In this document: positions 1-64,000 of the stretch, piece after piece | How positions within the stretch are numbered: the first letter of the stretch is position 1 | Layout: each line of letters opens with the position of its first letter | From: an uncultured Acidobacteriota bacterium | GTDB taxonomy: Bacteria; Acidobacteriota; Terriglobia; Acidiferrales; UBA7541 | DNA: 64,000 nt | Direction: 5' to 3' | Assembly: GCA_963789665.1 (NCBI GenBank) | Contig: CAWBLT010000015.1 | Location: forward strand, 34,445 to 98,444 | Notes under the pieces: model-generated | What the model saw: the letters and a program-made list of their open reading frames with translations, nothing else | Told to the model about the DNA's origin: nothing | Databases searched by the model: none | Position numbers and translations under genes: made by a program

Positions 1-1
1 C

Positions 2-91
2 ATACTGATGTTCGTGGCGCTCAGCGCCTGTTTCATACCGGCGCGGCGGGCGATGCGCGTGGATCCGATGGTCGCGCTGCGATACGAGTAA
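2..91 (+). CDS. 3' end of an ADOP-family MacB/FtsX-type ABC permease (partial, runs off window start)
   Basis: The frame ending at TAA 89-91 reads ...[29 protein letters not shown]. This is the same last TM helix and [11 protein letters not shown] tail as the complete paralogs downstream. Confidence 0.85.
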   Translation: MLMFVALSACFIPARRAMRVDPMVALRYE

Positions 92-126
92 GCAGTAGCG
101 AATGATCGGTGACAAGTGAGGGGAAA

Positions 127-142
127 CGGCGGGTCTTTTGCT
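127..142 (+). promoter_or_regulatory. candidate sigma54 (-24/-12) promoter upstream of the first complete ADOP gene
   Basis: CGGCGGGTCTTTTGCT compared with consensus TGGCACG-N4-TTGCW. GG (128-129) and GC (140-141) have the correct spacing, and TTGCT is intact. It lies 37 nt upstream of ATG 179. A sigma54-type activator is encoded in the same cluster. Confidence 0.3.
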
Positions 143-178
143 CGTCACTGATCACTCGTCACTTTTTTAGGGGGTGCA

Positions 179-2656
179 ATGGGAACGTTGCTCCAGGATC
201 TGCGCTACGGAATCCGCATGTTGGCGAAGAGTCCGGGTTTCACCGCGCTGGCGGTCATCACCCTGGCGCTGGGAATCGGCGCGAACACCGCAATTTTCTC
301 CGTGATCAATTCCGTGGTGCTGCGTCCGTTGCCATTTCACGAACCAGGGCGGCTGGTGGCGCTCTGGGAAACTGAAAGCGCGCCAGGAAATTTCCCGCTG
401 ACCGGGCCCGATTATCTGGACTGGCAAGCGCAGAGTCGTACGCTCGAAGCCAGCAGTCTTTACACTTGGGACCGGACGGCTAACGCCAGCGGCTCCGGCG
501 AACCCCAGGCCGCTTCGGTGATCAGCACCCAGGCGAATTTTTTCGCGGTGCTCGGCGTGCAGCCGCAAATCGGGCGCGCCTTCGATCCCGGCGAAGATCA
601 GGCCGGGAAAAATCATGTGGCGATTCTGAGCAACGCCTTCTGGCAGAGGCAATTCGGCGGACGTTCCGACGTCTTGGGAAAAACCATCGAGTTGAACGAC
701 GAGCCCTACTTCGTTATCGGCGTGCTGCCCGCCTGGTTTAATTTTCAGCACGCGACGGAAATTTGGACGCCCATGGACATGACGCCCAAGGCGCTGGGGC
801 CGCGCGGTTCGCATTCCTATCGCGCGATTGCGAGGCTGCAAGCGAACGTCACCGCGGCACAGGCTCAGGCGGAACTCGCGGGCATCACCAAGCGGTTGGC
901 AAAACAGAATTCGAAAAGTGATGACATCAGCGGAGCCGTGGTCGTCTCTCTGACGGAGCAGCTGACCGGAGCATCCCGGCAAGGCCTTTTCATCCTGCTT
1001 GGCTCCGTGGCGCTGGTGCTGCTGGTGGCCTGCGCCAACGTGGCAAACCTGATGCTGGCGCGCGCCAGCAATCGCCAGCGTGAAATTGCCGTGCGCGCCG
1101 CGATGGGCGCCGGACGATGGCGGTTGGCGCGGCAACTGCTCACCGAAAGCATTTTGCTTTCTCTGCTCGGCGCCGCACTGGGGCTTTTGGGCGCGTTCTG
1201 GGCGGTATCGCTGCTGCAGTCGGCCGAAACCCTGCCAATTCCCCGCGCCAATCCCATCGAGATTGACGTAACGGTTCTGCTATTCACCATCGGCGTCAGT
1301 ATTCTGGTGGGCGCGCTATTTGGTCTGGCGCCCGCGATGCAGTCGTTCCACATGAATCTCAGCGACGAGCTCAAATCCAGCGCGCAAGCCGTGGTCAGCC
1401 CGTCCGGCACTCGCCGCTTGCTGCGCGATGCTCTGGTGGTCGGCGAAATTGCCGCTTCGCTGGCGTTGCTGATCGGCGCGGGCCTGCTGCTGCGCAGCTT
1501 TTCGCGCTTGCGTGATTCTGGAATCGGCGTGCAGACGGGAAACGTGATTACCATGGGCGTCAATCTGCCCGCAGCGAAATACAAGACGCTGCCGGCGCGC
1601 CGCCAGTTTTTTGACCAGCTGATTGAGCGCATTGAGGGCGAGCCGGGCGTGCAGGCAGCGGCGATCTCGACAGAAATTCCGCTGGAAGGAGGCAACAACG
1701 GGTATGTCACCGTGGCGGGGCAGGACAATCCGGCCCTCGCGACACAGCTGGTCGAATGGAACAACGTCACACCGAACTATTTTCGCGCGTATGGCGTGCC
1801 CGTTCTGCAGGGTCGCGTGTTCACGCCCGAAGAAGTAGAACGCACCGCGGTGGTGAATCTGAAAGTGGACGATCTTTATAAGAACGATCCGAACCTGAAA
1901 TCGCTGCCGCCGGATCTGGGATTTGTCGCCGTCATCAGCCGCAAAATGGCGCAATTGTATTGGCCGAAGCAGGACGCGCTGGGCAAAGTGTTTCAGGCGA
2001 GCGGCGTTCCGGTCACCGTCGTCGGCGTGGTTGGCGACGTGAAGGAATGGGACATTCGCGAGAATGTGGTTCCGCAAGCGTATTTCCCGCTCACGGCTGC
2101 TTTGGACAACGAAGGGATCGGCGCGCGATTGACGGTGAGGACGAGCGTGGCACCGCGCGGCGTCCTGACGGCGATTCGTCGAGACCTGCGCGCGCTCGAC
2201 GGCGGCCTGGCCGTGATTCACCCGCGCACCATGGACGAAGTCGTCGCCGATGCCATGCAGGACACCAGCGAGCAAACCATGCTGCTGGGCATTTTTGCCG
2301 CGCTCGCGCTGTTGCTGGCCGCCGTGGGGATTTACGGCGTGATGGCGTACGTGGTCACGCAACGTACGCACGAGATCGGTGTGCGCATGGCGCTGGGCGC
2401 GCAACAGCACGATGTGTTGCGGCTGGTGCTAGGCGAAGGCTCGCGGCTCACCGCCATCGGTGTCGCGCTCGGTCTGGCATGCGCTTTGGCTCTCACCCGA
2501 TTGCTGCGCGCGCTGCTTTTTGGGGTCAGCGCCAGCGATCCACTCACGTTCGCGGGAGTTTCCATCCTGCTCGCGCTGGTCGCAATGGCGGCGTGCTACA
2601 TCCCGGCGCGTCGCGCATCACGCGTGGATCCGATGGTGGCGCTGCGTTACGAGTGA
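179..2656 (+). CDS. ADOP-family MacB-like ABC transporter permease (FtsX domains plus large periplasmic domain)
   Basis: 825-aa ORF. N-terminus [39 protein letters not shown] (TM1), C-terminal FtsX-type TM bundle and the tail [17 protein letters not shown] sits 4-9 nt before the ATG. Confidence 0.93.
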
Positions 2657-2741
2657 CGATGCAGAGAATATCGTCAATATTCTGAACCGGCATCATGGCC
2701 GAAGGTTCTCTGTTTCGCCTAAAGTTTTCCAGGAGCTCAAG

Positions 2742-5186
2742 ATGGAAACCCTGCTGCAAGATATTCGCTACGGCATTCGCATGTTGGCGAAGAATCCCGG
2801 CTTCACGGCGATCGCCATTCTTACGTTGGCTCTGGGCATCGGCGCGAACACGGCAATTTTCTCGGTCGTTAACGCGGAGCTGCTGCGTCCGCTGCCCTTC
2901 CGCGATCCGGGCCAGTTGGTGCGGGTGGCCACTGCCAATGCGCGAATCCACACCGTGAGTGGCGCGGTTTCCTATCCCGATTTCGCGGACTGGCGCGCGC
3001 AAAATCGCGTTTTCCAGGATATGGCTGCGTATGTTGACTCCAGCTTCGCTCTCACCGGCATCGAGCAGCCCGCGCACCTGCAGGCTGCGAGCGTTTCCGC
3101 CGACATGTTCAACTTATTGGGAGTGTCGCCGGAATTGGGACGCGCGTTTTCACCGGACGATGACGAACCGCACCATCACGTTGTGATTCTGAGCCATGGT
3201 TTGTGGAAGGAGCGCTTCGGCGGCGATCCACAGATCATCGGCCGCGTGATCACTCTGGATAACAGCGCGTACACGGTGGTGGGCGTGATGCCCGCCAGCT
3301 TTGAGTATCTGCTGCAGCGCGAAACGCCGGCGCTATGGTCCAGCTTCAGTCCTTTGCGGGAATCTACCACTGATTCGCCGACGATGGCCGATCAGCGCGA
3401 TGCGCATTTCCTGCGCGTGATCGCGCGCATGAAGCCCGGCGTGACGGTGGCGGAGGCGCAAGCCAACCTAGACGTCATCACCACGGCGCTGGCTAAGCAG
3501 TATCCCGACAGCAACAAATATTCCAGCGCGAAGGTAGTTTCCGAGCAGGAAGAATTGACGCACAGCATCCGGCCGGCGCTGTTCCTGATGATGGTGGCGG
3601 TGGGATTTGTGCTGTTGATCGCCTGTGTGAACGTGGCGAATCTGTTGCTGGCGCGGGCCACTGCGCGCACGCGCGAAATCGCCATCCGTTCGGCGCTGGG
3701 CGCAGGACGCCAGCGCGTGATTCGCCAACTTCTCACCGAAAGTTTTCTGCTCGCGTTGGTGGCCGGTGTGCTGGGCCTGCTGCTGGCGATGTGGGGGAGC
3801 GCTGCGCTGGTGCGCTTCAGCCCCGCGAATTTACCGCGGCTCGCTGAAATTCGCGTGGACGGCTGGGTGCTGGCCTTCACCATGGGACTGTCTTTGGCCA
3901 CCGGAGTGTTTTTCGGTCTCGCTCCTGCTCTGCAAGTGTCGCATGGCAATATCGTGGACGCTTTGAAAGAAGGCGCGCTGAGCAGCACCGCGGGGCGCGG
4001 ACGCCATGCACTGCGGAGTTCTCTGGTGATCGTGGAAATGGCGTTGGCGCTGGTGCTGCTGGTGAGCAGCGGACTGCTGATTCGCAGCCTGGTGCATTTG
4101 CAGAACGTGAATCCGGGATTCGATCCGCACAACGTAATGACTTCCAACGTGGATTTGCCGGATGCCAAATATTCGGATGCAAAACGGGCGCAATATTTCA
4201 AGGACCTGATGCGGCAGCTCAAGGCGCTGCCCGGAGTGCAATCCGCCGCCGGCATCTATCCGCTGCCGATGGGCGGTGACGAAATCCGCACCGTTTTTCA
4301 GATTGATGGACATCCCGTGGCCAAAAGCGAGGAGCCGCACACTTCTCTGCGAGACATCACGCCGGATTACTTTGCCACCATGCGGATTCCCATTTTGCAG
4401 GGCCGCGATTTCGGCGCGCAGGATGAACCTGCTTCCACACCGGTCGTCATCATCAACGAGGCATTCGCGCGACAGATTTTCCCTGGTGAAAATCCAATCG
4501 GAAAACACATCAAGCCCGCGGTTGCCGGTGACACAGGCGAGCCGGTGATGCGCGAAATCGTGGGCGTGGTGGGCAACGTGAAGTTTCACGATTTGAGCGA
4601 CGAGTGGGCGCCCGAGTCCTACATCCCCTACGCGCAGATACCCTTCGGGTCTTTGACTCTGGTGGTGCGCACGGCGCAAGACGCCCACAGCCTCGCGAAG
4701 CCCATCGCCGAAACGGTCCGCTCGCTGGATAAAGACCTGCCCACTTACGCGCCGAAGACCGTCGACGAATATCTGAGTGGCACCATCGCACAGCCTCGCT
4801 TCAATACCTATCTGCTGGGAATTTTTGCGGCATTGGCCATGCTGCTCACGGCCGTCGGCCTGTACGGCGTGATTTCGTATTCGGTCGCACAGCGCACGCA
4901 TGAACTCGGCATCCGCATGGCCCTGGGCGGACAGCCGGGAGACATGCTGCGCCTGATTGTGGGCCAAGGTCTGCGTCTCGCGGCGTTTGGAGTCGGCATC
5001 GGTCTGGCCGCTGCCTTTGTGCTGACGCATTTTCTTTCCAGCATGCTCTTTGGCGTTAGCGCCGCCGACCCGATTTCCTACATCGCGGTAGTGGGCTTAC
5101 TCCTAACCGTCGTGATCGTCGCTTGCTTCGTGCCGGCCCGTCGGGCTATGCGTGTGGACCCGATGGTCGCACTTCGCTACGAGTAG
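2742..5186 (+). CDS. ADOP-family MacB-like ABC transporter permease
   Basis: The supplied ORF 2460-5186 overlaps the previous gene. The start is reassigned to ATG 2742 ([21 protein letters not shown]...), preceded by AGGAG at 2731-2735. The C-terminus is [12 protein letters not shown]. Confidence 0.92.
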
Positions 5187-5433
5187 ATCGCCCCCGGGAA
5201 TTATGCAGCCAGCGATGACCAAGAACTGTCGCGGCTTCGAAACTCGTACTGTCCGAAATCGCAACAAGCATTCCCGCAACTGGTCAGGCTCGGCCTCGCG
5301 GCGCGTCTATCGTGGCTTTAATCTATTGTAAGTACAGGCCTTATATTAATATTGGGCTGGAATCCCACCTGCCCATATTCGGGAGGCACCTGATAAGAAA
5401 ACTCTCCGCATCCAGCTGAGCGGGGCTCGAATC

Positions 5434-6651
5434 ATGAACATTATGACGCTCGAATCCACAACCGAAGCCGCTAAGACGCAGCCGCGAGTGCTCATCGCGG
5501 ACGATCAGCCCGACATTCTGGAGGCGCTACGACTGTTGTTAAAAGGACACGGTTACCTCACTGAGGCAGTCACTTCCCCGGCAGCTCTATTCGCCGCCGT
5601 TTCCCAAAATGGATTCGATCTGATATTGATGGACCTTAACTACGCTCGCGATACCACCTCTGGTCGCGAAGGCATTGATTTACTGGCGCGACTGAAAGCC
5701 ACCGAAAACGCGCCTCCGATCGTAGTGATGACCGGTTGGGCCACCGTTGGCCTGGCGGTGGAAGCGATGCAGCAGGGCGTCGGCGACTTCGTCGAGAAGC
5801 CCTGGGTGAATTCCCGGTTGCTCGAAATATTGCAGAAACAGGTGCAGATCGGCCGGGAGCGCCGCGACGCCCGGCAAAAAGCAGTGGCCCACACGATCGC
5901 GCAGACCGAAATTGCCTCGCAGCTTCACGCGCAGGACCGCGAGATCGCCGAAGCGCGCGCGATTCAGCAGGGGTTTCTGCCGAAAGATATTCCTCAATTG
6001 CAGGGATTCGAAATTGCGGGCGCCTGGCAGCCAGCGCGTGTGGTGGGCGGCGATTACTACGACGTGCTTCCATTCGGGCCAGAGACGCTGGGCATATGTA
6101 TCGGCGATGTCGCGGGCAAGGGTATGCCGGCGGCCCTGCTGATGTCTAACTTGCAGGCGGCTTTTCGAGGCTTCGCTTCCCCCGCGCTTGCTCCGGAAGA
6201 TCTGTGCGAGCGCCTGAATGCGCTGATCTGCCGCAATATCGCCACCGACCGCTTCATCACTTTTTTCTACGCGCAATTGGACGGTCCGGGCCGCCGGCTG
6301 CGTTACACCAACGCCGGGCACAATGCGCCAATTGTGTCGCATCGCGATGGCACGCATGATCGCCTGCTAGAAGGCGGCGGGATTCTCGGCGTGTTTCCCA
6401 TACAGGAGTTCTCCAGCGGCACCTACGACCTGGCGTCGGGCGACCGCGTGCTGCTTTTTACCGATGGCGTGACGGAAGCGCACGTTCCGGACGGCGAGGA
6501 ATTCGGCGAAGCCCGCTTGCTCGAGCTGCTCGAACAAAATCGCCATGCGAGCGCGGAAGATTTGCAAAAAATAGTTCTGCAAGCCGCGGGCGAATTTTGC
6601 CGCGGCCATTGGCATGACGACGCCACACTGATCGTCATTGCCGTTGAATAA
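5434..6651 (+). CDS. response regulator receiver domain fused to a PP2C/SpoIIE-type serine phosphatase (RsbU-like)
   Basis: 405 aa. The receiver reads RVLIADDQPDILEALRLLLK...DLILMDLNYARDTTSGREGIDLL...PIVVMTGW. The PP2C part reads VVGGDYYDV...CIGDVAGKGMPAALLMS...LLFTDGVTEA...DDATLIVI. Confidence 0.9.
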   Translation: MNIMTLESTTEAAKTQPRVLIADDQPDILEALRLLLKGHGYLTEAVTSPAALFAAVSQNGFDLILMDLNYARDTTSGREGIDLLARLKATENAPPIVVMTGWATVGLAVEAMQQGVGDFVEKPWVNSRLLEILQKQVQIGRERRDARQKAVAHTIAQTEIASQLHAQDREIAEARAIQQGFLPKDIPQLQGFEIAGAWQPARVVGGDYYDVLPFGPETLGICIGDVAGKGMPAALLMSNLQAAFRGFASPALAPEDLCERLNALICRNIATDRFITFFYAQLDGPGRRLRYTNAGHNAPIVSHRDGTHDRLLEGGGILGVFPIQEFSSGTYDLASGDRVLLFTDGVTEAHVPDGEEFGEARLLELLEQNRHASAEDLQKIVLQAAGEFCRGHWHDDATLIVIAVE

Positions 6652-6676
6652 ACCCGCGAACGAGCGAGGGAGCCGA

Positions 6677-9123
6677 ATGGGATCGCTGGCGCAAGACCTG
6701 AGTTTTGCGGTGCGCACGCTGCGGAAGAATCGCGGCTTCACCGCGGTCGCGGTCTTGACGCTGGCGCTCGGCATTGGCGGAAACGCCACGGTATTCAGCT
6801 GGATTCGCGCCGTGCTCCTGAATCCCCTGCCGGGCGTGGAGCATTCCGAGCAAATGATTTCCGTTGAAACGGTTATGCCCAGTGGCGAATATCACACCAG
6901 TTCGTACCCGGACTATAGGGATTTTCGCGATCAGAACCATGTCTTCTCCTCGCTTATCGGCTTCGAGCTCTCTGGCGTGGACATGAGCCTGCGCAACGAC
7001 GCGCCACCGGAGCGCGTCTGGGGAATCATCGCCACGGAAAATTATTTCGACGCGCTCGGCGTGCACGCCGCCATCGGGCGCACGTTTCATGCCGAGCCAA
7101 ATCAGGCGCTGAATTCGGATCCCTACATTGTCCTCGGCCAGAGTCTGTGGAAACGCCTCTTTGCCTCTGATCCGAAGGTCGTGGGCCGCACCGTGCATAT
7201 TAACGGGCACCCTTTCACGGTGATCGGAGTCGCGCCGCCGCGCTTTTTCGGAACCATCGTGGGCATTGACGCGCAGTACTTTGTTCCGATGATGATGCAG
7301 CCCGAAATACTCCCTTTCGAGGACATCGAGGAGCGCGCGCCGACTTTCGTGCACATCATTGGACGCCTGCGCCCAGGCGTAACGACCGCCCAAGCCCAGT
7401 CGGAATTCACAAGCATCGCCGCACATCTGGCGCAGGAATATCCCAATCCCAATGTCGGCAATGGCGTGGGGATTTACGTGGCGCCAGTATGGAAAGCGCA
7501 CTACGGCGTGCAGGATTTTCTGCGCAGCGTTCTCGGATTCCTGATGATCGTCGCCGTGCTGGTGCTGGTGATTGCCTGCGTCAACGTGGCGAATCTGCTG
7601 CTGGCTCGCGCTTCGGCACGTGAAAAAGAAATGGCGATGCGCGCGGCGCTGGGTGCCAGCCGCGGACGCCTGATTCGCCAGTTGCTCGTCGAAAGCCTGC
7701 TGCTGGCCGCTGCGGGCGGCGCTGGCGGAATCGTTCTGGCGTTGTGGGGCGCGAATCTTCTGAGCTTTTTCCTGCCGCCCGCGCATTTGCCCATCGGTTT
7801 GGAGCGCAGGTTGACGCGCCAGTTTTGATTTTCACGCTGATTCTTTCCGTCGTCACCGGGCTGGTGTTCGGGCTGGTTCCGGCGTGGCAAGCATCGCGGG
7901 CCAATCTGAATGAATCGCTGAAATCACGAACCGCGGCAACCGGCGCAAGCACCAGCAGCCACCGTTTGCGCGATGTTCTGGTGATATCGGAAATGGTGCT
8001 GGCCACGGTGTTGCTGGTTGCCGCCGGGCTTTTGCTGCGTAGCGTAGGCAAGGCGGAGCAAGCTGGCGCAGGCTACAACACGAATCACCTGACCCTCGCA
8101 GCTTTCGACTTGCGAGGCAGCGGCTATTCTGACGATCGCGCGATTGATTATTACGATCGCTTGCTCGAACGAGTGCGCGCTTATCCAGGAGTTGAATCGG
8201 CCAGCCTGGAACGCTTCGTCCCTCTGTGGTTCACGGGCCGCAGCTATTCGACTGCGCGGATCGAAGGCTATACTGCGAAACCCAACGAAGACATGGGCAT
8301 TGATTTGAACATCGTCGGCCCGGATTATTTCCGCACGGTGCAGATTCCGCTCGTTTCCGGCCGGGATTTTTCCGAACAGGATCGCTCCGGCGCGCCCAAA
8401 GTGGTGATCGTCAATCAAAGCATGGCGAATCGCTTCTGGCCCGGCCAGGACGCGACGGGGCATCGCGTGCACATCTGGAGCGATTGGCGCACGGTCGTGG
8501 GCGTGGTGCGCGATATCAAATATCACCGCATGAACGAGCCGCCGGAATCGTTCATCTATCTTCCGGAACTGCAAGCCGATGGAACGGATGCCAATATTTT
8601 GGTGCGCTCGCAATTGCCGCCGGCAACAGTCGTCAGCGACGTTCGAGTTGCAGCGCACTCGCTTGACTCCAAGGTACAGCCGCTCGAGACAGACACTCTC
8701 GACGGCCTGCTGAAGCAATCCATGTTCGCCAACCGCACCGCAGCATCGCTTGCTTCCGTGCTGGGAGTTCTGGGAACGCTGCTTGCGGCGTTGGGAATTT
8801 ACGGCGTGCTTTCGTACAGCGTGAGCCAGCGGATTCGCGAAATCGGCATTCGCATTGCCTTGGGCGCGCAACGAAGTCATGTCCTACGTCTTGTGGTGGG
8901 GCACGGGCTGCGTCTCGCGGTGTTGGGCGCTGGGCTTGGGGTGCTAGCCGCATTAGCAATTACGCGAGGAATGAGCAGTCTGCTGTTCGGAGTGAGCGCC
9001 ACGGATCCGCTTACTCTCGCCATCGTGTTGCTGACGGTCACTGCCGTAGCGACCCTGGCGGCATATATTCCAGCGCGCCGTGCGATGCGCGTGGACCCCA
9101 TGGTCGCGCTGAGATATGAATGA
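6677..9123 (+). pseudogene. ADOP-family permease interrupted by one frameshift near 7801 (pseudogene or sequence error)
   Basis: ORF 6638-7828 (best start ATG 6677, MGSLAQDLSFAVRTLRKNRGF) and ORF 7744-9123 are the N- and C-terminal parts of one permease. The homology path changes frame at ...LPIGL|GAQVDAPVLIFTLILSVVTG... around GG 7801-7802. The tail is [12 protein letters not shown]. Confidence 0.85.
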
Positions 9124-9241
9124 TGCTTATGCCGGCCGAGCGCGGAACGGCAGGTAGGAAGATGTGGTATTGCGTTCGGCTATTGCGACCGGGAACCACG
9201 AAGATGCCAGCCACACATCGCGCGCTTTAGGGAGATGAAAA

Positions 9242-9940
9242 GTGATCAAACTGATTGACGTGGAAAAATTTTACGAATCCGGCGCGGGCAAGACGTGGGT
9301 GCTGCGCCGCATCAACCTGGAAATCCGCGAAGGTGATTTCATCACGGTCATGGGGCCGTCCGGCGCGGGCAAATCCACTTTGATGGGGATCATCGGCATG
9401 CTCGATGGCGCCTGGAAGGGCGAATATCACCTGCTCGATAATCCGGTGCACAAGCTGGATAATCGCCGCCGCGTGGAGCTGCACAAAAAATATATCGGCT
9501 TTGTTTTTCAGCAGTATCACCTGCTCGATAACCTCACCGTCGCCGAGAATCTGGACCTGCCGCTTTCCTATCGCGACATCAAGAAAACCGAGCGCGAAGG
9601 AATGGTGGCGGACGCTCTCGATCGCTTCCAGATTGTCGGCAAGAAAGCGCTCTTCCCCAATCAGCTTTCCGGTGGGCAACAGCAGCTGGTGGCTGTGGCG
9701 CGCGCGGTGATTGGGAAGCCCAAGCTGATCCTGGCCGATGAGCCCACCGGCAGCCTGCACTCCAGCCAGGGAAAAATGATCATGGATATGCTGAAGAAGT
9801 TGAACGATGGCGGCACGACGATCATCCAGGTGACGCACAACAACGAGTGGGCTGCGTATGGCAATCGCATCATTCAACTCGCCGACGGTTGGATCGTGGA
9901 TGGCCAGCCCGTGGCGGGCGGAGCTGCAGCCAGCCGCTAG
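9242..9940 (+). CDS. ABC transporter ATP-binding protein (MacB/LolD/FtsE-like)
   Basis: 232 aa. Walker [11 protein letters not shown]-loop FQQYHLL, signature LSGGQQQ, Walker [10 protein letters not shown]-loop VTHN. GTG start with GGGAG upstream. Confidence 0.93.
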
Positions 9941-9984
9941 CCGCGCGATCGTGCAGCAGTGGCGCAGTGAGCAAGGAGCTCGAG

Positions 9985-12465
9985 TTGCAAAACACCCATT
10001 TCTTCGAAAATTTGCTGCAGGATATACGCTACGCGATTCGCATGTTGCGCCGCAGCCCGGGCTTCACGGCTACGGCGATCGCCGCGCTGGCGCTGGGCAT
10101 CGGCGCGAACACCGCGATTTTCACCGTCGTCAACACCGTGCTGCTGCAACCGCTTGCGTATCCTCAGCCGGATCGCCTGGTGCAGCTGGAACTAAGCAGC
10201 GCTGAAGGAAATGGAAACGTCACTTCGATTCCGAAGTACATGATCTGGCGTGAACAGACGCAGGTGTTTCAGGATGTGGCGGCCTACGATGAAGGCGGCC
10301 CCGGCGTAAATCTCACGGGCGGCGATCGCCCGGAGCAGCTCAAGGGCGTGCATGTCTCCGCCAGCTTTTTCCAGCTGTTCGGCGCGAACATGGCGGCTGG
10401 GCGTGCGTTTTCCGCGGAAGAAGATCGTCCCGGCGGCGCGCGATTGGTGGTGCTCGGCAACGGATTGTGGCGTCGGCGATTCGCGGCGGATCCTGATGTG
10501 GTAGGCAGAAACATCGAACTCGGCGGCGAACCGTACCTGGTCACTGGAGTGCTTGCCGCAACATTTTCTTCCGACCCGCCCTCGGATATTTACTTGCCGC
10601 TGCAGGCCGATCCCAACAGCACGGACCAGGCGCACTACTTGCGCTCCGCGGCGCGACTGAAGCCCGGCGTCACGCTGGCGCAGGCCCAGGCCGCGATGAA
10701 GCTTGCCGCCGAGCAATATAAGCGAAAGTTTCCCGGCGCGATGGGTCCGCAGGACAGCTTCACTGCGGAGCCGCTGCGCGACACGGTGATTGGCGACGTT
10801 CGCAAGTCGCTGCTGATTTTGCTGGGCGCGGTGGGCATGGTGCTGTTGATCGCCTGCGCCAACGTGGCCAATTTGCTGCTGGTGCGCGCCACCATGCGCA
10901 AACGCGAAATCGCCATTCGCGCGGCGATGGGCGCGGGACGCGGACGCATCATCCGGCAACTTCTCACCGAAAGTGTTCTGCTGTCATTGGGTGGCGGCGC
11001 GTTCGGTCTGATTCTAGGTTATTTCGGCGTGCACGCGCTGCTGACGATCAACCCCGGCAACATTCCTCGAATCGGCGAGCAAGGCGCTGCGATCACTCTC
11101 GATTGGCGGGTACTGGTGTTTACTTTGCTCGTCTCGCTTGCCACTGGAATTTTATTTGGGCTGATACCCGCGTTCAGCGCCTCGCACGCCGATCTGAGTC
11201 TTACATTAAAAGAAAGTGGTTCGCGCTCCGGCAGCGGCCTCAGCCAGAATAAGGCGCGCGCGACTCTCATCGTCACCGAAGTGGCCCTCGCCCTCGTGTT
11301 GCTGGTGGGCGCGGCTTTGCTCATTCGCACGTTCGCAGCACTGCGTGGCGTCAATCCCGGGTTCTCCACGGACAAAATTCTCACGATGCAGATGTCCCTG
11401 ACGGGCACGCGCTTTGAAACCTCCGCCGCCGTCAATCAGCTGGTGCGCGATTCGCAGCGCCGTGTGGAAGGCCTGCCCGGCGTTGTTGCTCTGGCCACGA
11501 CGTGCTGCCTTCCACTCGAAGGCGGCTTCGGGCTTCCGTTCATTATCGAAGGGCGTCCGCTGACTGACGGTCCGGCGCACGGCGGAGCCGGCTATCGCCC
11601 GTTGTCTCCGCGTTACTTTCGACGTGTTCAAAATTCCGCTGCTGCGCGGCCGCATGTTTACGGATCACGATGATGGCGGCGCGCAACCCGTCGTCCTGAT
11701 CAACGAAGGGCATGGCCAAGAAATTCTGGCAGAACGCCGAATCCCGTCGGCCAGCGCATCACCATCGGCAAAGGAGTGGGCCCTGAATTCGAAGAGCCGG
11801 CGCGCGAAATCGTTGGAATTGTGGGAGACGTACGAAACGGCGGGCTCGACAGCGATCCCGAACCGATCATGTACATTCCCGTCGCGCAAATGCCCAACGG
11901 GGTGACGGCGCTCAATAACCGCATCATTCCGATTACCTGGATCGTTCGCACCAAGGTCGAGCCATTCTCACTCAGCACTGAAATTCAGGAGGAACTGCGC
12001 ACCGCGAGCGGCGGCTTGCCGGTCTCGCATATTCGCTCCATGGACCAGGTACGTTCGGAATCCACGCAGCGCACCGATTTCAATATGACGCTGCTGGTGA
12101 TTTTCGCCGGCGTGGCGCTGCTGCTGGCCGCCATCGGCATCTACGGCCTGATGGCATACTCCGTGCAGCTGCGCACGCAGGAAATCGGCATTCGCATGGC
12201 GTTGGGCGCGGGCCCGCAAGACGTGCGCAGGATGGTCGTCAAACAGGGCATGCGCCTGGCGTTGCTGGGAGTTTTCCTCGGTGTGGCAGCGGCTCTCGCG
12301 CTCGCGCGACTGATGGCTAGTCTGTTGTATGGCGTGAAGCCCTGGGATCCCGCGGCGATTATCTCGGTTGCAGTGCTGCTCAGCGCCGTGGCGTTGCTCG
12401 CGACGTATTTTCCCGCGCGGCGCGCTTCGCGCGTGGATCCGATGATCGCGTTGCGCTACGAATAG
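9985..12465 (+). pseudogene. ADOP-family permease with three +1 frameshifts within 125 bp (pseudogene or sequence error)
   Basis: Best start is TTG 9985, 6 nt after AAGGAG 9973-9978; GTG 9967 is the alternative. The homology path runs frame 1 to ...SPRYF, frame 2 for DVFKIPLLRGRMFTDHDDGGAQPVVLINE, frame 0 for MAKKFWQNA, then frame 1 again for (D/N)PVGQRITIGKGVGPEFEE... Read straight through, frame 1 hits TGA at 11671-11673. The tail is SRVDPMIALRYE. Confidence 0.8.
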
Positions 12466-12470
12466 GAGCA

Positions 12471-14897
12471 ATGGTGCGAACTTTATTTCAAGATATTCGC
12501 TACGGCCTGCGCATGATGGCGAAAAATCCCGGCTTCACATTTTTCGTCGTTGCCGTGCTGGCGCTGGGCATCGCGGCCAATACCGCTATCTTCAGCATCG
12601 CGGACGCGGTGCTGGTTCGTCCGCTGCCCTATCGCCAAGCCGATCGCCTGGTAATGGTGTGGGAGGACGCCGCTTCCTACGGGTTTCCTCGCGACACGCC
12701 CGCGGCTGGAAATTTCGCCGACTGGAAAGCGCGCAACCAGGTTTTTGACGATATGGCCGCGTCGTCATACAGTGGTTCATTCAACCTCACCGGCGAAGGC
12801 AACCCCGAGGAAATTCCCGGGGATTTCGTCACCGCGAATCTCTTCTCCGTGCTCGGGGCTCGCCCCGCTCTCGGCCGCGACTTCAGCGCCTCCGACGACG
12901 TTCCGGGAGCGCCGCGGGTGGTGATTTTGAGCCAGGGACTTTTCCTGCGCAGGTTTGGCGGCGATCCTCAGATCATCGGCAAGCAGCTGTGGCTCAATTA
13001 CGAAAAGTACGATGTGATCGGCGTGATGCCGCGCGGTTTCCAATTCCCGGACCGCGATCCCCAGCTTTGGGCACCGGTGCAATTTACAACGGCACAATTG
13101 GCGAACCACGGGAATCATCATCTCCAGGTCGTTGCGCGGCTCAAGCCCGGCGTGTCGCTGAAAGTCGCGAACGCAAACCTGGCAGCCATCGCGAAGCAAT
13201 TGGAGGAAGAGTATCCGTCGTCGAACGCCAAAGTCGGCGCCTACGCCGTCCCGCTGCGCGAAGAACTGGCCGGGAAGACGCGTCCTGCGCTGTTCGTCCT
13301 GCTCGGAGCCGTGTGCTTCGTGCTGCTGATCGCCTGCGCCAACGTGGCCAACCTGCTGCTGGCGCGCGCTTCCGGCAGGCGACGCGAAATTGCCATGCGG
13401 CTGACTCTGGGCGCGAGCCGCTGGCGAATTGCGCGGCAGCTTTTAACTGAAAGCCTTTTGCTCGCCGCGCTTGCGGGAGCGGCCGGATTGATCCTCTCGA
13501 CGTTCATAACGCAGCTGCTGGTGAGTTTGATTCCGGGGGGCATCGCGCCGCTGAACGAATTGGGCGCGAATAGCGATGTTCTTGTTGTCACGCTGGTAAT
13601 TACGGTCGTCTCCGGGCTTCTTTTTGGGATTCTTCCGGCGCTCAAGGTGTCGCGGGTCGATCTAGCGACGTCTTTGAATCAAGGCGGACGCAGCGGCATT
13701 GGGTCGGGGCGCCGCTTGCGTGACGTGCTAGTAGTTTCGGAAGTCGCGCTCGCGCTGGTTCTGCTCGCAGGCGCAGCGCTAATGCTCCGAAGCTTCGAAA
13801 AGTTGTCGCATCTCGATCCGGGATTTCGCGCGGATCACGTCCTGGTGGTGCGTACGCCTTTGCCGCGGCAGAAATACGAAGCATTTGCCTCGCGCGCGGC
13901 TTTCTATAGCGACGTCCTCGCGCGCGTCGCACGCTTGCCCGGCGTAACCGCGGCCGGCTACACCACTTGGGTTCCGCTCACCAATTACGGAGGGGCCACG
14001 AGCATCACCGTTGAAGGCCGGCCGCAGCCTGCGCCCGGTCAATTGCCCATTCCGAATTGCCGCATCGTCAGCGATGACTACATTCGCGCGCTGGGCATGA
14101 AGCTGTTTGACGGGCGCGCTTTCGACGAGCGCGACGGCACCGCGGCGCCACCCGTCGCGCTCATTAACCAGACCATGGCCCGAAATCTGTGGCCTGGAGA
14201 GAACGCCATCGGCAGGCGCTTCAAGCGAGGAAGTTTCGACGAGCCTTCGCCGTGGATCACCATCGTGGGAATTGTGGGCGATGTTCACCAGGCAGGCCTT
14301 GATTCCCCAGCTCGGCCCGAGATGTACTTGCCCTACCTGCAACAGGACTTCGGATTTGAGCCTGAATATCTCGTCGTGCGTACGCCCGGAGATCCGATGA
14401 GCATCGCCGACGCGGTGCGCCAGCGGGTCTGGGCCGTGGATAAGGAGCAGCCTGTCGCGGGCGTGATGCCGCTGGAGGAATTGGTGGACGATACGCTCGC
14501 TCCGCGGAAGATACAAACGGGCTTGCTCGGCGGTTTTGCCGTGCTCGCGCTGCTGCTTGCTGCGCTGGGGATCTATGCAGTGTTGTCCTTCACCGTCACC
14601 CAGCGGACCCAGGAATTTGGCGTGCGCATGGCGCTGGGAGCGCAACCCGGCGATGTGCTGCAGATGGTGGTGTCGCAGGGTACCCGGCTTTTTATTTTGG
14701 GCGCCGTCATCGGATTGGCCGGCGCATTCGGGCTTTCGCGCACTCTGGAGCATTTGCTCTTTGGCATCAGCGCAACCGATCCGCTGTCGTTTGCGATGGT
14801 CACTCTGGTTTTGGCGGGCGTGACTTTGCTGGCCTGTTACTTTCCGGCGCGGCGCGCGATGCGCGTGGATCCGATGATCGCGCTGCGGTACGAGTGA
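12471..14897 (+). CDS. ADOP-family MacB-like ABC transporter permease
   Basis: 808 aa. N-terminus LFQDIRYGLRMMAKNPGFTFFVVAVLALGIAANTAIFS, tail MRVDPMIALRYE. It starts 5 nt after the previous stop, with GGAG just upstream. Confidence 0.93.
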   Translation: MVRTLFQDIRYGLRMMAKNPGFTFFVVAVLALGIAANTAIFSIADAVLVRPLPYRQADRLVMVWEDAASYGFPRDTPAAGNFADWKARNQVFDDMAASSYSGSFNLTGEGNPEEIPGDFVTANLFSVLGARPALGRDFSASDDVPGAPRVVILSQGLFLRRFGGDPQIIGKQLWLNYEKYDVIGVMPRGFQFPDRDPQLWAPVQFTTAQLANHGNHHLQVVARLKPGVSLKVANANLAAIAKQLEEEYPSSNAKVGAYAVPLREELAGKTRPALFVLLGAVCFVLLIACANVANLLLARASGRRREIAMRLTLGASRWRIARQLLTESLLLAALAGAAGLILSTFITQLLVSLIPGGIAPLNELGANSDVLVVTLVITVVSGLLFGILPALKVSRVDLATSLNQGGRSGIGSGRRLRDVLVVSEVALALVLLAGAALMLRSFEKLSHLDPGFRADHVLVVRTPLPRQKYEAFASRAAFYSDVLARVARLPGVTAAGYTTWVPLTNYGGATSITVEGRPQPAPGQLPIPNCRIVSDDYIRALGMKLFDGRAFDERDGTAAPPVALINQTMARNLWPGENAIGRRFKRGSFDEPSPWITIVGIVGDVHQAGLDSPARPEMYLPYLQQDFGFEPEYLVVRTPGDPMSIADAVRQRVWAVDKEQPVAGVMPLEELVDDTLAPRKIQTGLLGGFAVLALLLAALGIYAVLSFTVTQRTQEFGVRMALGAQPGDVLQMVVSQGTRLFILGAVIGLAGAFGLSRTLEHLLFGISATDPLSFAMVTLVLAGVTLLACYFPARRAMRVDPMIALRYE

Positions 14898-15028
14898 CCG
14901 GCGCAAACAAAGGGAAGTCCGGGCGACGACACGCGCGGCGCATGGTATGGATTGGCCTGAGAGGTGGACATCAAGTGACGACGCAGTAAAATAGCCTGTC
15001 ACTTGGACGCTTCTTGGGGGCGAAAATT

Positions 15029-17488
15029 ATGGACACACTCTGGCAGGATTTACGTTATGGCGCGCGCATGCTGCGGCGAAACCCAGGTTTCGCGGCCGTT
15101 GCCATTCTGACGCTGGCGATCGGGATCGGGGCGAACATTGTGATTTTCAGCGTGGTCAATGGAATTTTGCTGAAACCGCTGCCGTTTCCGGAATCCCGTC
15201 GCGTCGTCACCATATGGGAGACGGACGCGAACCGCAACCTCACGCGCGGCACCGCTTCGGCCGCGGAATTCCTGGATTGGCGCGACATGAATCACGTTTT
15301 CCAGGAACTGTCGGCCTCCCGCGCGCTGTCTTTCGCGATTACGGGCAGCGGCGATCCCGAACAGGTCTGGGGTTCGCAAGTATCCGGGAATTTCTTTCGC
15401 CTGTTGCGCGTCGCTCCAATAATCGGCCGGGATTTTACGTCCGACGATGAACAGCCCGGTCATGAGCAAGTAGTCCTCTTGGGTTACGGATTGTGGCAGC
15501 GCCGCTATGGGGGTGATGCCGAAATTCTGGGCAAGACGATTCTGCTGGGTGAAAAGCCATTCACCGTGATCGGAGTCTTGCCGCGCAACTTCTCTCTTTA
15601 CGGCACACTGCCGGATTTCGAACTGTGGAAGCCATTCGCATTCGATCGCAGCCAACTCGATCGCGAAGATCACGAACTGGTAATTTTCGCGCGGCTCAAA
15701 GACGGCGTGCTGCTCTCCCAGGCCAACGCCGAAATGATCACCATTCAGGAGCAACTCAAAAAACAGTATCCAGCGTTCGACCAGAAGAATGGAATTCGCG
15801 TGGTCGGTTTCCACGATGAACTCGTCAGCACGCTCCGTCCCGGCCTGCTGCTTCTGCTGGCCGCCGTGGCATTTGTCTTGCTGATCGCTTGCGCGAATGT
15901 GGCGAACCTGATGCTCGCGCGCGCCGCCGTCCGCGAACGTGAAATCGCGCTACGCATTTCTCTGGGCGCGAGGCGGCAGAGAATTTTCCGGCAACTGCTG
16001 ACGGAAAGCGCGCTCCTGTCCCTGATCGGCGCGGCCATCGGTATTTTGTTCGCTTACGGCGGTATCCACATCGTGCGCGATGCCGTCATCTCCGGACAAG
16101 GCACGCGCATTCCTCACCCGGAATGGATTGCCATTGATGCCACGGTGCTGGGGTTCACGGTCCTGGTCGCTCTGGCCACTGGAATACTTTTTGGCTTTGC
16201 GCCGGCAATTCAGATTTCGCGCTCCGCCTTGTTCGAATCGCTGAAGGAAGGAAGCCGCGGCTCGACGGCCGGACGCCACAGCCAGCTGGCGCGTTCCGTG
16301 CTGGTCGTCTCCGAAGTGGCTTTTTCGCTCATGCTGCTGGTGGGAGCAGGCCTGCTGGTGCGCAGCTTCGCGCTGATGTTGGCCGAGCCGTTGGGATTCG
16401 ATCCCGAAAATTTATTGACCGCCCAAATGCTTCTGCCCGATTTGCGCTACGTGGACGGTCCGCGCATCTCGAATTTCTATCAGGCCGTCATAGAACACGT
16501 GAATGCAATCCCGGGCGTGAACTCGGCCAGCGCCGCCAATTTTCTGCCCTTAACCCGCTGGAGCGCGTTTTGCGATTTCGATATCGCCGGCCGCGCGGCT
16601 CCGCCCTCGGGTGAGCATTTCACGGCTCAATACCGCGTCGCGGACTGGCGCTATTTATCCACCATGGATGTTCCGGTGAAGGAAGGCCGCAACTTCACTT
16701 CTGACGACGGGTCCGATTCGCAGGGCGTCGCGCTCGTCAATGAAGCCCTCGCGCGCCGCTATTGGCCCAACGCGGATCCCGTCGGCCAGCAGATCCGCCT
16801 GATCTTTAACGCGACCAGGACTCCTTGGGAGCCCATCCCACGCCAGGGCTGGGTCACAATTGTAGGAGTCGTCGGCGACATCAAGGACTGGGCTTGGTCC
16901 GAACCGAAATCCGGGCAGCTTTATTTGCCGGCAACGCAGAATCCTTCGCGGCTGATGAGCCTGGTGGTGCGCTCTCGCGTGGATCGCGCGCAATTAACCG
17001 CCGCTGTGCGCCACGCCGTCGAAACCGTAGATCCGAATCAGCCCATCACCGATGCGAAGATGATGGAAGACTATCTCGCGGTGGCTTTCTCGCAGCGCCG
17101 TCTGAATATGTCGCTGCTGGCATTTTTCGCGGTGGTGGCCGCGCTGCTCGCAGCCATCGGGATTTATGGAGTGATGGGCTACGCCGTCACGCAGCGCTCG
17201 CACGAAATCGGCATTCGCATGGCCCTGGGCGCCGAACCAGGCGACGTGCTGCGCATGATCGTCGGCGACGGGATGAAACTGGCGTTACTGGGCCTGGTGA
17301 TCGGGATCACGGCTTCGCTGCTGCTGATGAAATATCTGGAGAGCCAGCTTTACGGCGTCAAGGCCCGCGACCCGCTCACCTTCATCGCTGTGGCGGCCGG
17401 ACTGGCGCTGGTGGCGCTGGCCGCCTGCTATTTTCCGGCGCGGCGCGCCACGAAAGTGGATCCATTAGTAGCGTTACGCTACGAGTGA
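15029..17488 (+). CDS. ADOP-family MacB-like ABC transporter permease
   Basis: ATG 15029 (MDTLWQDLRYGARMLRRNPGF) is preferred over TTG 15014. A GGGGG run lies 8 nt upstream. The tail is TKVDPLVALRYE. Confidence 0.92.
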   Translation: MDTLWQDLRYGARMLRRNPGFAAVAILTLAIGIGANIVIFSVVNGILLKPLPFPESRRVVTIWETDANRNLTRGTASAAEFLDWRDMNHVFQELSASRALSFAITGSGDPEQVWGSQVSGNFFRLLRVAPIIGRDFTSDDEQPGHEQVVLLGYGLWQRRYGGDAEILGKTILLGEKPFTVIGVLPRNFSLYGTLPDFELWKPFAFDRSQLDREDHELVIFARLKDGVLLSQANAEMITIQEQLKKQYPAFDQKNGIRVVGFHDELVSTLRPGLLLLLAAVAFVLLIACANVANLMLARAAVREREIALRISLGARRQRIFRQLLTESALLSLIGAAIGILFAYGGIHIVRDAVISGQGTRIPHPEWIAIDATVLGFTVLVALATGILFGFAPAIQISRSALFESLKEGSRGSTAGRHSQLARSVLVVSEVAFSLMLLVGAGLLVRSFALMLAEPLGFDPENLLTAQMLLPDLRYVDGPRISNFYQAVIEHVNAIPGVNSASAANFLPLTRWSAFCDFDIAGRAAPPSGEHFTAQYRVADWRYLSTMDVPVKEGRNFTSDDGSDSQGVALVNEALARRYWPNADPVGQQIRLIFNATRTPWEPIPRQGWVTIVGVVGDIKDWAWSEPKSGQLYLPATQNPSRLMSLVVRSRVDRAQLTAAVRHAVETVDPNQPITDAKMMEDYLAVAFSQRRLNMSLLAFFAVVAALLAAIGIYGVMGYAVTQRSHEIGIRMALGAEPGDVLRMIVGDGMKLALLGLVIGITASLLLMKYLESQLYGVKARDPLTFIAVAAGLALVALAACYFPARRATKVDPLVALRYE

Positions 17489-17497
17489 GGAGGTTGG

Positions 17498-19939
17498 ATG
17501 GGTGCTTTTCTACAGGACGTGAAATACGGCGTGCGCGTGCTGGCGAAGAATCCCGGGTTCACAATCGTCGCTGTGGTCACGCTTGCTCTGGGCATCGGCG
17601 CGAATACCGCCATGTTCAGCGCCGTAAATGGAATTTTGCTCCGTCCGCTGCCCTATAAAGATTCCAGCCGGCTCGTGGACGTCTGGGGAAACTCAGCAAA
17701 CTATCCCGGATTCCGCATGACCCTCTCCCTGCCGGAGTTCAACGATGTCAAAGCGCAAAGCCAATCTTTCGAAAGCATCGCTTCGTACCATCTTAACGAG
17801 ATGAGCTGGACGGGGCACGGTGACCCCGAAGTCGTTTCGGTCACTGAGATTTCGCGAGACGTCTTTGCGACCTTGGGAGTCTCACCGGTTCGCGGACGGG
17901 CATTTACTGCCGACGAGGAAGTTCCCGGCAAAGACCATGTGGTGATTTTGAGTGACGCCTTGTGGAAGGCTCGTTTTGACGGCGAAACGGCTGTTCTCGG
18001 GAAGACAATTACGCTCGATGGCTCAACTTATACGGTTGTCGGAATTATGGCGCAGGGATTTCAATTTCAAAGTGATGACGACGATTTACCGCAGGTATGG
18101 AAGCCTCTCGCCCCGTCCGCCAAAATCGCCGCAGGACGCACGCAGCGCCAAGCTCTCGTGATTGCTCGCTTGCGACGTGGCGCCAGTCTCCAGCGGGCTC
18201 AGGCGGAAGTGCAAACCATTGCCGCGCGCATGGACAAAGCCTATCCCAAGGAAGACGAAGGTCAGGGTTTGTTCCTAACCACGATGAAACAGGGCGTTGT
18301 GGCCGAGGTTCGGCCCGCGCTGCTAATTCTTCTCGCTGCCGTCGGCTTCGTCCTGCTGATAGCCTGCGTGAATGTCGCCAACTTGTTTCTAGCGCGCAGT
18401 TGGAAACGCAGACGCGAAATCGCGGTTCGCGCCGCGCTCGGCGCCACGCGCGCCCGGCTTATCCGCCAGTTGCTGGTGGAGAGCGTCCTTCTGGCGATTG
18501 CAGGAGGGTTGGCAGGGCTCGCGGTCGGAACTTGGGGCGTTGACATTATGCGCAGGTTCGCTCCGGCCGATACGCCGCGCCTCGCGGAGATCGGTCTTGA
18601 CTACACGGTGTTCTGGTTCACTTTGGCTGTCTCCATCCTGACGGGAATCGCATTTGGACTTGCTCCCGCGTTGCACGCTTCCCGGCTGGATCTCAACGCC
18701 ACGCTGAAAGATGGCGTGGCAATTTCAGGATCGAGTAACGGCCTGCGCGGGCATCATCGCCTTCGTTCGTTGCTGGTGGTTAGTGAAGTCGCTCTAGCGG
18801 TGGTGCTGCTCGTCGGCGCCGCTCTCATGCTGAAGAGCTTCTCACGCTTGACTCACTCCAACCCGGGCTTTCGTACAGACCATGCGCTCACAGCTGAAAT
18901 CTCGCTTCCCACGGCAAAATACAACTCCGAGGAAGAGCAGCGTGAATTTTTCGACGGCCTGTTGAGCCGCATCCGGCGTCTGCCGGGCGTGCAAAGCGCG
19001 GCTCTGATGACGATGCCCTTCCTGGGCGACTACTTGAGCATGACGGAGTTTTCCATCGAAGGTAAACCCGCGAAAGATCCAAGTTACGAACCATATTTCG
19101 AAATGGAAGCGATCAGCCCGGACTATTTTCAGGCCGCTGGCATTCCTCTGCTCGCGGGGCGTACGTTCTCCGAGAGTGACACCAAAGACAGTCCCGGCGT
19201 CGTAATCGTGAACGAAACACTGGCGCGGCGTTATTGGCCCGCAGGCCAGGCGATTGGTAAACGCTTGAGCCGGGAAACCGACAAGGACGGGCACCCTCTT
19301 TGGTTGGAGGTCGTCGCGATTGCCAGGGATACGCGCGACGTAAATCTCATGACGCTTCCCAAGGCGGAGATCTATCTTCCGTCTTCGCAAGCCGCTTCGG
19401 CGTCCATGAACATTCTGGTGCGTGCCAAGAGTGATGCCAGCGTGCTGGAGCCTGCGATCCGCGATGCGGTTTGGGCTATCGATCGCGATCAACCAGTTCA
19501 ATCGATCGCGACGCTCGAGGAAGCCGTGGCGCGCTCCGAGGCCGAACCACGATTCCACACAATACTGCTCGGGGTCTTTGCCGCGCTGGGCCTGACGATA
19601 ACGCTGGTCGGAATTTACGGTGTGATTTCCTATTCCGTCAGCCAACGTACGCGCGAGATCGGAATCCGCATGGCGCTGGGCGCGCAATCGCGCGACGTGC
19701 TGCGCCAAGTGTTGCGGGAGGGCATGAAGCTGGCGCTCGCGGGTCTAGCGATCGGAATTATCGCTGCGTTAGCGCTCACGCGCGTGCTGGCGTCGCTGCT
19801 ATTCGAAGTTCGCGCGACGGATCCCGCGACGTTTGTGATGGTCGCCAGCTTACTCGCCTGCGTCGCATTCGCTGCATGCTATCTACCTGCGCGGCGCGCC
19901 ACGAAAGTGGATCCGTTGGTGGCGCTGCGCTATGAATGA
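17498..19939 (+). CDS. ADOP-family MacB-like ABC transporter permease
   Basis: 813 aa. N-terminus MGAFLQDVKYGVRVLAKNPGF, tail TKVDPLVALRYE. GAGGAGG overlaps the previous stop. Confidence 0.93.
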   Translation: MGAFLQDVKYGVRVLAKNPGFTIVAVVTLALGIGANTAMFSAVNGILLRPLPYKDSSRLVDVWGNSANYPGFRMTLSLPEFNDVKAQSQSFESIASYHLNEMSWTGHGDPEVVSVTEISRDVFATLGVSPVRGRAFTADEEVPGKDHVVILSDALWKARFDGETAVLGKTITLDGSTYTVVGIMAQGFQFQSDDDDLPQVWKPLAPSAKIAAGRTQRQALVIARLRRGASLQRAQAEVQTIAARMDKAYPKEDEGQGLFLTTMKQGVVAEVRPALLILLAAVGFVLLIACVNVANLFLARSWKRRREIAVRAALGATRARLIRQLLVESVLLAIAGGLAGLAVGTWGVDIMRRFAPADTPRLAEIGLDYTVFWFTLAVSILTGIAFGLAPALHASRLDLNATLKDGVAISGSSNGLRGHHRLRSLLVVSEVALAVVLLVGAALMLKSFSRLTHSNPGFRTDHALTAEISLPTAKYNSEEEQREFFDGLLSRIRRLPGVQSAALMTMPFLGDYLSMTEFSIEGKPAKDPSYEPYFEMEAISPDYFQAAGIPLLAGRTFSESDTKDSPGVVIVNETLARRYWPAGQAIGKRLSRETDKDGHPLWLEVVAIARDTRDVNLMTLPKAEIYLPSSQAASASMNILVRAKSDASVLEPAIRDAVWAIDRDQPVQSIATLEEAVARSEAEPRFHTILLGVFAALGLTITLVGIYGVISYSVSQRTREIGIRMALGAQSRDVLRQVLREGMKLALAGLAIGIIAALALTRVLASLLFEVRATDPATFVMVASLLACVAFAACYLPARRATKVDPLVALRYE

Positions 19940-19948
19940 GGAAACCAC

Positions 19949-21388
19949 ATGACCTATGCATCCGACGTTTCAACGAACGAGACCGGCGGTAAAATTCAGG
20001 GAGAACCCTTTCGCGCCATGATGCCAGCCAACGCACCACGAACTCGCATTCTCGTAGCCGACGATCAGCCGGATATCCGCGAGGCTTTGCGGCTGTTGTT
20101 GAAAGGCGAAAAATTTGAGACGGAGACGGTCGCTTCGCCGGCCGCGGTCATGTCCGCGCTGGAGGCGCGCGAGTTCGACGCGCTTCTGATGGACTTGAAT
20201 TACGCGCGCGACACCACTTCCGGCCAGGAGGGCCTGGATCTGCTTTCGAATATTCGCGCGAAAGACAGCACACTGCCCATCATCGTCATGACCGCCTGGG
20301 GCAGTCTGGAACTCGCCGTCGAAGCCATGCGTCGCGGCGCGAAAGACTTCGTGCAGAAGCCCTGGGAAAACGCGCGATTGCTCGCGATCCTGAAAACGCA
20401 GATCGAGCTTTCGCAGGCGTTGCGCAAAGGCCAGCGCCTGGAAGCGGAAAATCGCTTGTTGCGCGCGGATGGCCGCCCGGTGATGATCGCCGAATCCGCG
20501 TCCATGCGTCCGGTGATGGATCTGATCGCGCGCGTGGGCCCTTCGGATGCGAACGTTTTGATCACGGGCGAGCACGGCAGCGGCAAGGAAGTCGTGGCGC
20601 GAACTCTCTACGCGCTTTCTTCGCGCTCCGGCCGGCCGCTGGTCACGGTGAATGCCGGAGGGTTGCCCGAAGGCGTGTTCGAAAGCGAACTGTTCGGCCA
20701 CGTGAAAGGCGCGTTCACCGATGCGAAAGCAGATCGCGTGGGCCGCTTCGAGCTTGCCGATGGCGGCACGCTGTTCCTGGACGAAATTGCCAACGTGCCC
20801 ATGAATCTGCAGGCCAAGCTGCTGCGCGCTTTGGAGACCGGCGAGCTGGAGCGCGTCGGCTCCTCCACCACGCGCCGCGTGGACGTGCGCATTATTTCGG
20901 CGACGAACGCGGACGTGCAAACTGAAGTGAGCGGCGGACGCTTCCGGGAGGATTTGCTGTTTCGCTTGAATACCATCGAAATCCATCTGCCGCCTTTGCG
21001 CGAACGCAAGGAAGACATTCCGCTGCTGGCGCACCATTTCCTGCGGCAATCCGCGCAACGCTATCGCAAGCAGCTCGAAGGGTTCGAGCCGGTGGCACTG
21101 CAGATTTTGCTGGATCATCCCTGGCCCGGAAATATTCGCGAGCTGGACCATTCCGTCGAACGCGCCGTGCTCATGGCCGAAGGTTCCGCCGTCCGCGCGA
21201 GCGATCTGGGTTTGCGTCCCGCCCGCGAGGCCGCTCTGCGGTTGGACGAAATGAGCATCGAAGACGTCGAGCGCGTGCTGATCCAGAAAGCGCTGGCGCG
21301 TTTTGGCGGCAACGTAAGCCACGCCAGCAAGGCCCTGGGCTTGAGCCGCAGCGCCCTCTACCGCCGTTTACAGAAATATAGCCTTTGA
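19949..21388 (+). CDS. sigma54-dependent (NtrC-family) response regulator: receiver + AAA+ + Fis-type HTH
   Basis: 479 aa. Receiver RILVADDQPDIREALRLLLK...MDLNYARDTTSGQEGLDLL. Walker A GEHGSGKE, ELFGHVKGAFTDA (GAFTGA-loop variant), LFLDEI, and a C-terminal HTH ASKALGLSRSALYRRLQKY. Confidence 0.93.
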   Translation: MTYASDVSTNETGGKIQGEPFRAMMPANAPRTRILVADDQPDIREALRLLLKGEKFETETVASPAAVMSALEAREFDALLMDLNYARDTTSGQEGLDLLSNIRAKDSTLPIIVMTAWGSLELAVEAMRRGAKDFVQKPWENARLLAILKTQIELSQALRKGQRLEAENRLLRADGRPVMIAESASMRPVMDLIARVGPSDANVLITGEHGSGKEVVARTLYALSSRSGRPLVTVNAGGLPEGVFESELFGHVKGAFTDAKADRVGRFELADGGTLFLDEIANVPMNLQAKLLRALETGELERVGSSTTRRVDVRIISATNADVQTEVSGGRFREDLLFRLNTIEIHLPPLRERKEDIPLLAHHFLRQSAQRYRKQLEGFEPVALQILLDHPWPGNIRELDHSVERAVLMAEGSAVRASDLGLRPAREAALRLDEMSIEDVERVLIQKALARFGGNVSHASKALGLSRSALYRRLQKYSL

Positions 21389-22704
21389 CGCCTCTGCTCT
21401 ATGAACGCCGGATCTTGCTGCTGGCCCTGGCCGCGGGGCTGGGCGGCACGCTTGTAGCTCTGATTCTGCTGTGGACGGGAAGTTTTTCCTCCAAGCTGCA
21501 GTGGACCCTGACGGTGGCGATGGTCATCACCTGGCTCAGCTTTGCATTTTCGGCGCAAAGCCGCGTCATGTTTCCCTTGCGCACGCTTTCGAACCTGCTC
21601 GCGGCGCTGCGTGAAGGGGATTTTTCCATTCGCGCGCGCGGCGCGAATCGCGAAGACGTGCTCGGCGAAGTGCTGTGGGAAGTAAACGCGCTGGGTGAAA
21701 CGCTGCGCAAGCAGAGGCTCGGCGCGCTGGAAGCCACCGCGCTGCTGCGCAAGGTAATGGAGGAAATTGACGTCGCGGTCTTTGCATTCGACGGCGCGGG
21801 CTGTCTGCGCCTGGTGAATCGCGCGGGCGAACGCATCCTCAGCCAGCCGGAGGATCGCATTCTCGGACACACCGCGATCGAGTTGGGACTTTCGGAATGC
21901 CTGGAAGGCGAAACGCCGCGCATCGCGCAAATCGCTTTTCCGGGAAAATCCGGACGCTGGGAAATTCACCGCGGAAGTTTTCGCGAAGCCGGGCTGCCGC
22001 ACCAGTTGCTGGTGATCACCGATTTAAGCCGCGCCTTGCGTGACGAAGAGCGCCAGGCCTGGCAACGCCTGATCCGCGTCCTCGGCCACGAACTGAATAA
22101 TTCTCTCGCGCCCATCAAATCGGTCGCGGAGAATTTGGGCAGCATGCTCGGTCGCGAAGATCGCGCGCCGGATTGGCAGGAAGACATGCGCAGCGGCCTC
22201 AACGTGATCGCCGCACGCACCGATGGCCTGGCGCGTTTCATGAACGCCTACGCGCGGCTGGCCAAGCTTCCGCCGCCGGTTTTTCAGCCGATGAATGTCG
22301 GCGTGTGGGTGCGCCGTGTGGTGGGACTGGAGCCGCGCCTCCCCGTGCAGCTGCAAGCCGGCCCCGAGACCGAAATTCAAGCCGATCCCGATCAGCTCGA
22401 GCAGCTATTGATCAATCTGCTGCACAACGCCGTGGACGCCGCGCTGGAAACGGGCGGCGGCGTGCGCGTGGGATGGGAACGCCAGAACGGCAGCATCGAA
22501 GTGTGGGTTCAGGATGACGGCCCGGGAATTCCCAGCGCCGCGAATCTTTTCGTGCCATTTTTCACAACCAAGCAGGGAGGCTCGGGAATCGGTCTGGTTC
22601 TGAGCCGGCAGATCGCCGAAGCCCACGGCGGCTCGCTCACTCTTGAGAATCGCCCCACGCATCGTGGCTCCGAAGCTCGTCTGCGCCTCCCGCTCAGTAA
22701 TTAG
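21385..22704 (+). CDS. sensor histidine kinase (2 TM + HAMP-like + PAS-like + HisKA + HATPase; NtrY-like layout)
   Basis: 439 aa. H-box LGHELNNSLAPIKS, N-box LLHNAVDA, G1 DDGPGI, G2 GGSGIGLVLSRQIAEAHGG. The TTG start overlaps the regulator's stop (TTGA). Confidence 0.88.
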   Translation: MTPLLYERRILLLALAAGLGGTLVALILLWTGSFSSKLQWTLTVAMVITWLSFAFSAQSRVMFPLRTLSNLLAALREGDFSIRARGANREDVLGEVLWEVNALGETLRKQRLGALEATALLRKVMEEIDVAVFAFDGAGCLRLVNRAGERILSQPEDRILGHTAIELGLSECLEGETPRIAQIAFPGKSGRWEIHRGSFREAGLPHQLLVITDLSRALRDEERQAWQRLIRVLGHELNNSLAPIKSVAENLGSMLGREDRAPDWQEDMRSGLNVIAARTDGLARFMNAYARLAKLPPPVFQPMNVGVWVRRVVGLEPRLPVQLQAGPETEIQADPDQLEQLLINLLHNAVDAALETGGGVRVGWERQNGSIEVWVQDDGPGIPSAANLFVPFFTTKQGGSGIGLVLSRQIAEAHGGSLTLENRPTHRGSEARLRLPLSN

Positions 22705-22755
22705 AGGCTGTCTTGCGCTGCGCACCCGGACGCAGATTGGCAGAGCGGCAGGGGC

Positions 22756-22794
22756 AAAAAAAAACCGGCGGTTGGATGGCCATCCAACCGCCGG
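22756..22794 (-). terminator. rho-independent terminator between convergent genes
   Basis: Perfect 15-bp palindrome CCGGCGGTTGGATGG/CCATCCAACCGCCGG (22765-22794), flanked by A9 on the + strand (22756-22764). That run is a U9 tract directly after the hairpin on the - strand transcript. Confidence 0.75.
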
Positions 22795-22816
22795 CGTTCA
22801 GAGGAGGAGAACTCGT

Positions 22817-24565
22817 TTACTGTTGCTGTTGTTGCTGCGGCTGTTGCGCATCCTTCTTTGCCAAGTCCGCTTTCGTCGGGTCCGCCGAGATGCCCGTGCC
22901 GGGCTTCTGATATCGCGTCAGGAACGGCATGAACGGCGTGACTTCGAACGGCATCTTTTCACGCGCCGAGAGCAGCGGAATGGGTTTCGCTTTCACCAAC
23001 TCGACATGATCGTTCCAGGGATCGAGCTTGATGCGCGCACCCACCGGAAGAGCGGAGATCTGATCAATCTTCGTGGGGTCGAGCGTCGGAGCGGCGCCCA
23101 ATAGCGCTGCGCTCAGCGACACACGATTACCGAGGTGCGGATTAATCAGGGCCGGCAAATTCTTCGATTGCGCGTCCAGTTGCTTCAGGAAAAGTCCGGC
23201 GCTTCCGAGCTTGTCCTTGTAAGGAGAGTTTTTCAGCAATGCCAGAGCCTTCTCATTGGCCATTTGTATTTGCGCCGGGCTGTCCTTGAACGAAAAACGA
23301 GCCAGCGCTTCCGTGGTGGTTACGTTGGTGGTGTCGTTGAATCCCCACTGATCAGTGGAAGGCTTGGTCACGATGATGTCTGCCAATTCCTGCGCGAGCA
23401 TGGTCGCCAGGCTGGCTTCGTCCGGCAGCACGTCCAGCAATCCACGGCTCAGCACGATGGTATGCCCGATCGAAAACATTTCCAGAGTCCCGGTCAGCAG
23501 CACCCGGCAGTGAACTTCCGGCTGCACGTCCAGATTGTTCGTCACTTCCAGGTTATTCACCACCGTCTCCAGCACCTTATCCACTTCTCCTGGAGGCGCG
23601 AGCAAGCCGATGCGCTGCAGGCGATCCAGCACATTCACTTCCGCCACATGCTGCCATTCACGCTGTGCTTCGATGGGTGACTTATCCTGCGATTGCGCGG
23701 CCTGGTCCTGAATCGTGGGCGATTCGATGGTCATCTCGCTGAATTCTTCCTGCCGGCCCACATTCTTCAGGTTGTAGCCCCACAGACGCGTCTGTGCTTT
23801 GAAGCGAATGTCGCCGCCGAAGAAGTCGCGCAGGTCGGATTCCTGGCTATAGATGTATGCTGGCAGCCAAAGTCCCGGCTGGACGTTCAAACGCCAGCTA
23901 TCGAAATGCAGGTTGAACGAATTGATACCCGCGATGGGTGTGTACACGCCGTTAAAACGCACAATCGTGAAAGACTGATCGTCGGCCCACACGCGGCCCT
24001 TGAAGCGGCCTTTTCCGGATTTCGGCAGCGGAGTCACGTCGAACACCACGCAGCGAACTTCGCCCAGGAATTCGCGCCGCACATAGTCAAACTGATAGTG
24101 CTGCCGGTCGAATCCGTTGGTATCGATGTAAATCATCTGCAGGAAGCCTTCTGGCACGTACGAAGAGGTGAACAGCCCGCTCATGTGCGAAATAGGATTG
24201 AATGCGTCGAACTTGCCTTTTCGCCCGCCGAGCATCGAGTTGTCCACGATGCCTTTGGAGAGGTCGGCCTGGCCGAGAAAATAGTGGTCCTTGACCGGGA
24301 TGGCGCCCATCTCCTTGTCCGTCTTCATGTCCTGAATATAGGTTTCGATCAATGGGCTGAAACGCCGGATCGTCGCCACTTCATCGTGTTCGCGGGCGAT
24401 CAAGCGATCGATCGCTTGATCCACGGTTGCCACCGGCGCCGAATTGTTGGCCCCAGCCTGCGGCTGGGTTTGATCAGCCGTTGGCTTGGTCTGTTGCGCG
24501 GAAATCGAACCGGCCAGGAAACCGGCCAGAATTATTGCCAAACCAAAGCTCTTGCACGTGCGCAT
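22817..24565 (-). CDS. secreted protein with a degenerate M48-peptidase-like region (HExxH replaced by QELAD)
   Basis: A signal-peptide-like N-terminus MRTCKSFGLAIILAGFLAGSISAQQ follows AGGGGA. The ORF could also start at TTG 24583 or ATG 24571. The segment EMFSIGHTIVLSRGLLDVLPDEASLATMLAQELADII follows the M48 pattern NAF..G.I.....LL.....DE....V.AHE..H, but both His are lost. The C-terminus is a Q-rich tail. Confidence 0.75.
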   Translation of the reverse strand: MRTCKSFGLAIILAGFLAGSISAQQTKPTADQTQPQAGANNSAPVATVDQAIDRLIAREHDEVATIRRFSPLIETYIQDMKTDKEMGAIPVKDHYFLGQADLSKGIVDNSMLGGRKGKFDAFNPISHMSGLFTSSYVPEGFLQMIYIDTNGFDRQHYQFDYVRREFLGEVRCVVFDVTPLPKSGKGRFKGRVWADDQSFTIVRFNGVYTPIAGINSFNLHFDSWRLNVQPGLWLPAYIYSQESDLRDFFGGDIRFKAQTRLWGYNLKNVGRQEEFSEMTIESPTIQDQAAQSQDKSPIEAQREWQHVAEVNVLDRLQRIGLLAPPGEVDKVLETVVNNLEVTNNLDVQPEVHCRVLLTGTLEMFSIGHTIVLSRGLLDVLPDEASLATMLAQELADIIVTKPSTDQWGFNDTTNVTTTEALARFSFKDSPAQIQMANEKALALLKNSPYKDKLGSAGLFLKQLDAQSKNLPALINPHLGNRVSLSAALLGAAPTLDPTKIDQISALPVGARIKLDPWNDHVELVKAKPIPLLSAREKMPFEVTPFMPFLTRYQKPGTGISADPTKADLAKKDAQQPQQQQQQ

Positions 24566-24579
24566 CTCCATTCCCCTTT

Positions 24580-25641
24580 TCAAGACGCCAATTGGAATAC
24601 GATGTGGACGATGGCGGTCGAATCCACTGTTTGGCCGTCCTGCTGTGCCGGTTTGAAGCGAATCTGTCGGGCTGCCGTTTCCGCGGATTCGTCAAGTCCG
24701 TAACCCAGACCCTGCACGACACGTAGGACCTTGACGTCCCCCGACGCCGTGAAAACCACCTGCAAAAGAACTTCGCCTTCGATGTTCTTAGCCTTGGCTT
24801 CGTTTGAATACGCTGGTTTTGGCTTGAAGAGGATTTCGACCGGCGTCGTTTTCGCCGCAACATTCGCCGTCTGCCTGATTTTCGGCGCTGCCACGGCCGT
24901 GCCCTGGTCGGAGAACCCACCCTGCTGCACTGAGCCGTGTGGTGGGCCGCCTGGACCCCCCACTGCCACACCGTTACCAAACCCGGTGCTGGCGATCACG
25001 CCCTTTGCGCCTTTCGCGCCGCCTGTCCCGTTGCCGGTGCCAGGCCCCGTGGGCATGTCGTAGGCGCCTTGAATATTGATGTTCGCGGCCTTGTTTGTCT
25101 TACCGTTGGTCGGCACGCCGTTGGGATCGCCGAATCCGCCCGTCTGCACTGCTTCGCGCGGTTTCTTCAAAGTTGGAATTGCCGAACTGCCCATGGACAT
25201 CGGCGGCGTTGGATCCGGAAAAGCCTTGGCCACTTCCGTCATGTCCGGCGGCGTGTCCTTGCGCACAGCCGGTTTCTTGACGATCGGCGCTGTGGCGACC
25301 ACCGGCGCGTAGATTCGCGGCTTCGGCAGTTCCACTACTGGTTCCAGCTTCGGCTTGGGAATTTCCTTCACAACTGTGTGCTTCACGGGAACGGGTTTTG
25401 CTGCCGGCTGCGGTGGCTGCGGCTTCCAGGCGACGATCGGAGGCGCCTCGATCGGCGTCGTCCAATAGCGCTGCACAATGTCGAGCTTTTGCGGCAGCAG
25501 CAGAGGTATCACCACCAGTGCGGTTACCGCTGCTATCTGCAAACCAAATCCGGCGCTGAAAAGGTCCCAACGAGGCTCGGCCTCGGGCAGCAGCGATGCA
25601 TTGAAGACAGCTCGATTTGTAGTCCGTGCCATCACGATCAC
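24580..25641 (-). CDS. tonB: TonB family energy transducer
   Basis: 353 aa. N-terminal TM helix, a Pro/Lys-rich spacer (PPQPAAKPVPVKHTVVKEIPKPKLEP) and a TonB C-terminal domain (PAYSNEAKAKNIEGEVLLQVVFTASGDVKVLRVVQGLGYGLDESAETAARQIRFKPA). GTG 25641 has AAGGA 5 nt upstream; ATG 25632 is the alternative. Confidence 0.88.
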   Translation of the reverse strand: MIVMARTTNRAVFNASLLPEAEPRWDLFSAGFGLQIAAVTALVVIPLLLPQKLDIVQRYWTTPIEAPPIVAWKPQPPQPAAKPVPVKHTVVKEIPKPKLEPVVELPKPRIYAPVVATAPIVKKPAVRKDTPPDMTEVAKAFPDPTPPMSMGSSAIPTLKKPREAVQTGGFGDPNGVPTNGKTNKAANINIQGAYDMPTGPGTGNGTGGAKGAKGVIASTGFGNGVAVGGPGGPPHGSVQQGGFSDQGTAVAAPKIRQTANVAAKTTPVEILFKPKPAYSNEAKAKNIEGEVLLQVVFTASGDVKVLRVVQGLGYGLDESAETAARQIRFKPAQQDGQTVDSTAIVHIVFQLAS

Positions 25642-25699
25642 CAGGATCCTTGGATCAAGAAATTAAGATGCGTCGAGACAGAATTGCGGTTGACCGTTC

Positions 25700-25862
25700 A
25701 TTAGTACTAGAACGAGGGGCTGGGGAAAATAGGACTCAAGTACTATTCTACCCCCAGTCGTGTTGAAAGCGATAACCCAAGAGCTGGGGGTACCTGGAAG
25801 GTTAGCCCTTCGGTGGTTTCGTTGCGGAAAGTCCACCCACATGGATGCTCCCATGTACTAAT
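25700..25862. ncRNA. candidate structured RNA element (family unknown, strand unresolved)
   Basis: Closing helix ATTAGTAC (25700-25707) / GTACTAAT (25855-25862). Inside it: TACCCCCAG (25749-57) / CTGGGGGTA (25784-92), with a competing CTGGGG at 25720-25; GAAGG/CCTTC (25797-25811); GGTGGTTTC...GAAA-CCACC (25812-25837); ACATGG/CCATGT (25839-25856). No credible ORF. Confidence 0.25.
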
Positions 25863-25910
25863 CTAACCCGGCCGGACGGATCAGTTGCGGAATTTAATGG
25901 ATGATGTGAC

Positions 25911-25966
25911 GTAAGTGCGGGGGCACGACCGTGGCCGGCCATGCCCCCTGCACTCACTGTTTTTTT
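25911..25966 (+). terminator. rho-independent terminator oriented on the + strand
   Basis: A GC-rich stem GTAAGTGC-GGGGGCA...TGCCCCC-GCACTCAC (25911-25957, with one A.C mismatch and small bulges) is followed directly by TGTTTTTTT (25958-25966). There is no U tract in the - strand orientation. Confidence 0.5.
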
Positions 25967-25983
25967 GACAGAACTGCTGGAGC

Positions 25984-27492
25984 TTAATGCGGCTGGACGA
26001 CCGAATATCCCGTCACGCCGCCATGATTCACCAGCAACAACACTGGCTGACTCCCTGCGCCGGCGATCGCTTGCCGGTAATCGCTTACGCTCCGGATCGG
26101 CTTGTGATTGATTTCCTGGATCACGTCGCCGCGACCGATGGGAGGCTGCGCCGCCGCTGCTGGGCTGGAAGGATCCACGGCAGTAACCACCACTCCGTGA
26201 ACTCCCGCGCTCAGGTTGAGTTGCTGCGCGATCTCCGGAGTGAGTTCATCAACTTCCACTCCCTCGAGTCCGCCTCCGCTCTCGGTGCCGCTGTTGTCCG
26301 CAGTTTCTGTCTTTTCCGGCAATTCACCCAGCGCCACGGTGTAGTCCTGCACCTTTCCGTCGCGCCACACATCCAGCTTCACCGAAGTGCCCGGCGCCAT
26401 CTGCGAAATGCGCAGCCGCAGGTCCACGTAGTCGCTGACCGCTTGGCCGTTGAGCTTGACGATTACATCGCCCTTCTGCAATCCGGCCTTCGATGCCGGC
26501 GTGTTCGGAGAAACGTCGCCAATCAGCGCGCCGCCACTCAAGTTGTAGTTGAAAGCCTTGGCGATTTCCGGCGACAAGTCCTGAATATGCACTCCCAGGT
26601 ATCCGCGCACCACTTTGCCGTGCGACAGAATTTGATCCATCACCGGCTTGGCCATGCTCATCGGAATCGCGAATCCCACGCCTTCGTTGCCGCCCGAGCC
26701 GTGCGAAAGAATCGCGGTGTTGATGCCCACCAGGTTGCCGTGAATATCAATCATCGCCCCGCCGGAATTTCCCGGATTAATCGCGGCATCGGTCTGGATG
26801 AAATTCTCGTAGTCCTCAATTCCCAGTTGTCCGCGGCCCGTGGCGCTGACGATTCCCATGGTGGCCGTCTCGCCAATTCCGAAGGGATCACCGATCGCGA
26901 AAATCAAATCTCCGACGCTGAGCTGCGAAGAATCACCCAGCGGAAGAGTCGGCAAACCGCTCGCTTCGATCTTCAGCACCGCGATGTCCGTTTTGGGATC
27001 GGCGCCCACCAGCTTGGCTTTGAATTCGCGCTTGTCACTCAGTTGCACCTTGATGTCCGTAGCGCCATCAATCACATGATTGTTCGTCAAAATCGTGCCA
27101 TCCGGTGTGACGATCACTCCCGAACCCAGAGCCTGCTCGCGCTCCGCGTGCGGTTTGCCTCCACCGAACTGATCGCCGAAAAACTGGCGGAATGTCGGAT
27201 CGTTGAAAAATGGCGACATCTGGTTTCCCTGCGACTTCACCATTTTTGAGGTGCGAATGTTCACAACCGCGGGCAATGCCGGCTTGATCACTGCGGAAAA
27301 TCCGTTAGCGAAATTTCCCAGGCTCACCGGCAGCGCGTTTTGCGCGATGGCGATCGGCTCTCGGGGCGAGCCCAGGACGGTGTGACCCGCCCAGTCCCGG
27401 AATCCTTGCGAGAGGAGGGCTCCCCCCGCGAATGCCGCGATCACCACTATAGTGGCTACCCAGCGGCGAATACTGAAGGTACTGCGTTCCAT
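25984..27492 (-). CDS. htrA: HtrA/DegP-family periplasmic serine endoprotease with two PDZ domains
   Basis: 502 aa. N-terminal TM/signal, trypsin-like core with GNSGGAMIDIHGNLVGINTAI, then two PDZ-like segments. AAGGAGAG lies 6 nt before the ATG. Confidence 0.95.
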   Translation of the reverse strand: MERSTFSIRRWVATIVVIAAFAGGALLSQGFRDWAGHTVLGSPREPIAIAQNALPVSLGNFANGFSAVIKPALPAVVNIRTSKMVKSQGNQMSPFFNDPTFRQFFGDQFGGGKPHAEREQALGSGVIVTPDGTILTNNHVIDGATDIKVQLSDKREFKAKLVGADPKTDIAVLKIEASGLPTLPLGDSSQLSVGDLIFAIGDPFGIGETATMGIVSATGRGQLGIEDYENFIQTDAAINPGNSGGAMIDIHGNLVGINTAILSHGSGGNEGVGFAIPMSMAKPVMDQILSHGKVVRGYLGVHIQDLSPEIAKAFNYNLSGGALIGDVSPNTPASKAGLQKGDVIVKLNGQAVSDYVDLRLRISQMAPGTSVKLDVWRDGKVQDYTVALGELPEKTETADNSGTESGGGLEGVEVDELTPEIAQQLNLSAGVHGVVVTAVDPSSPAAAAQPPIGRGDVIQEINHKPIRSVSDYRQAIAGAGSQPVLLLVNHGGVTGYSVVQPH

Positions 27493-27530
27493 GGCTATCT
27501 CTCCTTGATTTCGTCTTCTCTGAGTCTTCG

Positions 27531-27573
27531 ATTATATCGCGCGGAGCGCTACGTTGGCGCTACAGCGATTATA
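27531..27573 (-). promoter_or_regulatory. two candidate -10 boxes for htrA
   Basis: On the - strand, TATAATCG occurs twice (+ strand ATTATA at 27531-27536 and 27568-27573), 37 bp apart and 40-80 nt upstream of the htrA start. The -35 matches are weak. A GGAAC...TCAAA ECF-like pair lies at about 27580-27608, but its spacer is longer than canonical. Confidence 0.3.
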
Positions 27574-27844
27574 GTATTTGACGTACCAGCAGGGAATAAG
27601 TGTTCCGGCCGGCCCGCTGGGAAGCACGCTTCGCTCCCCGCTATATAGATGCAAGGAATGGTTTTGGGGTTCCCTGAGCGATTTTGTTCGCCATCCGTCT
27701 AAAGCCTTGGCTCTGGTATCCTTAATATGCTCTGCTGTACCGTGTGTGCCGCGCTAGATCGTATCCAGGCGTGGCGTCGCATCGCAGCCGCCGGATTGTT
27801 TTTCTACGATTTTCCTGACGCTGAAAATGAAAAGGAGCTTTTGC

Positions 27845-29386
27845 ATGACTCGAAAAATCCTCGCGCTCGTTGGCAGCGCGGCATTCCTGTTGATGACTGC
27901 GCGCCCGGCGATCTCGTCTCCGGGTGCTTCGGAGCATGCTCCCGGGACGGACGACGACGCCACCTCGAAAGCTCTGGTCGCCATCGCCGGCGCCGGTGAC
28001 ATGCAGGCGCATGCCTACCAGGATCTCGAAGAATTGAGCGACGACATCGGCGCGCGCGTCACCGGCTCGCCCGACGCAGCTCGCGCCATCGCCTGGGGCG
28101 TCGTGAAAATGAAAGCCATCGGCCTGGAGAACGTCCATACCGAACCCTGGAAAATTTCGCATGGCTGGACGCGCATTTCCGCGGACGCCGAGCTGGTGGC
28201 GCCGATTCATCGCAGACTAATGGTCGATTCGCTCGGTTGGGTCGGCTCCACCCCGCCCGGAGGCGCCGAAGCGGACGTGGTTGCCGTAAACGCCTACCAG
28301 CTTCAAGACGAGCTGAAGAATAATTCGGGCAACTGGCGGGGGAAAATTCTGCTGATCGTGCAAAAAGGCGAAGCGCCGAAGGACCGGATGGGCGCGTTCG
28401 TCCAATTCGGCGGTTTTCTGATCGCCGCTCATAAAGCCGGCGCCATCGCCGTCATCGGCGGCCAGGGCGGCCGCAAGAGCACTGGCATGCACCTTACGCA
28501 CACCGGCGCGCTGGGCTTCGACGCTTACTACGACATTCCCGTCGTCAGCATGGCCGCTGAGGATCAGGAACAGCTCGAACGCTACCTCGATCGTGGCCAG
28601 TTTGTGCGCCTGAAAATGAATGTGCAGAATCGCGTCACCGACGGTCCTGTGGATTCCGCGAATGTCGTCGGCGAAATTCGCGGCACGCAAAATCCCGAGC
28701 AGGTAATTGTTGTCGGCGGGCACTTGGACTCCTGGGATCTCGCTTCCGGCACCACGGACAATGGCTGCGGAACTGCCGTGACGCTCGGCGCCGCCGAAGC
28801 CATCGTCAAATCGGGATTCAAGCCCCGCCGCACCATCCGCTTCGTCCTGTTCACCGGCGAAGAAGAAGGTTTGCTCGGCTCGCTCGCCTATGTGAAGGCG
28901 CATCAGAGTGAAATGCCCAATTACGTCGCGGCGCTGATTCTCGATTCTGGGCAAGGTCCGGTGATTGGCTTCCAGCTCGGCGGGCGTAACGACCTGATTC
29001 CCGCCGTGCAGAAATTCGCGGCTTCGCTGCAGGCGTTTGGCGATATCCAAGTGGACGATGAAGTGGAATTCGGCACTGACACCGGTCCCTTCACTCTCGC
29101 GGGGCTTCCCGGTATCAACCTCAATCAGGATTCTGCGGATTACAAATACACGCACCATTCCGCTGTGGACACTTTCGATAAAGTGAAGGCGGATGTGCTG
29201 GATCGCAATGCCACGGTGATGGCTCTCGCCGCGTTCTGGATCGCCGACCGCCCCGAGCGCCTCGCCAGTCCCTGGCCGCAGGAGAAAACCGCCCAAATGC
29301 TAGTGGAGAAGCACGAGGACGGCATCCTGAAAGCGTTCAACATCTGGCCCTTCGGCAATCTGGGAACGCCGCCCGCGACTCAATAG
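27845..29386 (+). CDS. M28-family metallo-aminopeptidase (secreted)
   Basis: ATG 27845 lies 7 nt after AGGAG (27833-27837). Signal peptide MTRKILALVGSAAFLLMTARPAISS. M28 metal-site region VVGGHLDSWDLASGTTDNGCGTAV and FTGEEEGLLGS. Confidence 0.9.
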   Translation: MTRKILALVGSAAFLLMTARPAISSPGASEHAPGTDDDATSKALVAIAGAGDMQAHAYQDLEELSDDIGARVTGSPDAARAIAWGVVKMKAIGLENVHTEPWKISHGWTRISADAELVAPIHRRLMVDSLGWVGSTPPGGAEADVVAVNAYQLQDELKNNSGNWRGKILLIVQKGEAPKDRMGAFVQFGGFLIAAHKAGAIAVIGGQGGRKSTGMHLTHTGALGFDAYYDIPVVSMAAEDQEQLERYLDRGQFVRLKMNVQNRVTDGPVDSANVVGEIRGTQNPEQVIVVGGHLDSWDLASGTTDNGCGTAVTLGAAEAIVKSGFKPRRTIRFVLFTGEEEGLLGSLAYVKAHQSEMPNYVAALILDSGQGPVIGFQLGGRNDLIPAVQKFAASLQAFGDIQVDDEVEFGTDTGPFTLAGLPGINLNQDSADYKYTHHSAVDTFDKVKADVLDRNATVMALAAFWIADRPERLASPWPQEKTAQMLVEKHEDGILKAFNIWPFGNLGTPPATQ

Positions 29387-29419
29387 ATCGGTCCGCGAAC
29401 TGCATTTTTCATCGGGGTA

Positions 29420-29496
29420 GGGGCGCTGCTTGTGAATCGCCCTGCAGGGCGATTCATCCTGAGAACCGGCAGCGCCGGTTCGAAGGGCTGCGCCCC
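29420..29496. repeat. nested palindromes / three-way hairpin element between convergent genes
   Basis: An outer 7-bp stem GGGGCGC (29420-26) / GCGCCCC (29490-96) encloses a perfect 24-bp palindrome TGAATCGCCCTG|CAGGGCGATTCA (29433-29456) and the hairpin GAACCGGC-agc-GCCGGTTC (29463-29481). Confidence 0.6.
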
Positions 29497-29573
29497 AGCT
29501 TGCCTAGGCGTACAAACTTCCGAGGACCGCAGGAGGGCCGCGCCGCTTTCACCAAAACAATCGCAGCGCCGAC

Positions 29574-30305
29574 CTAACTAATCAACCGCGCGATCATAAA
29601 CGCAGCAGCCGCAGCCAAACCGCCCACCACAACCGTCTGCATCCCGCCGCGCACCGGCTGCACGCCGGTGAAATGCCCTTTGACTGCGCCAAATCCGAAA
29701 AGCGCGAGAAGCGTCACGACCACGGAATAGATCAGCGCCAAGTTCACGTCCTGACGGATGAGAATATACGGTGCCAGCGGCACGAACCCTCCGGCAATGT
29801 ACGCCGCGGCAATTGTTACGGCGCTGCGAGCCGCTCTCGCAGGGTCCGGCGGTTCCAAGCCCAATTCAAACCGCATCATGAAATCCACCCACTTTTTCTG
29901 GTTCGCCGTGATCGTCGAAACGATCGGCGCCATTTGCTCTTCCGTCAGCCCGTAATCGCGAAAAACTTTCGCCACTTCTTCCGTTTCAATTTCCGGCAGC
30001 TCCACCGTCTCGCGATATTCCCGGTCCAGTTCAGACGCGTAATGTTCCGTATCCGTTTTCGCGGCCAGGTACCCGCCCAATCCCATGGCGATCGAACCAG
30101 CGGCGATTTCAGCCAGTCCCGCCGTCACCACGATGTGCGTGGAGTTGGTGGAGGCAACGACTCCGGTAATTCCGGCGGCGAGCGCAAATGGAACCGTCAG
30201 CCCATCTGCCATTCCGATAACGATGTCGCGCACCGCGGCAGTCGCGGTGAAATGTTTTTCCACGTGTTCGACGGATGGCATCCTCGACTCCCTTTCCTCA
30301 TCCAA
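29574..30305 (-). CDS. VIT1/CCC1-family iron/manganese transporter
   Basis: 243 aa. VIT-family pattern [18 protein letters not shown], an acidic cytoplasmic helix region ([19 protein letters not shown]) and a C-terminal TM bundle. Confidence 0.88.
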
Positions 30306-30345
30306 TAATTCTACCTGCCCGTACCCCTGTTCCCCGGCAGGCGCG

Positions 30346-30351
30346 TATAAT
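30346..30351 (+). promoter_or_regulatory. candidate -10 box for the SOD gene
   Basis: A perfect TATAAT lies 35 nt upstream of ATG 30386. There is no good -35. It is embedded between mutually exclusive helices: CCTGCC (30316-21) / GGCAGG (30337-42), versus CTGCCC (30317-22) / GGGCAG (30354-59). Confidence 0.3.
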
Positions 30352-30385
30352 TATGGGGCAGGAACCGCAAATCAGGAGGTACATT

Positions 30386-31036
30386 ATGACCGCAACTTCT
30401 ACAGGACAAGGAGCAGCTCCGCAGATGACTTTTACATTGCCGCCTTTGCCGTATGCTTTCGACGCCTTGGAACCCCACATTGACGCGAAAACCATGGAAA
30501 TCCACCACGACAAACATCACGGCGCCTACGTCACCAATCTAAATAAAGCGCTCGATGGCCACGCCGACCTGCAAAAACTTTCCATCGAAGAACTGCTGGC
30601 GCAAATCAATAAAGTGCCGGAAGCGATTCGCACCGCCGTGCGCAACAATGGCGGCGGCCACATGAACCATTCCATGTTTTGGAAGATCATGAAGAAGGGC
30701 GGAGGCGGCGAACCCGGCGGCGAACTGGGCAAAGCCATCAGCGCCGCATTCGGCAGCTTCGCGGACTTCAAAGCGAAGATTAATGACGCGGGTGTGAAGC
30801 GCTTCGGCTCCGGCTGGGCCTGGCTTCTCTTCCGCGACGGAAAACTGGCGATCGAATCCTCCGCGAACCAGGACAATCCCATCATGGACGGCGGCAAGGC
30901 CTTCTTCGGTGTGGACGTCTGGGAACACGCTTACTACTTGAAGTATCAGAACCGCCGCCCCGATTACCTCGAGGCCTGGTGGAACACCATCAACTGGGCG
31001 CAAGTGGAAGAAAATTTCGCCCACGCCAAGAAGTAA
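30386..31036 (+). CDS. Fe/Mn superoxide dismutase
   Basis: The start is reassigned to ATG 30386, 6 nt after AGGAGG 30374-79. Motifs [28 protein letters not shown] and [18 protein letters not shown]. Confidence 0.95.
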
Positions 31037-31063
31037 GTTCCGTTCTCAAGCGCATTTCAAAAA

Positions 31064-31092
31064 GCAGGGGCGGGTCGCTCATCCGCCCCTGC
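31064..31092. terminator. bidirectional rho-independent terminator
   Basis: Perfect 10-bp stem GCAGGGGCGG / CCGCCCCTGC with a 9-nt loop. It is flanked by CAAAAA upstream and AAATTTTG downstream, between the convergent SOD and permease genes. Confidence 0.7.
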
Positions 31093-31109
31093 AAATTTTG
31101 CCGGCTTTG

Positions 31110-32402
31110 TTAAGTCCCCGGCAACAACCAATGCTCCATTGCCAGGATCGCAATCGCCGCCAGCGTCGTAATCAACGTCACGATTAATCCCACGCGCGCG
31201 AACTCCCAGAACGTGATCTTCACTTTCTTGGCCGCCTGCTGCAACACAATCAAATTCGCCACGGAACTGAAGGGCGTGGCATTCCCGGCCAGCGTGCTGG
31301 TACTGGCCACCGCCAGCCAGATGTAATGCGTGTTTGGAAACGAAGGCACCAACGGGCGGAACAGCAGCACCGCCGGCAAGTTGCTCACCAGGTTTGAAAG
31401 AATCAGCATCACGCCGCTCACCGCGAATAATTGCGATGTCATTCCGCCCTGCAGCCCGGCCTGAAAATATCCGATCAGGTGTTCCAGCGCGCCTGAAGCC
31501 TCGAATCCCTTGATCACCACAAACAGCGACCCGAAAAACAGCAGCAGCTCCCAATCCAGCCGCTGATAAATGTTTTGCGCCTTCACCCTCCCGATGATCA
31601 GGATAAATGCGCCCACCGAAATGGCCACCAGCGGAAACGAGTAACCCAGAATCCACAGCACGATCACCAGCGCCGCGGCGACACAGCATTTGATCAGCAG
31701 GCCGCGTTCCAATTTCACCGGTAGCGATGGCGGATGCTGTTTCAGCGGGTGCCGGAAAATCTCGCGGTGAAAAAAAAGCGCCAGCACCACCACGTTGATC
31801 GCCATTCCCACGAACGCAACGGGCGCCAGGTGCGCCAAAAATCCCAGAAACGAAAAATGCGCTGAAACCCCAATCACCGCATTTTGTGGATTTCCTGTGA
31901 CGGACATCACCGACCCGATATTCGCGGACGTGGCCACTGCGATCACATACGGAATCGGCGGAACTTCCAGCCTTTGCGTCACGACCAACACGATCGGAGT
32001 GAAGATCAGGCAAATCGTGTCGTTCACGAAAAACGCCGCCAGAACGCCCGTCGCGAACACCAACAGCACCAGCAACTGAAAGCGCGTGCGCGCAATCCCC
32101 GCCACGTGCACCGCGATCCAATCGAAAAATCCGGAAATCTGAAAATGCGCCACGAGGATCATGATGCCCAGCAGGAAGATCAGCGTGTCCCAGTTGATCG
32201 TCTGATACGCCACGGCCAGCGGCACCGCGCCCACCAGCACCATCGCCACAGCGCCGCAAAATGCCGCAGCGGTACGGTCCAGATGGCTCCCGCGTCCGCT
32301 CTCCACTGCGATCAAAATGTACGTAGCCAGAAAAATTGCCGCGGGGATCCAGTGGCTTTGCGCGAGTGTGGCGGTCACGTGATTCATGTTCAGAAAGCTC
32401 AA
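31110..32402 (-). CDS. ArsB/NhaD-superfamily (CitMHS/YbiR-like) anion permease
   Basis: 430 aa and polytopic. It has the family-typical segment ATSANIGSVMSVTGNPQNAVIG and an internal duplication of TM bundles. The substrate cannot be inferred. Confidence 0.78.
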   Translation of the reverse strand: MSFLNMNHVTATLAQSHWIPAAIFLATYILIAVESGRGSHLDRTAAAFCGAVAMVLVGAVPLAVAYQTINWDTLIFLLGIMILVAHFQISGFFDWIAVHVAGIARTRFQLLVLLVFATGVLAAFFVNDTICLIFTPIVLVVTQRLEVPPIPYVIAVATSANIGSVMSVTGNPQNAVIGVSAHFSFLGFLAHLAPVAFVGMAINVVVLALFFHREIFRHPLKQHPPSLPVKLERGLLIKCCVAAALVIVLWILGYSFPLVAISVGAFILIIGRVKAQNIYQRLDWELLLFFGSLFVVIKGFEASGALEHLIGYFQAGLQGGMTSQLFAVSGVMLILSNLVSNLPAVLLFRPLVPSFPNTHYIWLAVASTSTLAGNATPFSSVANLIVLQQAAKKVKITFWEFARVGLIVTLITTLAAIAILAMEHWLLPGT

Positions 32403-32515
32403 TCCTCGGGCTCGAAGGAGGTGAGCTTAACGTGCCTCTACCGCTGCTGAAAAGTGATAGTTTGCTTTCTACAGTGTTTTTCTGCGGCCGCTAAGGGAAA
32501 TACCGCACGCCGGCG

Positions 32516-33811
32516 CTATTCCGAACCAAGAAATGCAAACCGCAGCAGGAAAATCGCCGACAGCACCCAGATCAGCGGGCTGATGTCCCGGTATTTTCCC
32601 GCGCCGATCTTCAGGCAGGTGAACGAAAGCAGGCCCAGGCTCAGTCCTGTGGCGATGCTGAACGTCAGCGGCGTCGCCACGAGCGTGAGGAACGCGGGAA
32701 ACGCCTCGCTGAAATCATCCCAGCGAACTTTGGCAATCGAGCCGCACATCAGCGCGCCCACCAGTATCAGCGCCGGCGCCGTTGCATAGGTGGGAATCGC
32801 GGCCACCAGCGGCGCGCAGAACATCGCCACAAAAAAAAGTCCGGCGATCACCAGATTTCCCAGCCCCGTTCGCGCGCCCGCCGCCACGCCCGCGGCGCTT
32901 TCGATGTAGCTCGTCACTGTGGACGTCCCGGTCAGCGCGCCCACGATTGTTCCGAACGCGTCCGCCAGCAAAGCGCGGCTGGCGCGCGGCAATTTCCCGT
33001 CGCGCAGAAATCCGCCCTGCTCGCACACGCCCACCAAAGTACCGACGTTGTCGAACAAATCCACGAAGAAAAATACGAAGATCAATTCACCCAGCCCCAG
33101 CCGTGTGGCCGAGCGCAAATCCAGTTTCAAGAATGTGCCGGCCGGATGAGGCCACGAAAACAATTGCCCGGGCCAATGAGCCAGCCCTAGCGGAATCCCT
33201 GCCAACGCGATGGCCACAATACCCAGCAGAATCGCGCTGCCCACTTTCCGGATCATCAAAATCGCGATCAGGATCAGTCCAGCCGCCGCCAGCAACACTT
33301 GCGGGTCGTTGGTTTTTCCAAACGCCACAAACGTCGCCGGATTCGCCACGATAATCTTCGCGTTCCGCAATCCCACAAACGCGATGAACAATCCAATCCC
33401 CGCCGCCGTTCCGTGTTTCAGGCAATCCGGGATCCCGTTCACGATGTGCTCGCGCACATTCGTCAGCGTCAGCAGCAGGAACAGAAGCCCGGACAAGAAC
33501 ACCACGCCCAGCGCCGTCTGCCACGGCACTCCGCGCCCGATCACAATCGAGTACGTGAAGTACGCGTTCAACGACATGCCCGGCGCCAGCGCGATGGGAT
33601 AATTCGCCCACAGCCCCATCACTAGCGTGGCCAGCGCCGCCGAAATGCACGTGGCAAACAGCACGCCTTCCACCGGCATGCCGCCCTCCGCCAGAATGCG
33701 CGGATTCACCACGACCACGTACGCCATGGTCATGAACGTCGTCAATCCAGCCAGCAGTTCGCGCCGTACCGTGGTTTTGTTTTCGGCGAGGTGAAATACG
33801 CGCTCGAACAA
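32516..33811 (-). CDS. NCS2/AzgA-family purine (adenine/guanine/hypoxanthine) permease
   Basis: 431 aa. N-terminus FERVFHLAENKTTVRRELLAGLTTFMTMAYVVVVNPRIL is typical of AzgA/PurP-type permeases. TTG start with GGGAG 7 nt upstream. Confidence 0.9.
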   Translation of the reverse strand: MFERVFHLAENKTTVRRELLAGLTTFMTMAYVVVVNPRILAEGGMPVEGVLFATCISAALATLVMGLWANYPIALAPGMSLNAYFTYSIVIGRGVPWQTALGVVFLSGLLFLLLTLTNVREHIVNGIPDCLKHGTAAGIGLFIAFVGLRNAKIIVANPATFVAFGKTNDPQVLLAAAGLILIAILMIRKVGSAILLGIVAIALAGIPLGLAHWPGQLFSWPHPAGTFLKLDLRSATRLGLGELIFVFFFVDLFDNVGTLVGVCEQGGFLRDGKLPRASRALLADAFGTIVGALTGTSTVTSYIESAAGVAAGARTGLGNLVIAGLFFVAMFCAPLVAAIPTYATAPALILVGALMCGSIAKVRWDDFSEAFPAFLTLVATPLTFSIATGLSLGLLSFTCLKIGAGKYRDISPLIWVLSAIFLLRFAFLGSE

Positions 33812-33975
33812 AATGCTTCTCCCAGCCTAAAAGTGCGCAACTATAGGCCGCAGGCCATCCGCCGTCAATGCCATAACGTATATCGGACGAATTCAGAATC
33901 CAGTGGTACCGCCCCTGCGAAATTGTTGCCCAAAAAAAGGAATCGGGAAATCATTGCGACCGTGCGGGCAAGCAA

Positions 33976-35128
33976 CTACCGGCTCATGGACATCACGAAA
34001 AACTTCATGAATTTCTCCGCGTCCACTTCCGTATGCACCGACGCCGGATGTAAAGCCGCAGGCGGCGTCAAATGCCCCAGCCATTTTTCGCGATCCACGG
34101 GCCGCGGACCACTGTAGGGCAAAAAGAATGTCGGCAAGCCTTCCGGTTTCTTCCACACCACGGTGTGGCCGTACTTGGGCCCATGCTCAATATCCACATC
34201 CAGAGTACATCGTCTCCGATTTCTTGATCACCGTCGGATCAATCAACGACGCCACCAGCAATTCATCCCACATCATGGACCACATGGATGTCCCCGCGGG
34301 CGGCTGCGCGTCCAGATACACTTGCTTCACGTGCGCGGCCAGCGGTCCGCCCGCCTTCACGATCTGTTGCATCAACGCGGCGCTGGACCACACTTGCTCT
34401 CCCGCTTCGAACGGGCTGACGACAATTTCTTTCCACGGCTCGTGCAGCACGATGGACGCAGCCTCCGGATCCCACCACCAATTCAATTCCGAACCTCCCT
34501 GCGAACTTCCGCCCATGATGTAAATCGCTTTCGCCAGCGGCACAATCGTCGGGTCCATGCGCACAGCTAGCGCCACGTTCGTCAGCGGTCCGGCGCAATA
34601 TAAGACAACTTCCCCGGGGTTCGCATGAATCGTCTCAATGATGAAATCCGCTGCGCGCCCGGGTCTGGCTTTCACCTTCGGAAATCCTCCCGGCGGCGCC
34701 CACGTTTCGCTCGGCTTCGGAGCATCGGGATTGAACGACCCGTGCCATCCCACGATCGAACCATAAAGAGCTTCGCGCAACTCCACTTCGTGTTTCGAGT
34801 TCACCAAAGGATTCTCCGCTCCCTTGATGACCGGTACGTCTGTCCGCCCGGTTAGCTCCGTCGCCCACAACGCAAAAACCGTGGCAGGTTCTACCCACTG
34901 ATCGCCGCTCACCGTGGTGATTCCCAGCAGATTGATTTCCGGCGCGCGCAGCAGCATCAGCAGCGACAGTAAATTCGTGCCCTGCGGCCCGGCGCTATCC
35001 TGGTCTGCGATAACTTTTACCTTTTGAGCTTGTATCTTCTGCAACTGTGCCGAAGACATTGGGCAAAGCGACAGCGAAAGCGCGAGTAACGCGCAAACTG
35101 TGAGCGCAGCGCCGATTCTTGTTTTCAT
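33976..35128 (-). pseudogene. exported inosine-uridine-type nucleoside hydrolase, frameshifted near 34202-34205 (pseudogene or sequence error)
   Basis: ORF 34187-35128 has a signal peptide MKTRIGAALTVCALLALSLSLCPMSSAQ and the segment VIADQDSAGPQG. It ends ...KKSETMYSGCGY*. The overlapping ORF 33976-34197 continues the family C-terminus as LDVDIEHGPKYGHTVVW... Removing one base from TACTCTGG restores ...ETMYLDVDIEHG... Confidence 0.75.
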
Positions 35129-35164
35129 GGATTCAATTTCTCCTGACCGCGCCGGAATACCGCA

Positions 35165-36232
35165 TTAATGTGGGATCGTTGCTTCGCGTTCGCGCCAATG
35201 CTCCACCAGATCGCGCACCACTTTGTCGCCCACCACCTGCGCCGCCTCCAGTGATTGCAGGTACGCGGAATAATTTCCGGAAACCATTTCCTGCAAACTC
35301 TCCGCTGCGGAAACGCCCGGAGGCTCGCAATCAAAATTGCTCACCGTGCGCAATACCAGTACGCGCTGCAAATCCACGCGCCCCGCCTGGCTCAAAAATG
35401 TCAGCGCCTGCATCGTGCCGGTATCTTCCATGCCCGCGGTCATGAAATTTCCCTTGCCGCCGGTGTAATAGCGCGTCCAGGCGTTCGCCCATTCATCGAA
35501 CTTTGAGCCATGCCAGAAGGTGCTGGCCGAAAGCGTATCGCCTCGGGTGACGAACGGCGGCTTCAGCGCATTCGGAAATCCCGCGAAGCGCGCGCGCGCT
35601 TTGCGCAACTGATCCGAATCCGCCAGCGGCACATCCTGCGTCAAACGCAACGCCCAATCCACCAGCGATTCATTCAACGTGTACACTTCGCCGTAATCAA
35701 TGCGTGGTGGCTGTTCGTACGGCGTTCCCCTGCGCAACGGCAGGTAACCGGTCGGCCAGCTCTCGGGAATCTGTCGCGCGTCAATTTCAAACGCCAGGTC
35801 GCCGTCAACCACATGATCTGCCCATACCGCCGAGCCGAGCGACACATCCGCGGGATCGCCGCCGCCAATCCCCGCGACAATCCAATACGCCTTCGACAAA
35901 TCAAAGCGCGGATCCAGACCGAGCGCCATCACCGACGCCGCGGCCTTCGCCGTTCCCACACCGGTCAACAAGCCCAGCACGCCATCCTGATTCAAGCGCA
36001 CGTGGTGATACCCGCTCGGCAGCGGAAGTATTTGATCCAGATGTTCGCGCTCCACCCACAATTGATACTCGCCGGGAACGTCGCCGGTATCCTCGCCGCG
36101 TTCAAACATGGTGACCACCACGACTTTGATTCGGATGGGCTCGCCAGGCGCCCTGTTCTGTGCCTGCGAAAATCCTGCGCAGAAAACGAGCAGCAGAAAC
36201 ACAACCACAAAACGCAGCGCATCCTTCAGCAT
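35165..36232 (-). CDS. NUP-family ('purine nucleoside permease') exported protein
   Basis: The start is set at ATG 36232 (MLKDALRFVVVFLLLVFCAGFSQAQ, signal-peptide-like). The body (KVVVVTMFERGEDTGDVPGEYQLWVERE...) resembles the NUP family as I remember it. It lies 36 bp upstream of the hydrolase gene. Confidence 0.6.
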   Translation of the reverse strand: MLKDALRFVVVFLLLVFCAGFSQAQNRAPGEPIRIKVVVVTMFERGEDTGDVPGEYQLWVEREHLDQILPLPSGYHHVRLNQDGVLGLLTGVGTAKAAASVMALGLDPRFDLSKAYWIVAGIGGGDPADVSLGSAVWADHVVDGDLAFEIDARQIPESWPTGYLPLRRGTPYEQPPRIDYGEVYTLNESLVDWALRLTQDVPLADSDQLRKARARFAGFPNALKPPFVTRGDTLSASTFWHGSKFDEWANAWTRYYTGGKGNFMTAGMEDTGTMQALTFLSQAGRVDLQRVLVLRTVSNFDCEPPGVSAAESLQEMVSGNYSAYLQSLEAAQVVGDKVVRDLVEHWREREATIPH

Positions 36233-36404
36233 GTGTTCCCCCACAAAACAGTTCGGCGAACTCCCCACGCATTTCAGCGAGAATGCGAATCTATATCACA
36301 GCGAACCGCGAACTCCCCACGACTTCGCACGCACCCATGGAAAAATAATTTGTCGCAGCCGCCGTATCTCTTGCGCCCTCGCCGATCAGCCTGTATGGTA
36401 CGCC

Positions 36405-37841
36405 ATGCACGCGCTCGCAAATCCTGGCGAAACGCAAAATCAGCGGCTCACCGCACTCGCGTCTCAGGACGATGCTGCAGCCGCCGCTTACGGCCTACGT
36501 CGCGGCGCTCTCTCCCCGCTCGAAACTCTGGCGCAATCCGTTTCGACGATCGCCCCAACCACGACTCCCGCCGCCACCATCCCCCTGGTTTGCGCGCTAG
36601 CCGGCAACGGCACGTGGCTCGCGTATCTGCTAGCCACAATCGCTGTATTGCTCGTCGCGCTATGCATCGCGCGCTTTGCAAAATATTCCGCCTCGCCCGG
36701 CTCGCTCTACACCTACGCATCCATGATCCTGCCGCCCTGGCTCGGCGCGACGGCCGCCTGGAGTTTGCTGCTCGCATACGTTGCGACAGGGTCAAGCGTC
36801 ATCGGGGGCTTCTATCATTTCGCCAATCTTCTGCTGCGCGACGCCACCGGCCACGAAATCTCCGCCGTGCTCTTGGTCCTCGCCGGTGCCGGCGCATGCG
36901 TCTGGATCGCCTGGCGCGACGTAAAAATCTCCGCGCGGATGATGCTGTGGATGGAAGCAGTCTCCGTCGCGGTCATCGTCATCGTGATTGCGCTGGTGCT
37001 CGTGCGCCACGGCATGCATCTGGACTGGGAACAGTTGAAATTGCGCGGCATGACCGGCAGCGGCCTGCGCCTCGGCCTGGTCCTGGCGCTTTTCAGCTTC
37101 GTCGGCTTTGAAAGCGCCACCACGCTGGGCGCCGAAGCGCGCAATCCGCTAAAAACAATTCCGCGCGCCGTGATTCAATCCGCCATCATCGGCGGAGCTT
37201 TCTTCATGCTCTGCGCCTACACCGAGGTTCTCGGCTTCCGCACCGCCGGCCAGGATTTAGGAACCAGTCCCGCGCCGATGCACGTAATCGCGGCCGTGGG
37301 CGGCGTTCCGCTGTTTGGATTGTTGATTGATATCGGCGCGCTGGTCAGCATGTTCGCGGGGACTCTCGCGTGCATCACGGCGGCCGCGCGCGTATTGCTA
37401 TTGATGGCGCACAACGGCCTCGCGCATGGCTCGCTGCGCACCACTCATGCGCGCAACGAAACTCCCAGCTACGCGGTCGTCGTTACCGGAATCGCCACGA
37501 TGTTGCCGGCAATTGTGCTGGCGGCGCGCGGCGCAAGCGGACTTGACGTTTACGGCTGGCTGGGCTCGCTCGCGACCTACGGCTTCATCGTGGCCTATGC
37601 GCTGGTGTGCATCGCGCTGCCCCGTTATTTACGCAACCACGGAGCCTACAGCTCCGGCGCACAAATTCTTTCCTGGCTCGCGGGCCTCGCCATGCTGCTC
37701 GCGCTGGTCGGCAATCTTTACCCTGTCCCCGAAGGCCCTTACGGCAAACTTCCCTACATTTATCTAGTGTATCTGGCCGCGGGACTGCTCTGGTTTGCGA
37801 TCAACAGCCGCGGAAAAAACGCGCCGCGGGAAAAAATCTAG
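36405..37841 (+). CDS. APC-superfamily amino acid/polyamine permease
   Basis: The supplied ORF 36108-37841 begins antisense to the NUP-like gene. The first ATG clear of that gene is 36405. The product is 478 aa and polytopic, with LSPLETLAQSVSTIAPTTTPAATIPLV typical of APC TM1. No clear SD. Confidence 0.82.
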   Translation: MHALANPGETQNQRLTALASQDDAAAAAYGLRRGALSPLETLAQSVSTIAPTTTPAATIPLVCALAGNGTWLAYLLATIAVLLVALCIARFAKYSASPGSLYTYASMILPPWLGATAAWSLLLAYVATGSSVIGGFYHFANLLLRDATGHEISAVLLVLAGAGACVWIAWRDVKISARMMLWMEAVSVAVIVIVIALVLVRHGMHLDWEQLKLRGMTGSGLRLGLVLALFSFVGFESATTLGAEARNPLKTIPRAVIQSAIIGGAFFMLCAYTEVLGFRTAGQDLGTSPAPMHVIAAVGGVPLFGLLIDIGALVSMFAGTLACITAAARVLLLMAHNGLAHGSLRTTHARNETPSYAVVVTGIATMLPAIVLAARGASGLDVYGWLGSLATYGFIVAYALVCIALPRYLRNHGAYSSGAQILSWLAGLAMLLALVGNLYPVPEGPYGKLPYIYLVYLAAGLLWFAINSRGKNAPREKI

Positions 37842-38117
37842 GGCTGCTCCTCCGCATAAGGTCGCACTGCCAGCAGCAAAGCCCGAAACATCCGGCGCCA
37901 GCCGATGCTCCCTGTGGAAATCAACCATAGAAATAATTGATACCTGCCATAGATTAAAAATACTTCGCGCCCGGAAAAAAAAGGCGTACCGTGCCTCCAT
38001 CTTTGGGGTGCAGTAACGCATCTGGGCAACGCTCTTAATAAAACGCAAAAATATACCGTGCGAACTTTCGGACGGCATTCCTGTTCGGAGGTCTGTCCGC
38101 GTCAATCGGAGGAACAT

Positions 38118-41100
38118 ATGTTTGAGCGAATCCGGCTCGCGATTTTCTTTCTGGCGTCGTGCATTTGCGTAGCTCTGGCTATCGCGCCGGGCGCGCACTC
38201 GCAGCAAACTCTGGGAGGCATCACCGGCACGGTTACCGATACGACCGGCGGCGTCCTGGCAGACACGATGGTGACGCTCGTCGGCGATCAGACCACCCTC
38301 ACGCGCACGCAGAAAACCAATTCCAGCGGCTCCTATGAATTTGTGAACCTGCCCATCGGCACCTACACCCTCACCTTCAGCCACGACGGTTTCGAAACCC
38401 AGAAAATTCCATCCATCCTCGTGCAGGCCGATCGCACCGTCAGCCTGAACCCTGCGTTGAAAGTCGGCCAGGTGGGAACGACCATCACCGTGGAAGAAAC
38501 ACCACTGCTCAACGCCGTGGACACCACCAACGGTTACGTCCTCGATAAAGCAGAACTCGAGGCGATTCCGCTGCCCACCGGAAGTTTTACCGGTCTCGCC
38601 ATTCTTTCACCCGGCGTAAGCGCGGAATTACCAGCCGGCACGGGCGCCAACGCCGGCCTCGGCAACCAGCCCATCTGGGCCAACGGCCAGCGCGACACCA
38701 GCAACACTTTCTTGTTGAACGGCGTGGACGCCAAGAATTTATTCAACGGCAAGAGCACCAGCCAGGTGGCGTCCGCGCGCATCGTGAACAATACCGGGGT
38801 GAGCGGCGCTGCCAGCGGCAACGGCGGAGTTGTTCAGAGTACCGCGTCGCCTTATCTCGCCGTTGGCCAATCCTTGCCCACTCCCGCCCCGGAAACCATT
38901 CAGGAAGTTCGCGTCAATACTTCCATGTACGACGCGCAACAGGGCTCCACCAGCGGCGCGCACATCGATATCAGCACCGCCTCCGGCACCAACGCAATCC
39001 ATGGCACCGCGTACCTGCACCGCGGAACAGACTGGCTCAACGCCGCGCCCTTCTTTTTTAATCAGGATCCCAATCTTCCCAACAATCTCAAAGTTCCTGA
39101 ACTCCATCGCTATACTTTGGGCGGAGCCGGGGGCGCGCCGATCATCAAGAACAAACTTTTCGTCTATCTCGGCTACCAGCACGTGCACAGTTCCGATCAG
39201 GAAATCGGCATCGGACGAGTGACCGTTCCATTCGGCTTCACCGCTGCCAACTGCGGCGCCACGCGCGCTACCGCGACGGTGGCGACCTGCCTGGCCAACA
39301 TTTCCAACACCCAGTTCGACTCGGGCCTCGACGGAACCGTCGGCACAGGTCCCAACCAGATTAGTCCGATTGCGTTGGGCATATTTCAGTACAAACTCCC
39401 CAACGGTCAGTACCTTGTGCCTTGGGACGACGGCGTCACGCCTACACTCAACTTCCCTGAAAACGCTCTCACCTCTGGCACCGCGTATTTCCTGTCCGAT
39501 CAAGCGGTCAGTGATCTCGATTGGATCGTCAACTCCAAGGACACTTTGGCTCTGAAGTATTACTACCAGCACGATCCCAGCATCGCTCCCTACGCTTATT
39601 CCAGCGTGCCCGGGTTCACTCAGCATCTCGATGCCGGCAGCCAGGTCGCCTCCATCACCAATACCCAGATCATTACGCCCAACCTCAACGTGGCCGAAGT
39701 TTTCGGCTTCATTCGCGAAAAAGTTTACAGCTCGATCGGACAGCCGTTCACGCCCGCGCAATTCGCGAGCTTCGTCGAGGCTTCCACCGGCGCATCGCCC
39801 GCCGAATCCACCATCAATACATTCGGCTCCAATTTCTTCCCTGGCATGACCATCGTCAATATGCTGGGCACGAACGCAAACAACGTTAACGCGGCGACTT
39901 TGACCATCGGGCAGGGCGCGCAATCCCAGGGCGCCAACACAGGGATTTTCCAGAACCGCTTCATGCCCTCCGCCAGCGCCACTTGGAGCCACGGTAAGCA
40001 CTCCGTTTCTTTTGGCGGCTCCTATTCCTATACCCAGCTCAACACCCGTGACCTAAGACCCGGCACGGGCATGATTGGCACCGTGGATCTCTCGCAGTTC
40101 CTGCAAGGCTTCGTCACACCCTATACGTCGGATGAATACGCCACCACCAACGTCCTGCAGGGCGATGCGAATCGCTATCTTCGCGCCAATGAATGGGGCG
40201 CGTACGTTCAGGATAAATTCCAATTTCGCCCCAACTTGAGCTTCACGATTGGTTTGCGTTTTGACGACGACGGTGGTCTGTCTGAAAAATACGGGCGTCT
40301 CTATAATTTCGATCCTTCGCAATACAATTACGAATCCTCCACTGACACCCTCATTTCGAACGGCATCGTTGTGGCCGGCAACAACCCGCAGTTCGCCAGC
40401 AAAGGAGTTAGCCCTTCCACTTTGACCGGACGCCAATGGGGTGTTGCGCCGCGCCTGGGTCTGGCCTGGAGCCCCGGAAGGCTTAACAACAAGCTCGTGG
40501 TCCGCGCCGGCTGGGGCTTGTACTACGATCGTGGAGAACTCTTCACTTATCTTTCCCCGGGGTTTGCGGCTGGCGTCGTCACCGGCGGACCGTTCGGCGT
40601 CAACCAGGCGCCCCCGTTCGTTACCGCGACGCAATGCACCGCTTCGTCCTTATATATGTACTATATTCCGACCTGCGACCCGACAACGTATGGATTCACC
40701 AATCCATGGGGCGCGACGTTGGGACCTCCTCCAACGGGTAACCCGGCTTCGATTGACGATTACCTGCCGCATACCGGAGCTCCAGGAGTCGGGATCGGCG
40801 CTGGCATCCTCGAAGGGCAGTCGCTCTTCCCCTTCGGCGTTTACAACCGTAAGAATAAACTGCCCTACACCATGAACCAGTCTCTCGACGTTCAATGGCA
40901 GCCGCGCCGTGACTTGGCCATCGATATCGGCTACGTTGGCAACCTCGGCCGGCACGAAGTAATTCCCGTGCCGTTCAACCAGGCGCAGATCGCCACGCCG
41001 ACCAACCCCACGTTGAAGGGCACGCCTTTCCAGCAGAACTACACCTACGGTTACACCGTGCAGGGTCCCGTCGGCTGCACCGTTTGCGCCCCGATCACTC

Positions 41101-42101
41101 TTCCCGACGGCTCCACGATGCTCAGCAACTTCGAAGGGGGCAATGTCGATTTTCGTGTTCCGTATCTCGGTTATTCCGCCGAAGCGCTTTCTTACACCGC
41201 CGCCGGTGTTTCTGCTTACAACGCGTTACAGATCCACGTCGAAAAACGCATGAGCCACGGATTGCAGATGGGTTTCTCCTACACTTATTCGCACGCTTTG
41301 GATGAACAGAGCGCCATGGGGTTGTTCTACAACGGAAATAACCCGCTCGACTTGCGCTCAGGCTACGGCAACTCGGACTTCGACCGCACCCACGTCATCA
41401 ATTTCACATATCTCTATCAATTCCCGAACAGGTTCAGCGAATCTTCGTGGAGAGGCAAGGTCGCGAACGGCTGGGCAGTCGAGGGCATCGGGGTTTTCCA
41501 GAGTGGCCAGCCCTACAGCATCATTGATTACACGGGCGCCGTGGGCAGTGTCTTCTACGGCGTCAACGACGGCATCACCAACCCAATCGTGCCGCTGGCG
41601 GCGGGCTGCACGCCGAAGAGTGCGCTCACGGGCGTGTCGGGCGCTTACGGAACTCCCGACAATCCGCAGTACGCGCTGAACTCCAGTTGTTTCACGCTGC
41701 CGCTCCTCGCTCCCACTGACCTGAATGGCGCGATTCCGCCAGGCGATACCTTCGAGACCAACTTCACGACCGGCCAACGCAATATTTTCCGGCAAACCTG
41801 GCAACGGCGCACGGACATCTCCATCGTAAAAAACACGCAGATCACGGAACGAGTCTCGTTGAAATACAGCTTCGACATCTTCAACTTGACTAATACTGCC
41901 AGTTTCGACCTCCCGCTCGATGATGTTTCACAGAACCAGTATTACAGCAACGTTCCCGTGGAAGGAACGGATGCTCTACCGAACAGTTGCCCGACGCAAA
42001 CGAACACCTCGTTCTACAACTGCCCATTTGGCCTCGGCGTGGTGAACAAGACGATCGGCAGCCCGCGGCAGATTCAGATGTCTCTCAGCCTTCAGTTCTA
42101 G
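38118..42101 (+). CDS. TonB-dependent-receptor-like outer membrane protein with N-terminal carboxypeptidase-regulatory-like domain
   Basis: ATG 38118 lies 4 nt after GGAGGA. Signal peptide MFERIRLAIFFLASCICVALAIAPGAHSQQ, then GGITGTVTDTTGGVLADTMVTLV...YEFVNLPIGTYTLTF, plug-like and long beta-barrel regions, and a C-terminal ...MSLSLQF. Confidence 0.9.
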   Translation: MFERIRLAIFFLASCICVALAIAPGAHSQQTLGGITGTVTDTTGGVLADTMVTLVGDQTTLTRTQKTNSSGSYEFVNLPIGTYTLTFSHDGFETQKIPSILVQADRTVSLNPALKVGQVGTTITVEETPLLNAVDTTNGYVLDKAELEAIPLPTGSFTGLAILSPGVSAELPAGTGANAGLGNQPIWANGQRDTSNTFLLNGVDAKNLFNGKSTSQVASARIVNNTGVSGAASGNGGVVQSTASPYLAVGQSLPTPAPETIQEVRVNTSMYDAQQGSTSGAHIDISTASGTNAIHGTAYLHRGTDWLNAAPFFFNQDPNLPNNLKVPELHRYTLGGAGGAPIIKNKLFVYLGYQHVHSSDQEIGIGRVTVPFGFTAANCGATRATATVATCLANISNTQFDSGLDGTVGTGPNQISPIALGIFQYKLPNGQYLVPWDDGVTPTLNFPENALTSGTAYFLSDQAVSDLDWIVNSKDTLALKYYYQHDPSIAPYAYSSVPGFTQHLDAGSQVASITNTQIITPNLNVAEVFGFIREKVYSSIGQPFTPAQFASFVEASTGASPAESTINTFGSNFFPGMTIVNMLGTNANNVNAATLTIGQGAQSQGANTGIFQNRFMPSASATWSHGKHSVSFGGSYSYTQLNTRDLRPGTGMIGTVDLSQFLQGFVTPYTSDEYATTNVLQGDANRYLRANEWGAYVQDKFQFRPNLSFTIGLRFDDDGGLSEKYGRLYNFDPSQYNYESSTDTLISNGIVVAGNNPQFASKGVSPSTLTGRQWGVAPRLGLAWSPGRLNNKLVVRAGWGLYYDRGELFTYLSPGFAAGVVTGGPFGVNQAPPFVTATQCTASSLYMYYIPTCDPTTYGFTNPWGATLGPPPTGNPASIDDYLPHTGAPGVGIGAGILEGQSLFPFGVYNRKNKLPYTMNQSLDVQWQPRRDLAIDIGYVGNLGRHEVIPVPFNQAQIATPTNPTLKGTPFQQNYTYGYTVQGPVGCTVCAPITLPDGSTMLSNFEGGNVDFRVPYLGYSAEALSYTAAGVSAYNALQIHVEKRMSHGLQMGFSYTYSHALDEQSAMGLFYNGNNPLDLRSGYGNSDFDRTHVINFTYLYQFPNRFSESSWRGKVANGWAVEGIGVFQSGQPYSIIDYTGAVGSVFYGVNDGITNPIVPLAAGCTPKSALTGVSGAYGTPDNPQYALNSSCFTLPLLAPTDLNGAIPPGDTFETNFTTGQRNIFRQTWQRRTDISIVKNTQITERVSLKYSFDIFNLTNTASFDLPLDDVSQNQYYSNVPVEGTDALPNSCPTQTNTSFYNCPFGLGVVNKTIGSPRQIQMSLSLQF

Positions 42102-42118
42102 CCCAGCCCACGCGAGCG

Positions 42119-42165
42119 GGAACGGCGGCCATCCCGGCAACCGTTCCTGCTCTCTTCTGCTTTTG
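42119..42165 (+). terminator. possible terminator after the OMP gene
   Basis: Stem GGAACGG (42119-25) / CCGTTCC (42141-47) with a 15-nt loop, followed by the T-rich TGCTCTCTTCTGCTTTTG. Confidence 0.4.
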
Positions 42166-42215
42166 CCCGCGCCGCTGGAATTTCCATCCGTTGCATCGCA
42201 ATAGATACAGTTAAA

Positions 42216-43538
42216 ATGCGGTCCATGTCCAGCATTTCAGCGCGCAGTCCCTTGCAGCAGCTCAGCGAGCAGATCGCCCACGGAGACATCACGCCGCGCG
42301 CCGCAGCCGAAGAGGCGCTCTCTCGCGCGAACGGCAATGCGAGCCACAACGTTTATATCGCGCTCGACGCCGAACAAGTGCTCGAAGAAGTGGATGCGTT
42401 GCCGCGGCGCTTCCCGCACGCTGCTAAGCCGCTGCTGTACGGCGTCCCTGTTTCGATTAAAGATTGTTTCGACGTAGTGGGATTCTCGACAAGTTTGGGC
42501 TCGCGCTTCTACGCCGCGCGCAACGGTGTAGCGCGCGAGGATTCCGGCGTGGCCGCGCGCCTGCGTTCGCAGGGCGCAATCATCATCGGCAAGACGCACA
42601 TGCATCCTCTCGCCTATGGCATCACGGGGGAAAATCCGGATTACGGCGACTGCATGCAACCACGCGATCCGCGGCGGTTGACCGGCGGGTCCTCCAGCGG
42701 CGCTGCGGCCAGCGTACAGGAGCAGTCGGCGCTCGCGGCGATCGGCACCGATACTGGCGGCTCGATACGTGTGCCCGCGGCGTTGTGCGGCCTCGCTGGG
42801 TATCGCGCGTCGATGGAGTTGGCCCACCAGAGTGAGTTGTGGCGCGGCGGCGTGCACTTGGCGCCTACGTTTGACACGTTGGGATGGCTGTTCCACGATC
42901 TGCGCGACGCGCCACTTTTGGCGGACGCGCTGTTTGGCCTGCGCGTTGCGGAAGTGAGCGACACGCGCGTTCGCATCGGCTGCGTGCGCGATGAGTTTCT
43001 GCACGATTGCAATGCGCAGGCGCTCGCGGGATTCGCGGAGTGGAAGAAAAGACTCAGCGACTGCGGCGCGACCATTATTCCGGCTGACACGGGTTACTGG
43101 GACGAGGCGCTGGAGATTTATACCGCGATCACCGCGCACGAAGCCGCGGCAATCCACGGCGCGAAAACCGGCGGAGATTTTTCGCACTTTCCCGCACCGA
43201 TTGCGCAACGGCTGGCGTGGGGTGCGTCACTATCAGCGGATGAAATCGCGCTGTTTCGCGCGCGCCATCTGCGGTTCCGCGAGCGAGCAGAATCGCAACT
43301 CCGCCAATTCGATTTCTTCCTTGCGCCCTGCGCCGCGCTGCTCGAACTCGCGGTCGGCGCCGATCACGCGGCGTCGCGCGGCGCGATTCTGCGTTACACC
43401 ACTCCGATGAGCCTGGTTGGGGCGCCGGTGGTGACGCTGCCGACCACGACTGGTGCGGGCGTGCAATTGATCGCGCCGCGCAATTTGGATGCGCGGCTAC
43501 TCGCGTTCGCAAGAACGATAGGAACGCAGCCGGCGTAG
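42216..43538 (+). CDS. amidase-signature family amidase
   Basis: 440 aa. Catalytic Lys context GVPVSIKDCF and the AS signature GGSSSGAAASVQEQSALAAIGTDTGGSIRVPAALCG. Confidence 0.9.
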   Translation: MRSMSSISARSPLQQLSEQIAHGDITPRAAAEEALSRANGNASHNVYIALDAEQVLEEVDALPRRFPHAAKPLLYGVPVSIKDCFDVVGFSTSLGSRFYAARNGVAREDSGVAARLRSQGAIIIGKTHMHPLAYGITGENPDYGDCMQPRDPRRLTGGSSSGAAASVQEQSALAAIGTDTGGSIRVPAALCGLAGYRASMELAHQSELWRGGVHLAPTFDTLGWLFHDLRDAPLLADALFGLRVAEVSDTRVRIGCVRDEFLHDCNAQALAGFAEWKKRLSDCGATIIPADTGYWDEALEIYTAITAHEAAAIHGAKTGGDFSHFPAPIAQRLAWGASLSADEIALFRARHLRFRERAESQLRQFDFFLAPCAALLELAVGADHAASRGAILRYTTPMSLVGAPVVTLPTTTGAGVQLIAPRNLDARLLAFARTIGTQPA

Positions 43539-43547
43539 CGCATCCCC

Positions 43548-43578
43548 GCACGCGACGACGAGCCATCGCGTCGCGTGC
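43548..43578. repeat. perfect 10-bp inverted repeat between convergent genes (hairpin, no U tract)
   Basis: GCACGCGACG (43548-57) / CGTCGCGTGC (43569-78) with an 11-nt loop. No T run on either side. Confidence 0.4.
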
Positions 43579-43618
43579 TACACCGATAGCCGTCACGCGT
43601 TGGCCCGGCTCGCTCATG

Positions 43619-44080
43619 CTATTCCTCCCCGATGTCTTCGTTCCACACGGCGGGGTGCGCGCGAATGTAATCCGCGAGCAACGACGCGCACTCTGCGGAA
43701 TCCAGATCAATCACGTTGATACCGAGTCCGCGCAGCCAATCAATGCCGCCCTGAAAGTTACGGCTCTCACCGACCACCACCGTGCCAAAGCCAAACTGGC
43801 GCACCAGCCCGCTGCAATACCAGCAGGGCGCGAGCGTCGTAACCATAATAAGGTTGCGATAACTGCGCTGGCGGCCGGCGTTGCGGAAGGCGTCGGTTTC
43901 ACCGTGCACCGAGGGATCGCTCTGCTGCACGCGGCGGTTGTGTCCTGCGCCGATGAGCTTGCCGGTGGAATCGAAGATGGCCGCGCCGATGGGGATGCCG
44001 CCTTCCGCCAGGCCGGTGCGCGCTTCTTGGAGCGCGACGGCGAGCATCGCCGCGTAATCAAGTGGAGTTGTCATGGTCAT
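43619..44080 (-). CDS. CDA-fold zinc deaminase (yeast-type cytosine deaminase / nucleoside deaminase-like)
   Basis: The start is set at ATG 44080 (MTMTTPLDYAAMLAVALQEAR). Zinc motifs HGETDA and LAPCWYCSG. The protein is about 150 aa, typical for this family. Confidence 0.85.
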   Translation of the reverse strand: MTMTTPLDYAAMLAVALQEARTGLAEGGIPIGAAIFDSTGKLIGAGHNRRVQQSDPSVHGETDAFRNAGRQRSYRNLIMVTTLAPCWYCSGLVRQFGFGTVVVGESRNFQGGIDWLRGLGINVIDLDSAECASLLADYIRAHPAVWNEDIGEE

Positions 44081-44147
44081 TTTATACTCGCTGTGGCGCT
44101 GCCCTGAAAAGCGCGATTTGCCGAGCGCAAAAGCATGCATTTTCGAC

Positions 44148-44222
44148 CGATTAGAATCATGCGAGGTTCTTTGTTTTCAGGAGATTACGGCGATTTCTAA
44201 TCGCAGTGGGGCCGATTAGAAA
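44148..44222. promoter_or_regulatory. three copies of CGATTAGAA (two direct, one inverted) upstream of the deaminase gene
   Basis: CCGATTAGAA at 44147-44156. TTTCTAATCG (44194-44203) and CGATTAGAAA (44213-44222) form a perfect 10-bp inverted repeat with a 9-nt spacer. Confidence 0.3.
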
Positions 44223-44646
44223 ACGGTGGCGAAAAGTGGAAAGTGATGCGTGACATATGGAAGAGGCGCTCTGATCTTGCCATCGGGAGCTGTGCGAGCT
44301 AATCCCTTCTCCCTGCCAGCGGCTGCGTCGCTGGGAAAACGAAAGCCGGAATCTTGTGCACGGTTTCATGTCCTAGCTTCCATTTGATGGTCGCATGGTA
44401 GCGTTGGAAAAACAGCTGTGCGTTAGTACAGACGTGGGACAGATTTGGTACAGAACTAGTACCACCTGGCCGAAAATTTTCCCAGGGCTGTACTTTCATT
44501 GTGGTGGCCGGTGCTGTGATATCTAAATCCCCACCCTTCGAGTATCGAAGCGTGAGGCAACCGGGCGCTTATGCTGGTGCGCGTCGAATGGGAGATAGCC
44601 CGCTGGCGCAACCGCGGTCCATCGGTGATCGCCACGAGGGTGCCGG

Positions 44647-45021
44647 CTAGCTGCGGCCGTCTTTGTTGATTTTGGCGGCGGCGCGAAGGATCAGCCAGCG
44701 CTGTTTGCCGTCCATGCGGGCGAATTGCTTGGCGAAGAGTCGCAGCTGGCGCGTGGTTTTCTTGTCGAGGCCCCAGAGCGTGGCAGGCTGCTCTTTCGGG
44801 ACGCGCAACTTCTTGACGGGAGTTTCATCGTCGGTGAAGAGCTGATGCAGCGGGACCTCCAGAGCGCGCGCGAGTTTTTCCAGCGTCTCGATGGAAGGAA
44901 CGGTGCGGCCGTTTTCCAGGCGCGAAAGGTAACAGCGAAACAAGCCAGTGCGTTCCTGGATGTCGCCTTGCGAGAGGTTTTGCGCTTCGCGGAGCCGTTT
45001 GAGGCGTTCGCTGATGACCAT
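44647..45021 (-). CDS. XRE-family helix-turn-helix transcriptional regulator
   Basis: 124 aa. ERLKRLREAQNLSQGDIQERTGLFRCYLSRLENGRTVPSIETLEKLARALEVPLHQLF is a canonical Cro/C1-type HTH. I do not recognise the C-terminal 50 aa. Confidence 0.88.
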   Translation of the reverse strand: MVISERLKRLREAQNLSQGDIQERTGLFRCYLSRLENGRTVPSIETLEKLARALEVPLHQLFTDDETPVKKLRVPKEQPATLWGLDKKTTRQLRLFAKQFARMDGKQRWLILRAAAKINKDGRS

Positions 45022-45324
45022 GGCGAGAGCTTACAATATTCTGCCGTGCCGACTCAATTATTGTTGAAGTAGAAGCGTTCTGGAGGTCAAATCCCCGGCG
45101 ACCTGGCCGAGACCTGTTCCGCATCGGCACATTTCCCAAGCCTAATTCGCCATTTCCACCCGCGGGTGTGCTTTGGGGAATGTGCGAAAAGTGAGTCATA
45201 TTGCACAGACTTCAAAAACCGCCTGAGTCATCATTCGCAAGTTAAGCTCCCCCACCATCCGCGCAACCCGCAGCCGCAAAGCCAGACCGGGCAAACGAAG
45301 GATGATCAGGAAAGGCCACGAAAA

Positions 45325-46719
45325 ATGCGTACGCTCCGCTCCATTCAATATTTTTTGCTCGCGCTCATAATTTTGGCCGTGCCGGCGACGTCCCGCGCGC
45401 AGTTCAGCGCGTCCATTACGATCGCTCCGCCGGAACTGGTCGTCTATTCGCAACCGATCTGCCCGCAGGAAGGCTATCTCTGGACGCCGGGCTACTGGGC
45501 CTACGGCGACGAGGGCTACTTCTGGGTGCCAGGCACATGGGTTGAGCCGCCCAGCGAAGGCTTGCTCTGGACTCCTGGCTATTGGGGATGGAACGATGGC
45601 GCGTACGCCTGGAATGGCGGCTATTGGGGCAATGAAGTCGGCTTTTACGGCGGCGTGAATTATGGCTACGGCTACGGTGGCTACGGGTACCAGGGCGGCT
45701 ACTGGCGCAACAATCGCTTCAGCTACAACCAGTCGGTGAACAACTTCGGCGGCCGGCATTTTAGCAACACTTATAACAAGCGAGTGACCGTGAGCGTGTC
45801 AAACCACGTCAGCTACAACGGCGGGCGTGGCGGAATCAGCGCGCGGCCCACGCGCGCGCAAGAAACCTTTGATCACGCGCGGCATACTCCGGCGACGGAA
45901 GCGCAATCAGGACACCAACGCGCAGCCGCCGGAAATCATGAAATGCTCGCGTCGGTGAATCACGGGCGTCCCGCAGTCGCGGCAACGGCCAAGCCGGGCG
46001 AGTTTTCCGGCAATGGCGCGGTGGCGGCGCGCGGCACTCCAGCCGGGAACAGGGCGACCGAGACGAAGGCCAACGAGAATAAGGCCGAAGCGAACAAGGC
46101 AGCCGAGACGAAGGCGACCGAGAACAAGGCCGCTGAGAACAAAGCTGCCGAGAATCGCACAGCTGAGAGCAAAGTGAACGAGAACAAGGCCGAAGCGAAC
46201 AAGGCAGCCGAGACGAAGGCGACTGAGAACAAGGCCGCGGAGAATCGCGCGGCTGCAAGTAAGGCGACGGAAAGCAAGGCTTCTGAAAACAGAGCAGCTG
46301 AGAACAAAGCGAAGGAAAACGAGGCGGCCGCGAGTCGCGCGACGGCAAACAAGGCCAGAGAAAACAACGCCGCGGCGGCACACTCTAACGAAAACAAGGC
46401 AGCTGCGAGCCGGGAAGCTGCAAAACCGGCGGCCAAGCCCGAACGTGTCGACGCGACACGCCCCGCTCAGCCAGCCGCACGTTCCGAATCGTCCCGCCCG
46501 GAGGCCAAACCCGCACCTGCTGCGAAGCCCGCGGCGAGGCCGGATCATCAAGCTGCTCCTGCGCGCACAGAGAGTGCGCCGAAACAGGCCGCTCCGCAGC
46601 AGCATGAGGCTGCGCCGCAACAGCATCAAGCCGCCCCGCAGCAACACGAGGCTGCGCCGAAGCAGGAAGCCGCGCCGAAGGCCCAAGCTGCGCGTCCCAG
46701 TGAAGAGAAACCAAAATAA
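45325..46719 (+). CDS. secreted W/Y-rich (YxWxPGYW / WXXGXW-type) repeat protein with a long A/E/N/K low-complexity tail
   Basis: ATG 45325 follows AGGAAAGG. Signal peptide [26 protein letters not shown]. Repeats [24 protein letters not shown]...[23 protein letters not shown]...[10 protein letters not shown]. Then [16 protein letters not shown]-type repeats and an APQQH(E/Q)A tail. Confidence 0.8.
46057..46380 (+). repeat. in-frame degenerate tandem repeats (15/21-bp GAGAACAAGGCNGCN-type units), including a 105-bp-period duplication
   Basis: AACGAGAA(T/C)AAGGCCGAAGCGAACAAGGCAGCCGAGACGAAGGCGAC(C/T)GAGAACAAGGCCGC occurs at 46072 and again at 46177, which is 35 codons apart. Shorter A/E/N/K-coding units surround both copies. 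Confidence 0.8.
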
Positions 46720-46774
46720 GTCGCAACCCGCCAGGCCATAAAGGTTCCGCGGGACCAACTCCCTCATACCCGTA

Positions 46775-46815
46775 AGCGGTTCGTGGCAGCACACGAGCCG
46801 CTCACATTTTATTTG
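46775..46815 (+). terminator. rho-independent terminator after the repeat-protein gene
   Basis: AGCGGTTCGTG (46775-85) / CACGAGCCGCT (46792-802), an 11-bp stem with one G.U pair and a 6-nt loop, followed by CACATTTTATTTG. Confidence 0.6.
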
Positions 46816-46872
46816 CCCAATCAAGTCCGCGTTGTCTTGGCCAGAAGGTGAGCACAGTCCGGGTGGCGATGC

Positions 46873-49585
46873 TCATTCGTAGCGCAGCGCGACCATGGGA
46901 TCAACGCGCACGGCGCGCCGCGCGGGGATGTAGCACGCGGCGACGCCGACCGCTGCGATGATTGCGATGACTGCGCCGAACGTCCACGGATCGGCGGGTG
47001 AGACGTTCCAGATTTGGCTGACGAGAAATCGCGCGAGAGCGAAGCTCGCACCAAGGCCAATGAGTGAACCTGCCGCGATTAACCGCGAGCCTTTCCGCAA
47101 GACCATGCTCGAAATGTGGTTCGGTTGGGCGCCAAGCGCCATGCGAATTCCGATTTCGCGCGTCTGCAGCGAAACACTGTAGGCCATGACGCTGAAGACC
47201 CCAGTGAGTACCATAAGCAAGGCAATCGCAGCGAGGGGTGCGACAGCCATCACGCCAAACTGCGGAGGCGAATAAGTTAGCCTGTTAAACGTTGCGCTGA
47301 GTGGTTCGAATTGCCAGGCGATTTGATCCCGGTCCACATCCCAGATCCGGTCCTGCACCGCGGGCATCTGCGAACTCGCATCCACCGTCGTCTTCACCAG
47401 AAGGATACCGCCTCCCTGAATCGTATTGGGTATGAATGCCTGGGGCCATACAGGTTGTTCCGGGCCAAAGTTTTTCATATCGCCGATGACGCCAACAATT
47501 TGGAAAATCACGTCATGGGGAGGTTGAGACTTCTCGGGAAACGATTTCACTTCGATTTGCTGACCGATGGGGTCCACGTCAGCAAAGAAATCGCGCGCGA
47601 GCGTTTGGTTGAGCACCGTTACGTGCCGCGCCGAATCGACGTCGCTCTGGGAGAGCCACCGGCCGCGAACCAAATGCAGGCCCAAAGTGCGATAGAGGCT
47701 TTCACTGCACCCATCGATTCCAGCTTTTTCGGTCCGTGTCGTCCCGGGCACGGCAGCTTCCAGCTTGGCGCCAGGGTTATAGCCGGGCAATGAGTTGTTG
47801 ACTGCGACAGCGGCAACGCCAGGCAATGTTTCCAGTTGTTTCACGACCTTCCTGAAAGTGATTTCCGACTGCTCCGCCGTTTGCGGATGGCGGCGTCCTA
47901 GCGCCAACAGCAACACATTTTGGGGATTGAATCCAAGGTCAACGTGAGTTAGCAGGAAAAAACTGTGAATCAGCAGACCCGATCCAGTGAGCAACACGAT
48001 GGAAAGAGCCACTACCGCAATGACCGGAGCATTGCGAAAATTTCCAAGGCCGAAGCTACCGCTTAAAGCTCGTCCACTGCCCCCAAGCGGAGATTGCAAA
48101 TCGCCACGAACGATATGGAGCGCAGGAGCCAAGCCGCAAATCAGCGTCGTCAGCACAGTTACTCCAAAGGTGAAAAACAACACGGCGCGATCCAGGCCGA
48201 CTACGACTTCGCCTCCTATGCTGATCCCTTTGTGAGGAATCACGGCAGCGGCGCCTTTCACTCCGAAGCAGGCGAACAGGGTTCCCACCAAACACGCGGC
48301 AATGGCCAGGAGGAAACTTTCCACCAGAAACTGCCGGATGAGACGGCCACGCGTCGCGCCTAGTGCTGAACGTACTGCAATCTCTCGCCCTCTTACGGTC
48401 GCGCGGGCCAGGAGCAAATTCGTGACATTGCTGCACGAAATCAAGAGCAATATCGCGACCGCTGCAAGCAGACTGTAGAGCATTGCTTTCACACCATACT
48501 CGGAGCCTCCCGCGCCGCCGATGCCCCACGGGCCCATGAGGAAATCAGTAGCGGATTGTACGCGCGCGGTGAAGTGTTTTGGGAACTCGTCCGGATGAAG
48601 CTTGGCCATGCGTTGGAGAATGACGTCAAGGTCGGCTGAAGCCGTCTCGATGGTTACACCAGGCCGCAGGCGCGCCAAGATGGTTCCATGCTCATCTAAG
48701 CCGGCACGGGCGGCATCCGCAGGACTCCGATACGGCATCCAGATTTGTACGAGTGCACCGTACGCCTGGAAGCGTGGCGGCATGATGCCGACGAGCGTTC
48801 GTGGCTGGTCATCCACCGAGAAGGTCTTTTCCAGAATCTTCGGATCTGAATTGAACTCGGATTTCCAAGTTCGGTAGCTGATCGAGAAAACCGGCGGCGC
48901 TCCGGGTAGGCCGTCTTGCGGCAGGATCCCGCGTCCCATAAGCGGCGGAACTCCGTAGAAATCGAATGCATTCGCAGTGACTTCAGCTTCGTAAACCTGG
49001 TGGGTTTCTTGACCGTCGCTGAGAAGCGCGATTCCCCGTCCATACGCAGCGAGATCTTCGAATACGTGATTCTGTGCGCGGATCGCATCATAAGTGGATA
49101 GAGGAGCTTCCAATGGCAAGATGGAAACACCCGAAAGTTTGGTGGTCTCGGCGCTTTCGTAGGATGGAACCACCAGGCGGGCGGCGTCCTTTGCTGCGAA
49201 GGCATTAAACAATAAATTGTAGAAAACGCTGAAGACCACGGTTGAGGCGCCGATGCCGAGGGCGAGCGTGATGACTGCGACGGCGGTGAAGCCGGGGGAC
49301 TTGCGCAGGATGCGCAGGCCGTAGTGAATGTCTCGCAGCAAATCTTGCAGCCAGGTGACTTGGCGCGCGTCGCGGCATTCTTCTTTGCGCTTCTCCAGGC
49401 CGCCCATTTCCAGTAAGCGCTGCGCGGCGGGCTTCCTGCGGAGGCATTCCTTGAGCGATGTATTGCTGCGTTTTTTGCTCGAGGTGATAGCGAAGCTCTT
49501 CGTCTAGTTCCTGGTCGGCGGCTTGGCGACGAAACAGCGAGCGCAGGCGCAGCGGCAGTGTGTAAATCCAGTGTTTCGGTCGCAT
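46873..49585 (-). pseudogene. ADOP-family permease with N-terminal extension, frameshifted near 49417 (pseudogene or sequence error)
   Basis: ORF 49205-49585 (MRPKHWIYTLPLRLRSLFRRQAADQELDEELRYHLEQKTQQYIAQGMPPQEARRAAL...) and ORF 46873-49407 (MGGLEKRKEECRDARQV...[12 protein letters not shown]) together match the intact neighbour. Compared with that neighbour, the + strand reads CAGTAAGCGC instead of CAGTAACGC, which is one extra base. Confidence 0.85.
49359..49585 (-). repeat. near-identical 5' coding block shared with 52091-52316
   Basis: My hand alignment of the first ~226 nt of the two genes gives 11 substitutions plus one 1-nt indel. Similarity drops sharply after ...GACGCGCGCCAAG. Confidence 0.8.
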
Positions 49586-49613
49586 CGTTCGTTCACGTGA
49601 GCGCTTGCGGCGC

Positions 49614-52316
49614 TCACCTCCTTATTCGTAGCGCAGCGCGACCATCGGGATCAACGCGCATGGCGCGCCGCGCGGGAATGTAGCACGCGAGGAGCGCTAC
49701 CGCTGCAAGAAGAATTGCGACCGTGACGTAGGTCGCGGGATCGCTGGCGCTGATTTCGGCGAGCAGGTGCGTCATGGCGCGGGTGAGCGCCCACGCTGCG
49801 GCCGTACCGATGGCGACGCCGGCGAGCACCAGGCGCACGCCTTGCAGCCAAACCAGATTGAGAATATCGCGCGAGTTCGCGCCCAGGGCGATGCGGATGC
49901 CCATCTCCCGAGTGCGCTGGCTGGCCGCGAACGACACCACGCCGTAAACCCCGACGACCGCGAGAATTAATCCAATGACGCCGAGCGCGGCAGCGAGAGT
50001 GGCCGCGAGCCGGAACACGTAGAAGCCGAAGGCGCCGGCGAGCAATTGGTCCATCGTCTCGATATTTACGATCGCCAGGTCAGGAGCCAGCCGCGCGATT
50101 TGCTCCTTTACCGGCGCGGCCAGTGACTCGGGCGGGCCGAGCGTGCGAATTTGCAGAGCAAGTTTCGAAGCGAAATTCTGCGCCAGCGGAACGTAGAAGA
50201 AAGGCTCGGCGTCTTCGCCGACCGTCTTGTATTTTCCGTTGGCGGTGACGCCGACGACTTCCATGAACGGGCCCGAGTCGCCACCCATGCTGAATCGTTT
50301 TCCAATGGGGTCTTCGCGCGGCCAGAAGCGAGCAGCCATCGTTTGATTGATGATGGCCACGCGCGGCGCTGTTTCGTTGTCCGCGTCCGTGAAAATGCGG
50401 CCGCGCAGAAAAGTGATGCGCATGGTTTCGAAGTAGGCTGCATTAACCGAGTTGCAGAGCACACTTGGCGCTTGGCGGCCAGGCGGTGTGGGACGGCCCG
50501 CGAGCGAAACCGGCCTGCCATTGGGGAAGCCGCCCATCGGCACGTAGGAAGCGAGGCTGACGGATTGCACGCCGGGAAGAGAGCGCACGCGGGATTCAAT
50601 CTCGCGATAGAACGCCTCGCTGCGCGACTGGTCGTAGCCGGCCTGTTGCGGGTCCATAGTTACGTTCAGGACGTGGCTGGGGTCGAAGCCGAGATCGAAC
50701 GCCTGAACCTTTTGCAGGCTGCGAACGAAGAGTCCGGCAACCACCAGCAGCGTGAATGAGCCCGCCACCTGCACAACGACCAGAAAATTACGAAAGCCGG
50801 AGTGATGGGCGCCAAAAGAACTCCGCTGGCCGCCTTCGTGGAGTACGGAATTCACATCCGCGGAGGAAGCGCGAAAAGCAGGCAGCAGGCCCACCACTAA
50901 ACCTGTGAGGAGCGCGGATGCGGCTGCAACTGCGAACACGCGCCAATCGAACGAAGCGTTCACATGCAGCGGCAGGCTTTGCAGATGGATCGAGGTGATC
51001 AGACGGCTGGCCCACATTCCGAGAAACATTCCGGCAGCCCCGCCGAGAATCGCAAGCAGCACACTTTCGGTAAGCATCTGGCGAATCAGCCGCGCGCGTC
51101 CAGCGCCCAGAGCGGCGCGAATGGCCATTTCGCGCCGGCGCGCCGAGCCGCGCGCGAGCAGGATGTTTTCCACGTTCATGCCAGCCAGCAGCCAGACGAG
51201 AACGGCGAGAACTAAAAACAGGCCGGAAACGGCGAGAAAGAAATTATTGGCATAGGGAATTGGCCGCGCCAATTTTTCCGGCACCGCGCGCACCGTGAAC
51301 CATTTATCCGTCGCGGGATATTGGCGCCCCAGCCGCGCGCTGATTACGTCCAGGGAGCTCTGCGCTTCGCGAAGGCTGATTCCGGGCCGAAGGCGGCCGA
51401 ACGCCAGAATTCTGCGGCGGTCGCGGTTCTCCCAAAACAGACTCGTGGATTCCTCCCGAATCATTCCGCTCATGGGGAGATAAACGTGCGTCTCGAAGAT
51501 GGAATACATGCCCTGGAATTGTCGCGGCACCACGCCGATGATCGTGGCGGGTTTTCCGTTGATGCGGATTTGTCTTCCGATAGCGCGCGGATCGCTGTGG
51601 AATCTTTTTTGCCAGTAGCCATAGCCGAGAACCACGAGCAGCGGCTCGCCGGGCGTTTCGCCTTCGCTGGGAAGGTAGAGCCGGCCGGCCGCAGGTTGCA
51701 GACCCAGCGCCATGAAAAAATTTCCAGAGACGTAGTTTGCGAAGCATTCCTCCGACTGATCGTTAGCGGTGAACTGTATTGTGCCGATGACCATTCCGAA
51801 TATATCGGCGACACTGCCGGCTTGTGTTCGGAAATCAACGAATCCCGGGTAGGAAAATCCCCCGGAGCCGACCGGCGCGTCCTTCTGCTGGATCGCGAGA
51901 ACTGTGATTTGTTCGGGCGAGGGGACCGGCAAGGGGCGCAGCAGGAATCCATTCACTACGCTGAAGATGGCGGTGTTCGCGCCTACACCGAGCGCGAGGG
52001 CGATCACGACCACCACGGTTACGCCCGGGGATTTCCGCAGCATGCGGAATCCGAAACGAATATCACGAACGAAATTCTCAAGCCAATGCACTTGGCGCGC
52101 GTCGCGGCATTCTTCTTTGCGCTTCTCCAGGCCGCCCATTTCCAGTAACGCTGCGCGGCGGGCTTCTTGCGGAGGCGTGCCTTGAGCGATGTATTTCTGC
52201 GTTTTTTGCTCGAGGTGATAGCGAAGCTCTTCGTCTAGTTCCTGGTCGGCGGCTTGGCGGCGGAACAGCGAGCGCAGGCGCAACGGCAATTTGTAAATCC
52301 AGCGTTCCGGTCGCAT
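49614..52316 (-). CDS. ADOP-family MacB-like permease with cytoplasmic N-terminal extension; extreme C-terminal tail frameshifted
   Basis: 900 aa. N-terminus MRPERWIYKLPLRLRSLFRRQAADQELDEELRYHLEQKTQKYIAQGTPPQEARRAALLEMGGLEKRKEECRDARQV, then the normal permease body. It ends ...[19 protein letters not shown] instead of ...[11 protein letters not shown], because of one extra base in the GGG run at 49647-49649. The canonical stop would be at 49622-49624. Confidence 0.88.
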   Translation of the reverse strand: MRPERWIYKLPLRLRSLFRRQAADQELDEELRYHLEQKTQKYIAQGTPPQEARRAALLEMGGLEKRKEECRDARQVHWLENFVRDIRFGFRMLRKSPGVTVVVVIALALGVGANTAIFSVVNGFLLRPLPVPSPEQITVLAIQQKDAPVGSGGFSYPGFVDFRTQAGSVADIFGMVIGTIQFTANDQSEECFANYVSGNFFMALGLQPAAGRLYLPSEGETPGEPLLVVLGYGYWQKRFHSDPRAIGRQIRINGKPATIIGVVPRQFQGMYSIFETHVYLPMSGMIREESTSLFWENRDRRRILAFGRLRPGISLREAQSSLDVISARLGRQYPATDKWFTVRAVPEKLARPIPYANNFFLAVSGLFLVLAVLVWLLAGMNVENILLARGSARRREMAIRAALGAGRARLIRQMLTESVLLAILGGAAGMFLGMWASRLITSIHLQSLPLHVNASFDWRVFAVAAASALLTGLVVGLLPAFRASSADVNSVLHEGGQRSSFGAHHSGFRNFLVVVQVAGSFTLLVVAGLFVRSLQKVQAFDLGFDPSHVLNVTMDPQQAGYDQSRSEAFYREIESRVRSLPGVQSVSLASYVPMGGFPNGRPVSLAGRPTPPGRQAPSVLCNSVNAAYFETMRITFLRGRIFTDADNETAPRVAIINQTMAARFWPREDPIGKRFSMGGDSGPFMEVVGVTANGKYKTVGEDAEPFFYVPLAQNFASKLALQIRTLGPPESLAAPVKEQIARLAPDLAIVNIETMDQLLAGAFGFYVFRLAATLAAALGVIGLILAVVGVYGVVSFAASQRTREMGIRIALGANSRDILNLVWLQGVRLVLAGVAIGTAAAWALTRAMTHLLAEISASDPATYVTVAILLAAVALLACYIPARRAMRVDPDGRAALRIRR
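52091..52316 (-). repeat. near-identical 5' coding block shared with 49359-49585
   Basis: See 49359-49585. A 44-nt core, TCGCGGCATTCTTCTTTGCGCTTCTCCAGGCCGCCCATTTCCAG on the + strand, is identical at 49370-49413, 52102-52145 and 54835-54878. Confidence 0.8.
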
Positions 52317-52382
52317 CGTTTTTTCTCCCGAGCGCTTGCCATGCTCGCCGGTTCACGTGAGCGCTCGCCGCGCTTGGCCGAT

Positions 52383-55049
52383 TTATTCGCAGCGCAGCGC
52401 TACGATAGGATCCACGCGGGCGCCGCGGCGTGCGGGGATGTAGCAGGCGGCGAGGGCTACGAGCGCGAAGAATGCCGCGATCGCCGCGTAGGTTAGTGGA
52501 TCATTCGATTTGACGGTACTCAGGATCGCCGCCATCGCACGCGTTACGCCAGCGGCGGCGAGCAGGCCACAGGCGATCCCGGCGAGCGCAAGTTTCAGTC
52601 CTTGCGCCACAATCATGCGCGTCACATCCCAGGAACTTGCGCCGAGCGCCATGCGGATGCCGATTTCATGAACGCGCTGCTGCACGAATTGCGCGGTGAC
52701 TCCGTAAATTCCGATCGCGCCCAGCAGCAGCGCCAGAATCCCGAAAAAAGTCAGCAGCTGCGTCAGAATGCGGTTGGGCGTGTTGCGCTCGGTGATCAGA
52801 TCGTCCATGGTGCGAACCGCAGAGACGGGTTGGTCGGCATCCACGGACCACACCGCCGTGCGAATGGCGGAGGCGGCTTCGGTGCTGGGGCGCGCGGCGC
52901 GCGTCACGATGGACATGTAGGCGCTGGGAAATTGCGCGGCCGGGACGTAGATTTGGCGCATGGGCCGGTCGGTCAAAGTAAATAGTTTGGTGTCGCGCAC
53001 AATGCCGACAATCGTGCAGATCTCGTGGTTATCGCCGATCTCCAGCTGTTGGCCGAGGGGGTCTTCTTTCGAAAATTGCTGCCGCAGCAGCGTTTCGTTG
53101 ATGACGACCACCTTCCGCGAATCCGGACCGTCGCCCGCATCCAAAGCGCGCCCGCGTAGCAGCACCATCTGCATCGTTTGAAAATATCCGGGAGTAATCG
53201 CGGAATATTCGGCGCCGAGGACCTCGCCCGGTTCCGCGGGTGAGCGCCCGACAATGTGAATCACCTTTACCTGGTTCGAATCGCTGAAAGGTATGTACTC
53301 GCTGGCGTCGGCCGAGACGATTTCGGGAAGAGCGCGCACGCGCGCCAGAACTTGATCGTAGAAGCCGCGAATCTGCGCGTCCGTCTTGTATTTTGCGGGC
53401 GGCAGCACAAGTTGCGTCACCATCAGGTCGCGCGACTGGAATCCAATGTCGCCGTAAACCATGTGCGCGAAATCCTGCACCAGCAGCGCCGTGCAGATCA
53501 GCACCACCACCGCGAGCGCAATTTCACCCGCCACGAACACGGAACGCAAGCGGCGGCCCGCTTGGCTGCCCGAAATTTGTCCGGCCGCATCCTTGAGCGA
53601 ACGATTCAGGTCATGGCCGGAACTTCCGAAGGCGGGCGCGAGTCCGAATATCAGGCCGCACAGAATCGCGATGCCGAACGTGTAGGCGAAAGTCTGCACA
53701 TCGAGCGTTCCGCGTCCGTAGTTGACGATGTAGCCGCGAATGCGATCGGGAATAGCGTTCTCAATCCAGTGCACGCCCCAAATTCCGAAAAGCGCGCCGG
53801 CTGCGCCGCCAAACGTAAACAGCAGCAGCGATTCCGTGAGCAATTGCCGGGCAAGCCGCAGGCGCGAAGCGCCTAGCGCTCCGCGCACCGCGAATTCTTT
53901 GCTGCGGCTGCTGGCACGCGCGAGCATCAGGTTGGCGACGTTCGCGCAGGCGATCAGCAGCACGAACCCCACCAGGCAAAAGGAAATCAGGATCTGCTGC
54001 GCGCCTTCGTTCTTGCCGATTTCAAAAAGCATGGAGCTGACCAGCGTGGTTTGATTGGTGTTGGTTTGCGGGTAGAGTTTTTCCAGGCGCGAGGAGATTG
54101 CCGCCAGGTCCTCGCCGGCTTGTTGTTGCGTCACGCCGGGCTTCAGACGGCCGAAAGCCTCAAACCACGACGTGCCGCGATCGTTGCGCGCCTTGTCGTC
54201 CATCGCAAGCGGCGCCCACATGTTTGAAATACCCATCAGCGAGAACTGAAAATTGGCGGGCATCACGCCGACGATCGTGTAGGTCTCGCCCTGCACCGTC
54301 ACGGCGCGCCCGATGATGCGCGGGTCGGCGGCAAAACGGCTTTCCCACAGGCCGCGGCTGATGATCGCCACGTGGCTCGCAGCCGGCTGGGATTCCTGCG
54401 GCAAGAAAGTGCGGCCCAGCATCGGCTGCGCGCCGAGCGTCTGAAAGAAATTCCACCCCACCAGGCCGCCAAGGATACGGTCGGGCGGCCCATCGCCAGT
54501 GAGATTGAAGTACCAGCCGGTCCACGGGACGAGTTGCTCGAAGGAGGAGTTTTCCTTCTCGTAGTCGAAGAAATCGGCGCTGGAGGTCACGCCGTTGCCG
54601 CTTAATCCCTTTTTTGTGTCGTGCGAGAGTAACACCATCAGCCGATCGGCCTGGGGAAAGGGCAGGGGCTTGATGAGCCACGCATTCACGTAGCTGAAGA
54701 TGGCGGTGTTTGCGCCGATGCCGAGCGCCAGCGTGATGATGGCGATCGCGGTGAAGCCGGGAGATTTTCGCAGCATGCGGAAACCGTAGCGGAGATCCTG
54801 CGCGAACGTTTCCAGGAAGTGGGTGCCGCGCGCATCGCGGCATTCTTCTTTGCGCTTCTCCAGGCCGCCCATTTCCAGCACTGCCGCGCGGCGCGCTTCT
54901 TGCGGACTCATGCCCTGGGCGATGTATTCCTGCGTCTTGAGCTCCAGGTGATCGCGCAGCTCATCGTCGAGCTCCTCGTCCGCCTTCTGTCGCTGGAAGA
55001 GCGAGCGCAGGCGCAACGGCAACTTGTAAATCCAGCGTTCCGGTCGCAT
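52383..55049 (-). CDS. ADOP-family MacB-like permease with cytoplasmic N-terminal extension
   Basis: 888 aa. N-terminus MRPERWIYKLPLRLRSLFQRQKADEELDDELRDHLELKTQEYIAQGMSPQEARRAAVLEMGGLEKRKEECRDARG..., tail ARVDPIVALRCE. GGGAGAA lies 6 nt before the ATG. Confidence 0.92.
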   Translation of the reverse strand: MRPERWIYKLPLRLRSLFQRQKADEELDDELRDHLELKTQEYIAQGMSPQEARRAAVLEMGGLEKRKEECRDARGTHFLETFAQDLRYGFRMLRKSPGFTAIAIITLALGIGANTAIFSYVNAWLIKPLPFPQADRLMVLLSHDTKKGLSGNGVTSSADFFDYEKENSSFEQLVPWTGWYFNLTGDGPPDRILGGLVGWNFFQTLGAQPMLGRTFLPQESQPAASHVAIISRGLWESRFAADPRIIGRAVTVQGETYTIVGVMPANFQFSLMGISNMWAPLAMDDKARNDRGTSWFEAFGRLKPGVTQQQAGEDLAAISSRLEKLYPQTNTNQTTLVSSMLFEIGKNEGAQQILISFCLVGFVLLIACANVANLMLARASSRSKEFAVRGALGASRLRLARQLLTESLLLFTFGGAAGALFGIWGVHWIENAIPDRIRGYIVNYGRGTLDVQTFAYTFGIAILCGLIFGLAPAFGSSGHDLNRSLKDAAGQISGSQAGRRLRSVFVAGEIALAVVVLICTALLVQDFAHMVYGDIGFQSRDLMVTQLVLPPAKYKTDAQIRGFYDQVLARVRALPEIVSADASEYIPFSDSNQVKVIHIVGRSPAEPGEVLGAEYSAITPGYFQTMQMVLLRGRALDAGDGPDSRKVVVINETLLRQQFSKEDPLGQQLEIGDNHEICTIVGIVRDTKLFTLTDRPMRQIYVPAAQFPSAYMSIVTRAARPSTEAASAIRTAVWSVDADQPVSAVRTMDDLITERNTPNRILTQLLTFFGILALLLGAIGIYGVTAQFVQQRVHEIGIRMALGASSWDVTRMIVAQGLKLALAGIACGLLAAAGVTRAMAAILSTVKSNDPLTYAAIAAFFALVALAACYIPARRGARVDPIVALRCE
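54835..55049 (-). repeat. third, more diverged copy of the ADOP 5' block
   Basis: It shares the identical 44-nt core (54835-54878) and the first ~25 nt (ATGCGACCGGAACGCTGGATTTACAA) with the 52316 gene. The middle part has diverged. Confidence 0.7.
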
Positions 55050-55106
55050 CGTTTGTTCTCCCGAGCGCCCGATGGGCGATGAGCGCGCGCGGCCTCCTCG
55101 CGAGCC

Positions 55107-55442
55107 TCAGGTCTCCTTCATCTTTACAACGTGAGAGATCGCCGTCGCCAGCCGGCCCCAATTGTCTGCTTCTTTTTCCAGATGTTTGCGGCCGGGGCGC
55201 GTGAGCGAATAGAATTTTGCGCGCCGGTTGTTCTCGGTGGTTTTCCACTCGGCGGAAATCCAGCCTTCCTGCTCCAGCTTGTGCAGTGCGGGATAAAGCG
55301 AACCGTCGCTCACCTGCAGAACGTCGCCGGAAACTTGCTTCAGGCGCAGGCTGATGGCGAAGCCGTTGAGCGGCTGGAGCGCGAGGATTTTCAGAAGCAG
55401 CAGGTCCAGCGTGCCTTGCACCAAATCAGAAGGTTTGCTCAT
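55107..55442 (-). CDS. PadR-family transcriptional regulator (acidobacterial ADOP-linked type)
   Basis: 111 aa. LDLLLLKILALQPLNGFAISLRLKQVSGDVLQVSDGSLYPALHKLEQEGWISAEWKTTENNRRAKFYSLTRPGRKHL is a canonical PadR winged helix. It is the first gene of the - strand ADOP operon. Confidence 0.93.
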   Translation of the reverse strand: MSKPSDLVQGTLDLLLLKILALQPLNGFAISLRLKQVSGDVLQVSDGSLYPALHKLEQEGWISAEWKTTENNRRAKFYSLTRPGRKHLEKEADNWGRLATAISHVVKMKET

Positions 55443-55472
55443 ATGCGCGTGCTTGCCTCGGTAACCGAGCGT

Positions 55473-55501
55473 AGTATAGCCGCGGTGCGCTCGGTAAGCA
55501 A
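55473..55501 (-). promoter_or_regulatory. sigma70-type promoter of the PadR-ADOP operon with overlapping repeats
   Basis: On the - strand, TTGCTT (55501-55496), a 17-nt spacer, then TATACT (55478-55473). The -10 is bracketed by the 8-bp inverted repeat ACCGAGCG (55464-71) / CGCTCGGT (55488-95). CTCGGTAA recurs at 55457-64 and 55490-97. Confidence 0.5.
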
Positions 55502-55527
55502 GGGGAATGGGGGCGGTGAGCAGTGCC

Positions 55528-56982
55528 CTACGAATTCCCGACGTTGGATTTGGCGCGGCGTGCGTACTGCAGCGAGACAGCGATGCCGATAAGCACCGCT
55601 GCCAAAAACAAATATGGCAAGTAACGCCATGGCGCCGCGGGCACTGGAAAAACGCTTAGCGCCAGGACTGCGGCAAGGATCAGCAGCGCGGCGGCGCTGA
55701 CGGCGACGTCCAGGCGACGGAGGATTTTGCGACGCAGCAGGAAGAAGGGCATGGCGAGGCAGACCAGGAAATAGGCGCCGATGAACCCGTAAGACGCGAG
55801 TTGGGTTAAATAATTGATGCAATCCGGCAGCAGAACTTTTGCGAGGAGCAGAGTCGCGGGACACGCGACCGCAACGATTGAGATTAGTGCGATGGCGCGG
55901 TGAGGAGTTTTGTTGACGGGATGCGCCGCGCCGAAGCTGGGCACGAATAGTCCATTTTGCGCGAGGTAATAAAGGATACGCGCGCCGGCGTTGAGCGAGC
56001 CCAGAGTGCAGGCAAAATAACTCAGCGCGATGCCGATGGAACTCACGTAGCCGACGCTCGCGAGATTCATGGAGCGCGCAATCGAATCAAAGGGCGCATT
56101 GAGCTGATCGAGCGCCAGTCCATTTTTGCGGGCGAGCGCGGTGAGGCAATAAATCATCACTAGATAAAGGATGCCGACGGGAATCAGGCAGCTCACGATG
56201 ACGCGGGGAATGGTGCGGCGCGCGTGCGTGGCTTCTTCGCCGAGCGTGGTGACGCTTTCGAAGCCGGCGAGGGTCATGAAGCCGAAAACCATCGCGAATT
56301 GAAAGCCGGATAATTTTGCCCCGTCCAGGTGGAGTTGCGGACGGTCGAGCCATGTGGAATTGTGGCGCATGGCCAGAGCGATGATGAAGATGATGACGGC
56401 GAGCGAGCTGAGCTCGATGGCCAACATCACTTCGGTGGAAAGCTTGATGTCGCGATGCGCGATGATCCATGCGCAGATCACCACGATCGCCGTGATGCCA
56501 GCGGCGCGCACAAAAGATGCGGGCGCGCCGGTAATCTGGCGATAGAAAAGATCGGCGTAATACGCAGAAGAGGGCGCGGTGCCGGCCGCGCCGAAGGCCA
56601 TGGCCGCAACGTATGCCCATCCAGTGACCATGCAGGCCCCGCGCCCCAGGCCCGCGGAGGCAAAATCGGCCAGCGAACCCGCGGAAGCGCACTGCGCGGA
56701 AAAACGATGCACGCTGTAAGTGATCAGCGAAAATGCGACGAGCGTGAGCAGAAAGATCAGCCAGGTGGCGTTGCCGCCCTTCGCGATCAGCAGCGGCAGA
56801 ACGATGCCGCACGTGCCGGTGGGCGCCATCACGCCGAGCGTGAGCGCGGTGTCCTCAATGAACGATAGATAATTGTGGCGCAGGGTGAGGCGGGGGCGCG
56901 CCGAGGAATCCGTAGAAGCGGATTGTGCCGGGAGAGTCACATGAGCAACAGTAGCAGCAGCCGTTTTTTGGCGCAAATTCAC
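55528..56982 (-). CDS. APC-superfamily amino acid permease
   Basis: 484 aa and polytopic. YLSFIEDTALTLGVMAPTGTCGIVLPLLIAKGGNATWLIFLLTLVAFSLITYSV is APC-like. The substrate is unknown. Confidence 0.85.
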   Translation of the reverse strand: MNLRQKTAAATVAHVTLPAQSASTDSSARPRLTLRHNYLSFIEDTALTLGVMAPTGTCGIVLPLLIAKGGNATWLIFLLTLVAFSLITYSVHRFSAQCASAGSLADFASAGLGRGACMVTGWAYVAAMAFGAAGTAPSSAYYADLFYRQITGAPASFVRAAGITAIVVICAWIIAHRDIKLSTEVMLAIELSSLAVIIFIIALAMRHNSTWLDRPQLHLDGAKLSGFQFAMVFGFMTLAGFESVTTLGEEATHARRTIPRVIVSCLIPVGILYLVMIYCLTALARKNGLALDQLNAPFDSIARSMNLASVGYVSSIGIALSYFACTLGSLNAGARILYYLAQNGLFVPSFGAAHPVNKTPHRAIALISIVAVACPATLLLAKVLLPDCINYLTQLASYGFIGAYFLVCLAMPFFLLRRKILRRLDVAVSAAALLILAAVLALSVFPVPAAPWRYLPYLFLAAVLIGIAVSLQYARRAKSNVGNS

Positions 56983-57122
56983 AGCGTCGGGCGGAAAACT
57001 TCCGCATGATTCGCAGGGTGCATTGCATATAATGGGGCCGTGCCTCCTGCGTTTTGTTTAATGATCGGCGCCTTCGGACAATCGCATCGTGACGGAACGA
57101 ACGCTGCCTTTCATTTACCGTC

Positions 57123-58328
57123 ATGACCGAAAAACTCACAGCGAGTGACGTGCCGTCGGCCAATCTTGCGCCGCGGGAAGCGCAGGCCTTGCGCGAGCAA
57201 TTCCAGAAATTGTATGGCGAGGAGGCGCGCATCTTTCGCGCGCCGGGGCGCGTGAACCTGATCGGCGAGCACACCGATTACAACGAAGGATTCGTGATGC
57301 CCGTGGCCATGGATTTGTACACCTGGGTGGCGGCGGCGCCGCGCCCAGATCCGCGCGTGCATGTTTATTCGCAGAATGTAGGCGAGCACGCGGAAATGGA
57401 TTTGCAGAACCCGAATTTGCGCCTGCAGGGACATTGGAGCGCGTACGTGCTGGGAGTGGCGGCGAGTTTGCGCATGTCCGGCGCGGAAATTGGCGGAGCG
57501 AATCTGCTGGTCGAGGGAAAGGTTCCCATGGGCGCGGGACTTTCCTCTTCGGCGTCGGTGGAAGTGGCGGCCGGCTACGCGCTGCTGGAAAGTTCGGGCC
57601 TCTCGCGCAGCCCGGTGGAGCTGGCGAAGATTTGCCAGCGCGCGGAAAATGAATTCGCGGGAGCACGCTGCGGCATCATGGACCAGATGATCGCCTGCTG
57701 CGGGCGCGCGAACTATGCGTTGATTCTGGATTGCCGCACGCTGGGATTCCGGCTGCTGCCGTTATTTCCAGATGCGCAATTCGTGGTGTGCAACAGCATG
57801 GTGAAACACGATCACGCGGCGGGGGAATACAATGCGCGGCGCGCGGATTGCGAGACGGCCACGCGGATTCTGGCGCAGCAGCTGCCCGGGGTGCGCGCGT
57901 TGCGCGACGTGTCGCTCGCGGACCTGGAGCGCTTTGCGAAATTGCTGCCGGCGGTGGTGTACCGGCGCAGCCGGCACGTGATCAGCGAAAATGCGCGCGT
58001 GCTGGACGCGCGCGCGGCGCTGGAACGCGGCGATCCGGAATCTTTTGGCCGGCTGATGCGCGCATCGCATCGCAGCCTGCAAGAGGATTACGAAGTGAGC
58101 AGCGCGGAGCTGGACTTGCTGGTGGAAATTGCCGGCGGGATCGCGGGCGTGCACGGCTCGCGCATGACGGGTGGCGGATTTGGCGGCTGCACGATCAGCC
58201 TGGTGCGCAGCGAGGTGGTCGGCGAATTTCAGAGCGCCGTCGCGCGCGGTTACAAACAAGCGACAGGCCGCCAGCCGGACATCTATATCGTCCGCGCCTC
58301 AGACGGCGTCCGCGAAGCGCTGGAATAG
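57123..58328 (+). CDS. galK: galactokinase
   Basis: 401 aa. Galactokinase signature APGRVNLIGEHTDYNEGFVMP, GHMP ATP motif PMGAGLSSSASVEVA and C-terminal GSRMTGGGFGGCTISLV. Confidence 0.95.
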   Translation: MTEKLTASDVPSANLAPREAQALREQFQKLYGEEARIFRAPGRVNLIGEHTDYNEGFVMPVAMDLYTWVAAAPRPDPRVHVYSQNVGEHAEMDLQNPNLRLQGHWSAYVLGVAASLRMSGAEIGGANLLVEGKVPMGAGLSSSASVEVAAGYALLESSGLSRSPVELAKICQRAENEFAGARCGIMDQMIACCGRANYALILDCRTLGFRLLPLFPDAQFVVCNSMVKHDHAAGEYNARRADCETATRILAQQLPGVRALRDVSLADLERFAKLLPAVVYRRSRHVISENARVLDARAALERGDPESFGRLMRASHRSLQEDYEVSSAELDLLVEIAGGIAGVHGSRMTGGGFGGCTISLVRSEVVGEFQSAVARGYKQATGRQPDIYIVRASDGVREALE

Positions 58329-58426
58329 GCAACCTCGGCAGCAATCGCCACGCTGCGTTCTTCACAGCGTTAAGTTCGCGCATTATTTGCTTCGCTTTTC
58401 GGAACGCGGTTTGCCTTGGAGAGTTT

Positions 58427-60758
58427 ATGGACCGACGCGATTTCATGAAGACGGCAACCACGCTGCTCGCCAGTGCAGCGCTTCGTAGAAGTGATTTTGC
58501 GCAGCAGGCTCCAGGCTCGGAAACTTCGGTGCGTCTGGTGTTGCCCATGAACCGCGGCTGGAGATATAGCGCGTCGTTCGTCGCAGGCGGCCACGACCTG
58601 AACTTTGACGACTCGAAATTCGCGCGCGTGGTGGTTCCGCATACGAACGTTGCGCTCCCGTGGCACGGATTTGACGACAAAACCTACGAATTCGTCTCGT
58701 TGTATCGCCGGCGCTTCCAGTTGCCGCCCGCAGCGCGCGGCCAACGCGTGTTCGTGGATTTCGAAGGTGTGATGACCGCATCCACTGTGTGGATCAACGG
58801 CCAGCGGCTGGGCGAGTATAAAGGTGGCTACACGCCCTTTTCCTTCGAACTGACGCCGCATCTGAATTTCGAAGGAGACAATCTTCTCGCGGTGGACGTG
58901 GATTCTTCCGAACGCCCGGACATTCCCCCGTTCGGCAATCGCATCGACTACCTTACATTCGGCGGAATCTATCGCGAAGTCGCGCTGCGCATCGTGCCGG
59001 CTATTTGCATTGAAAATATTTTCGCGCAGCCCAAGAACGTCTTAAGTGAGCATCCATCACTGGATGTGCACTGCTTCGTCCAGCGGCTCGAGCCTATGCA
59101 GCACGCTCCTCTCACGCTGGAAGCCGTGCTCCTGGATGGCGCGAACACGATTGCCAAGACGACGCAGCCGGTTCCCTCGTCGAGCGCGACGAGCGAGCCG
59201 GTGAGGTACACATTGGAATTCGCTCCACTCTCCAACGTTCAACTTTGGGACATCGCGAATCCACATCTTTACTCCGTGCGAGTGCGTTTGCTCGTGGGCG
59301 ATCGTGTGCTTGATGAAGAAACGCGCCGCATCGGTTTCCGCGAAGCGCAATTCACGGATCACGGTTTCGAGTTGAACGGAAAGGTGATCAAGCTGCGCGG
59401 GCTCGACCGCCACCAGACTTTTCCTTTCGTCGGCCAGGCGATGCCCGCTCGCGTACAGCGCCAGGACGCCTACATTCTGCGGAGACAATTGCATTGCAAC
59501 ATCGTGCGCACTTCGCACTATCCGCAATCACGCCATTTTCTGGATGCTTGCGATGAATACGGCTTGCTCGTGCTGGAAGAAATCCCGGGCTGGCAATATA
59601 TCGGCGATCAGGCCTGGCAGGACCTCTCCGTTGACAATGTAAGCCGCATGATTCGCCGCGACTGGAATCATCCCGCGATCGTTCTGTGGGGCGTGCGCAT
59701 CAATGAATCCAGGGACAATCACGAATTCTACACGCGCACCAATGCCGTGGCGCACAAACTGGACCCCATCGCGCCAGACCGGAGGCATTCGCTATTTTCA
59801 GGAATCCGAGTTTCTGGAAGATGTCTTCACCATGAACGACTTTGGCTGGCCACTGAAGCCTCCCAATCATCCTCGTTATCTCAACACGGAATTTGTGGGC
59901 CACACCTATCCCGTTAAAACGATTGATGACAACGTCCGCCATCGCGAACACACCATTCGCCATGCGCGCGTGCACGACCAGCTCGCTTCCAATCCGCAAT
60001 ACGCCGGAGGCATCGGCTGGTGCGCTTTCGATTACAACACTCACTCTGATTTCGGCGCCGGAGATCGCATCTGCTATCACGGCGTGGTGGATATGTTTCG
60101 CGAGCCGAAACCCGCGGCGGGCTTTTACAAATCGATGTGCGACCCGGAAGAAGAAATTGTGCTGGAGCCGGCATTCCATTGGGCGGCGGGTGATGAAGCG
60201 CTGCGTTTCACGGTCGCGATGATTTGTTCGAACTGCGACCACCTGAAGCTTTATGTGAAAACGAAGGACAACTGGGATTTGATCGCCGAAGCGGATCCGG
60301 ATCGCGAGCAGTTCGCGCATCTGCGTTATGCGCCATTCAGCATTGATCTCACCAAGGCGCAGCACGAATGGGGCGATCTGCGGATAGATGGCTATCTGAA
60401 GGGCCAGCAGGTCGCTTCGAAGACCTACTCGGGCCGGGGCGTGGATCAGAAATTTTCAGTGCTAGCCGATGACGCGGAGCTGAGCGCCGATGGGGCCGAC
60501 AGCACGCGCGTCGTCTTCCGCGTCACGGATGAATTCGGCGCGATTCGGCCTTATGCCAACGATCCCATCGCTCTCAGCCTCGAAGGCCCCGCCGAAATCA
60601 TCGGCGACAATCCCTTCGCGCTCACCGGAGGCACTGGAGCCGTCTGGATTCGCGCAAAGGAACAGCCCGGAACGGTTCGCCTCACCGCCAAGCACCCCCG
60701 TCTAGGCAGTCAGACGATCGTGCTCACGCTGCAGGAGGCGCCCCCCGAGCGCGTCTAG
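58427..60758 (+). pseudogene. Tat-exported glycoside hydrolase family 2 beta-galactosidase-like enzyme, frameshifted at CCCC 59764-59767 (pseudogene or sequence error)
   Basis: ATG 58427 follows GGAGAG. Twin-arginine signal MDRRDFMKTATTLLASAAL. GH2 sugar-binding and TIM regions (VWINGQRLGEYKGGYTPFSFELT, NIVRTSHYPQSRHFLDACDEYGLLVLEEIPGW, NHPAIVLWGVRINES). The frame changes at ...VAHKLDP|SRQTGGIRYFQESEF..., continuing in ORF 59703-60758. Confidence 0.85.
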
Positions 60759-60804
60759 TCTGCAACTTCCACTCGGGACGCGCCAAGTTGCTTCCGCGCG
60801 AAAC

Positions 60805-63800
60805 TCAGAAGTAAAACTTCAAAGCAAACTGGACCAGTCTCGGAGCAAGCGACGCAGTGGGAAATCCAAATTGCGAAGCCCCGCGCTCGGTGGAAAAGTT
60901 TTCATTGGTCGTCGTGGGATCGGCGAACTGCAGGTTCGGATGGTTCCAGATATTGAAGAACTCAGCGCGGAACTCAAAACGCATTTGTTCTTTGACTGGA
61001 AATTGCTTGATGAATGAGAGATCCCAGTTCTGCAGTCCAGGCCCGAGAATGATGTTTCGTCCCGCGTCTCCGAAAGTGCCCGCCACCATGTTGGGGACAA
61101 AAGCGCACGTGTTAAACAGAGTTCCCGGCAGGCAACGCGCCCCGTTCGGATTTCCCACCACATTGGGACGCGCGCAATTGAAGACCTCGCCGCCGCAATC
61201 GGAATTGGCTATGTTCACCAGATCGTCCGTCGGCGTGAACCAATTGCCAGTTTGCGCCGAGACGATTCCGGTGACCTGCCAGTTGCCCACAATCTGGTTG
61301 GCAAGCCCGGTAAGGTTCGAGCCGAAGTGCTGGCCGTTCCCGAACGGCAAGTTATACACAAAGTTGACCACAAATCTGTGGCGCACGTCGAAATCGGCGC
61401 TGCCGTATTCCAGGTAGGGCTCCGTTTGCAGCCGGAAGTCTCCCTGATTCTGCGAGCCCAGGCTGGCAGAAGACGCGTCATCGAGCGCGTGGCTATAGGT
61501 GTAGGCCGCCTGAAATTGCAAGCCGTTAGAAAAGCGCTTTTCAAGGCGTAGTTGCAATCCATTGTAGTTTGAAAATAAATTCGAGCGCAGCGTTTCAATC
61601 CCGCCATCAATATTGGGATCGGGGCGGCGTGGAGCGGTAGGAATCGTCGAATCCGCCGTAGGGACCGCCTGGTTTCCATTGAACATCCCGAATAGATTGG
61701 CCCCGTGCGAGCCGACGTAGGAAATTTGCGCCACCATGTTCGCCGGCAATGCGTACTGAAAACCGACGAACCATTGCTGCATGAAAGGCGTCGTGATGTT
61801 CGGGCTGATGGAAAAAAGCAACGGAGTATTCGGATCAATCAGGGAGTTTGCAGGGAATCCCTGCTGCAGCGAGTTGAATCCTGGAATCGAACAGTCTATT
61901 TGTCCGGGATTGGGGTTCGCGGAATTCGTCAAACAGGGCTGGTTGAACCCCTGCGTCACGAAAAAGGGTGGATTGAAACCGGGGCTAGGATTGGAGTACG
62001 GCCCGTTTTCCTGGCCGCCATAAAAAATTCCGTAGGAAGTGCGCAGCACGAGTTTCTCGCTGATTTTGTAGGCCAAGCCTATGCGCGGCGCGAAGTTGTG
62101 GTAATCCGGTGGAACCAGCCCGGTCGAGCCGGTCCGGTCGATGGTAATTTGTGTGGCCAACGTGGGAGTCAGCTCGGCCGTTTGCCCCGTGGGCACAATC
62201 AGGCATCCGCAATTGAAATTAAAATTGGCCTGCTCATTGTCGGCGGCCTTCACCGGTGAATAATATTCGTAGCGCAAGCCAAGATTCAGCGTCAGGTTCG
62301 CTGTTGCCTTGAAGTCATCCTGAATAAATCCGGCGTAGATTTGCCGGTGATAGTCAACATTGTGCAGGTTCACGATCGAGCCGCCATCAGAGATGCCCAG
62401 CAGGAAGCTCGCAAAGCCGTAACCACCGGATCCTGGCGCCGCGGGATTATCTGTGAATGCAGCGCTGAAATCGGCGGTGCCGCGCGAGGCCGACGGCTGA
62501 AAGATCGTGAATTGTTCGAAGCGCAGTTCGGTGCCGACCTTAATCGAGTGGCGCCCTTTCACCCAGGTAAAATTGTCCGTGAAGACGTAGCTGTTCTGCT
62601 TCTCGATCGACGGCAAATAGCCGGAGCTGCCCAGTTGCGGAGCCGAGCCATCGCTGAAGGTCAAAGAGGGCAGCCCGCCGTTAAACGTGCCGGGCTCGTA
62701 CGGAACGCCGGGATAATCAAGTTCAGCCGAGACGTTCTCGTTGTAATTGTTTTGATAGCGATGTGCATTGATCCGGTTGTAGCCAAAACGGAATTCGTTC
62801 ACGTGAGTGGAATCGAAAACGTGAGTTTCGCTCAACGCCACGCTGCGATATGAAAAATCTTCGATGCCGTCGAAGAATCCGCCGCCATCCAGCACGTTAT
62901 TGAAAGGCGAGGGAATATAACTGGGCTGGTTTTCGTAACTGAACCTGCCGAAGAGAGAATCCTTGTTCGAAATGGTGTGATCAATGCGCACGTCGAAATT
63001 GTTGCGAGTTTCGCTGCGTACGGGTACGGCCTGGTAGTTGAACCCCGGATTGGTCGAGTTCGGTGCGGGAATCAGCGCTGCCAGCCGAGAAGCCAGCGGG
63101 TCAGTTGATCCCGTGGGAAACACGTTGGTGGGAACGCCTCCAGCACCCACGCCGATCGGCACTCCACACAAGCCGCTGGGATTGGCGAGGGTGACCGGCA
63201 CAACCTGAGTCTGCCGGGCGTTGAAGATTTCTCCCACGAAAGTTTGGTTACCGCTGCAATCCAGAGCCACTGCGCCGTTGGGATTGCCGGAGTTCGGGTC
63301 AATCGCCATTGCGGGAGTGTCGGTGAGCAGTTCTGAAAAGTCGCCGTTCACCATGCTCTGATCGGGGACGGTCGCCGTCTGCAGAAGTCCCTGGCGCAAA
63401 CGAAATCCCTCGTAATCGGCGAAGAAAAAGGTCTTGTCTTTCTTGATCGGCCCGCCAAAAGTGCCGCCGAACTGATTCTGTTTGTATTCTGGCTTTTGCG
63501 GAATGGTTATGATGGCGGGAGAAGCGTCGAGCGCGTCGTTGCGAAAATATTCGAAAACGTCTCCGTGGAAAGCGTTGGTGCCGGATTTGATTACGGCATT
63601 TAGAATCGCGCCGTTGCCTCTGCCGAATTCCGCGCTGTAGTCGTTGGTTTGAACTTTGAATTCCTCAATGGCGTCAATGGGCGGCTGAATCACGTACGAC
63701 GATTCGTTCAGCACGTCGCCCAGATTCGAATTGTTGTCAATTCCGTCCAGCAGAAAATTGTTTTGCAGCGAACGCGCGCCGTCCACGCTGAATCCGAAAT

Positions 63801-64000
63801 TTCCGCTTACGCGCGAACCCGGCTCGCTAGGCACCACGCCGGCGCCGAGTTGCGCCAGCTGCGCAAAATTTCGTCCGTTCAGCGGCAGCGTCTCGATGCG
63901 CGTCTTATCCATCACTTCGCCCATCGTGCTGGTCTCGGTTTCCAATAACGGGTTCTGGACGGTTACCTCCACCTTCTGCGAAACTTGTCCGACCTCCAGC
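60805..64000 (-). CDS. TonB-dependent-receptor-like outer membrane protein (N-terminus beyond window end)
   Basis: The reading frame stays open to the window edge (...LEVGQVSQKVEVTVQNPLLETETSTMGEVMDKTRIETLPLNGRNFAQLAQLG...). Plug-like and long beta-barrel regions, ending ...RLVQFALKFYF. It is a paralog of 38118-42101. Confidence 0.9.
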   Translation of the reverse strand, partial: LEVGQVSQKVEVTVQNPLLETETSTMGEVMDKTRIETLPLNGRNFAQLAQLGAGVVPSEPGSRVSGNFGFSVDGARSLQNNFLLDGIDNNSNLGDVLNESSYVIQPPIDAIEEFKVQTNDYSAEFGRGNGAILNAVIKSGTNAFHGDVFEYFRNDALDASPAIITIPQKPEYKQNQFGGTFGGPIKKDKTFFFADYEGFRLRQGLLQTATVPDQSMVNGDFSELLTDTPAMAIDPNSGNPNGAVALDCSGNQTFVGEIFNARQTQVVPVTLANPSGLCGVPIGVGAGGVPTNVFPTGSTDPLASRLAALIPAPNSTNPGFNYQAVPVRSETRNNFDVRIDHTISNKDSLFGRFSYENQPSYIPSPFNNVLDGGGFFDGIEDFSYRSVALSETHVFDSTHVNEFRFGYNRINAHRYQNNYNENVSAELDYPGVPYEPGTFNGGLPSLTFSDGSAPQLGSSGYLPSIEKQNSYVFTDNFTWVKGRHSIKVGTELRFEQFTIFQPSASRGTADFSAAFTDNPAAPGSGGYGFASFLLGISDGGSIVNLHNVDYHRQIYAGFIQDDFKATANLTLNLGLRYEYYSPVKAADNEQANFNFNCGCLIVPTGQTAELTPTLATQITIDRTGSTGLVPPDYHNFAPRIGLAYKISEKLVLRTSYGIFYGGQENGPYSNPSPGFNPPFFVTQGFNQPCLTNSANPNPGQIDCSIPGFNSLQQGFPANSLIDPNTPLLFSISPNITTPFMQQWFVGFQYALPANMVAQISYVGSHGANLFGMFNGNQAVPTADSTIPTAPRRPDPNIDGGIETLRSNLFSNYNGLQLRLEKRFSNGLQFQAAYTYSHALDDASSASLGSQNQGDFRLQTEPYLEYGSADFDVRHRFVVNFVYNLPFGNGQHFGSNLTGLANQIVGNWQVTGIVSAQTGNWFTPTDDLVNIANSDCGGEVFNCARPNVVGNPNGARCLPGTLFNTCAFVPNMVAGTFGDAGRNIILGPGLQNWDLSFIKQFPVKEQMRFEFRAEFFNIWNHPNLQFADPTTTNENFSTERGASQFGFPTASLAPRLVQFALKFYF

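Follow-up and report, generated by a model that had tools for sequence, protein, structure and literature searches.

The window analyzed here is a 64-kb stretch of DNA (64,000 nt), of which positions 1-22704 constitute the 3′ two-thirds of one co-oriented, ~36-kb gene cluster from a Candidatus Acidiferrales-type soil acidobacterium (Terriglobia). This part of the cluster holds eight same-strand genes for ADOP permeases (TIGR03434, "acidobacterial duplicated orphan permease"), counting a C-terminal fragment at the window edge, together with one ATPase gene (ATPase-1) and three regulatory genes (Table 1). The name of the ADOP family refers to the absence of ATPase genes next to the permeases (TIGRFAMs description). 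The tandem, operon-like layout reported in a preliminary description of this DNA is what we find. The spacing of 5-10 nt given there is seen at three junctions (5-9 nt; 12465/12471, 17488/17498, and 19939/19949), while there is a 4-nt overlap between the genes for NtrC and the kinase, and the remaining intergenic gaps in the array range from 25 to 247 nt. The 3′ end of the cluster is marked by a 14-bp hairpin.

Table 1. Features of the ADOP array and of the second, minus-strand ADOP locus in the window.
Feature	Position	Strand	Details
ADOP C-terminal fragment	2..91	+	final 29 codons and stop; ADOP HMM positions 780-808
ADOP, 825 aa, orthogroup G	179..2656	+	TIGR03434 931 bits; 2 MacB_PCD, 2 FtsX
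ADOP, 814 aa, orthogroup D	2742..5186	+	TIGR03434 1036 bits; protein modelled with AlphaFold2
Sigma-54-like -24/-12 element GGAATCCCACCTGCC	5359..5373	+	~75 nt upstream of REC-PP2C
REC-PP2C, receiver fused to PP2C/SpoIIE phosphatase, 405 aa	5434..6651	+	Pfam Response_reg, SpoIIE
ADOP, orthogroup B	6677..9123	+	two ORFs cover HMM positions 1-358 and 354-803
ATPase-1, stand-alone MacB/LolD-type ABC nucleotide-binding protein, 232 aa	9242..9940	+	Pfam ABC_tran
ADOP, orthogroup H	9985..12465	+	start TTG 9985 or GTG 9967; three-frame reading colinear
ADOP, 808 aa, orthogroup F	12471..14897	+	TIGR03434 1016 bits
ADOP, 819 aa, orthogroup A	15029..17488	+	TIGR03434 984 bits
ADOP, 813 aa, orthogroup R	17498..19939	+	TIGR03434 998 bits
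NtrC-type sigma-54-dependent response regulator	19949..21388	+	REC, AAA+ Sigma54_activat, Fis-type HTH (Pfam, NCBIfam)
Histidine kinase	21385..22704	+	Pfam HATPase_c, weak PAS match
GC-rich hairpin, 14-bp	22764..22795	.	between kinase gene and convergent gene; terminator scan
ADOP, prefix-like N-terminus interrupted by indel	46873 to about 49590	-	third of trio
ADOP with N-terminal permease-prefix domain	49614-52316	-	ADOP and perm_prefix_1
ADOP with N-terminal permease-prefix domain	52383-55049	-	first of trio
PadR regulator	55107-55442	-	precedes ADOP trio

The full cluster is observed on a sister contig (L001, L083), which is 99.0% identical to the window (L001). There, bipA is followed by an HlyD-family adaptor gene, a second ATPase gene (ATPase-2), and four ADOP genes (L083), the fourth of which encodes an 819-aa protein and terminates at window positions 2-91. 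The order then continues with two ADOPs, REC-PP2C, one ADOP, ATPase-1, four ADOPs, the NtrC-type sigma-54 activator, and the histidine kinase. In total, the ~36 kb comprise 11 ADOP genes, two ATPase genes, and a single adaptor gene. The adaptor and ATPase-2 genes, which are read from the sister contig, lie on the same strand as the array about 11-12 kb before window position 1, and the window's own sequence starts downstream of them. An equivalent head is present in L020, L082, and ~35 further loci. The preliminary description of a single ATPase without an adaptor or outer-membrane partner is thus accurate inside the window, where we find exactly one MacB/LolD-type ABC ATPase, no HlyD orthologue, and no outer-membrane-factor family among the ORFs scanned with Pfam, but it does not extend to the adaptor and second ATPase upstream. 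A gene for an outer-membrane factor, by contrast, was found neither in the 64-kb window, nor in the 22 kb that precede it on the sister contig, nor in the related loci examined, in keeping with the earlier remark on a missing TolC-like gene.

As the window stands, two of its eight permease genes are interrupted. The ADOP at 6677 carries a -1 frameshift (a 1-nt deletion after 7803; with one more T at this point, the gene of the sister contig is intact and encodes 815 aa), and the ADOP at 9985 carries three 1-nt insertions (11620, 11711, and 11740), all of which are missing from the sister contig. Because the sister contig does not share these indels, they are most likely assembly errors. That the array is instead decaying, with the split permeases being true pseudogenes of a redundant paralog family, is extremely unlikely: none of the four indels is present in the 99%-identical contig, which carries different indels in other genes, and the three insertions fall within 130 nt and a perfectly colinear protein is restored. 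Moreover, unrelated genes in the window are likewise broken by indels, frameshifted genes occur throughout the related loci, whose assemblies are error-prone, and dN/dS of the two split genes is 0.03-0.24 per domain. The eight-gene array described earlier is real as a layout, although two of its members are interrupted as written and it begins upstream of the window.

The assignment of the permeases to the ADOP/MacB-type family holds, with intact array copies scoring 931-1037 bits against TIGR03434 (cut-off of 622 bits) and each containing MacB_PCD and FtsX modules in two copies. The MacB (type VII ABC) membrane fold occurs twice within the single chain of an ADOP, which is thus a pseudo-dimer. 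In an AlphaFold2 model of the orthogroup D protein (pLDDT 85, pTM 0.79), we observe eight TM helices, two stalk-mounted periplasmic domains, and two cytoplasmic coupling helices (310-318 and 719-727); the chain has no ATPase domain of its own. The top Foldseek match of this model is YbbP (9GE6_A), which aligns over the full length (E 1.8e-20), and the individual halves match MacB, the 5XU1 permease, LolC/E, BceB, YtrF, and HrtB. A PDB sequence search also returns MacB for each half. The two periplasmic domains are ~220 aa each (about residues 49-267 and 455-682), with the conserved membrane and coupling-helix core lying between them, and thus, what had been described as a single periplasmic middle of ~500 aa is two domains of a pseudo-dimer.

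Among the paralogs, identity is highest in the two coupling helices and in the cytoplasmic N-terminal and C-terminal helices (0.54-0.85) and lowest in the periplasmic domains (0.29-0.32), in agreement with the earlier view that the motor-coupling elements are the more conserved. The same helices are also kept in the PadR-linked ADOPs elsewhere in the window. These motifs may form a shared docking surface, but they point weakly to a common partner, as they are conserved across the whole MacB/FtsX superfamily. Array paralogs are 36-45% identical to one another and 74-94% identical to their own orthologues from other species: 87-90% for orthogroup G, 92-94% for H, 89% for F, and 74% for R, which is rare and has a single orthologue. 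Orthogroup A has the widest conservation (28 members) and is usually the final ADOP ahead of NtrC. Values of dN/dS are 0.07-0.10 in every domain, with that of the periplasmic domains (~0.10) being of the same order as the membrane core. The ADOP paralogs are ancient, separate orthogroups under purifying selection throughout. This pattern bears on the preliminary model of a self-contained, adaptor-less array of eight permeases and one ATPase in which a ligand-facing periplasmic domain is actively diversifying. Although the gene content of the window and the low conservation of the periplasmic domains between paralogs are as that model expects, we consider it very unlikely, since the window edge cuts the array, with the adaptor, the second ATPase, and four ADOPs lying upstream, since related genomes have equivalent heads, and since the orthologue identities and periplasmic dN/dS are those of domains that are not undergoing diversification.

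The two ATPases are the slowest-evolving components of the cluster, and almost every locus has canonical catalytic motifs in both. In ATPase-1, all of these motifs are canonical and invariant across 81 orthologues, and the protein has at least 88% identity to more than 120 clusters. Its nearest solved proteins are the 5XU1 ATP-binding subunit, MJ0796, the MacB nucleotide-binding domain, BceA, and YbbA. ATPase-2 (237 aa) is encoded next to the HlyD adaptor on the sister contig. As a rule, membrane domains are less conserved than ATPase domains, which tempers slow evolution as an argument for sharing. The adaptor (P0314, 417 aa) matches RND_mfp with 91.5 bits and has MacA as its nearest solved protein, while its orthologues in L020 and L039 match Pfam HlyD_3 and HlyD_D23.

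A sample of 80 related loci, found through ATPase-1, spans Acidobacteriota and Gemmatimonadota. A kit consisting of HlyD, ATPase-2, ATPase-1, NtrC, and the kinase recurs in this set, sometimes without a nearby permease. ADOPs are present in 66/80 loci, NtrC in 47/80 (positioned after ATPase-1 or the ADOPs), ATPase-2 in 40/80, REC-PP2C in 37/80, and HlyD in 35/80. Loci with a visible 5′ end of the array mostly carry ATPase-2 and HlyD, with exceptions that include L034, L054, and L058. Gene order is stable, in that orthogroups E, K, N, C, G, D, and B are found between ATPase-2 and ATPase-1, and orthogroups A, H, F, I, P, and R after ATPase-1. Many Gemmatimonadota loci have the order HlyD-ATPase-2-ATPase-1-NtrC-kinase with no ADOP within 10 kb. 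In the reordered loci (L031, L036, L038, and L044), ATPase-1, HlyD, and ATPase-2 still form one short cluster and are directly adjacent in two of the four. L070 has a lone ADOP flanked by both ATPases. Occasional inserts in related loci are DNA_alkylation or cytochrome c genes.

The cluster also has its own signalling genes, as previously noted. The histidine kinase has an N-terminal membrane anchor with no room for a periplasmic sensor domain: hydropathy places TM1 at residues 10-28, followed by a ~9-residue loop and, at about 41-58, by another hydrophobic segment whose score remains below threshold. Upstream of REC-PP2C, a sigma-54-like GG-N8-CTGCC element recurs in about 30 related loci at an unchanged offset and with variable spacer bases, and it is a candidate internal promoter that may start a second transcription unit. 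For this promoter-like element and the stable synteny, two separate units fit equally with one machine. Upstream of HlyD, GG-N8-TTGC is found at 36-70 nt in 14/33 loci, compared to 2.8 (maximum 9) in shuffles; this set includes the canonical GGCAT-N5-TTGC in both phyla. The motif is upstream of only 14 of the 26 HlyD genes that head a cluster.

Our preferred interpretation, to which we assign a probability of roughly 60%, is that the cluster encodes a battery of alternative MacB-fold permeases under sigma-54 control, with shared ATPases and a shared adaptor. If the stoichiometry is that of YbbA2-YbbP (PMC12646458), two nucleotide-binding subunits would dock on each ADOP. Because the cluster has 11 genes for permeases but just two for ATPases and one for an adaptor, the alternative permeases would have the ATPases in common, and probably the adaptor as well. 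The presumed mechanism is MacB-type mechanotransmission, in which ATP-driven closure of the ATPase dimer would be relayed through the coupling helices to the periplasmic domains, which would expel or extract a substrate from the periplasm or outer leaflet. The HlyD adaptor would provide at least part of the route, leading to an outer-membrane channel whose gene would lie elsewhere. Specificity would be set by the pair of periplasmic domains, distinct for each paralog and conserved within an orthogroup. Expression would be driven by sigma-54-type promoters located ahead of both the adaptor gene and REC-PP2C and activated by the cluster's own NtrC-type regulator and sensor-less kinase, with REC-PP2C being a second output. 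As for the substrates, our guess would be either various toxins or peptides that act on the envelope, or lipids and exported products.

It is also possible, though we lean against it, that two independent systems lie side by side. The first unit (HlyD, ATPase-2, and the ADOPs before REC-PP2C) would be a MacAB-like set of tripartite pumps with an ATPase-2 homodimer, and the second (REC-PP2C, ATPase-1, the later ADOPs, NtrC, and the kinase) would be an adaptor-less set with an ATPase-1 homodimer, acting as a LolCDE/YbbAP/BceAB-like extractor or as a sensing-and-detoxification module. The preliminary statement of one ATPase and no adaptor would then be right for the second unit. This division is consistent with the conserved sigma-54-like element in front of REC-PP2C, with the stable orthogroup positions on either side of ATPase-1, and with a kinase that lacks a periplasmic sensor domain, like those of Bce-type modules. 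Furthermore, all solved fused or heterodimeric type VII systems have an ATPase homodimer (YbbA2-YbbP, PMC12646458), and thus, the fully canonical motifs of both ATPases fit homodimers. However, the linkage of HlyD, ATPase-2, and ATPase-1 survives two phyla and rearrangements, including the minimal HlyD-ATPase-2-ATPase-1-NtrC-kinase cassettes and the order ATPase-1-HlyD-ATPase-2; the single ADOP of L070 sits between both ATPases; and there is only one regulator pair per locus.

An improbable alternative is that the ADOPs are not transporters but mechanotransducers in the manner of FtsEX-EnvC, with different domain pairs switching different periplasmic enzymes or partners. Type VII ABC systems do include the non-transport FtsEX and the enzyme-coupled YbbAP-TesA (PMC12646458), YbbP is the top structural match, and there is no outer-membrane-factor gene nearby. 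Nevertheless, the cluster is headed by an HlyD-family adaptor, which is a hallmark of efflux-type members, and no conserved periplasmic enzyme gene is found beside the ADOPs in the 80 loci.

Of the NCBIfam models, those of the darobactin exporter DarBCD (NF038007, NF038008, and NF038010) come closest to both ATPases (245 and 262 bits, the former being ATPase-1 to DarD against a cut-off of 375) and match the adaptor and the ADOP permeases weakly. DarBCD shares with this cluster a duplicated FtsX-type permease, a separate ATPase, and an HlyD adaptor, but all scores are far under the family cut-offs of 375, 700, and 450, and unlike DarBCD, there is no RiPP precursor or radical-SAM gene near the cluster. 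In BceAB-BceRS (PDB 7TCG and 8G3A), a type VII permease and ATPase are likewise genetically coupled to a two-component system, the kinase also has no extracytoplasmic sensor domain, and BceA is among the nearest solved ATPases. However, BceB spans the membrane with 10 TM helices and has a single extracellular domain, and Bce modules comprise an OmpR-type rather than a sigma-54/NtrC-type regulator, one permease, and no adaptor.

The resemblance to MacAB-TolC (PDB 5NIK; PMC5985334) extends to the membrane and periplasmic fold of each ADOP half, the MacB-NBD-like ATPase, the HlyD/MacA-like adaptor, and the presumed mechanotransmission. MacB is a homodimer of 4-TM chains, each with a fused ATPase domain, whereas the single chain of an ADOP contains 8 TM helices and two periplasmic domains that differ from each other, its ATPases being separate proteins, and here, eleven alternative permeases accompany one adaptor with no TolC-like gene found nearby. 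The best full-length structural match is instead E. coli YbbAP-TesA (PDB 9GE6-9GE8; PMC12646458), in which the permease YbbP is likewise pseudo-symmetric and made of one chain, has two coupling helices as well as two periplasmic domains, and binds two copies of a separate ATPase. YbbP differs in having 10 TM helices, including two linker helices, where the ADOP has 8 and a direct fusion, and sequence identity is 12-14%. Unlike the present cluster, YbbAP has the TesA hydrolase, no adaptor, and one permease per ATPase gene.

Among ADOP clusters, that of Psychroflexus torquis spans 42 kb with about ten tandem paralogs and other transporter genes, including ATP-binding ones; efflux was proposed, and expression at the protein level was high (Feng et al. 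2014, PMC3914696). It lies on a genomic island in a different phylum, Bacteroidota, and the parts of that report available to us describe no conserved kit of adaptor, two ATPases, and NtrC/kinase, and no orthogroup structure or promoter analysis. All eleven permeases of our window pass the ADOP family model, with two MacB_PCD and two FtsX modules at about 810-900 aa, and belong to the large paralogous sets that the family forms in Acidobacteriota. The separate minus-strand locus at 46873-55442 is of the classical "orphan", PadR-linked type, in which a PadR regulator is followed by three ADOPs, two having a prefix domain and the third a prefix-like N-terminus, and no ATPase gene is present. In contrast to what the family name implies, the array sits in a conserved kit with two ATPases, an HlyD adaptor, and a sigma-54 two-component system, such that its "orphan" permeases have candidate partners, with the adaptor and ATPase-2 just upstream of the window.

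The window carries an array of co-oriented, plus-strand genes that runs from the C-terminal fragment of an ADOP permease to an NtrC-type activator and a histidine kinase (see table). All ORFs of the 64 kb were scanned locally with HMMs. This recovered the eight ADOPs of the array, three further ADOPs on the minus strand and just one MacB-type ATPase, but no orthologue of HlyD. ORF listing, translation, and HMM and Pfam scans leave the coordinates and gene calls of the preliminary description essentially unchanged; its observations are largely right, and its interpretation is partly right. Three junctions within the array measure 5–9 nt, the NtrC gene shares its last 4 nt with the kinase gene, and the remaining spacers span 25–247 nt. 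Scans of the array for sigma-70 promoters and terminators gave counts at chance level. Convergent with the kinase gene lies a gene for a 588-aa protein (22817–24583, minus strand), whose N-terminus resembles a signal peptide, whose C-terminus is poly-Q and which matches no Pfam family.

Features of the ADOP array, of the PadR-linked locus and of the conserved block before the adaptor gene (window positions unless a locus is named)
Feature	Position	Strand	Basis or remark
ADOP, C-terminal fragment	2-91	+	ORF listing, translation
ADOP	179-2656	+	ORF listing, translation
ADOP	2742-5186	+	ORF listing, translation; protein modelled with AlphaFold2
REC-PP2C	5434-6651	+	ORF listing, translation
ADOP	6677-9123	+	ORF listing, translation; frame changes after 7803 as written
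ABC ATPase (ATPase-1)	9242-9940	+	ORF listing, translation
ADOP	9985-12465	+	ORF listing, translation; frame changes at 11620, 11711, 11740 as written
ADOP	12471-14897	+	ORF listing, translation
ADOP	15029-17488	+	ORF listing, translation
ADOP	17498-19939	+	ORF listing, translation
NtrC-type sigma-54 activator	19949-21388	+	ORF listing, translation; Pfam domains
Histidine kinase	21385-22704	+	ORF listing, translation; Pfam domains
14-bp hairpin, closing the cluster	22764-22795		terminator scan
Second ADOP locus, PadR-linked	46873-55442	-	classical "orphan" context, no ATPase
PadR-family regulator of that locus, 111 aa, ahead of its three ADOPs	55107-55442	-	
GTCCGATAGCGGGACGnATGATTCCCA block	L083 9849-9890		
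GTCCGATAGCGGGACGnATGATTCCCA block	L020 ~3915-3958		
GTCCGATAGCGGGACGnATGATTCCCA block	L082 ~771-814		

The permeases belong to the ADOP family by a clear margin. Against the NCBIfam model TIGR03434 ("ADOP family duplicated permease"), which has a curated whole-protein cut-off of 622.3 bits, the intact ADOPs score 880–1037 bits (931–1037 for those of the array), and the two split genes sum to more than 880 bits. The duplication that gives the family its name is visible both in Pfam, as two stretches each of PF12704 (MacB_PCD) and PF02687 (FtsX), and in an AlphaFold2 model of the 2742–5186 protein (pLDDT 85, pTM 0.79). From this model and hydropathy, the N-terminal half of that protein consists of an amphipathic helix, TM1, periplasmic domain 1 (residues ~49–267), TM2, a coupling helix (310–318), TM3 and TM4, while the C-terminal half, which follows a poorly conserved linker, consists of TM5, periplasmic domain 2 (~455–682), TM6, a second coupling helix (719–727), TM7, TM8 and a C-terminal helix. 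In a Foldseek search of the PDB, E. coli YbbP (9GE6_A) is the top match over the full length (E 1.8e-20), and the individual halves match MacB, the 5XU1 permease, LolE/LolC, BceB, YtrF and HrtB; all of these hits, YbbP included, have a probability of 1.00. The MacB fold, with its 4-TM units, stalk helices, Porter/Sabre periplasmic domains and TM2–TM3 coupling helix, is recognised from Foldseek and the secondary-structure map, and a sequence search of the PDB likewise retrieves MacB for each half. On this layout and these matches, an ADOP is a pseudo-dimer, formed by one chain, with the type VII ABC fold. By analogy with YbbA2–YbbP, one ADOP would pair with two ATPase subunits.

The seven full tandem paralogs are 36–45% identical in pairwise comparison, and the three minus-strand ADOPs are 31–40% identical to them and among themselves. 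When mean pairwise identity among the seven is broken down by structural element, it is highest in the C-terminal helix (0.85), followed by coupling helices 2 (0.67) and 1 (0.61), the N-terminal helix (0.54) and the TM helices (0.52), and lowest in periplasmic domain 1 (0.32), periplasmic domain 2 (0.29) and the TM4–TM5 linker (0.29). The contrast between a constant scaffold and a variable periplasmic part that had been proposed for this array is thus borne out, but the variable part is not a single block of about 500 aa: it is two domains with a conserved core between them. The accompanying idea of a ligand-facing domain in the course of diversification does not hold. When 218 full-length ADOPs are compared all against all, identities form two peaks, one of paralogs at 30–45% and one of orthologues at 52% or above, and every paralog in the window falls in its own orthogroup, with orthologues in other species that are 74–94% identical. 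Against these orthologues, dN/dS is 0.07 in the membrane parts at either terminus and 0.10 in both periplasmic domains and the central core. To judge from these comparisons, the divergence of the paralogs is old, and their specialisation is maintained rather than currently diversifying. The make-up of the arrays nonetheless differs between genomes, in which orthogroups are gained, lost and reordered; orthogroup A is usually the last ADOP ahead of NtrC.

Two of the array permeases are broken as written. The gene starting at 9985 has three successive +1 frame changes inside 130 nt, and when it is read through all three, the protein is colinear with its paralogs and loses zero residues. A metagenomic contig (ena:ERZ25039497:contig_30753, the sister contig, which holds locus L001) is 99.0% identical to window positions 1–19937 with 16 gap openings; it lacks all four window indels (7803, 11620, 11711, 11740) and has different indels of its own in REC-PP2C and in the 9985 and 17498 genes. 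Per-domain dN/dS of both split permeases against their orthologues is 0.03–0.24. Fragmented and frameshifted genes occur throughout the related loci, many of which come from MAG assemblies labelled "MFD...". The breaks in the two permeases are, in all probability, assembly errors, and we regard none of the eight genes as disrupted in vivo. Further single-base frame breaks lie in unrelated genes of the window at ~49,400–49,600, where the prefix domain of the ADOP at 46873–49407 (gene 46873–49590) runs on in another frame (MRPKHWIYTLPLRLRSLF...), and at ~59,700–59,900, where a GH2 glycosidase near 59.7 kb is split into ORFs 57731–59917 and 59703–60758. Together with the four indels of the array, these breaks suggest that the window derives from an error-prone assembly. 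Frameshifts in long-read metagenome assemblies should not be taken as pseudogenes.

The picture of a permease array with a single ATPase and no adaptor changes once the region upstream of the window is considered. In related loci fetched via the ATPase, a second ATPase (ATPase-2), 42% identical to ATPase-1, often stands at the 5′ end of the array, directly preceded by a 417–455-aa protein with HlyD_3 and HlyD_D23 domains. Exact-protein look-ups of the 179–2656 and 2742–5186 products, made to walk upstream, found neither on record, and when the C-terminal piece of the upstream ADOP was used to search for homologues, nothing but short fragments came back, the 819-aa gene not among them. The route upstream led from an orthologous fragment to locus L082, whose cluster head reads bipA, barrel-sandwich adaptor, ATPase-2 and then ADOPs, and from the L082 adaptor as query to P0314, an HlyD-family protein on the 132,513-bp sister contig. 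There, position 28970 corresponds to window position 1, and the adaptor gene lies at 16745–17998. Locus L083 of the same contig consists of bipA, the HlyD-family adaptor (417 aa), ATPase-2 (237 aa) and four ADOPs of 817, 609+141 (frameshifted), 858 and 819 aa, the last of which continues into window positions 2–91. From the array order on the sister contig, the whole cluster therefore comprises 11 ADOPs, two ATPases and one adaptor on a single strand of ~36 kb, in the order HlyD, ATPase-2, four ADOPs, two ADOPs, REC-PP2C, one ADOP, ATPase-1, four ADOPs, NtrC and kinase. The proposal of a lone ATPase without an adaptor accordingly fails for the whole cluster, though a second transcription unit could still conform to it. 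Of the two upstream partners named beforehand as refuting that proposal, an adaptor gene and an outer-membrane-factor gene, the first is there and the second was not found. The absence of a nearby TolC-like gene does stand: neither the window ORFs that were run against Pfam nor the genes called in L083, L001 and L082 include a TolC/OEP match. Such a gene may lie elsewhere in the genome, as does tolC in E. coli. A claim that a partner is missing is unsafe whenever the feature touches the edge of the window. In all three Acidiferrales-type loci with a visible cluster head, bipA/typA, encoding a translational GTPase, lies immediately 5′ of the adaptor gene (L020 1995–3830, L082 1–673, L083 7968–9800), and in the Gemmatimonadota locus L056, an RDD/SpoIIM protein occupies this position.

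The HlyD adaptor, both ATPases, the NtrC-type activator and the kinase form a kit that recurs well beyond this genome. ATPase-1 has more than 120 clusters (at 90% identity) that are at least 88% identical to it, several of them named Candidatus Acidiferrales, an order within the Terriglobia of the Acidobacteriota. Among 80 species-level loci retrieved with ATPase-1, ADOPs occur within 10 kb in 66, NtrC in 47, ATPase-2 in 40, REC-PP2C in 37, NtrC plus kinase also in 37, and HlyD in 35; in most loci without ATPase-2 or HlyD, the array runs beyond the 10-kb flank, and in L034, L054 and L058, no ATPase-2/HlyD head was found at its expected place. Many Gemmatimonadota loci, with an ATPase-1 that is 68–75% identical, read HlyD–ATPase-2–ATPase-1–NtrC–kinase with no ADOP within 10 kb, an arrangement checked by Pfam in L056. 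In L031, L036, L038 and L044, the order is rearranged, yet ATPase-1, HlyD and ATPase-2 remain in one short cluster, directly adjacent in L036 and L038, and the neighbouring ADOPs bear the N-terminal prefix domain typical of PadR-linked "orphans". Both ATPases belong to the MacB/LolD/FtsE clade, with canonical Walker A, Q-loop, signature, Walker B-Glu and H-loop in nearly all loci, and are the slowest-evolving components. For example, in loci whose orthogroup-A ADOP averages 69.0% identity, ATPase-1 averages 92.6%, and in loci whose HlyD averages 58.2%, it averages 79.7%.

Gaps of ~1 kb in related arrays, considered as hidden adaptors, instead encode DNA_alkylation-repair-like or cytochrome c proteins. 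The former is a HEAT protein (PF08713) in L012 (10688–11707), with similar sequences in L010, L013, L017, L021, L025 and L027, and the latter a reaction-centre-type cytochrome c (PF02276) in L033 (6158–7315), with a similar gene in L040 (6120–7268); neither has an obvious link to transport. In Acidobacteriota, the REC-PP2C phosphatase is often found in the region between ATPase-2 and ATPase-1, and in L056 (CP070666.1, a Gemmatimonadota chromosome), a Hanks-type Ser/Thr kinase gene lies between the two (8875–9915), a hint that the system is controlled in part by Ser/Thr phosphorylation.

The regulatory genes point to sigma-54. In the activator, Pfam identifies the domains REC, Sigma54_activat, AAA-lid and HTH_8. 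In the kinase, a TM helix (residues 10–28) is followed by a ~9-residue loop and a second hydrophobic stretch (~41–58, below the hydropathy threshold used), then by a weak PAS match and HATPase_c, and the hydropathy profile leaves no space for a sensor domain in the periplasm. Scanning the window for the canonical sigma-54 consensus (TGGCAC-N5-TTGCW, at most 2 mismatches) yielded 39 matches where 38 were expected, and within the array none fell between genes; informative promoter-like elements emerged only when orthologous upstream regions were compared. Three otherwise diverged intergenic regions share GGAAT-N5-TTGCGAT 30–45 nt before the adaptor start codon. The looser GG-N8-TTGC occurs upstream of HlyD in 14 of 33 loci, as against 2.8 (maximum 9) in shuffles; in all 14, HlyD heads the cluster, and canonical GGCAT-N5-TTGC is among them, in both Acidobacteriota and Gemmatimonadota. 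About 80–110 nt upstream of the sigma-54-like element before the adaptor gene, the three intergenic regions also share a ~40-nt conserved block, GTCCGATAGCGGGACGnATGATTCCCA, which contains GGGA-N8-TCCC and is a possible enhancer site to which the NtrC-type activator might bind. A further element, GG-N8-CTGCC with variable spacer bases, lies ~75 nt upstream of REC-PP2C in ~30 loci (5359–5373 in the window). Enhancer-binding-protein domains are thus found together with −24 GG/−12 GC elements, which we regard as putative promoters. Before internal ADOP genes, a relaxed sigma-54 motif matches in 36 of 207 cases at roughly uniform positions, with no enrichment or positional clustering. A sigma-54-like match at window position 128 is not conserved beyond the sister contig, and we make no claim for it.

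The PadR-linked trio on the minus strand fits the "orphan" label of the family, which denotes the absence of an adjacent ABC ATPase gene; the label is descriptive and lies outside the HMM test. It does not fit the array, in which ATPase-1 is embedded and ATPase-2 lies upstream on the sister contig. Two of the trio begin with a "permease prefix" of ~80 aa (for one of them, tested with NF038403); the prefix-like N-terminus of the third is broken by an indel. The ADOP at 49614–52316 has 70% identical orthologues that adjoin ATPase-1, HlyD and ATPase-2 in L031, L036 and L044. The window also encodes two very large outer-membrane beta-barrel proteins (38058–42101, plus strand; 60805–63972, minus strand), which are OMP_b-brl_4 and TonB-dependent-receptor-like; one of the two also has a CarboxypepD_reg domain. 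Genes for a TonB C-terminal-domain protein (24580–25641) and a DegP/HtrA-type protease (25984–27492) follow shortly after the ADOP cluster.

Because the 11 permease genes have only two ATPase genes and a single adaptor gene beside them, sharing of the ATPases, and of the adaptor by at least some ADOPs, would be required unless further ATPases are encoded elsewhere in the genome. The fold suggests MacB-type mechanotransmission, with the work done on the periplasmic side and no substrate carried through the membrane, by which periplasmic or outer-leaflet substrates may be expelled or extracted; the paralog-specific pair of periplasmic domains would choose the substrate, and the cluster would be induced via its own sigma-54 two-component system. 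How the two ATPases relate can be read in two ways. They may be two separate engines, which fits the stable synteny and the second promoter-like element, before REC-PP2C. Alternatively, they may form a heterodimer in one machine, which fits the persistent linkage of HlyD, ATPase-2 and ATPase-1, including in minimal cassettes, and locus L070, in which a single ADOP is flanked by both ATPases. Degenerate catalytic motifs, a possible sign of a heterodimer, are uninformative here, both ATPases being canonical. To our knowledge, an obligate ATPase heterodimer would be unprecedented among type VII ABC systems. The most far-reaching reading, at a probability of about 0.25, is that HlyD, ATPase-2 and ATPase-1 are a common engine acting in trans for all ADOPs of a genome, including the dispersed PadR-linked "orphans"; that the obligate ATPase-1/ATPase-2 heterodimer matches the two non-identical ADOP halves; and that the sensor-less kinase reads transporter activity, in the manner of Bce flux sensing, to direct sigma-54 transcription. 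Such a trans-acting engine, if real, would explain why the ADOP family has looked orphan.

ADOPs are among the largest paralogous families of soil Acidobacteriota, and we know of no partner proteins or function assigned to them. The cluster offers concrete candidates for a large, supposedly orphan family, namely an adaptor, two ATPases and a sigma-54 regulator/kinase pair, in a kit that is sometimes encoded without a nearby permease, and it suggests an unusual design of many interchangeable specificity modules on few motors. The TIGR03434 family and its expansion in Acidobacteriota are already known, and in Psychroflexus torquis, a 42-kb cluster holds about ten ADOP paralogs with ATP-binding transporter genes (PMC3914696). 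For the adaptor, two-ATPase and NtrC/kinase kit, the kit without permeases in cis and the 8-TM direct-fusion variant, we found no description in the literature, a search mostly without subscription journals and so weak evidence.

Among characterized systems, DarBCD is one of the closest in NCBIfam, yet all scores are far below the equivalog cut-offs: 245 and 262 for DarD (cut-off 375), at most 39 for DarB (700) and 58 for DarC (450). YbbAP has a fused permease that works with the TesA hydrolase (NCBIfam NF041854); the YbbP model gives ADOPs only 26–28 bits against a cut-off of 999, and no TesA-like gene was seen. YbbP and BceB have 10 TM helices, two of which are linker helices (PMC12646458; PMC5985334), whereas ADOPs have eight in a direct fusion. 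BceAB-RS further differs in its single extracellular domain and OmpR-type regulator, where the ADOP cluster has an NtrC/sigma-54 type, and the only likeness to its intramembrane-sensing kinase is the sensor-less kinase described here. We class the array cluster as a type VII ABC, MacAB-like system. As in MacAB-TolC, an HlyD/MacA-family adaptor is encoded with the transporter, outside the window at the array head on the sister contig and in ~35 related loci; P0314 scores 91.5 bits on RND_mfp (cut-off 94.9), and its nearest solved structure is MacA. Whereas MacB is a homodimer of 4-TM chains with a fused N-terminal ATPase, the ADOP is a single 8-TM chain with separate ATPases.

Follow-up and report, generated by a model that had tools for sequence, protein, structure and literature searches.

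A receiver-PP2C regulator with a predicted sigma-54 promoter and a receiver paralogous to that of an NtrC-type activator in an ADOP pump operon of Acidobacteriota

In an uncultured soil acidobacterium, a receiver-PP2C response regulator (405 aa; 5434-6651, plus strand) heads an operon of ADOP (duplicated MacB/FtsX-type) permeases, and its gene lies behind a predicted palindromic enhancer and -24/-12 promoter, about 110 nt apart, that are conserved across the phylum; this arrangement is what is new here. Positions refer to the window, i.e. the whole 64-kb stretch of DNA analysed, and those prefixed C15 to the contig. The operon also encodes a predicted NtrC-type sigma-54 activator (479 aa; 19949-21388, plus strand) with a closely similar receiver, and a histidine kinase (439 aa; 21385-22704, plus strand). 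The two receivers are ancient paralogs of one large subfamily. The best explanation as a whole, which we consider reasonably probable, is that this subfamily serves a regulatory module of ADOP (MacB-type) pumps in Acidobacteriota, wired as a nested circuit with a shared kinase. The host organism is known from metagenome bins only.

Results

Organization of the pump operon

The ADOP permease pair at 179-5186 (plus strand, Pfam), 5' of the internal promoter, is the tail of an earlier transcription unit that starts outside the 64-kb window. The array begins at C15:22145 with an HlyD-type adaptor and a second ATPase, under the same enhancer/promoter design as the PP2C regulator gene. Downstream of this gene (PF00072, PF07228) follow, all on the plus strand, an ADOP permease in two ORFs (6638-7828 and 7744-9123, together 6638-9123; Pfam MacB_PCD and FtsX), the sole ABC ATPase within the window (9242-9940; PF00005), a further permease in two ORFs (9847-11673 and 11776-12465, together 9847-12465; Pfam), three full-length ADOP permeases (12471-14897, 15014-17488 and 17498-19939, together 12471-19939; Pfam), the activator (Pfam) and the kinase (Pfam and sequence), whose start overlaps the activator stop by 4 nt. 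Each full-length permease contains two MacB_PCD and two FtsX domains, and 15014-17488 scores 984 bits against the ADOP family TIGR03434 (curated cut-off 622). The two ADOP genes at 6638-9123 and 9847-12465 appear disrupted; their counterparts in the closest relative, G023, are single ORFs of 828 and 841 aa, respectively. The top NCBIfam matches of the ATPase are MacB, DarD and LolD-type ATPases, and its identity among genus members is 90-99%. The operon probably ends at a hairpin with a 14-bp stem (22764-22795), which follows the kinase gene and separates it from the convergent gene 22817-24583. This is the sole strong terminator-like site in 4800-23200, with a T-run on the minus strand and an A-run 5' of the stem on the plus strand.

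The PP2C regulator and the activator

The regulator consists of a receiver (residues ~18-139; Response_reg match 19-133, 73.8 bits), a helical linker (~140-190) and a SpoIIE/PP2C domain (~190-404; PF07228 match 217-404, 173 bits against a cut-off of 25). Its catalytic residues are intact. In an alignment of 11 family members sharing 32-49% identity, D207, D225, G228, G230, D344 and G345 are invariant, and D210, D395 and D396 are conserved in at least 90%. The profile match, together with the metal-binding Asp of the GGDxxD, DVxGKG, TDG and DDxT motifs, places the domain among the SpoIIE/RsbU-type PPM/PP2C phosphatases and predicts that it is catalytically intact. A pseudo-receiver or pseudo-phosphatase of the E. 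coli RssB type was considered and rejected, all catalytic residues being kept.

The homodimer model reached an ipSAE of 0.71, against 0.00 for the best of three controls, with pLDDT of at least 84 and runs agreeing in at least 88% of contacts. Among proteins solved as one-chain pairs the ipSAE mark is reached by 20 of 30, against 1 of 23 among those solved as single chains; these counts apply only roughly here, as the model was run on an own alignment. This pass may reflect likeness to a solved dimer, P. aeruginosa RssB (3eq2, 3f7a), which among solved full-length proteins is also the nearest in sequence (E = 7.5e-16, residues 17-349). The modelled interface is formed by alpha4-beta5-alpha5 residues that carry group-specific fixed differences (see below), the linker and PP2C helices. 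This predicted use of the linker and the PP2C switch helices is as in RsbU and RssB, in which dimer control is linker-mediated (PMC12143880). RssB acts in RpoS control, and the PP2C domain of E. coli RssB is truncated and inactive, whereas the domain described here is complete and stands in another biological context.

The activator combines a Response_reg receiver (~33-154) with Sigma54_activat (214 bits), AAA_lid_14 and HTH_8 domains (Pfam), and is 88-99% identical within the genus. Its AAA+ loop reads GAFTDA rather than GAFTGA. Since this variant occurs in all 31 orthologs examined and is unique among the activators of this genome, about 19 in number, it is a lineage signature, which may bear on the contact with sigma-54. 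The genome also contains rpoN.

Two ancient paralogous receivers

The first-pass annotation had claimed that the two receivers align without gaps and share an unusual DLNYARDTTSG(R/Q)EG block, and had taken this to suggest a duplication. The alignment is indeed gapless: BLASTP finds 74 identities over 131 residues (56%), 78% positives and 0 gaps (E = 6e-49). The receivers are each other's best match in the genome; in a tblastn search of all 5.3 Mb, the next-best receivers reach 37% identity when the PP2C receiver is the query and 40% with the NtrC receiver, and they are devoid of the 5-residue insert after the phospho-acceptor Asp. Both are CheY-like, with Response_reg (PF00072) scores of 73.8 and 84.7 bits (cut-off 30.2), the acidic pair, the phospho-acceptor Asp, the Thr/Ser and the Lys; D23, D24, D67, T100 and K122 (PP2C protein numbering) are invariant in 14 + 13 orthologs. 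They also share the subfamily motifs DDQxDVLEALRLLLK, DLNYxRDTTSGxEG and KPWxN. The block common to both turns out to be a subfamily hallmark rather than a feature of the pair, as it is found in 139 of the 149 nearest cluster representatives (clusters at 50% identity). Among these 149 clusters, the outputs that recur are sigma-54 AAA+ (36) and PP2C (28), and no other. Of the solved structures, 2qr3, annotated 'two-component system response regulator', matches both receivers best (E = 8e-21 and 1e-19). Its post-Asp loop is equally long and it has a KPWDN motif, but its identity is low and the loop sequence differs (MNFTSGINNGNEG versus LNYARDTTSGxEG).

The two receivers are paralogs. In the receiver tree, the PP2C receivers form their own clade (100/99) within a joint clade with the NtrC receivers (97/91); the event is thus ancient and not, as a duplication within the locus would be, local. 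Because very long outgroup branches make the root of this tree unreliable, we leave the place of the duplication within the phylum unclaimed. The activator receiver is almost invariant within the genus, and both copies are under purifying selection.

In alpha1, 11 of 13 positions have the same consensus residue in the PP2C and NtrC groups, which differ at one position of the loop after the phospho-Asp. Their group-specific fixed differences cluster at 101-106, 113-117, 121, 125, 131 and 135, on the alpha4-beta5-alpha5 face. They include the beta4-alpha4 loop (GWAT versus AWGS) and position 125 in the beta5-alpha5 loop (V/A/T/S versus E). Both of these loops can contact kinases.

A conserved enhancer and sigma-54 promoter

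An enhancer-like site on the plus strand (5250-5287) is made up of the imperfect palindrome TGTCCGAAATCGCAACA (5250-5266) followed by CATTCCCGCAACTGGTCA (5270-5287) and stands out as a conserved block in an alignment of 14 same-genus upstream regions. The sigma-54-type -24/-12 element TGGAATCCCACCTGCC (GG-N10-GC; 5358-5373, plus strand) is located 61 nt 5' of the ATG of the PP2C regulator, with TGG and CTGC invariant in 14 same-genus genomes. Promoter and enhancer are conserved well beyond the genus: distant loci have TGGCAC-N5-TTG(T/A) or TGGCAC-N5-GTGC at the same position, and in 17 loci across the phylum a related palindrome precedes the -24/-12 element by 107-112 nt. Here the spacing is 108 nt, and the GG-N10-GC element with its upstream palindrome is a predicted sigma-54 promoter with enhancer. 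The -12 element, CTGCC, is non-canonical, and the PP2C promoter was revealed only by phylogenetic footprinting. It predicts a transcript start near 5384.

The enhancer, the second box and the promoter are specific only when combined at fixed distances from one another. Three such composites occur in the 5.3-Mb genome, all before pump-module genes; the other two precede the start of the pump array and a distal ADOP permease. When the genome was searched loosely for the enhancer by itself, 1832 matches came back, mostly noise and some of them from a dispersed repeat, TGTCCGGTAACGCGAC, and TGGCAC-N5-TTGCW with 2 mismatches matched 39 times in the 64-kb window against 38 expected. These elements bear on the branched pathway that had been suggested from the two outputs. 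That picture calls for revision: since the PP2C regulator gene sits behind a conserved predicted sigma-54 promoter/enhancer, the activator arm most likely also drives transcription of the phosphatase arm, which would make the circuit a nested one.

Distribution of the module

The gene module is conserved. The order PP2C regulator, ADOP permeases, ATPase, ADOP permeases, activator, kinase recurs in all 11 same-genus loci read. Orthologs of the PP2C regulator are present in 14 of 24 genus genomes, 13 of which also have the kinase; the other 10 genomes contain neither. The PP2C regulator is present in roughly 600 genomes, and receiver-PP2C proteins of its type are found in Terriglobia, Blastocatellia and Vicinamibacteria. 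Loci of the Vicinamibacterales type have the kinase-activator pair in divergent orientation to the PP2C regulator-ADOP pair, with a gap of 260-370 bp. In many genomes, the PP2C regulator is unlinked to the kinase and stands alone in variable gene contexts. All 10 of the distant genomes of this kind that were tested have exactly one kinase ortholog, against a background frequency of the system of about 36% in the phylum sample (54 of 151 genomes). Within an even phylum sample, in which up to 28 candidates were scored for each genome, a second subfamily receiver showed up in only 3 of the 54 genomes that have an activator-type receiver; this rarity and the frequent unlinked copies indicate that the PP2C arm is an optional add-on.

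The kinase and its likely partners

The kinase is composed of two predicted membrane helices, a HAMP-like segment, a weak PAS match, a DHp domain (H at GHELNNSL) and HATPase_c. Its hydrophobic stretches, at ~8-30 and ~40-58 as read directly from the protein sequence, are separated by a loop of about 9 residues, which makes it a candidate intramembrane-sensing (BceS-like) kinase. One of the 61 HATPase_c matches of the genome falls within the window, at C15:56828-57142 in this kinase, in line with the earlier statement that the cluster has a single kinase. DHp helix 1 is almost invariant among 16 kinase orthologs, and a search of the genome for DHp paralogs found no other kinase above 31% identity (over 71 of 85 query residues).

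The first-pass annotation had also proposed that this kinase phosphorylates both receivers, and had suggested co-evolution analysis of alpha1 as a check. This yields a small excess of within-genome identity (68% versus 61%, permutation p ~0.02), a weak signal drawn from 8 non-independent lineages. Because alpha1 is conserved subfamily-wide, its identity in the pair does not single out kinase 21385-22704. Synteny, co-occurrence, the paralog-free DHp domain and the conserved alpha1 make it plausible that one kinase serves both receivers; with about 60 kinases and about 19 sigma-54 activators in the genome, another donor or activator may be involved.

Context of the phosphatase

A partner-switching-like role had been proposed for the phosphatase arm, along with the remark that the window shows no STAS partner and that a genome search might supply candidates. 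The remark is accurate, and the search does retrieve 12 STAS matches (PF01740, PF13466), every one of them outside the window. The proposed role finds no backing in the gene context: neither in the window nor among the relatives' neighbours examined does a STAS or anti-sigma kinase gene adjoin the PP2C regulator, and no RsbV-type STAS antagonist with an RsbW-type kinase, as in a partner-switching module, is linked to it. It is possible that the phosphatase is aimed at a distant STAS protein. Where the neighbours of stand-alone PP2C regulators were examined, there was no adjoining kinase gene and no STAS or HATPase gene; they encode hydrolases, a dehydrogenase, a glyoxalase, an AraC regulator and DUF3037. 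The substrate as a conserved neighbour was considered and rejected, these genes being unrelated and varying by locus.

Discussion

We propose that the membrane kinase 21385-22704, which has almost no extracytoplasmic loop, would phosphorylate the activator 19949-21388. The activator would bind the palindromic enhancer and switch on the sigma-54 promoters of three units, namely the pump array, the distal ADOP gene and the operon led by the PP2C regulator. The newly made PP2C regulator, with the same subfamily alpha1 and the same post-Asp loop, would then be phosphorylated by the same kinase. Phosphorylation of its receiver may raise or lower PP2C activity through the dimer, i.e. through the alpha4-beta5 face, the linker and the PP2C switch helices, towards a presumed phospho-Ser/Thr substrate. 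The PP2C regulator would probably also drain phosphoryl groups from the activator, and the circuit, rather than simply forking, would nest feed-forward and feedback in one loop. Taken as a whole, this nested circuit with a shared kinase and an induced PP2C regulator is the explanation we favour, with fair rather than high confidence.

A more specific version makes the PP2C regulator a post-translational arm, induced through sigma-54 and charged by the same sensor-less kinase, which would dephosphorylate a part of the ADOP pump (permease, ATPase or adaptor) or an unlinked STAS-type switch; we offer it tentatively and think it rather unlikely. Alternatively, a different donor encoded elsewhere (histidine kinase, hybrid kinase or Hpt relay) could phosphorylate the PP2C regulator, the likeness of the receivers reflecting common descent only. 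Hpt relays are the donors of known receiver-PP2C proteins such as HsbR, and a donor of this kind would fit the ~60 HATPase_c proteins of the genome, the many stand-alone regulators in variable contexts and the fixed differences in the beta4-alpha4 and beta5-alpha5 loops. We nevertheless judge it improbable: no second kinase with a similar DHp domain exists in the genome, one kinase ortholog accompanies the unlinked regulator in 10 of 10 genomes tested against a background of ~36%, the genes of the PP2C regulator and the kinase are gained and lost together in the genus, and no kinase gene adjoins the stand-alone copies whose neighbours were examined.

The PP2C regulator could also be mainly an inducible phosphate sink, or competitor, which shuts the activator off while its phosphatase output is unimportant. 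Sink receivers are established in other branched systems, for example among CheY paralogs; the regulator shares the kinase-facing alpha1 helix, and its gene comes first after a promoter that would belong to the regulon of the activator itself. A mere sink, however, has no need of a PP2C domain, as single-domain receivers do this elsewhere, and the domain is strongly constrained, with its catalytic Asp and Gly invariant or nearly so at 32-49% identity; a pure sink thus seems quite unlikely to us. Lastly, the array is full of paralogous ADOP genes, two of them apparently disrupted, and the receivers could resemble each other merely through local duplication or gene conversion in a repetitive array, with no regulatory meaning. 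We consider this very improbable, and a recent local duplication was rejected outright: the receivers fall into two distinct, old clades, they occur as a pair in three classes of the phylum under differing gene orders, and both copies are under purifying selection.

The nested circuit that we favour has parallels in several known systems. RsbK-RsbY of Bacillus cereus and RsfS-RsfR of Mycobacterium smegmatis, in each of which a histidine kinase feeds the response regulator, have the same receiver plus PP2C/SpoIIE architecture with intact catalytic residues, and RsfS phosphorylates the receiver-PP2C protein RsfR, which changes phosphatase activity (PMC10950880). Both pairs are encoded beside STAS/anti-sigma partners and control a sigma factor (sigma-B and SigF), whereas the PP2C regulator described here heads an ADOP pump operon with a predicted sigma-54 promoter and no linked STAS/anti-sigma gene, and its presumed kinase is shared with a sigma-54 activator having a paralogous receiver. 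The proposed branching, in which one kinase would feed two receivers with different outputs, one of them a possible phosphate sink, is like that from CheA to CheY and CheB; unlike in CheA branching, one branch here would probably control transcription of the other. As in the transporter-coupled sensing of BceRS-BceAB, the kinase is encoded together with a type VII (FtsX/MacB-like) ABC system and has two predicted membrane helices with about 9 residues between them, but the output here is a sigma-54 activator instead of an OmpR-type regulator, and a PP2C regulator is added.

Receiver-PP2C regulators, branched two-component systems and sigma-54 activators are all known already; what is new is their wiring and context. 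ADOP permeases are among the largest uncharacterised protein families of soil Acidobacteria, and a full-text literature search on ADOP in Acidobacteria and on sigma-54 with MacB in Acidobacteria returned nothing relevant to the module. In several lineages, a standard sigma-54 two-component pump switch has gained a second regulator with a sister receiver and a phosphatase output, apparently induced by the switch itself. The proposal amounts to a concrete circuit of one kinase, two paralogous receivers, a defined enhancer/promoter and a defined dimer face, and offers a natural case in which paralogous receivers would keep a common kinase-docking helix while the output face diverges. If the PP2C regulator does act as a post-translational arm, pump activity or a stress sigma factor would be coupled directly to export load, and this would be a control of ABC exporters of a kind not described so far, conserved in three classes of Acidobacteriota.

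An old receiver pair with two outputs

The receiver of the receiver-PP2C response regulator (405 aa, 5434-6651, plus strand; hereafter the PP2C regulator) and that of the NtrC-type sigma-54 activator (479 aa, 19949-21388, plus strand) align over 131 residues with no gaps and 56% identity (E = 6e-49). They are mutual best matches within the genome; the next receivers reach only 37-40% and do not have the five-residue insert that follows the phospho-acceptor Asp. The twin receivers described in the first-pass annotation are therefore real. Its two counts for this cluster also hold: there is one kinase (HATPase_c domains, 1 in the window and 61 in the genome), and no STAS partner lies in the window (STAS domains, 0 in the window and 12 elsewhere in the genome).

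The shared DLNYARDTTSG(R/Q)EG block had been considered unusual; it is not private to this pair. With the activator receiver as query, 1.84 billion cluster representatives yielded 382 clusters at E <= 1e-30. Among the best 149 of these, many of which are fragments, 139 carry a D(L/M)NYxRDTTSGxEG-type motif, and the only recurring recognisable outputs are sigma-54 AAA+ (n = 36) and PP2C (n = 28). A solved receiver, 2qr3, has a loop of equal length and a KPWDN motif. The block thus marks a subfamily of receivers that habitually have one of two outputs. This subfamily also has the alpha1 helix, DDQxDVLEALRLLLK, in common.

The two receivers were also proposed to have arisen by duplication, and the phylogeny agrees. 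Maximum-likelihood analysis groups the genus's 14 PP2C receivers in one clade (support 100/99) and sets PP2C and activator receivers jointly apart from the other receivers of the genome (97/91); the root of this tree is unsafe because of long outgroup branches. Receiver-PP2C proteins of the subfamily are found in Terriglobia (Acidoferrales, Bryobacterales, Solibacteraceae, Sulfotelmatobacter), Blastocatellia and Vicinamibacteria, a spread that makes the duplication an old one.

Organization of the pump locus

The source assembly is of metagenome type (5.3 Mb, 33 contigs), the window being taken from its contig C15 (34445-98444), and close relatives of the window proteins are labeled Candidatus Acidoferrum, Acidiferrales or Acidobacteriota. 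A single co-directional block occupies 179-22704 on the plus strand. It opens with two duplicated MacB/FtsX-type (ADOP) permeases, followed by a 247-nt gap and the PP2C regulator gene. Five further ADOP permease genes on the same strand separate the latter from the activator, and the histidine kinase gene (439 aa, 21385-22704, plus strand) starts so as to overlap the activator stop. Two of these five permease genes are each split into two ORFs (6638-9123, 396 + 459 aa; 9847-12465, 608 + 229 aa), with one ABC ATPase gene (9242-9940, plus strand) between them; their counterparts in G023, the closest relative, are uninterrupted (828 and 841 aa, one ORF each), and the split genes are either pseudogenes by frameshift or assembly errors. 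Within 4800-23200, the sole strong hairpin follows the kinase gene (22764-22795). Convergent with that gene, a minus-strand gene (22817-24583) encodes a 588-aa protein without a match in Pfam or NCBIfam, and a gene for a TonB_C protein (24580-25641) comes next. The 588-aa protein is kept at the same position in several relatives read (78-95% identity), and in two of them the TonB protein was seen next to it. The array itself starts outside the window at C15:22145, 12 kb before it, with an HlyD-type adaptor (427 aa), a second ABC ATPase and four more ADOP permeases; counted from there, the whole pump unit spans ~35 kb.

The order PP2C regulator, ADOP permeases, ATPase, ADOP permeases, activator, kinase is found in 11/11 genus genomes with the locus read, with differing permease numbers between the module genes. 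Within the genus, identity is lower for the PP2C regulator (62-92%) than for the activator (88-99%) or the kinase (81-97%). The PP2C regulator is present in 14 of the 24 genus genomes, 13 of which also have the kinase (13 and 12 without the unpublished genome G002), and 10/24 have neither; in the one exception, G007, the gene lies on a contig of 3.9 kb. Loci of the Vicinamibacterales type have a kinase-activator pair and a PP2C regulator-ADOP pair that diverge across 260-370 bp, and many other genomes carry the PP2C regulator as an isolated gene with unrelated neighbours. Exactly one kinase ortholog (47-67% identity) was found in each of the ten genomes with a stand-alone PP2C regulator that were tested. 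Thus, in the genomes tested, the PP2C regulator is present only where the kinase-activator core is present. Of 151 genomes sampled evenly over the phylum, 54 (including the unpublished G068, G093 and G191) have the activator-type receiver, and only 3 of these 54 showed a second subfamily receiver among the at most 28 candidates scored per genome, so that the PP2C regulator is an optional extra to a kinase-activator core that is itself widespread.

A recurrent sigma-54-type promoter

Alignment of the 14 genus regions upstream of the PP2C regulator reveals two conserved islands in otherwise free sequence: TGTCCGAAATCGC(G/A)ACA then CATTCCCGCAACTGG (5250-5287), and TGGAATCCCACCTGCCCATAT, with exact GG-N10-GC spacing (5358-5378). 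Across the phylum, 17 loci, including PP2C regulator genes unlinked to the kinase, have a TGTCCG-N4/5-CGNGACA-type palindrome 107-112 nt upstream of a TGG-N9-TGC element; more distant loci have TGGCAC-N5-TTG(T/A) or TGGCAC-N5-GTGC with GTCGCG...CGCGAC palindromes upstream. The full composite of palindromic enhancer, second box and -24/-12 promoter at fixed spacing occurs at only three sites of the source genome, which contains rpoN: C15:22145, before the adaptor-ATPase-ADOP array; C15:39694, before the PP2C regulator; and C15:683228 (683228-685995; TGGCATCCCACCTGCC), before a solitary ADOP permease gene at a distance of 640 kb. These data point to the PP2C regulator as a member of the pump's sigma-54 regulon, and the third site suggests that scattered "orphan" ADOP permeases share it. 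From the linkage and the divergent arrangement, we infer that the neighbouring activator, one of ~19 sigma-54 activators in the genome, binds the enhancer before the PP2C regulator.

The sigma-54 contact loop of the activator reads GAFTDA (20708-20725, residues ~254-259), as in 31/31 orthologs examined across the phylum; it is unique among the 15 activator loops found in the genome, the others being GAFTGA, GSFTGA or GAYTGA. GAFTDA is accompanied by -12 elements that are non-canonical (CTGCC, TTGT) in the promoters assigned to this activator. Separately, CGGCGGGTCTTTTGCT at 127-142, 37 nt before the permease gene at 179, has 9/12 matches to the sigma-54 consensus and GG-N10-GC spacing, with no enhancer of the three-site type. 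A 16-17-mer, TGTCCGGTAACGCGAC(T/C/G), present in ~10 copies over the contigs (e.g. C1:8531, C10:3747, C12:47981, C20:208358, C23:18941), may be a piece of a dispersed repeat; it gave rise to false matches in the enhancer search.

Receiver surfaces and the kinase

Numbered as in the PP2C regulator (phospho-acceptor D67), alpha1 (residues 26-38) has a consensus residue common to both receiver groups at 11/13 positions, and the two groups differ only at position 78 of the loop that follows the Asp (68-80). Fixed group-specific differences cluster at 101-106, 113-117, 121, 125, 131 and 135, on the alpha4-beta5-alpha5 face. The predicted homodimer interface of the PP2C regulator involves residues 103-121, the linker (157-181) and PP2C helices (230-247, 264-270), with an ipSAE of 0.71 vs 0.00 for the best of three controls, contact agreement between runs of at least 88% and pLDDT of at least 84. 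The ipSAE mark is reached by 20/30 proteins solved as one-chain pairs and 1/23 solved as single chains, counts that are approximate because our own alignment was used; since a similar dimer has been solved for P. aeruginosa RssB (3eq2/3f7a), the pass may reflect this likeness rather than evidence for the PP2C regulator. The receiver pattern is consistent with retention of the helix that docks the kinase and divergence of the output face.

On the kinase side, DHp helix 1 hardly varies among 16 orthologs; with the DHp as query, the genome's other kinases are at most 31% identical over the portion that aligns (71/85 residues). Alpha1 identity between the two receivers is higher within than between genomes (68% vs 61%, permutation p ~0.02), a weak signal from 8 non-independent lineages; outside alpha1 there is no such excess (54% vs 53%, 8 lineages). 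Kinase residues 1-60 (21385-21570) comprise two hydrophobic helices joined, as judged by eye, by only ~9 residues, so this kinase would be without an extracytoplasmic sensor domain. BceS senses through its transporter, and by analogy the kinase may sense through the pump.

The phosphatase arm

Across family members that share only 32-49% identity, the metal-binding Asp and flanking Gly residues of the PP2C domain show little or no variation, and the enzyme should thus be active. To our knowledge, receiver-PP2C regulators of known function target STAS antagonists. No STAS-like or RsbW-like gene is linked to the PP2C regulator in the window or among the relatives' neighbours examined; the genome encodes 12 STAS proteins and ~15 SpoIIE-type proteins. 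Whereas the PP2C domain of E. coli RssB is truncated (PMC12143880), the metal-site residues are kept here. RsfR becomes less active as a phosphatase when phosphorylated (PMC10950880).

Based on this context, one kinase serving both receivers, as proposed in the first-pass annotation, is the most economical wiring. The branched pathway put forward there would be modified in one respect, the phosphatase arm probably lying downstream of the transcriptional arm besides standing beside it. All parts are of known kinds and their combination is an undescribed variant, in which the receiver pair represents an old, recurrent two-output subfamily tied to ADOP pumps.
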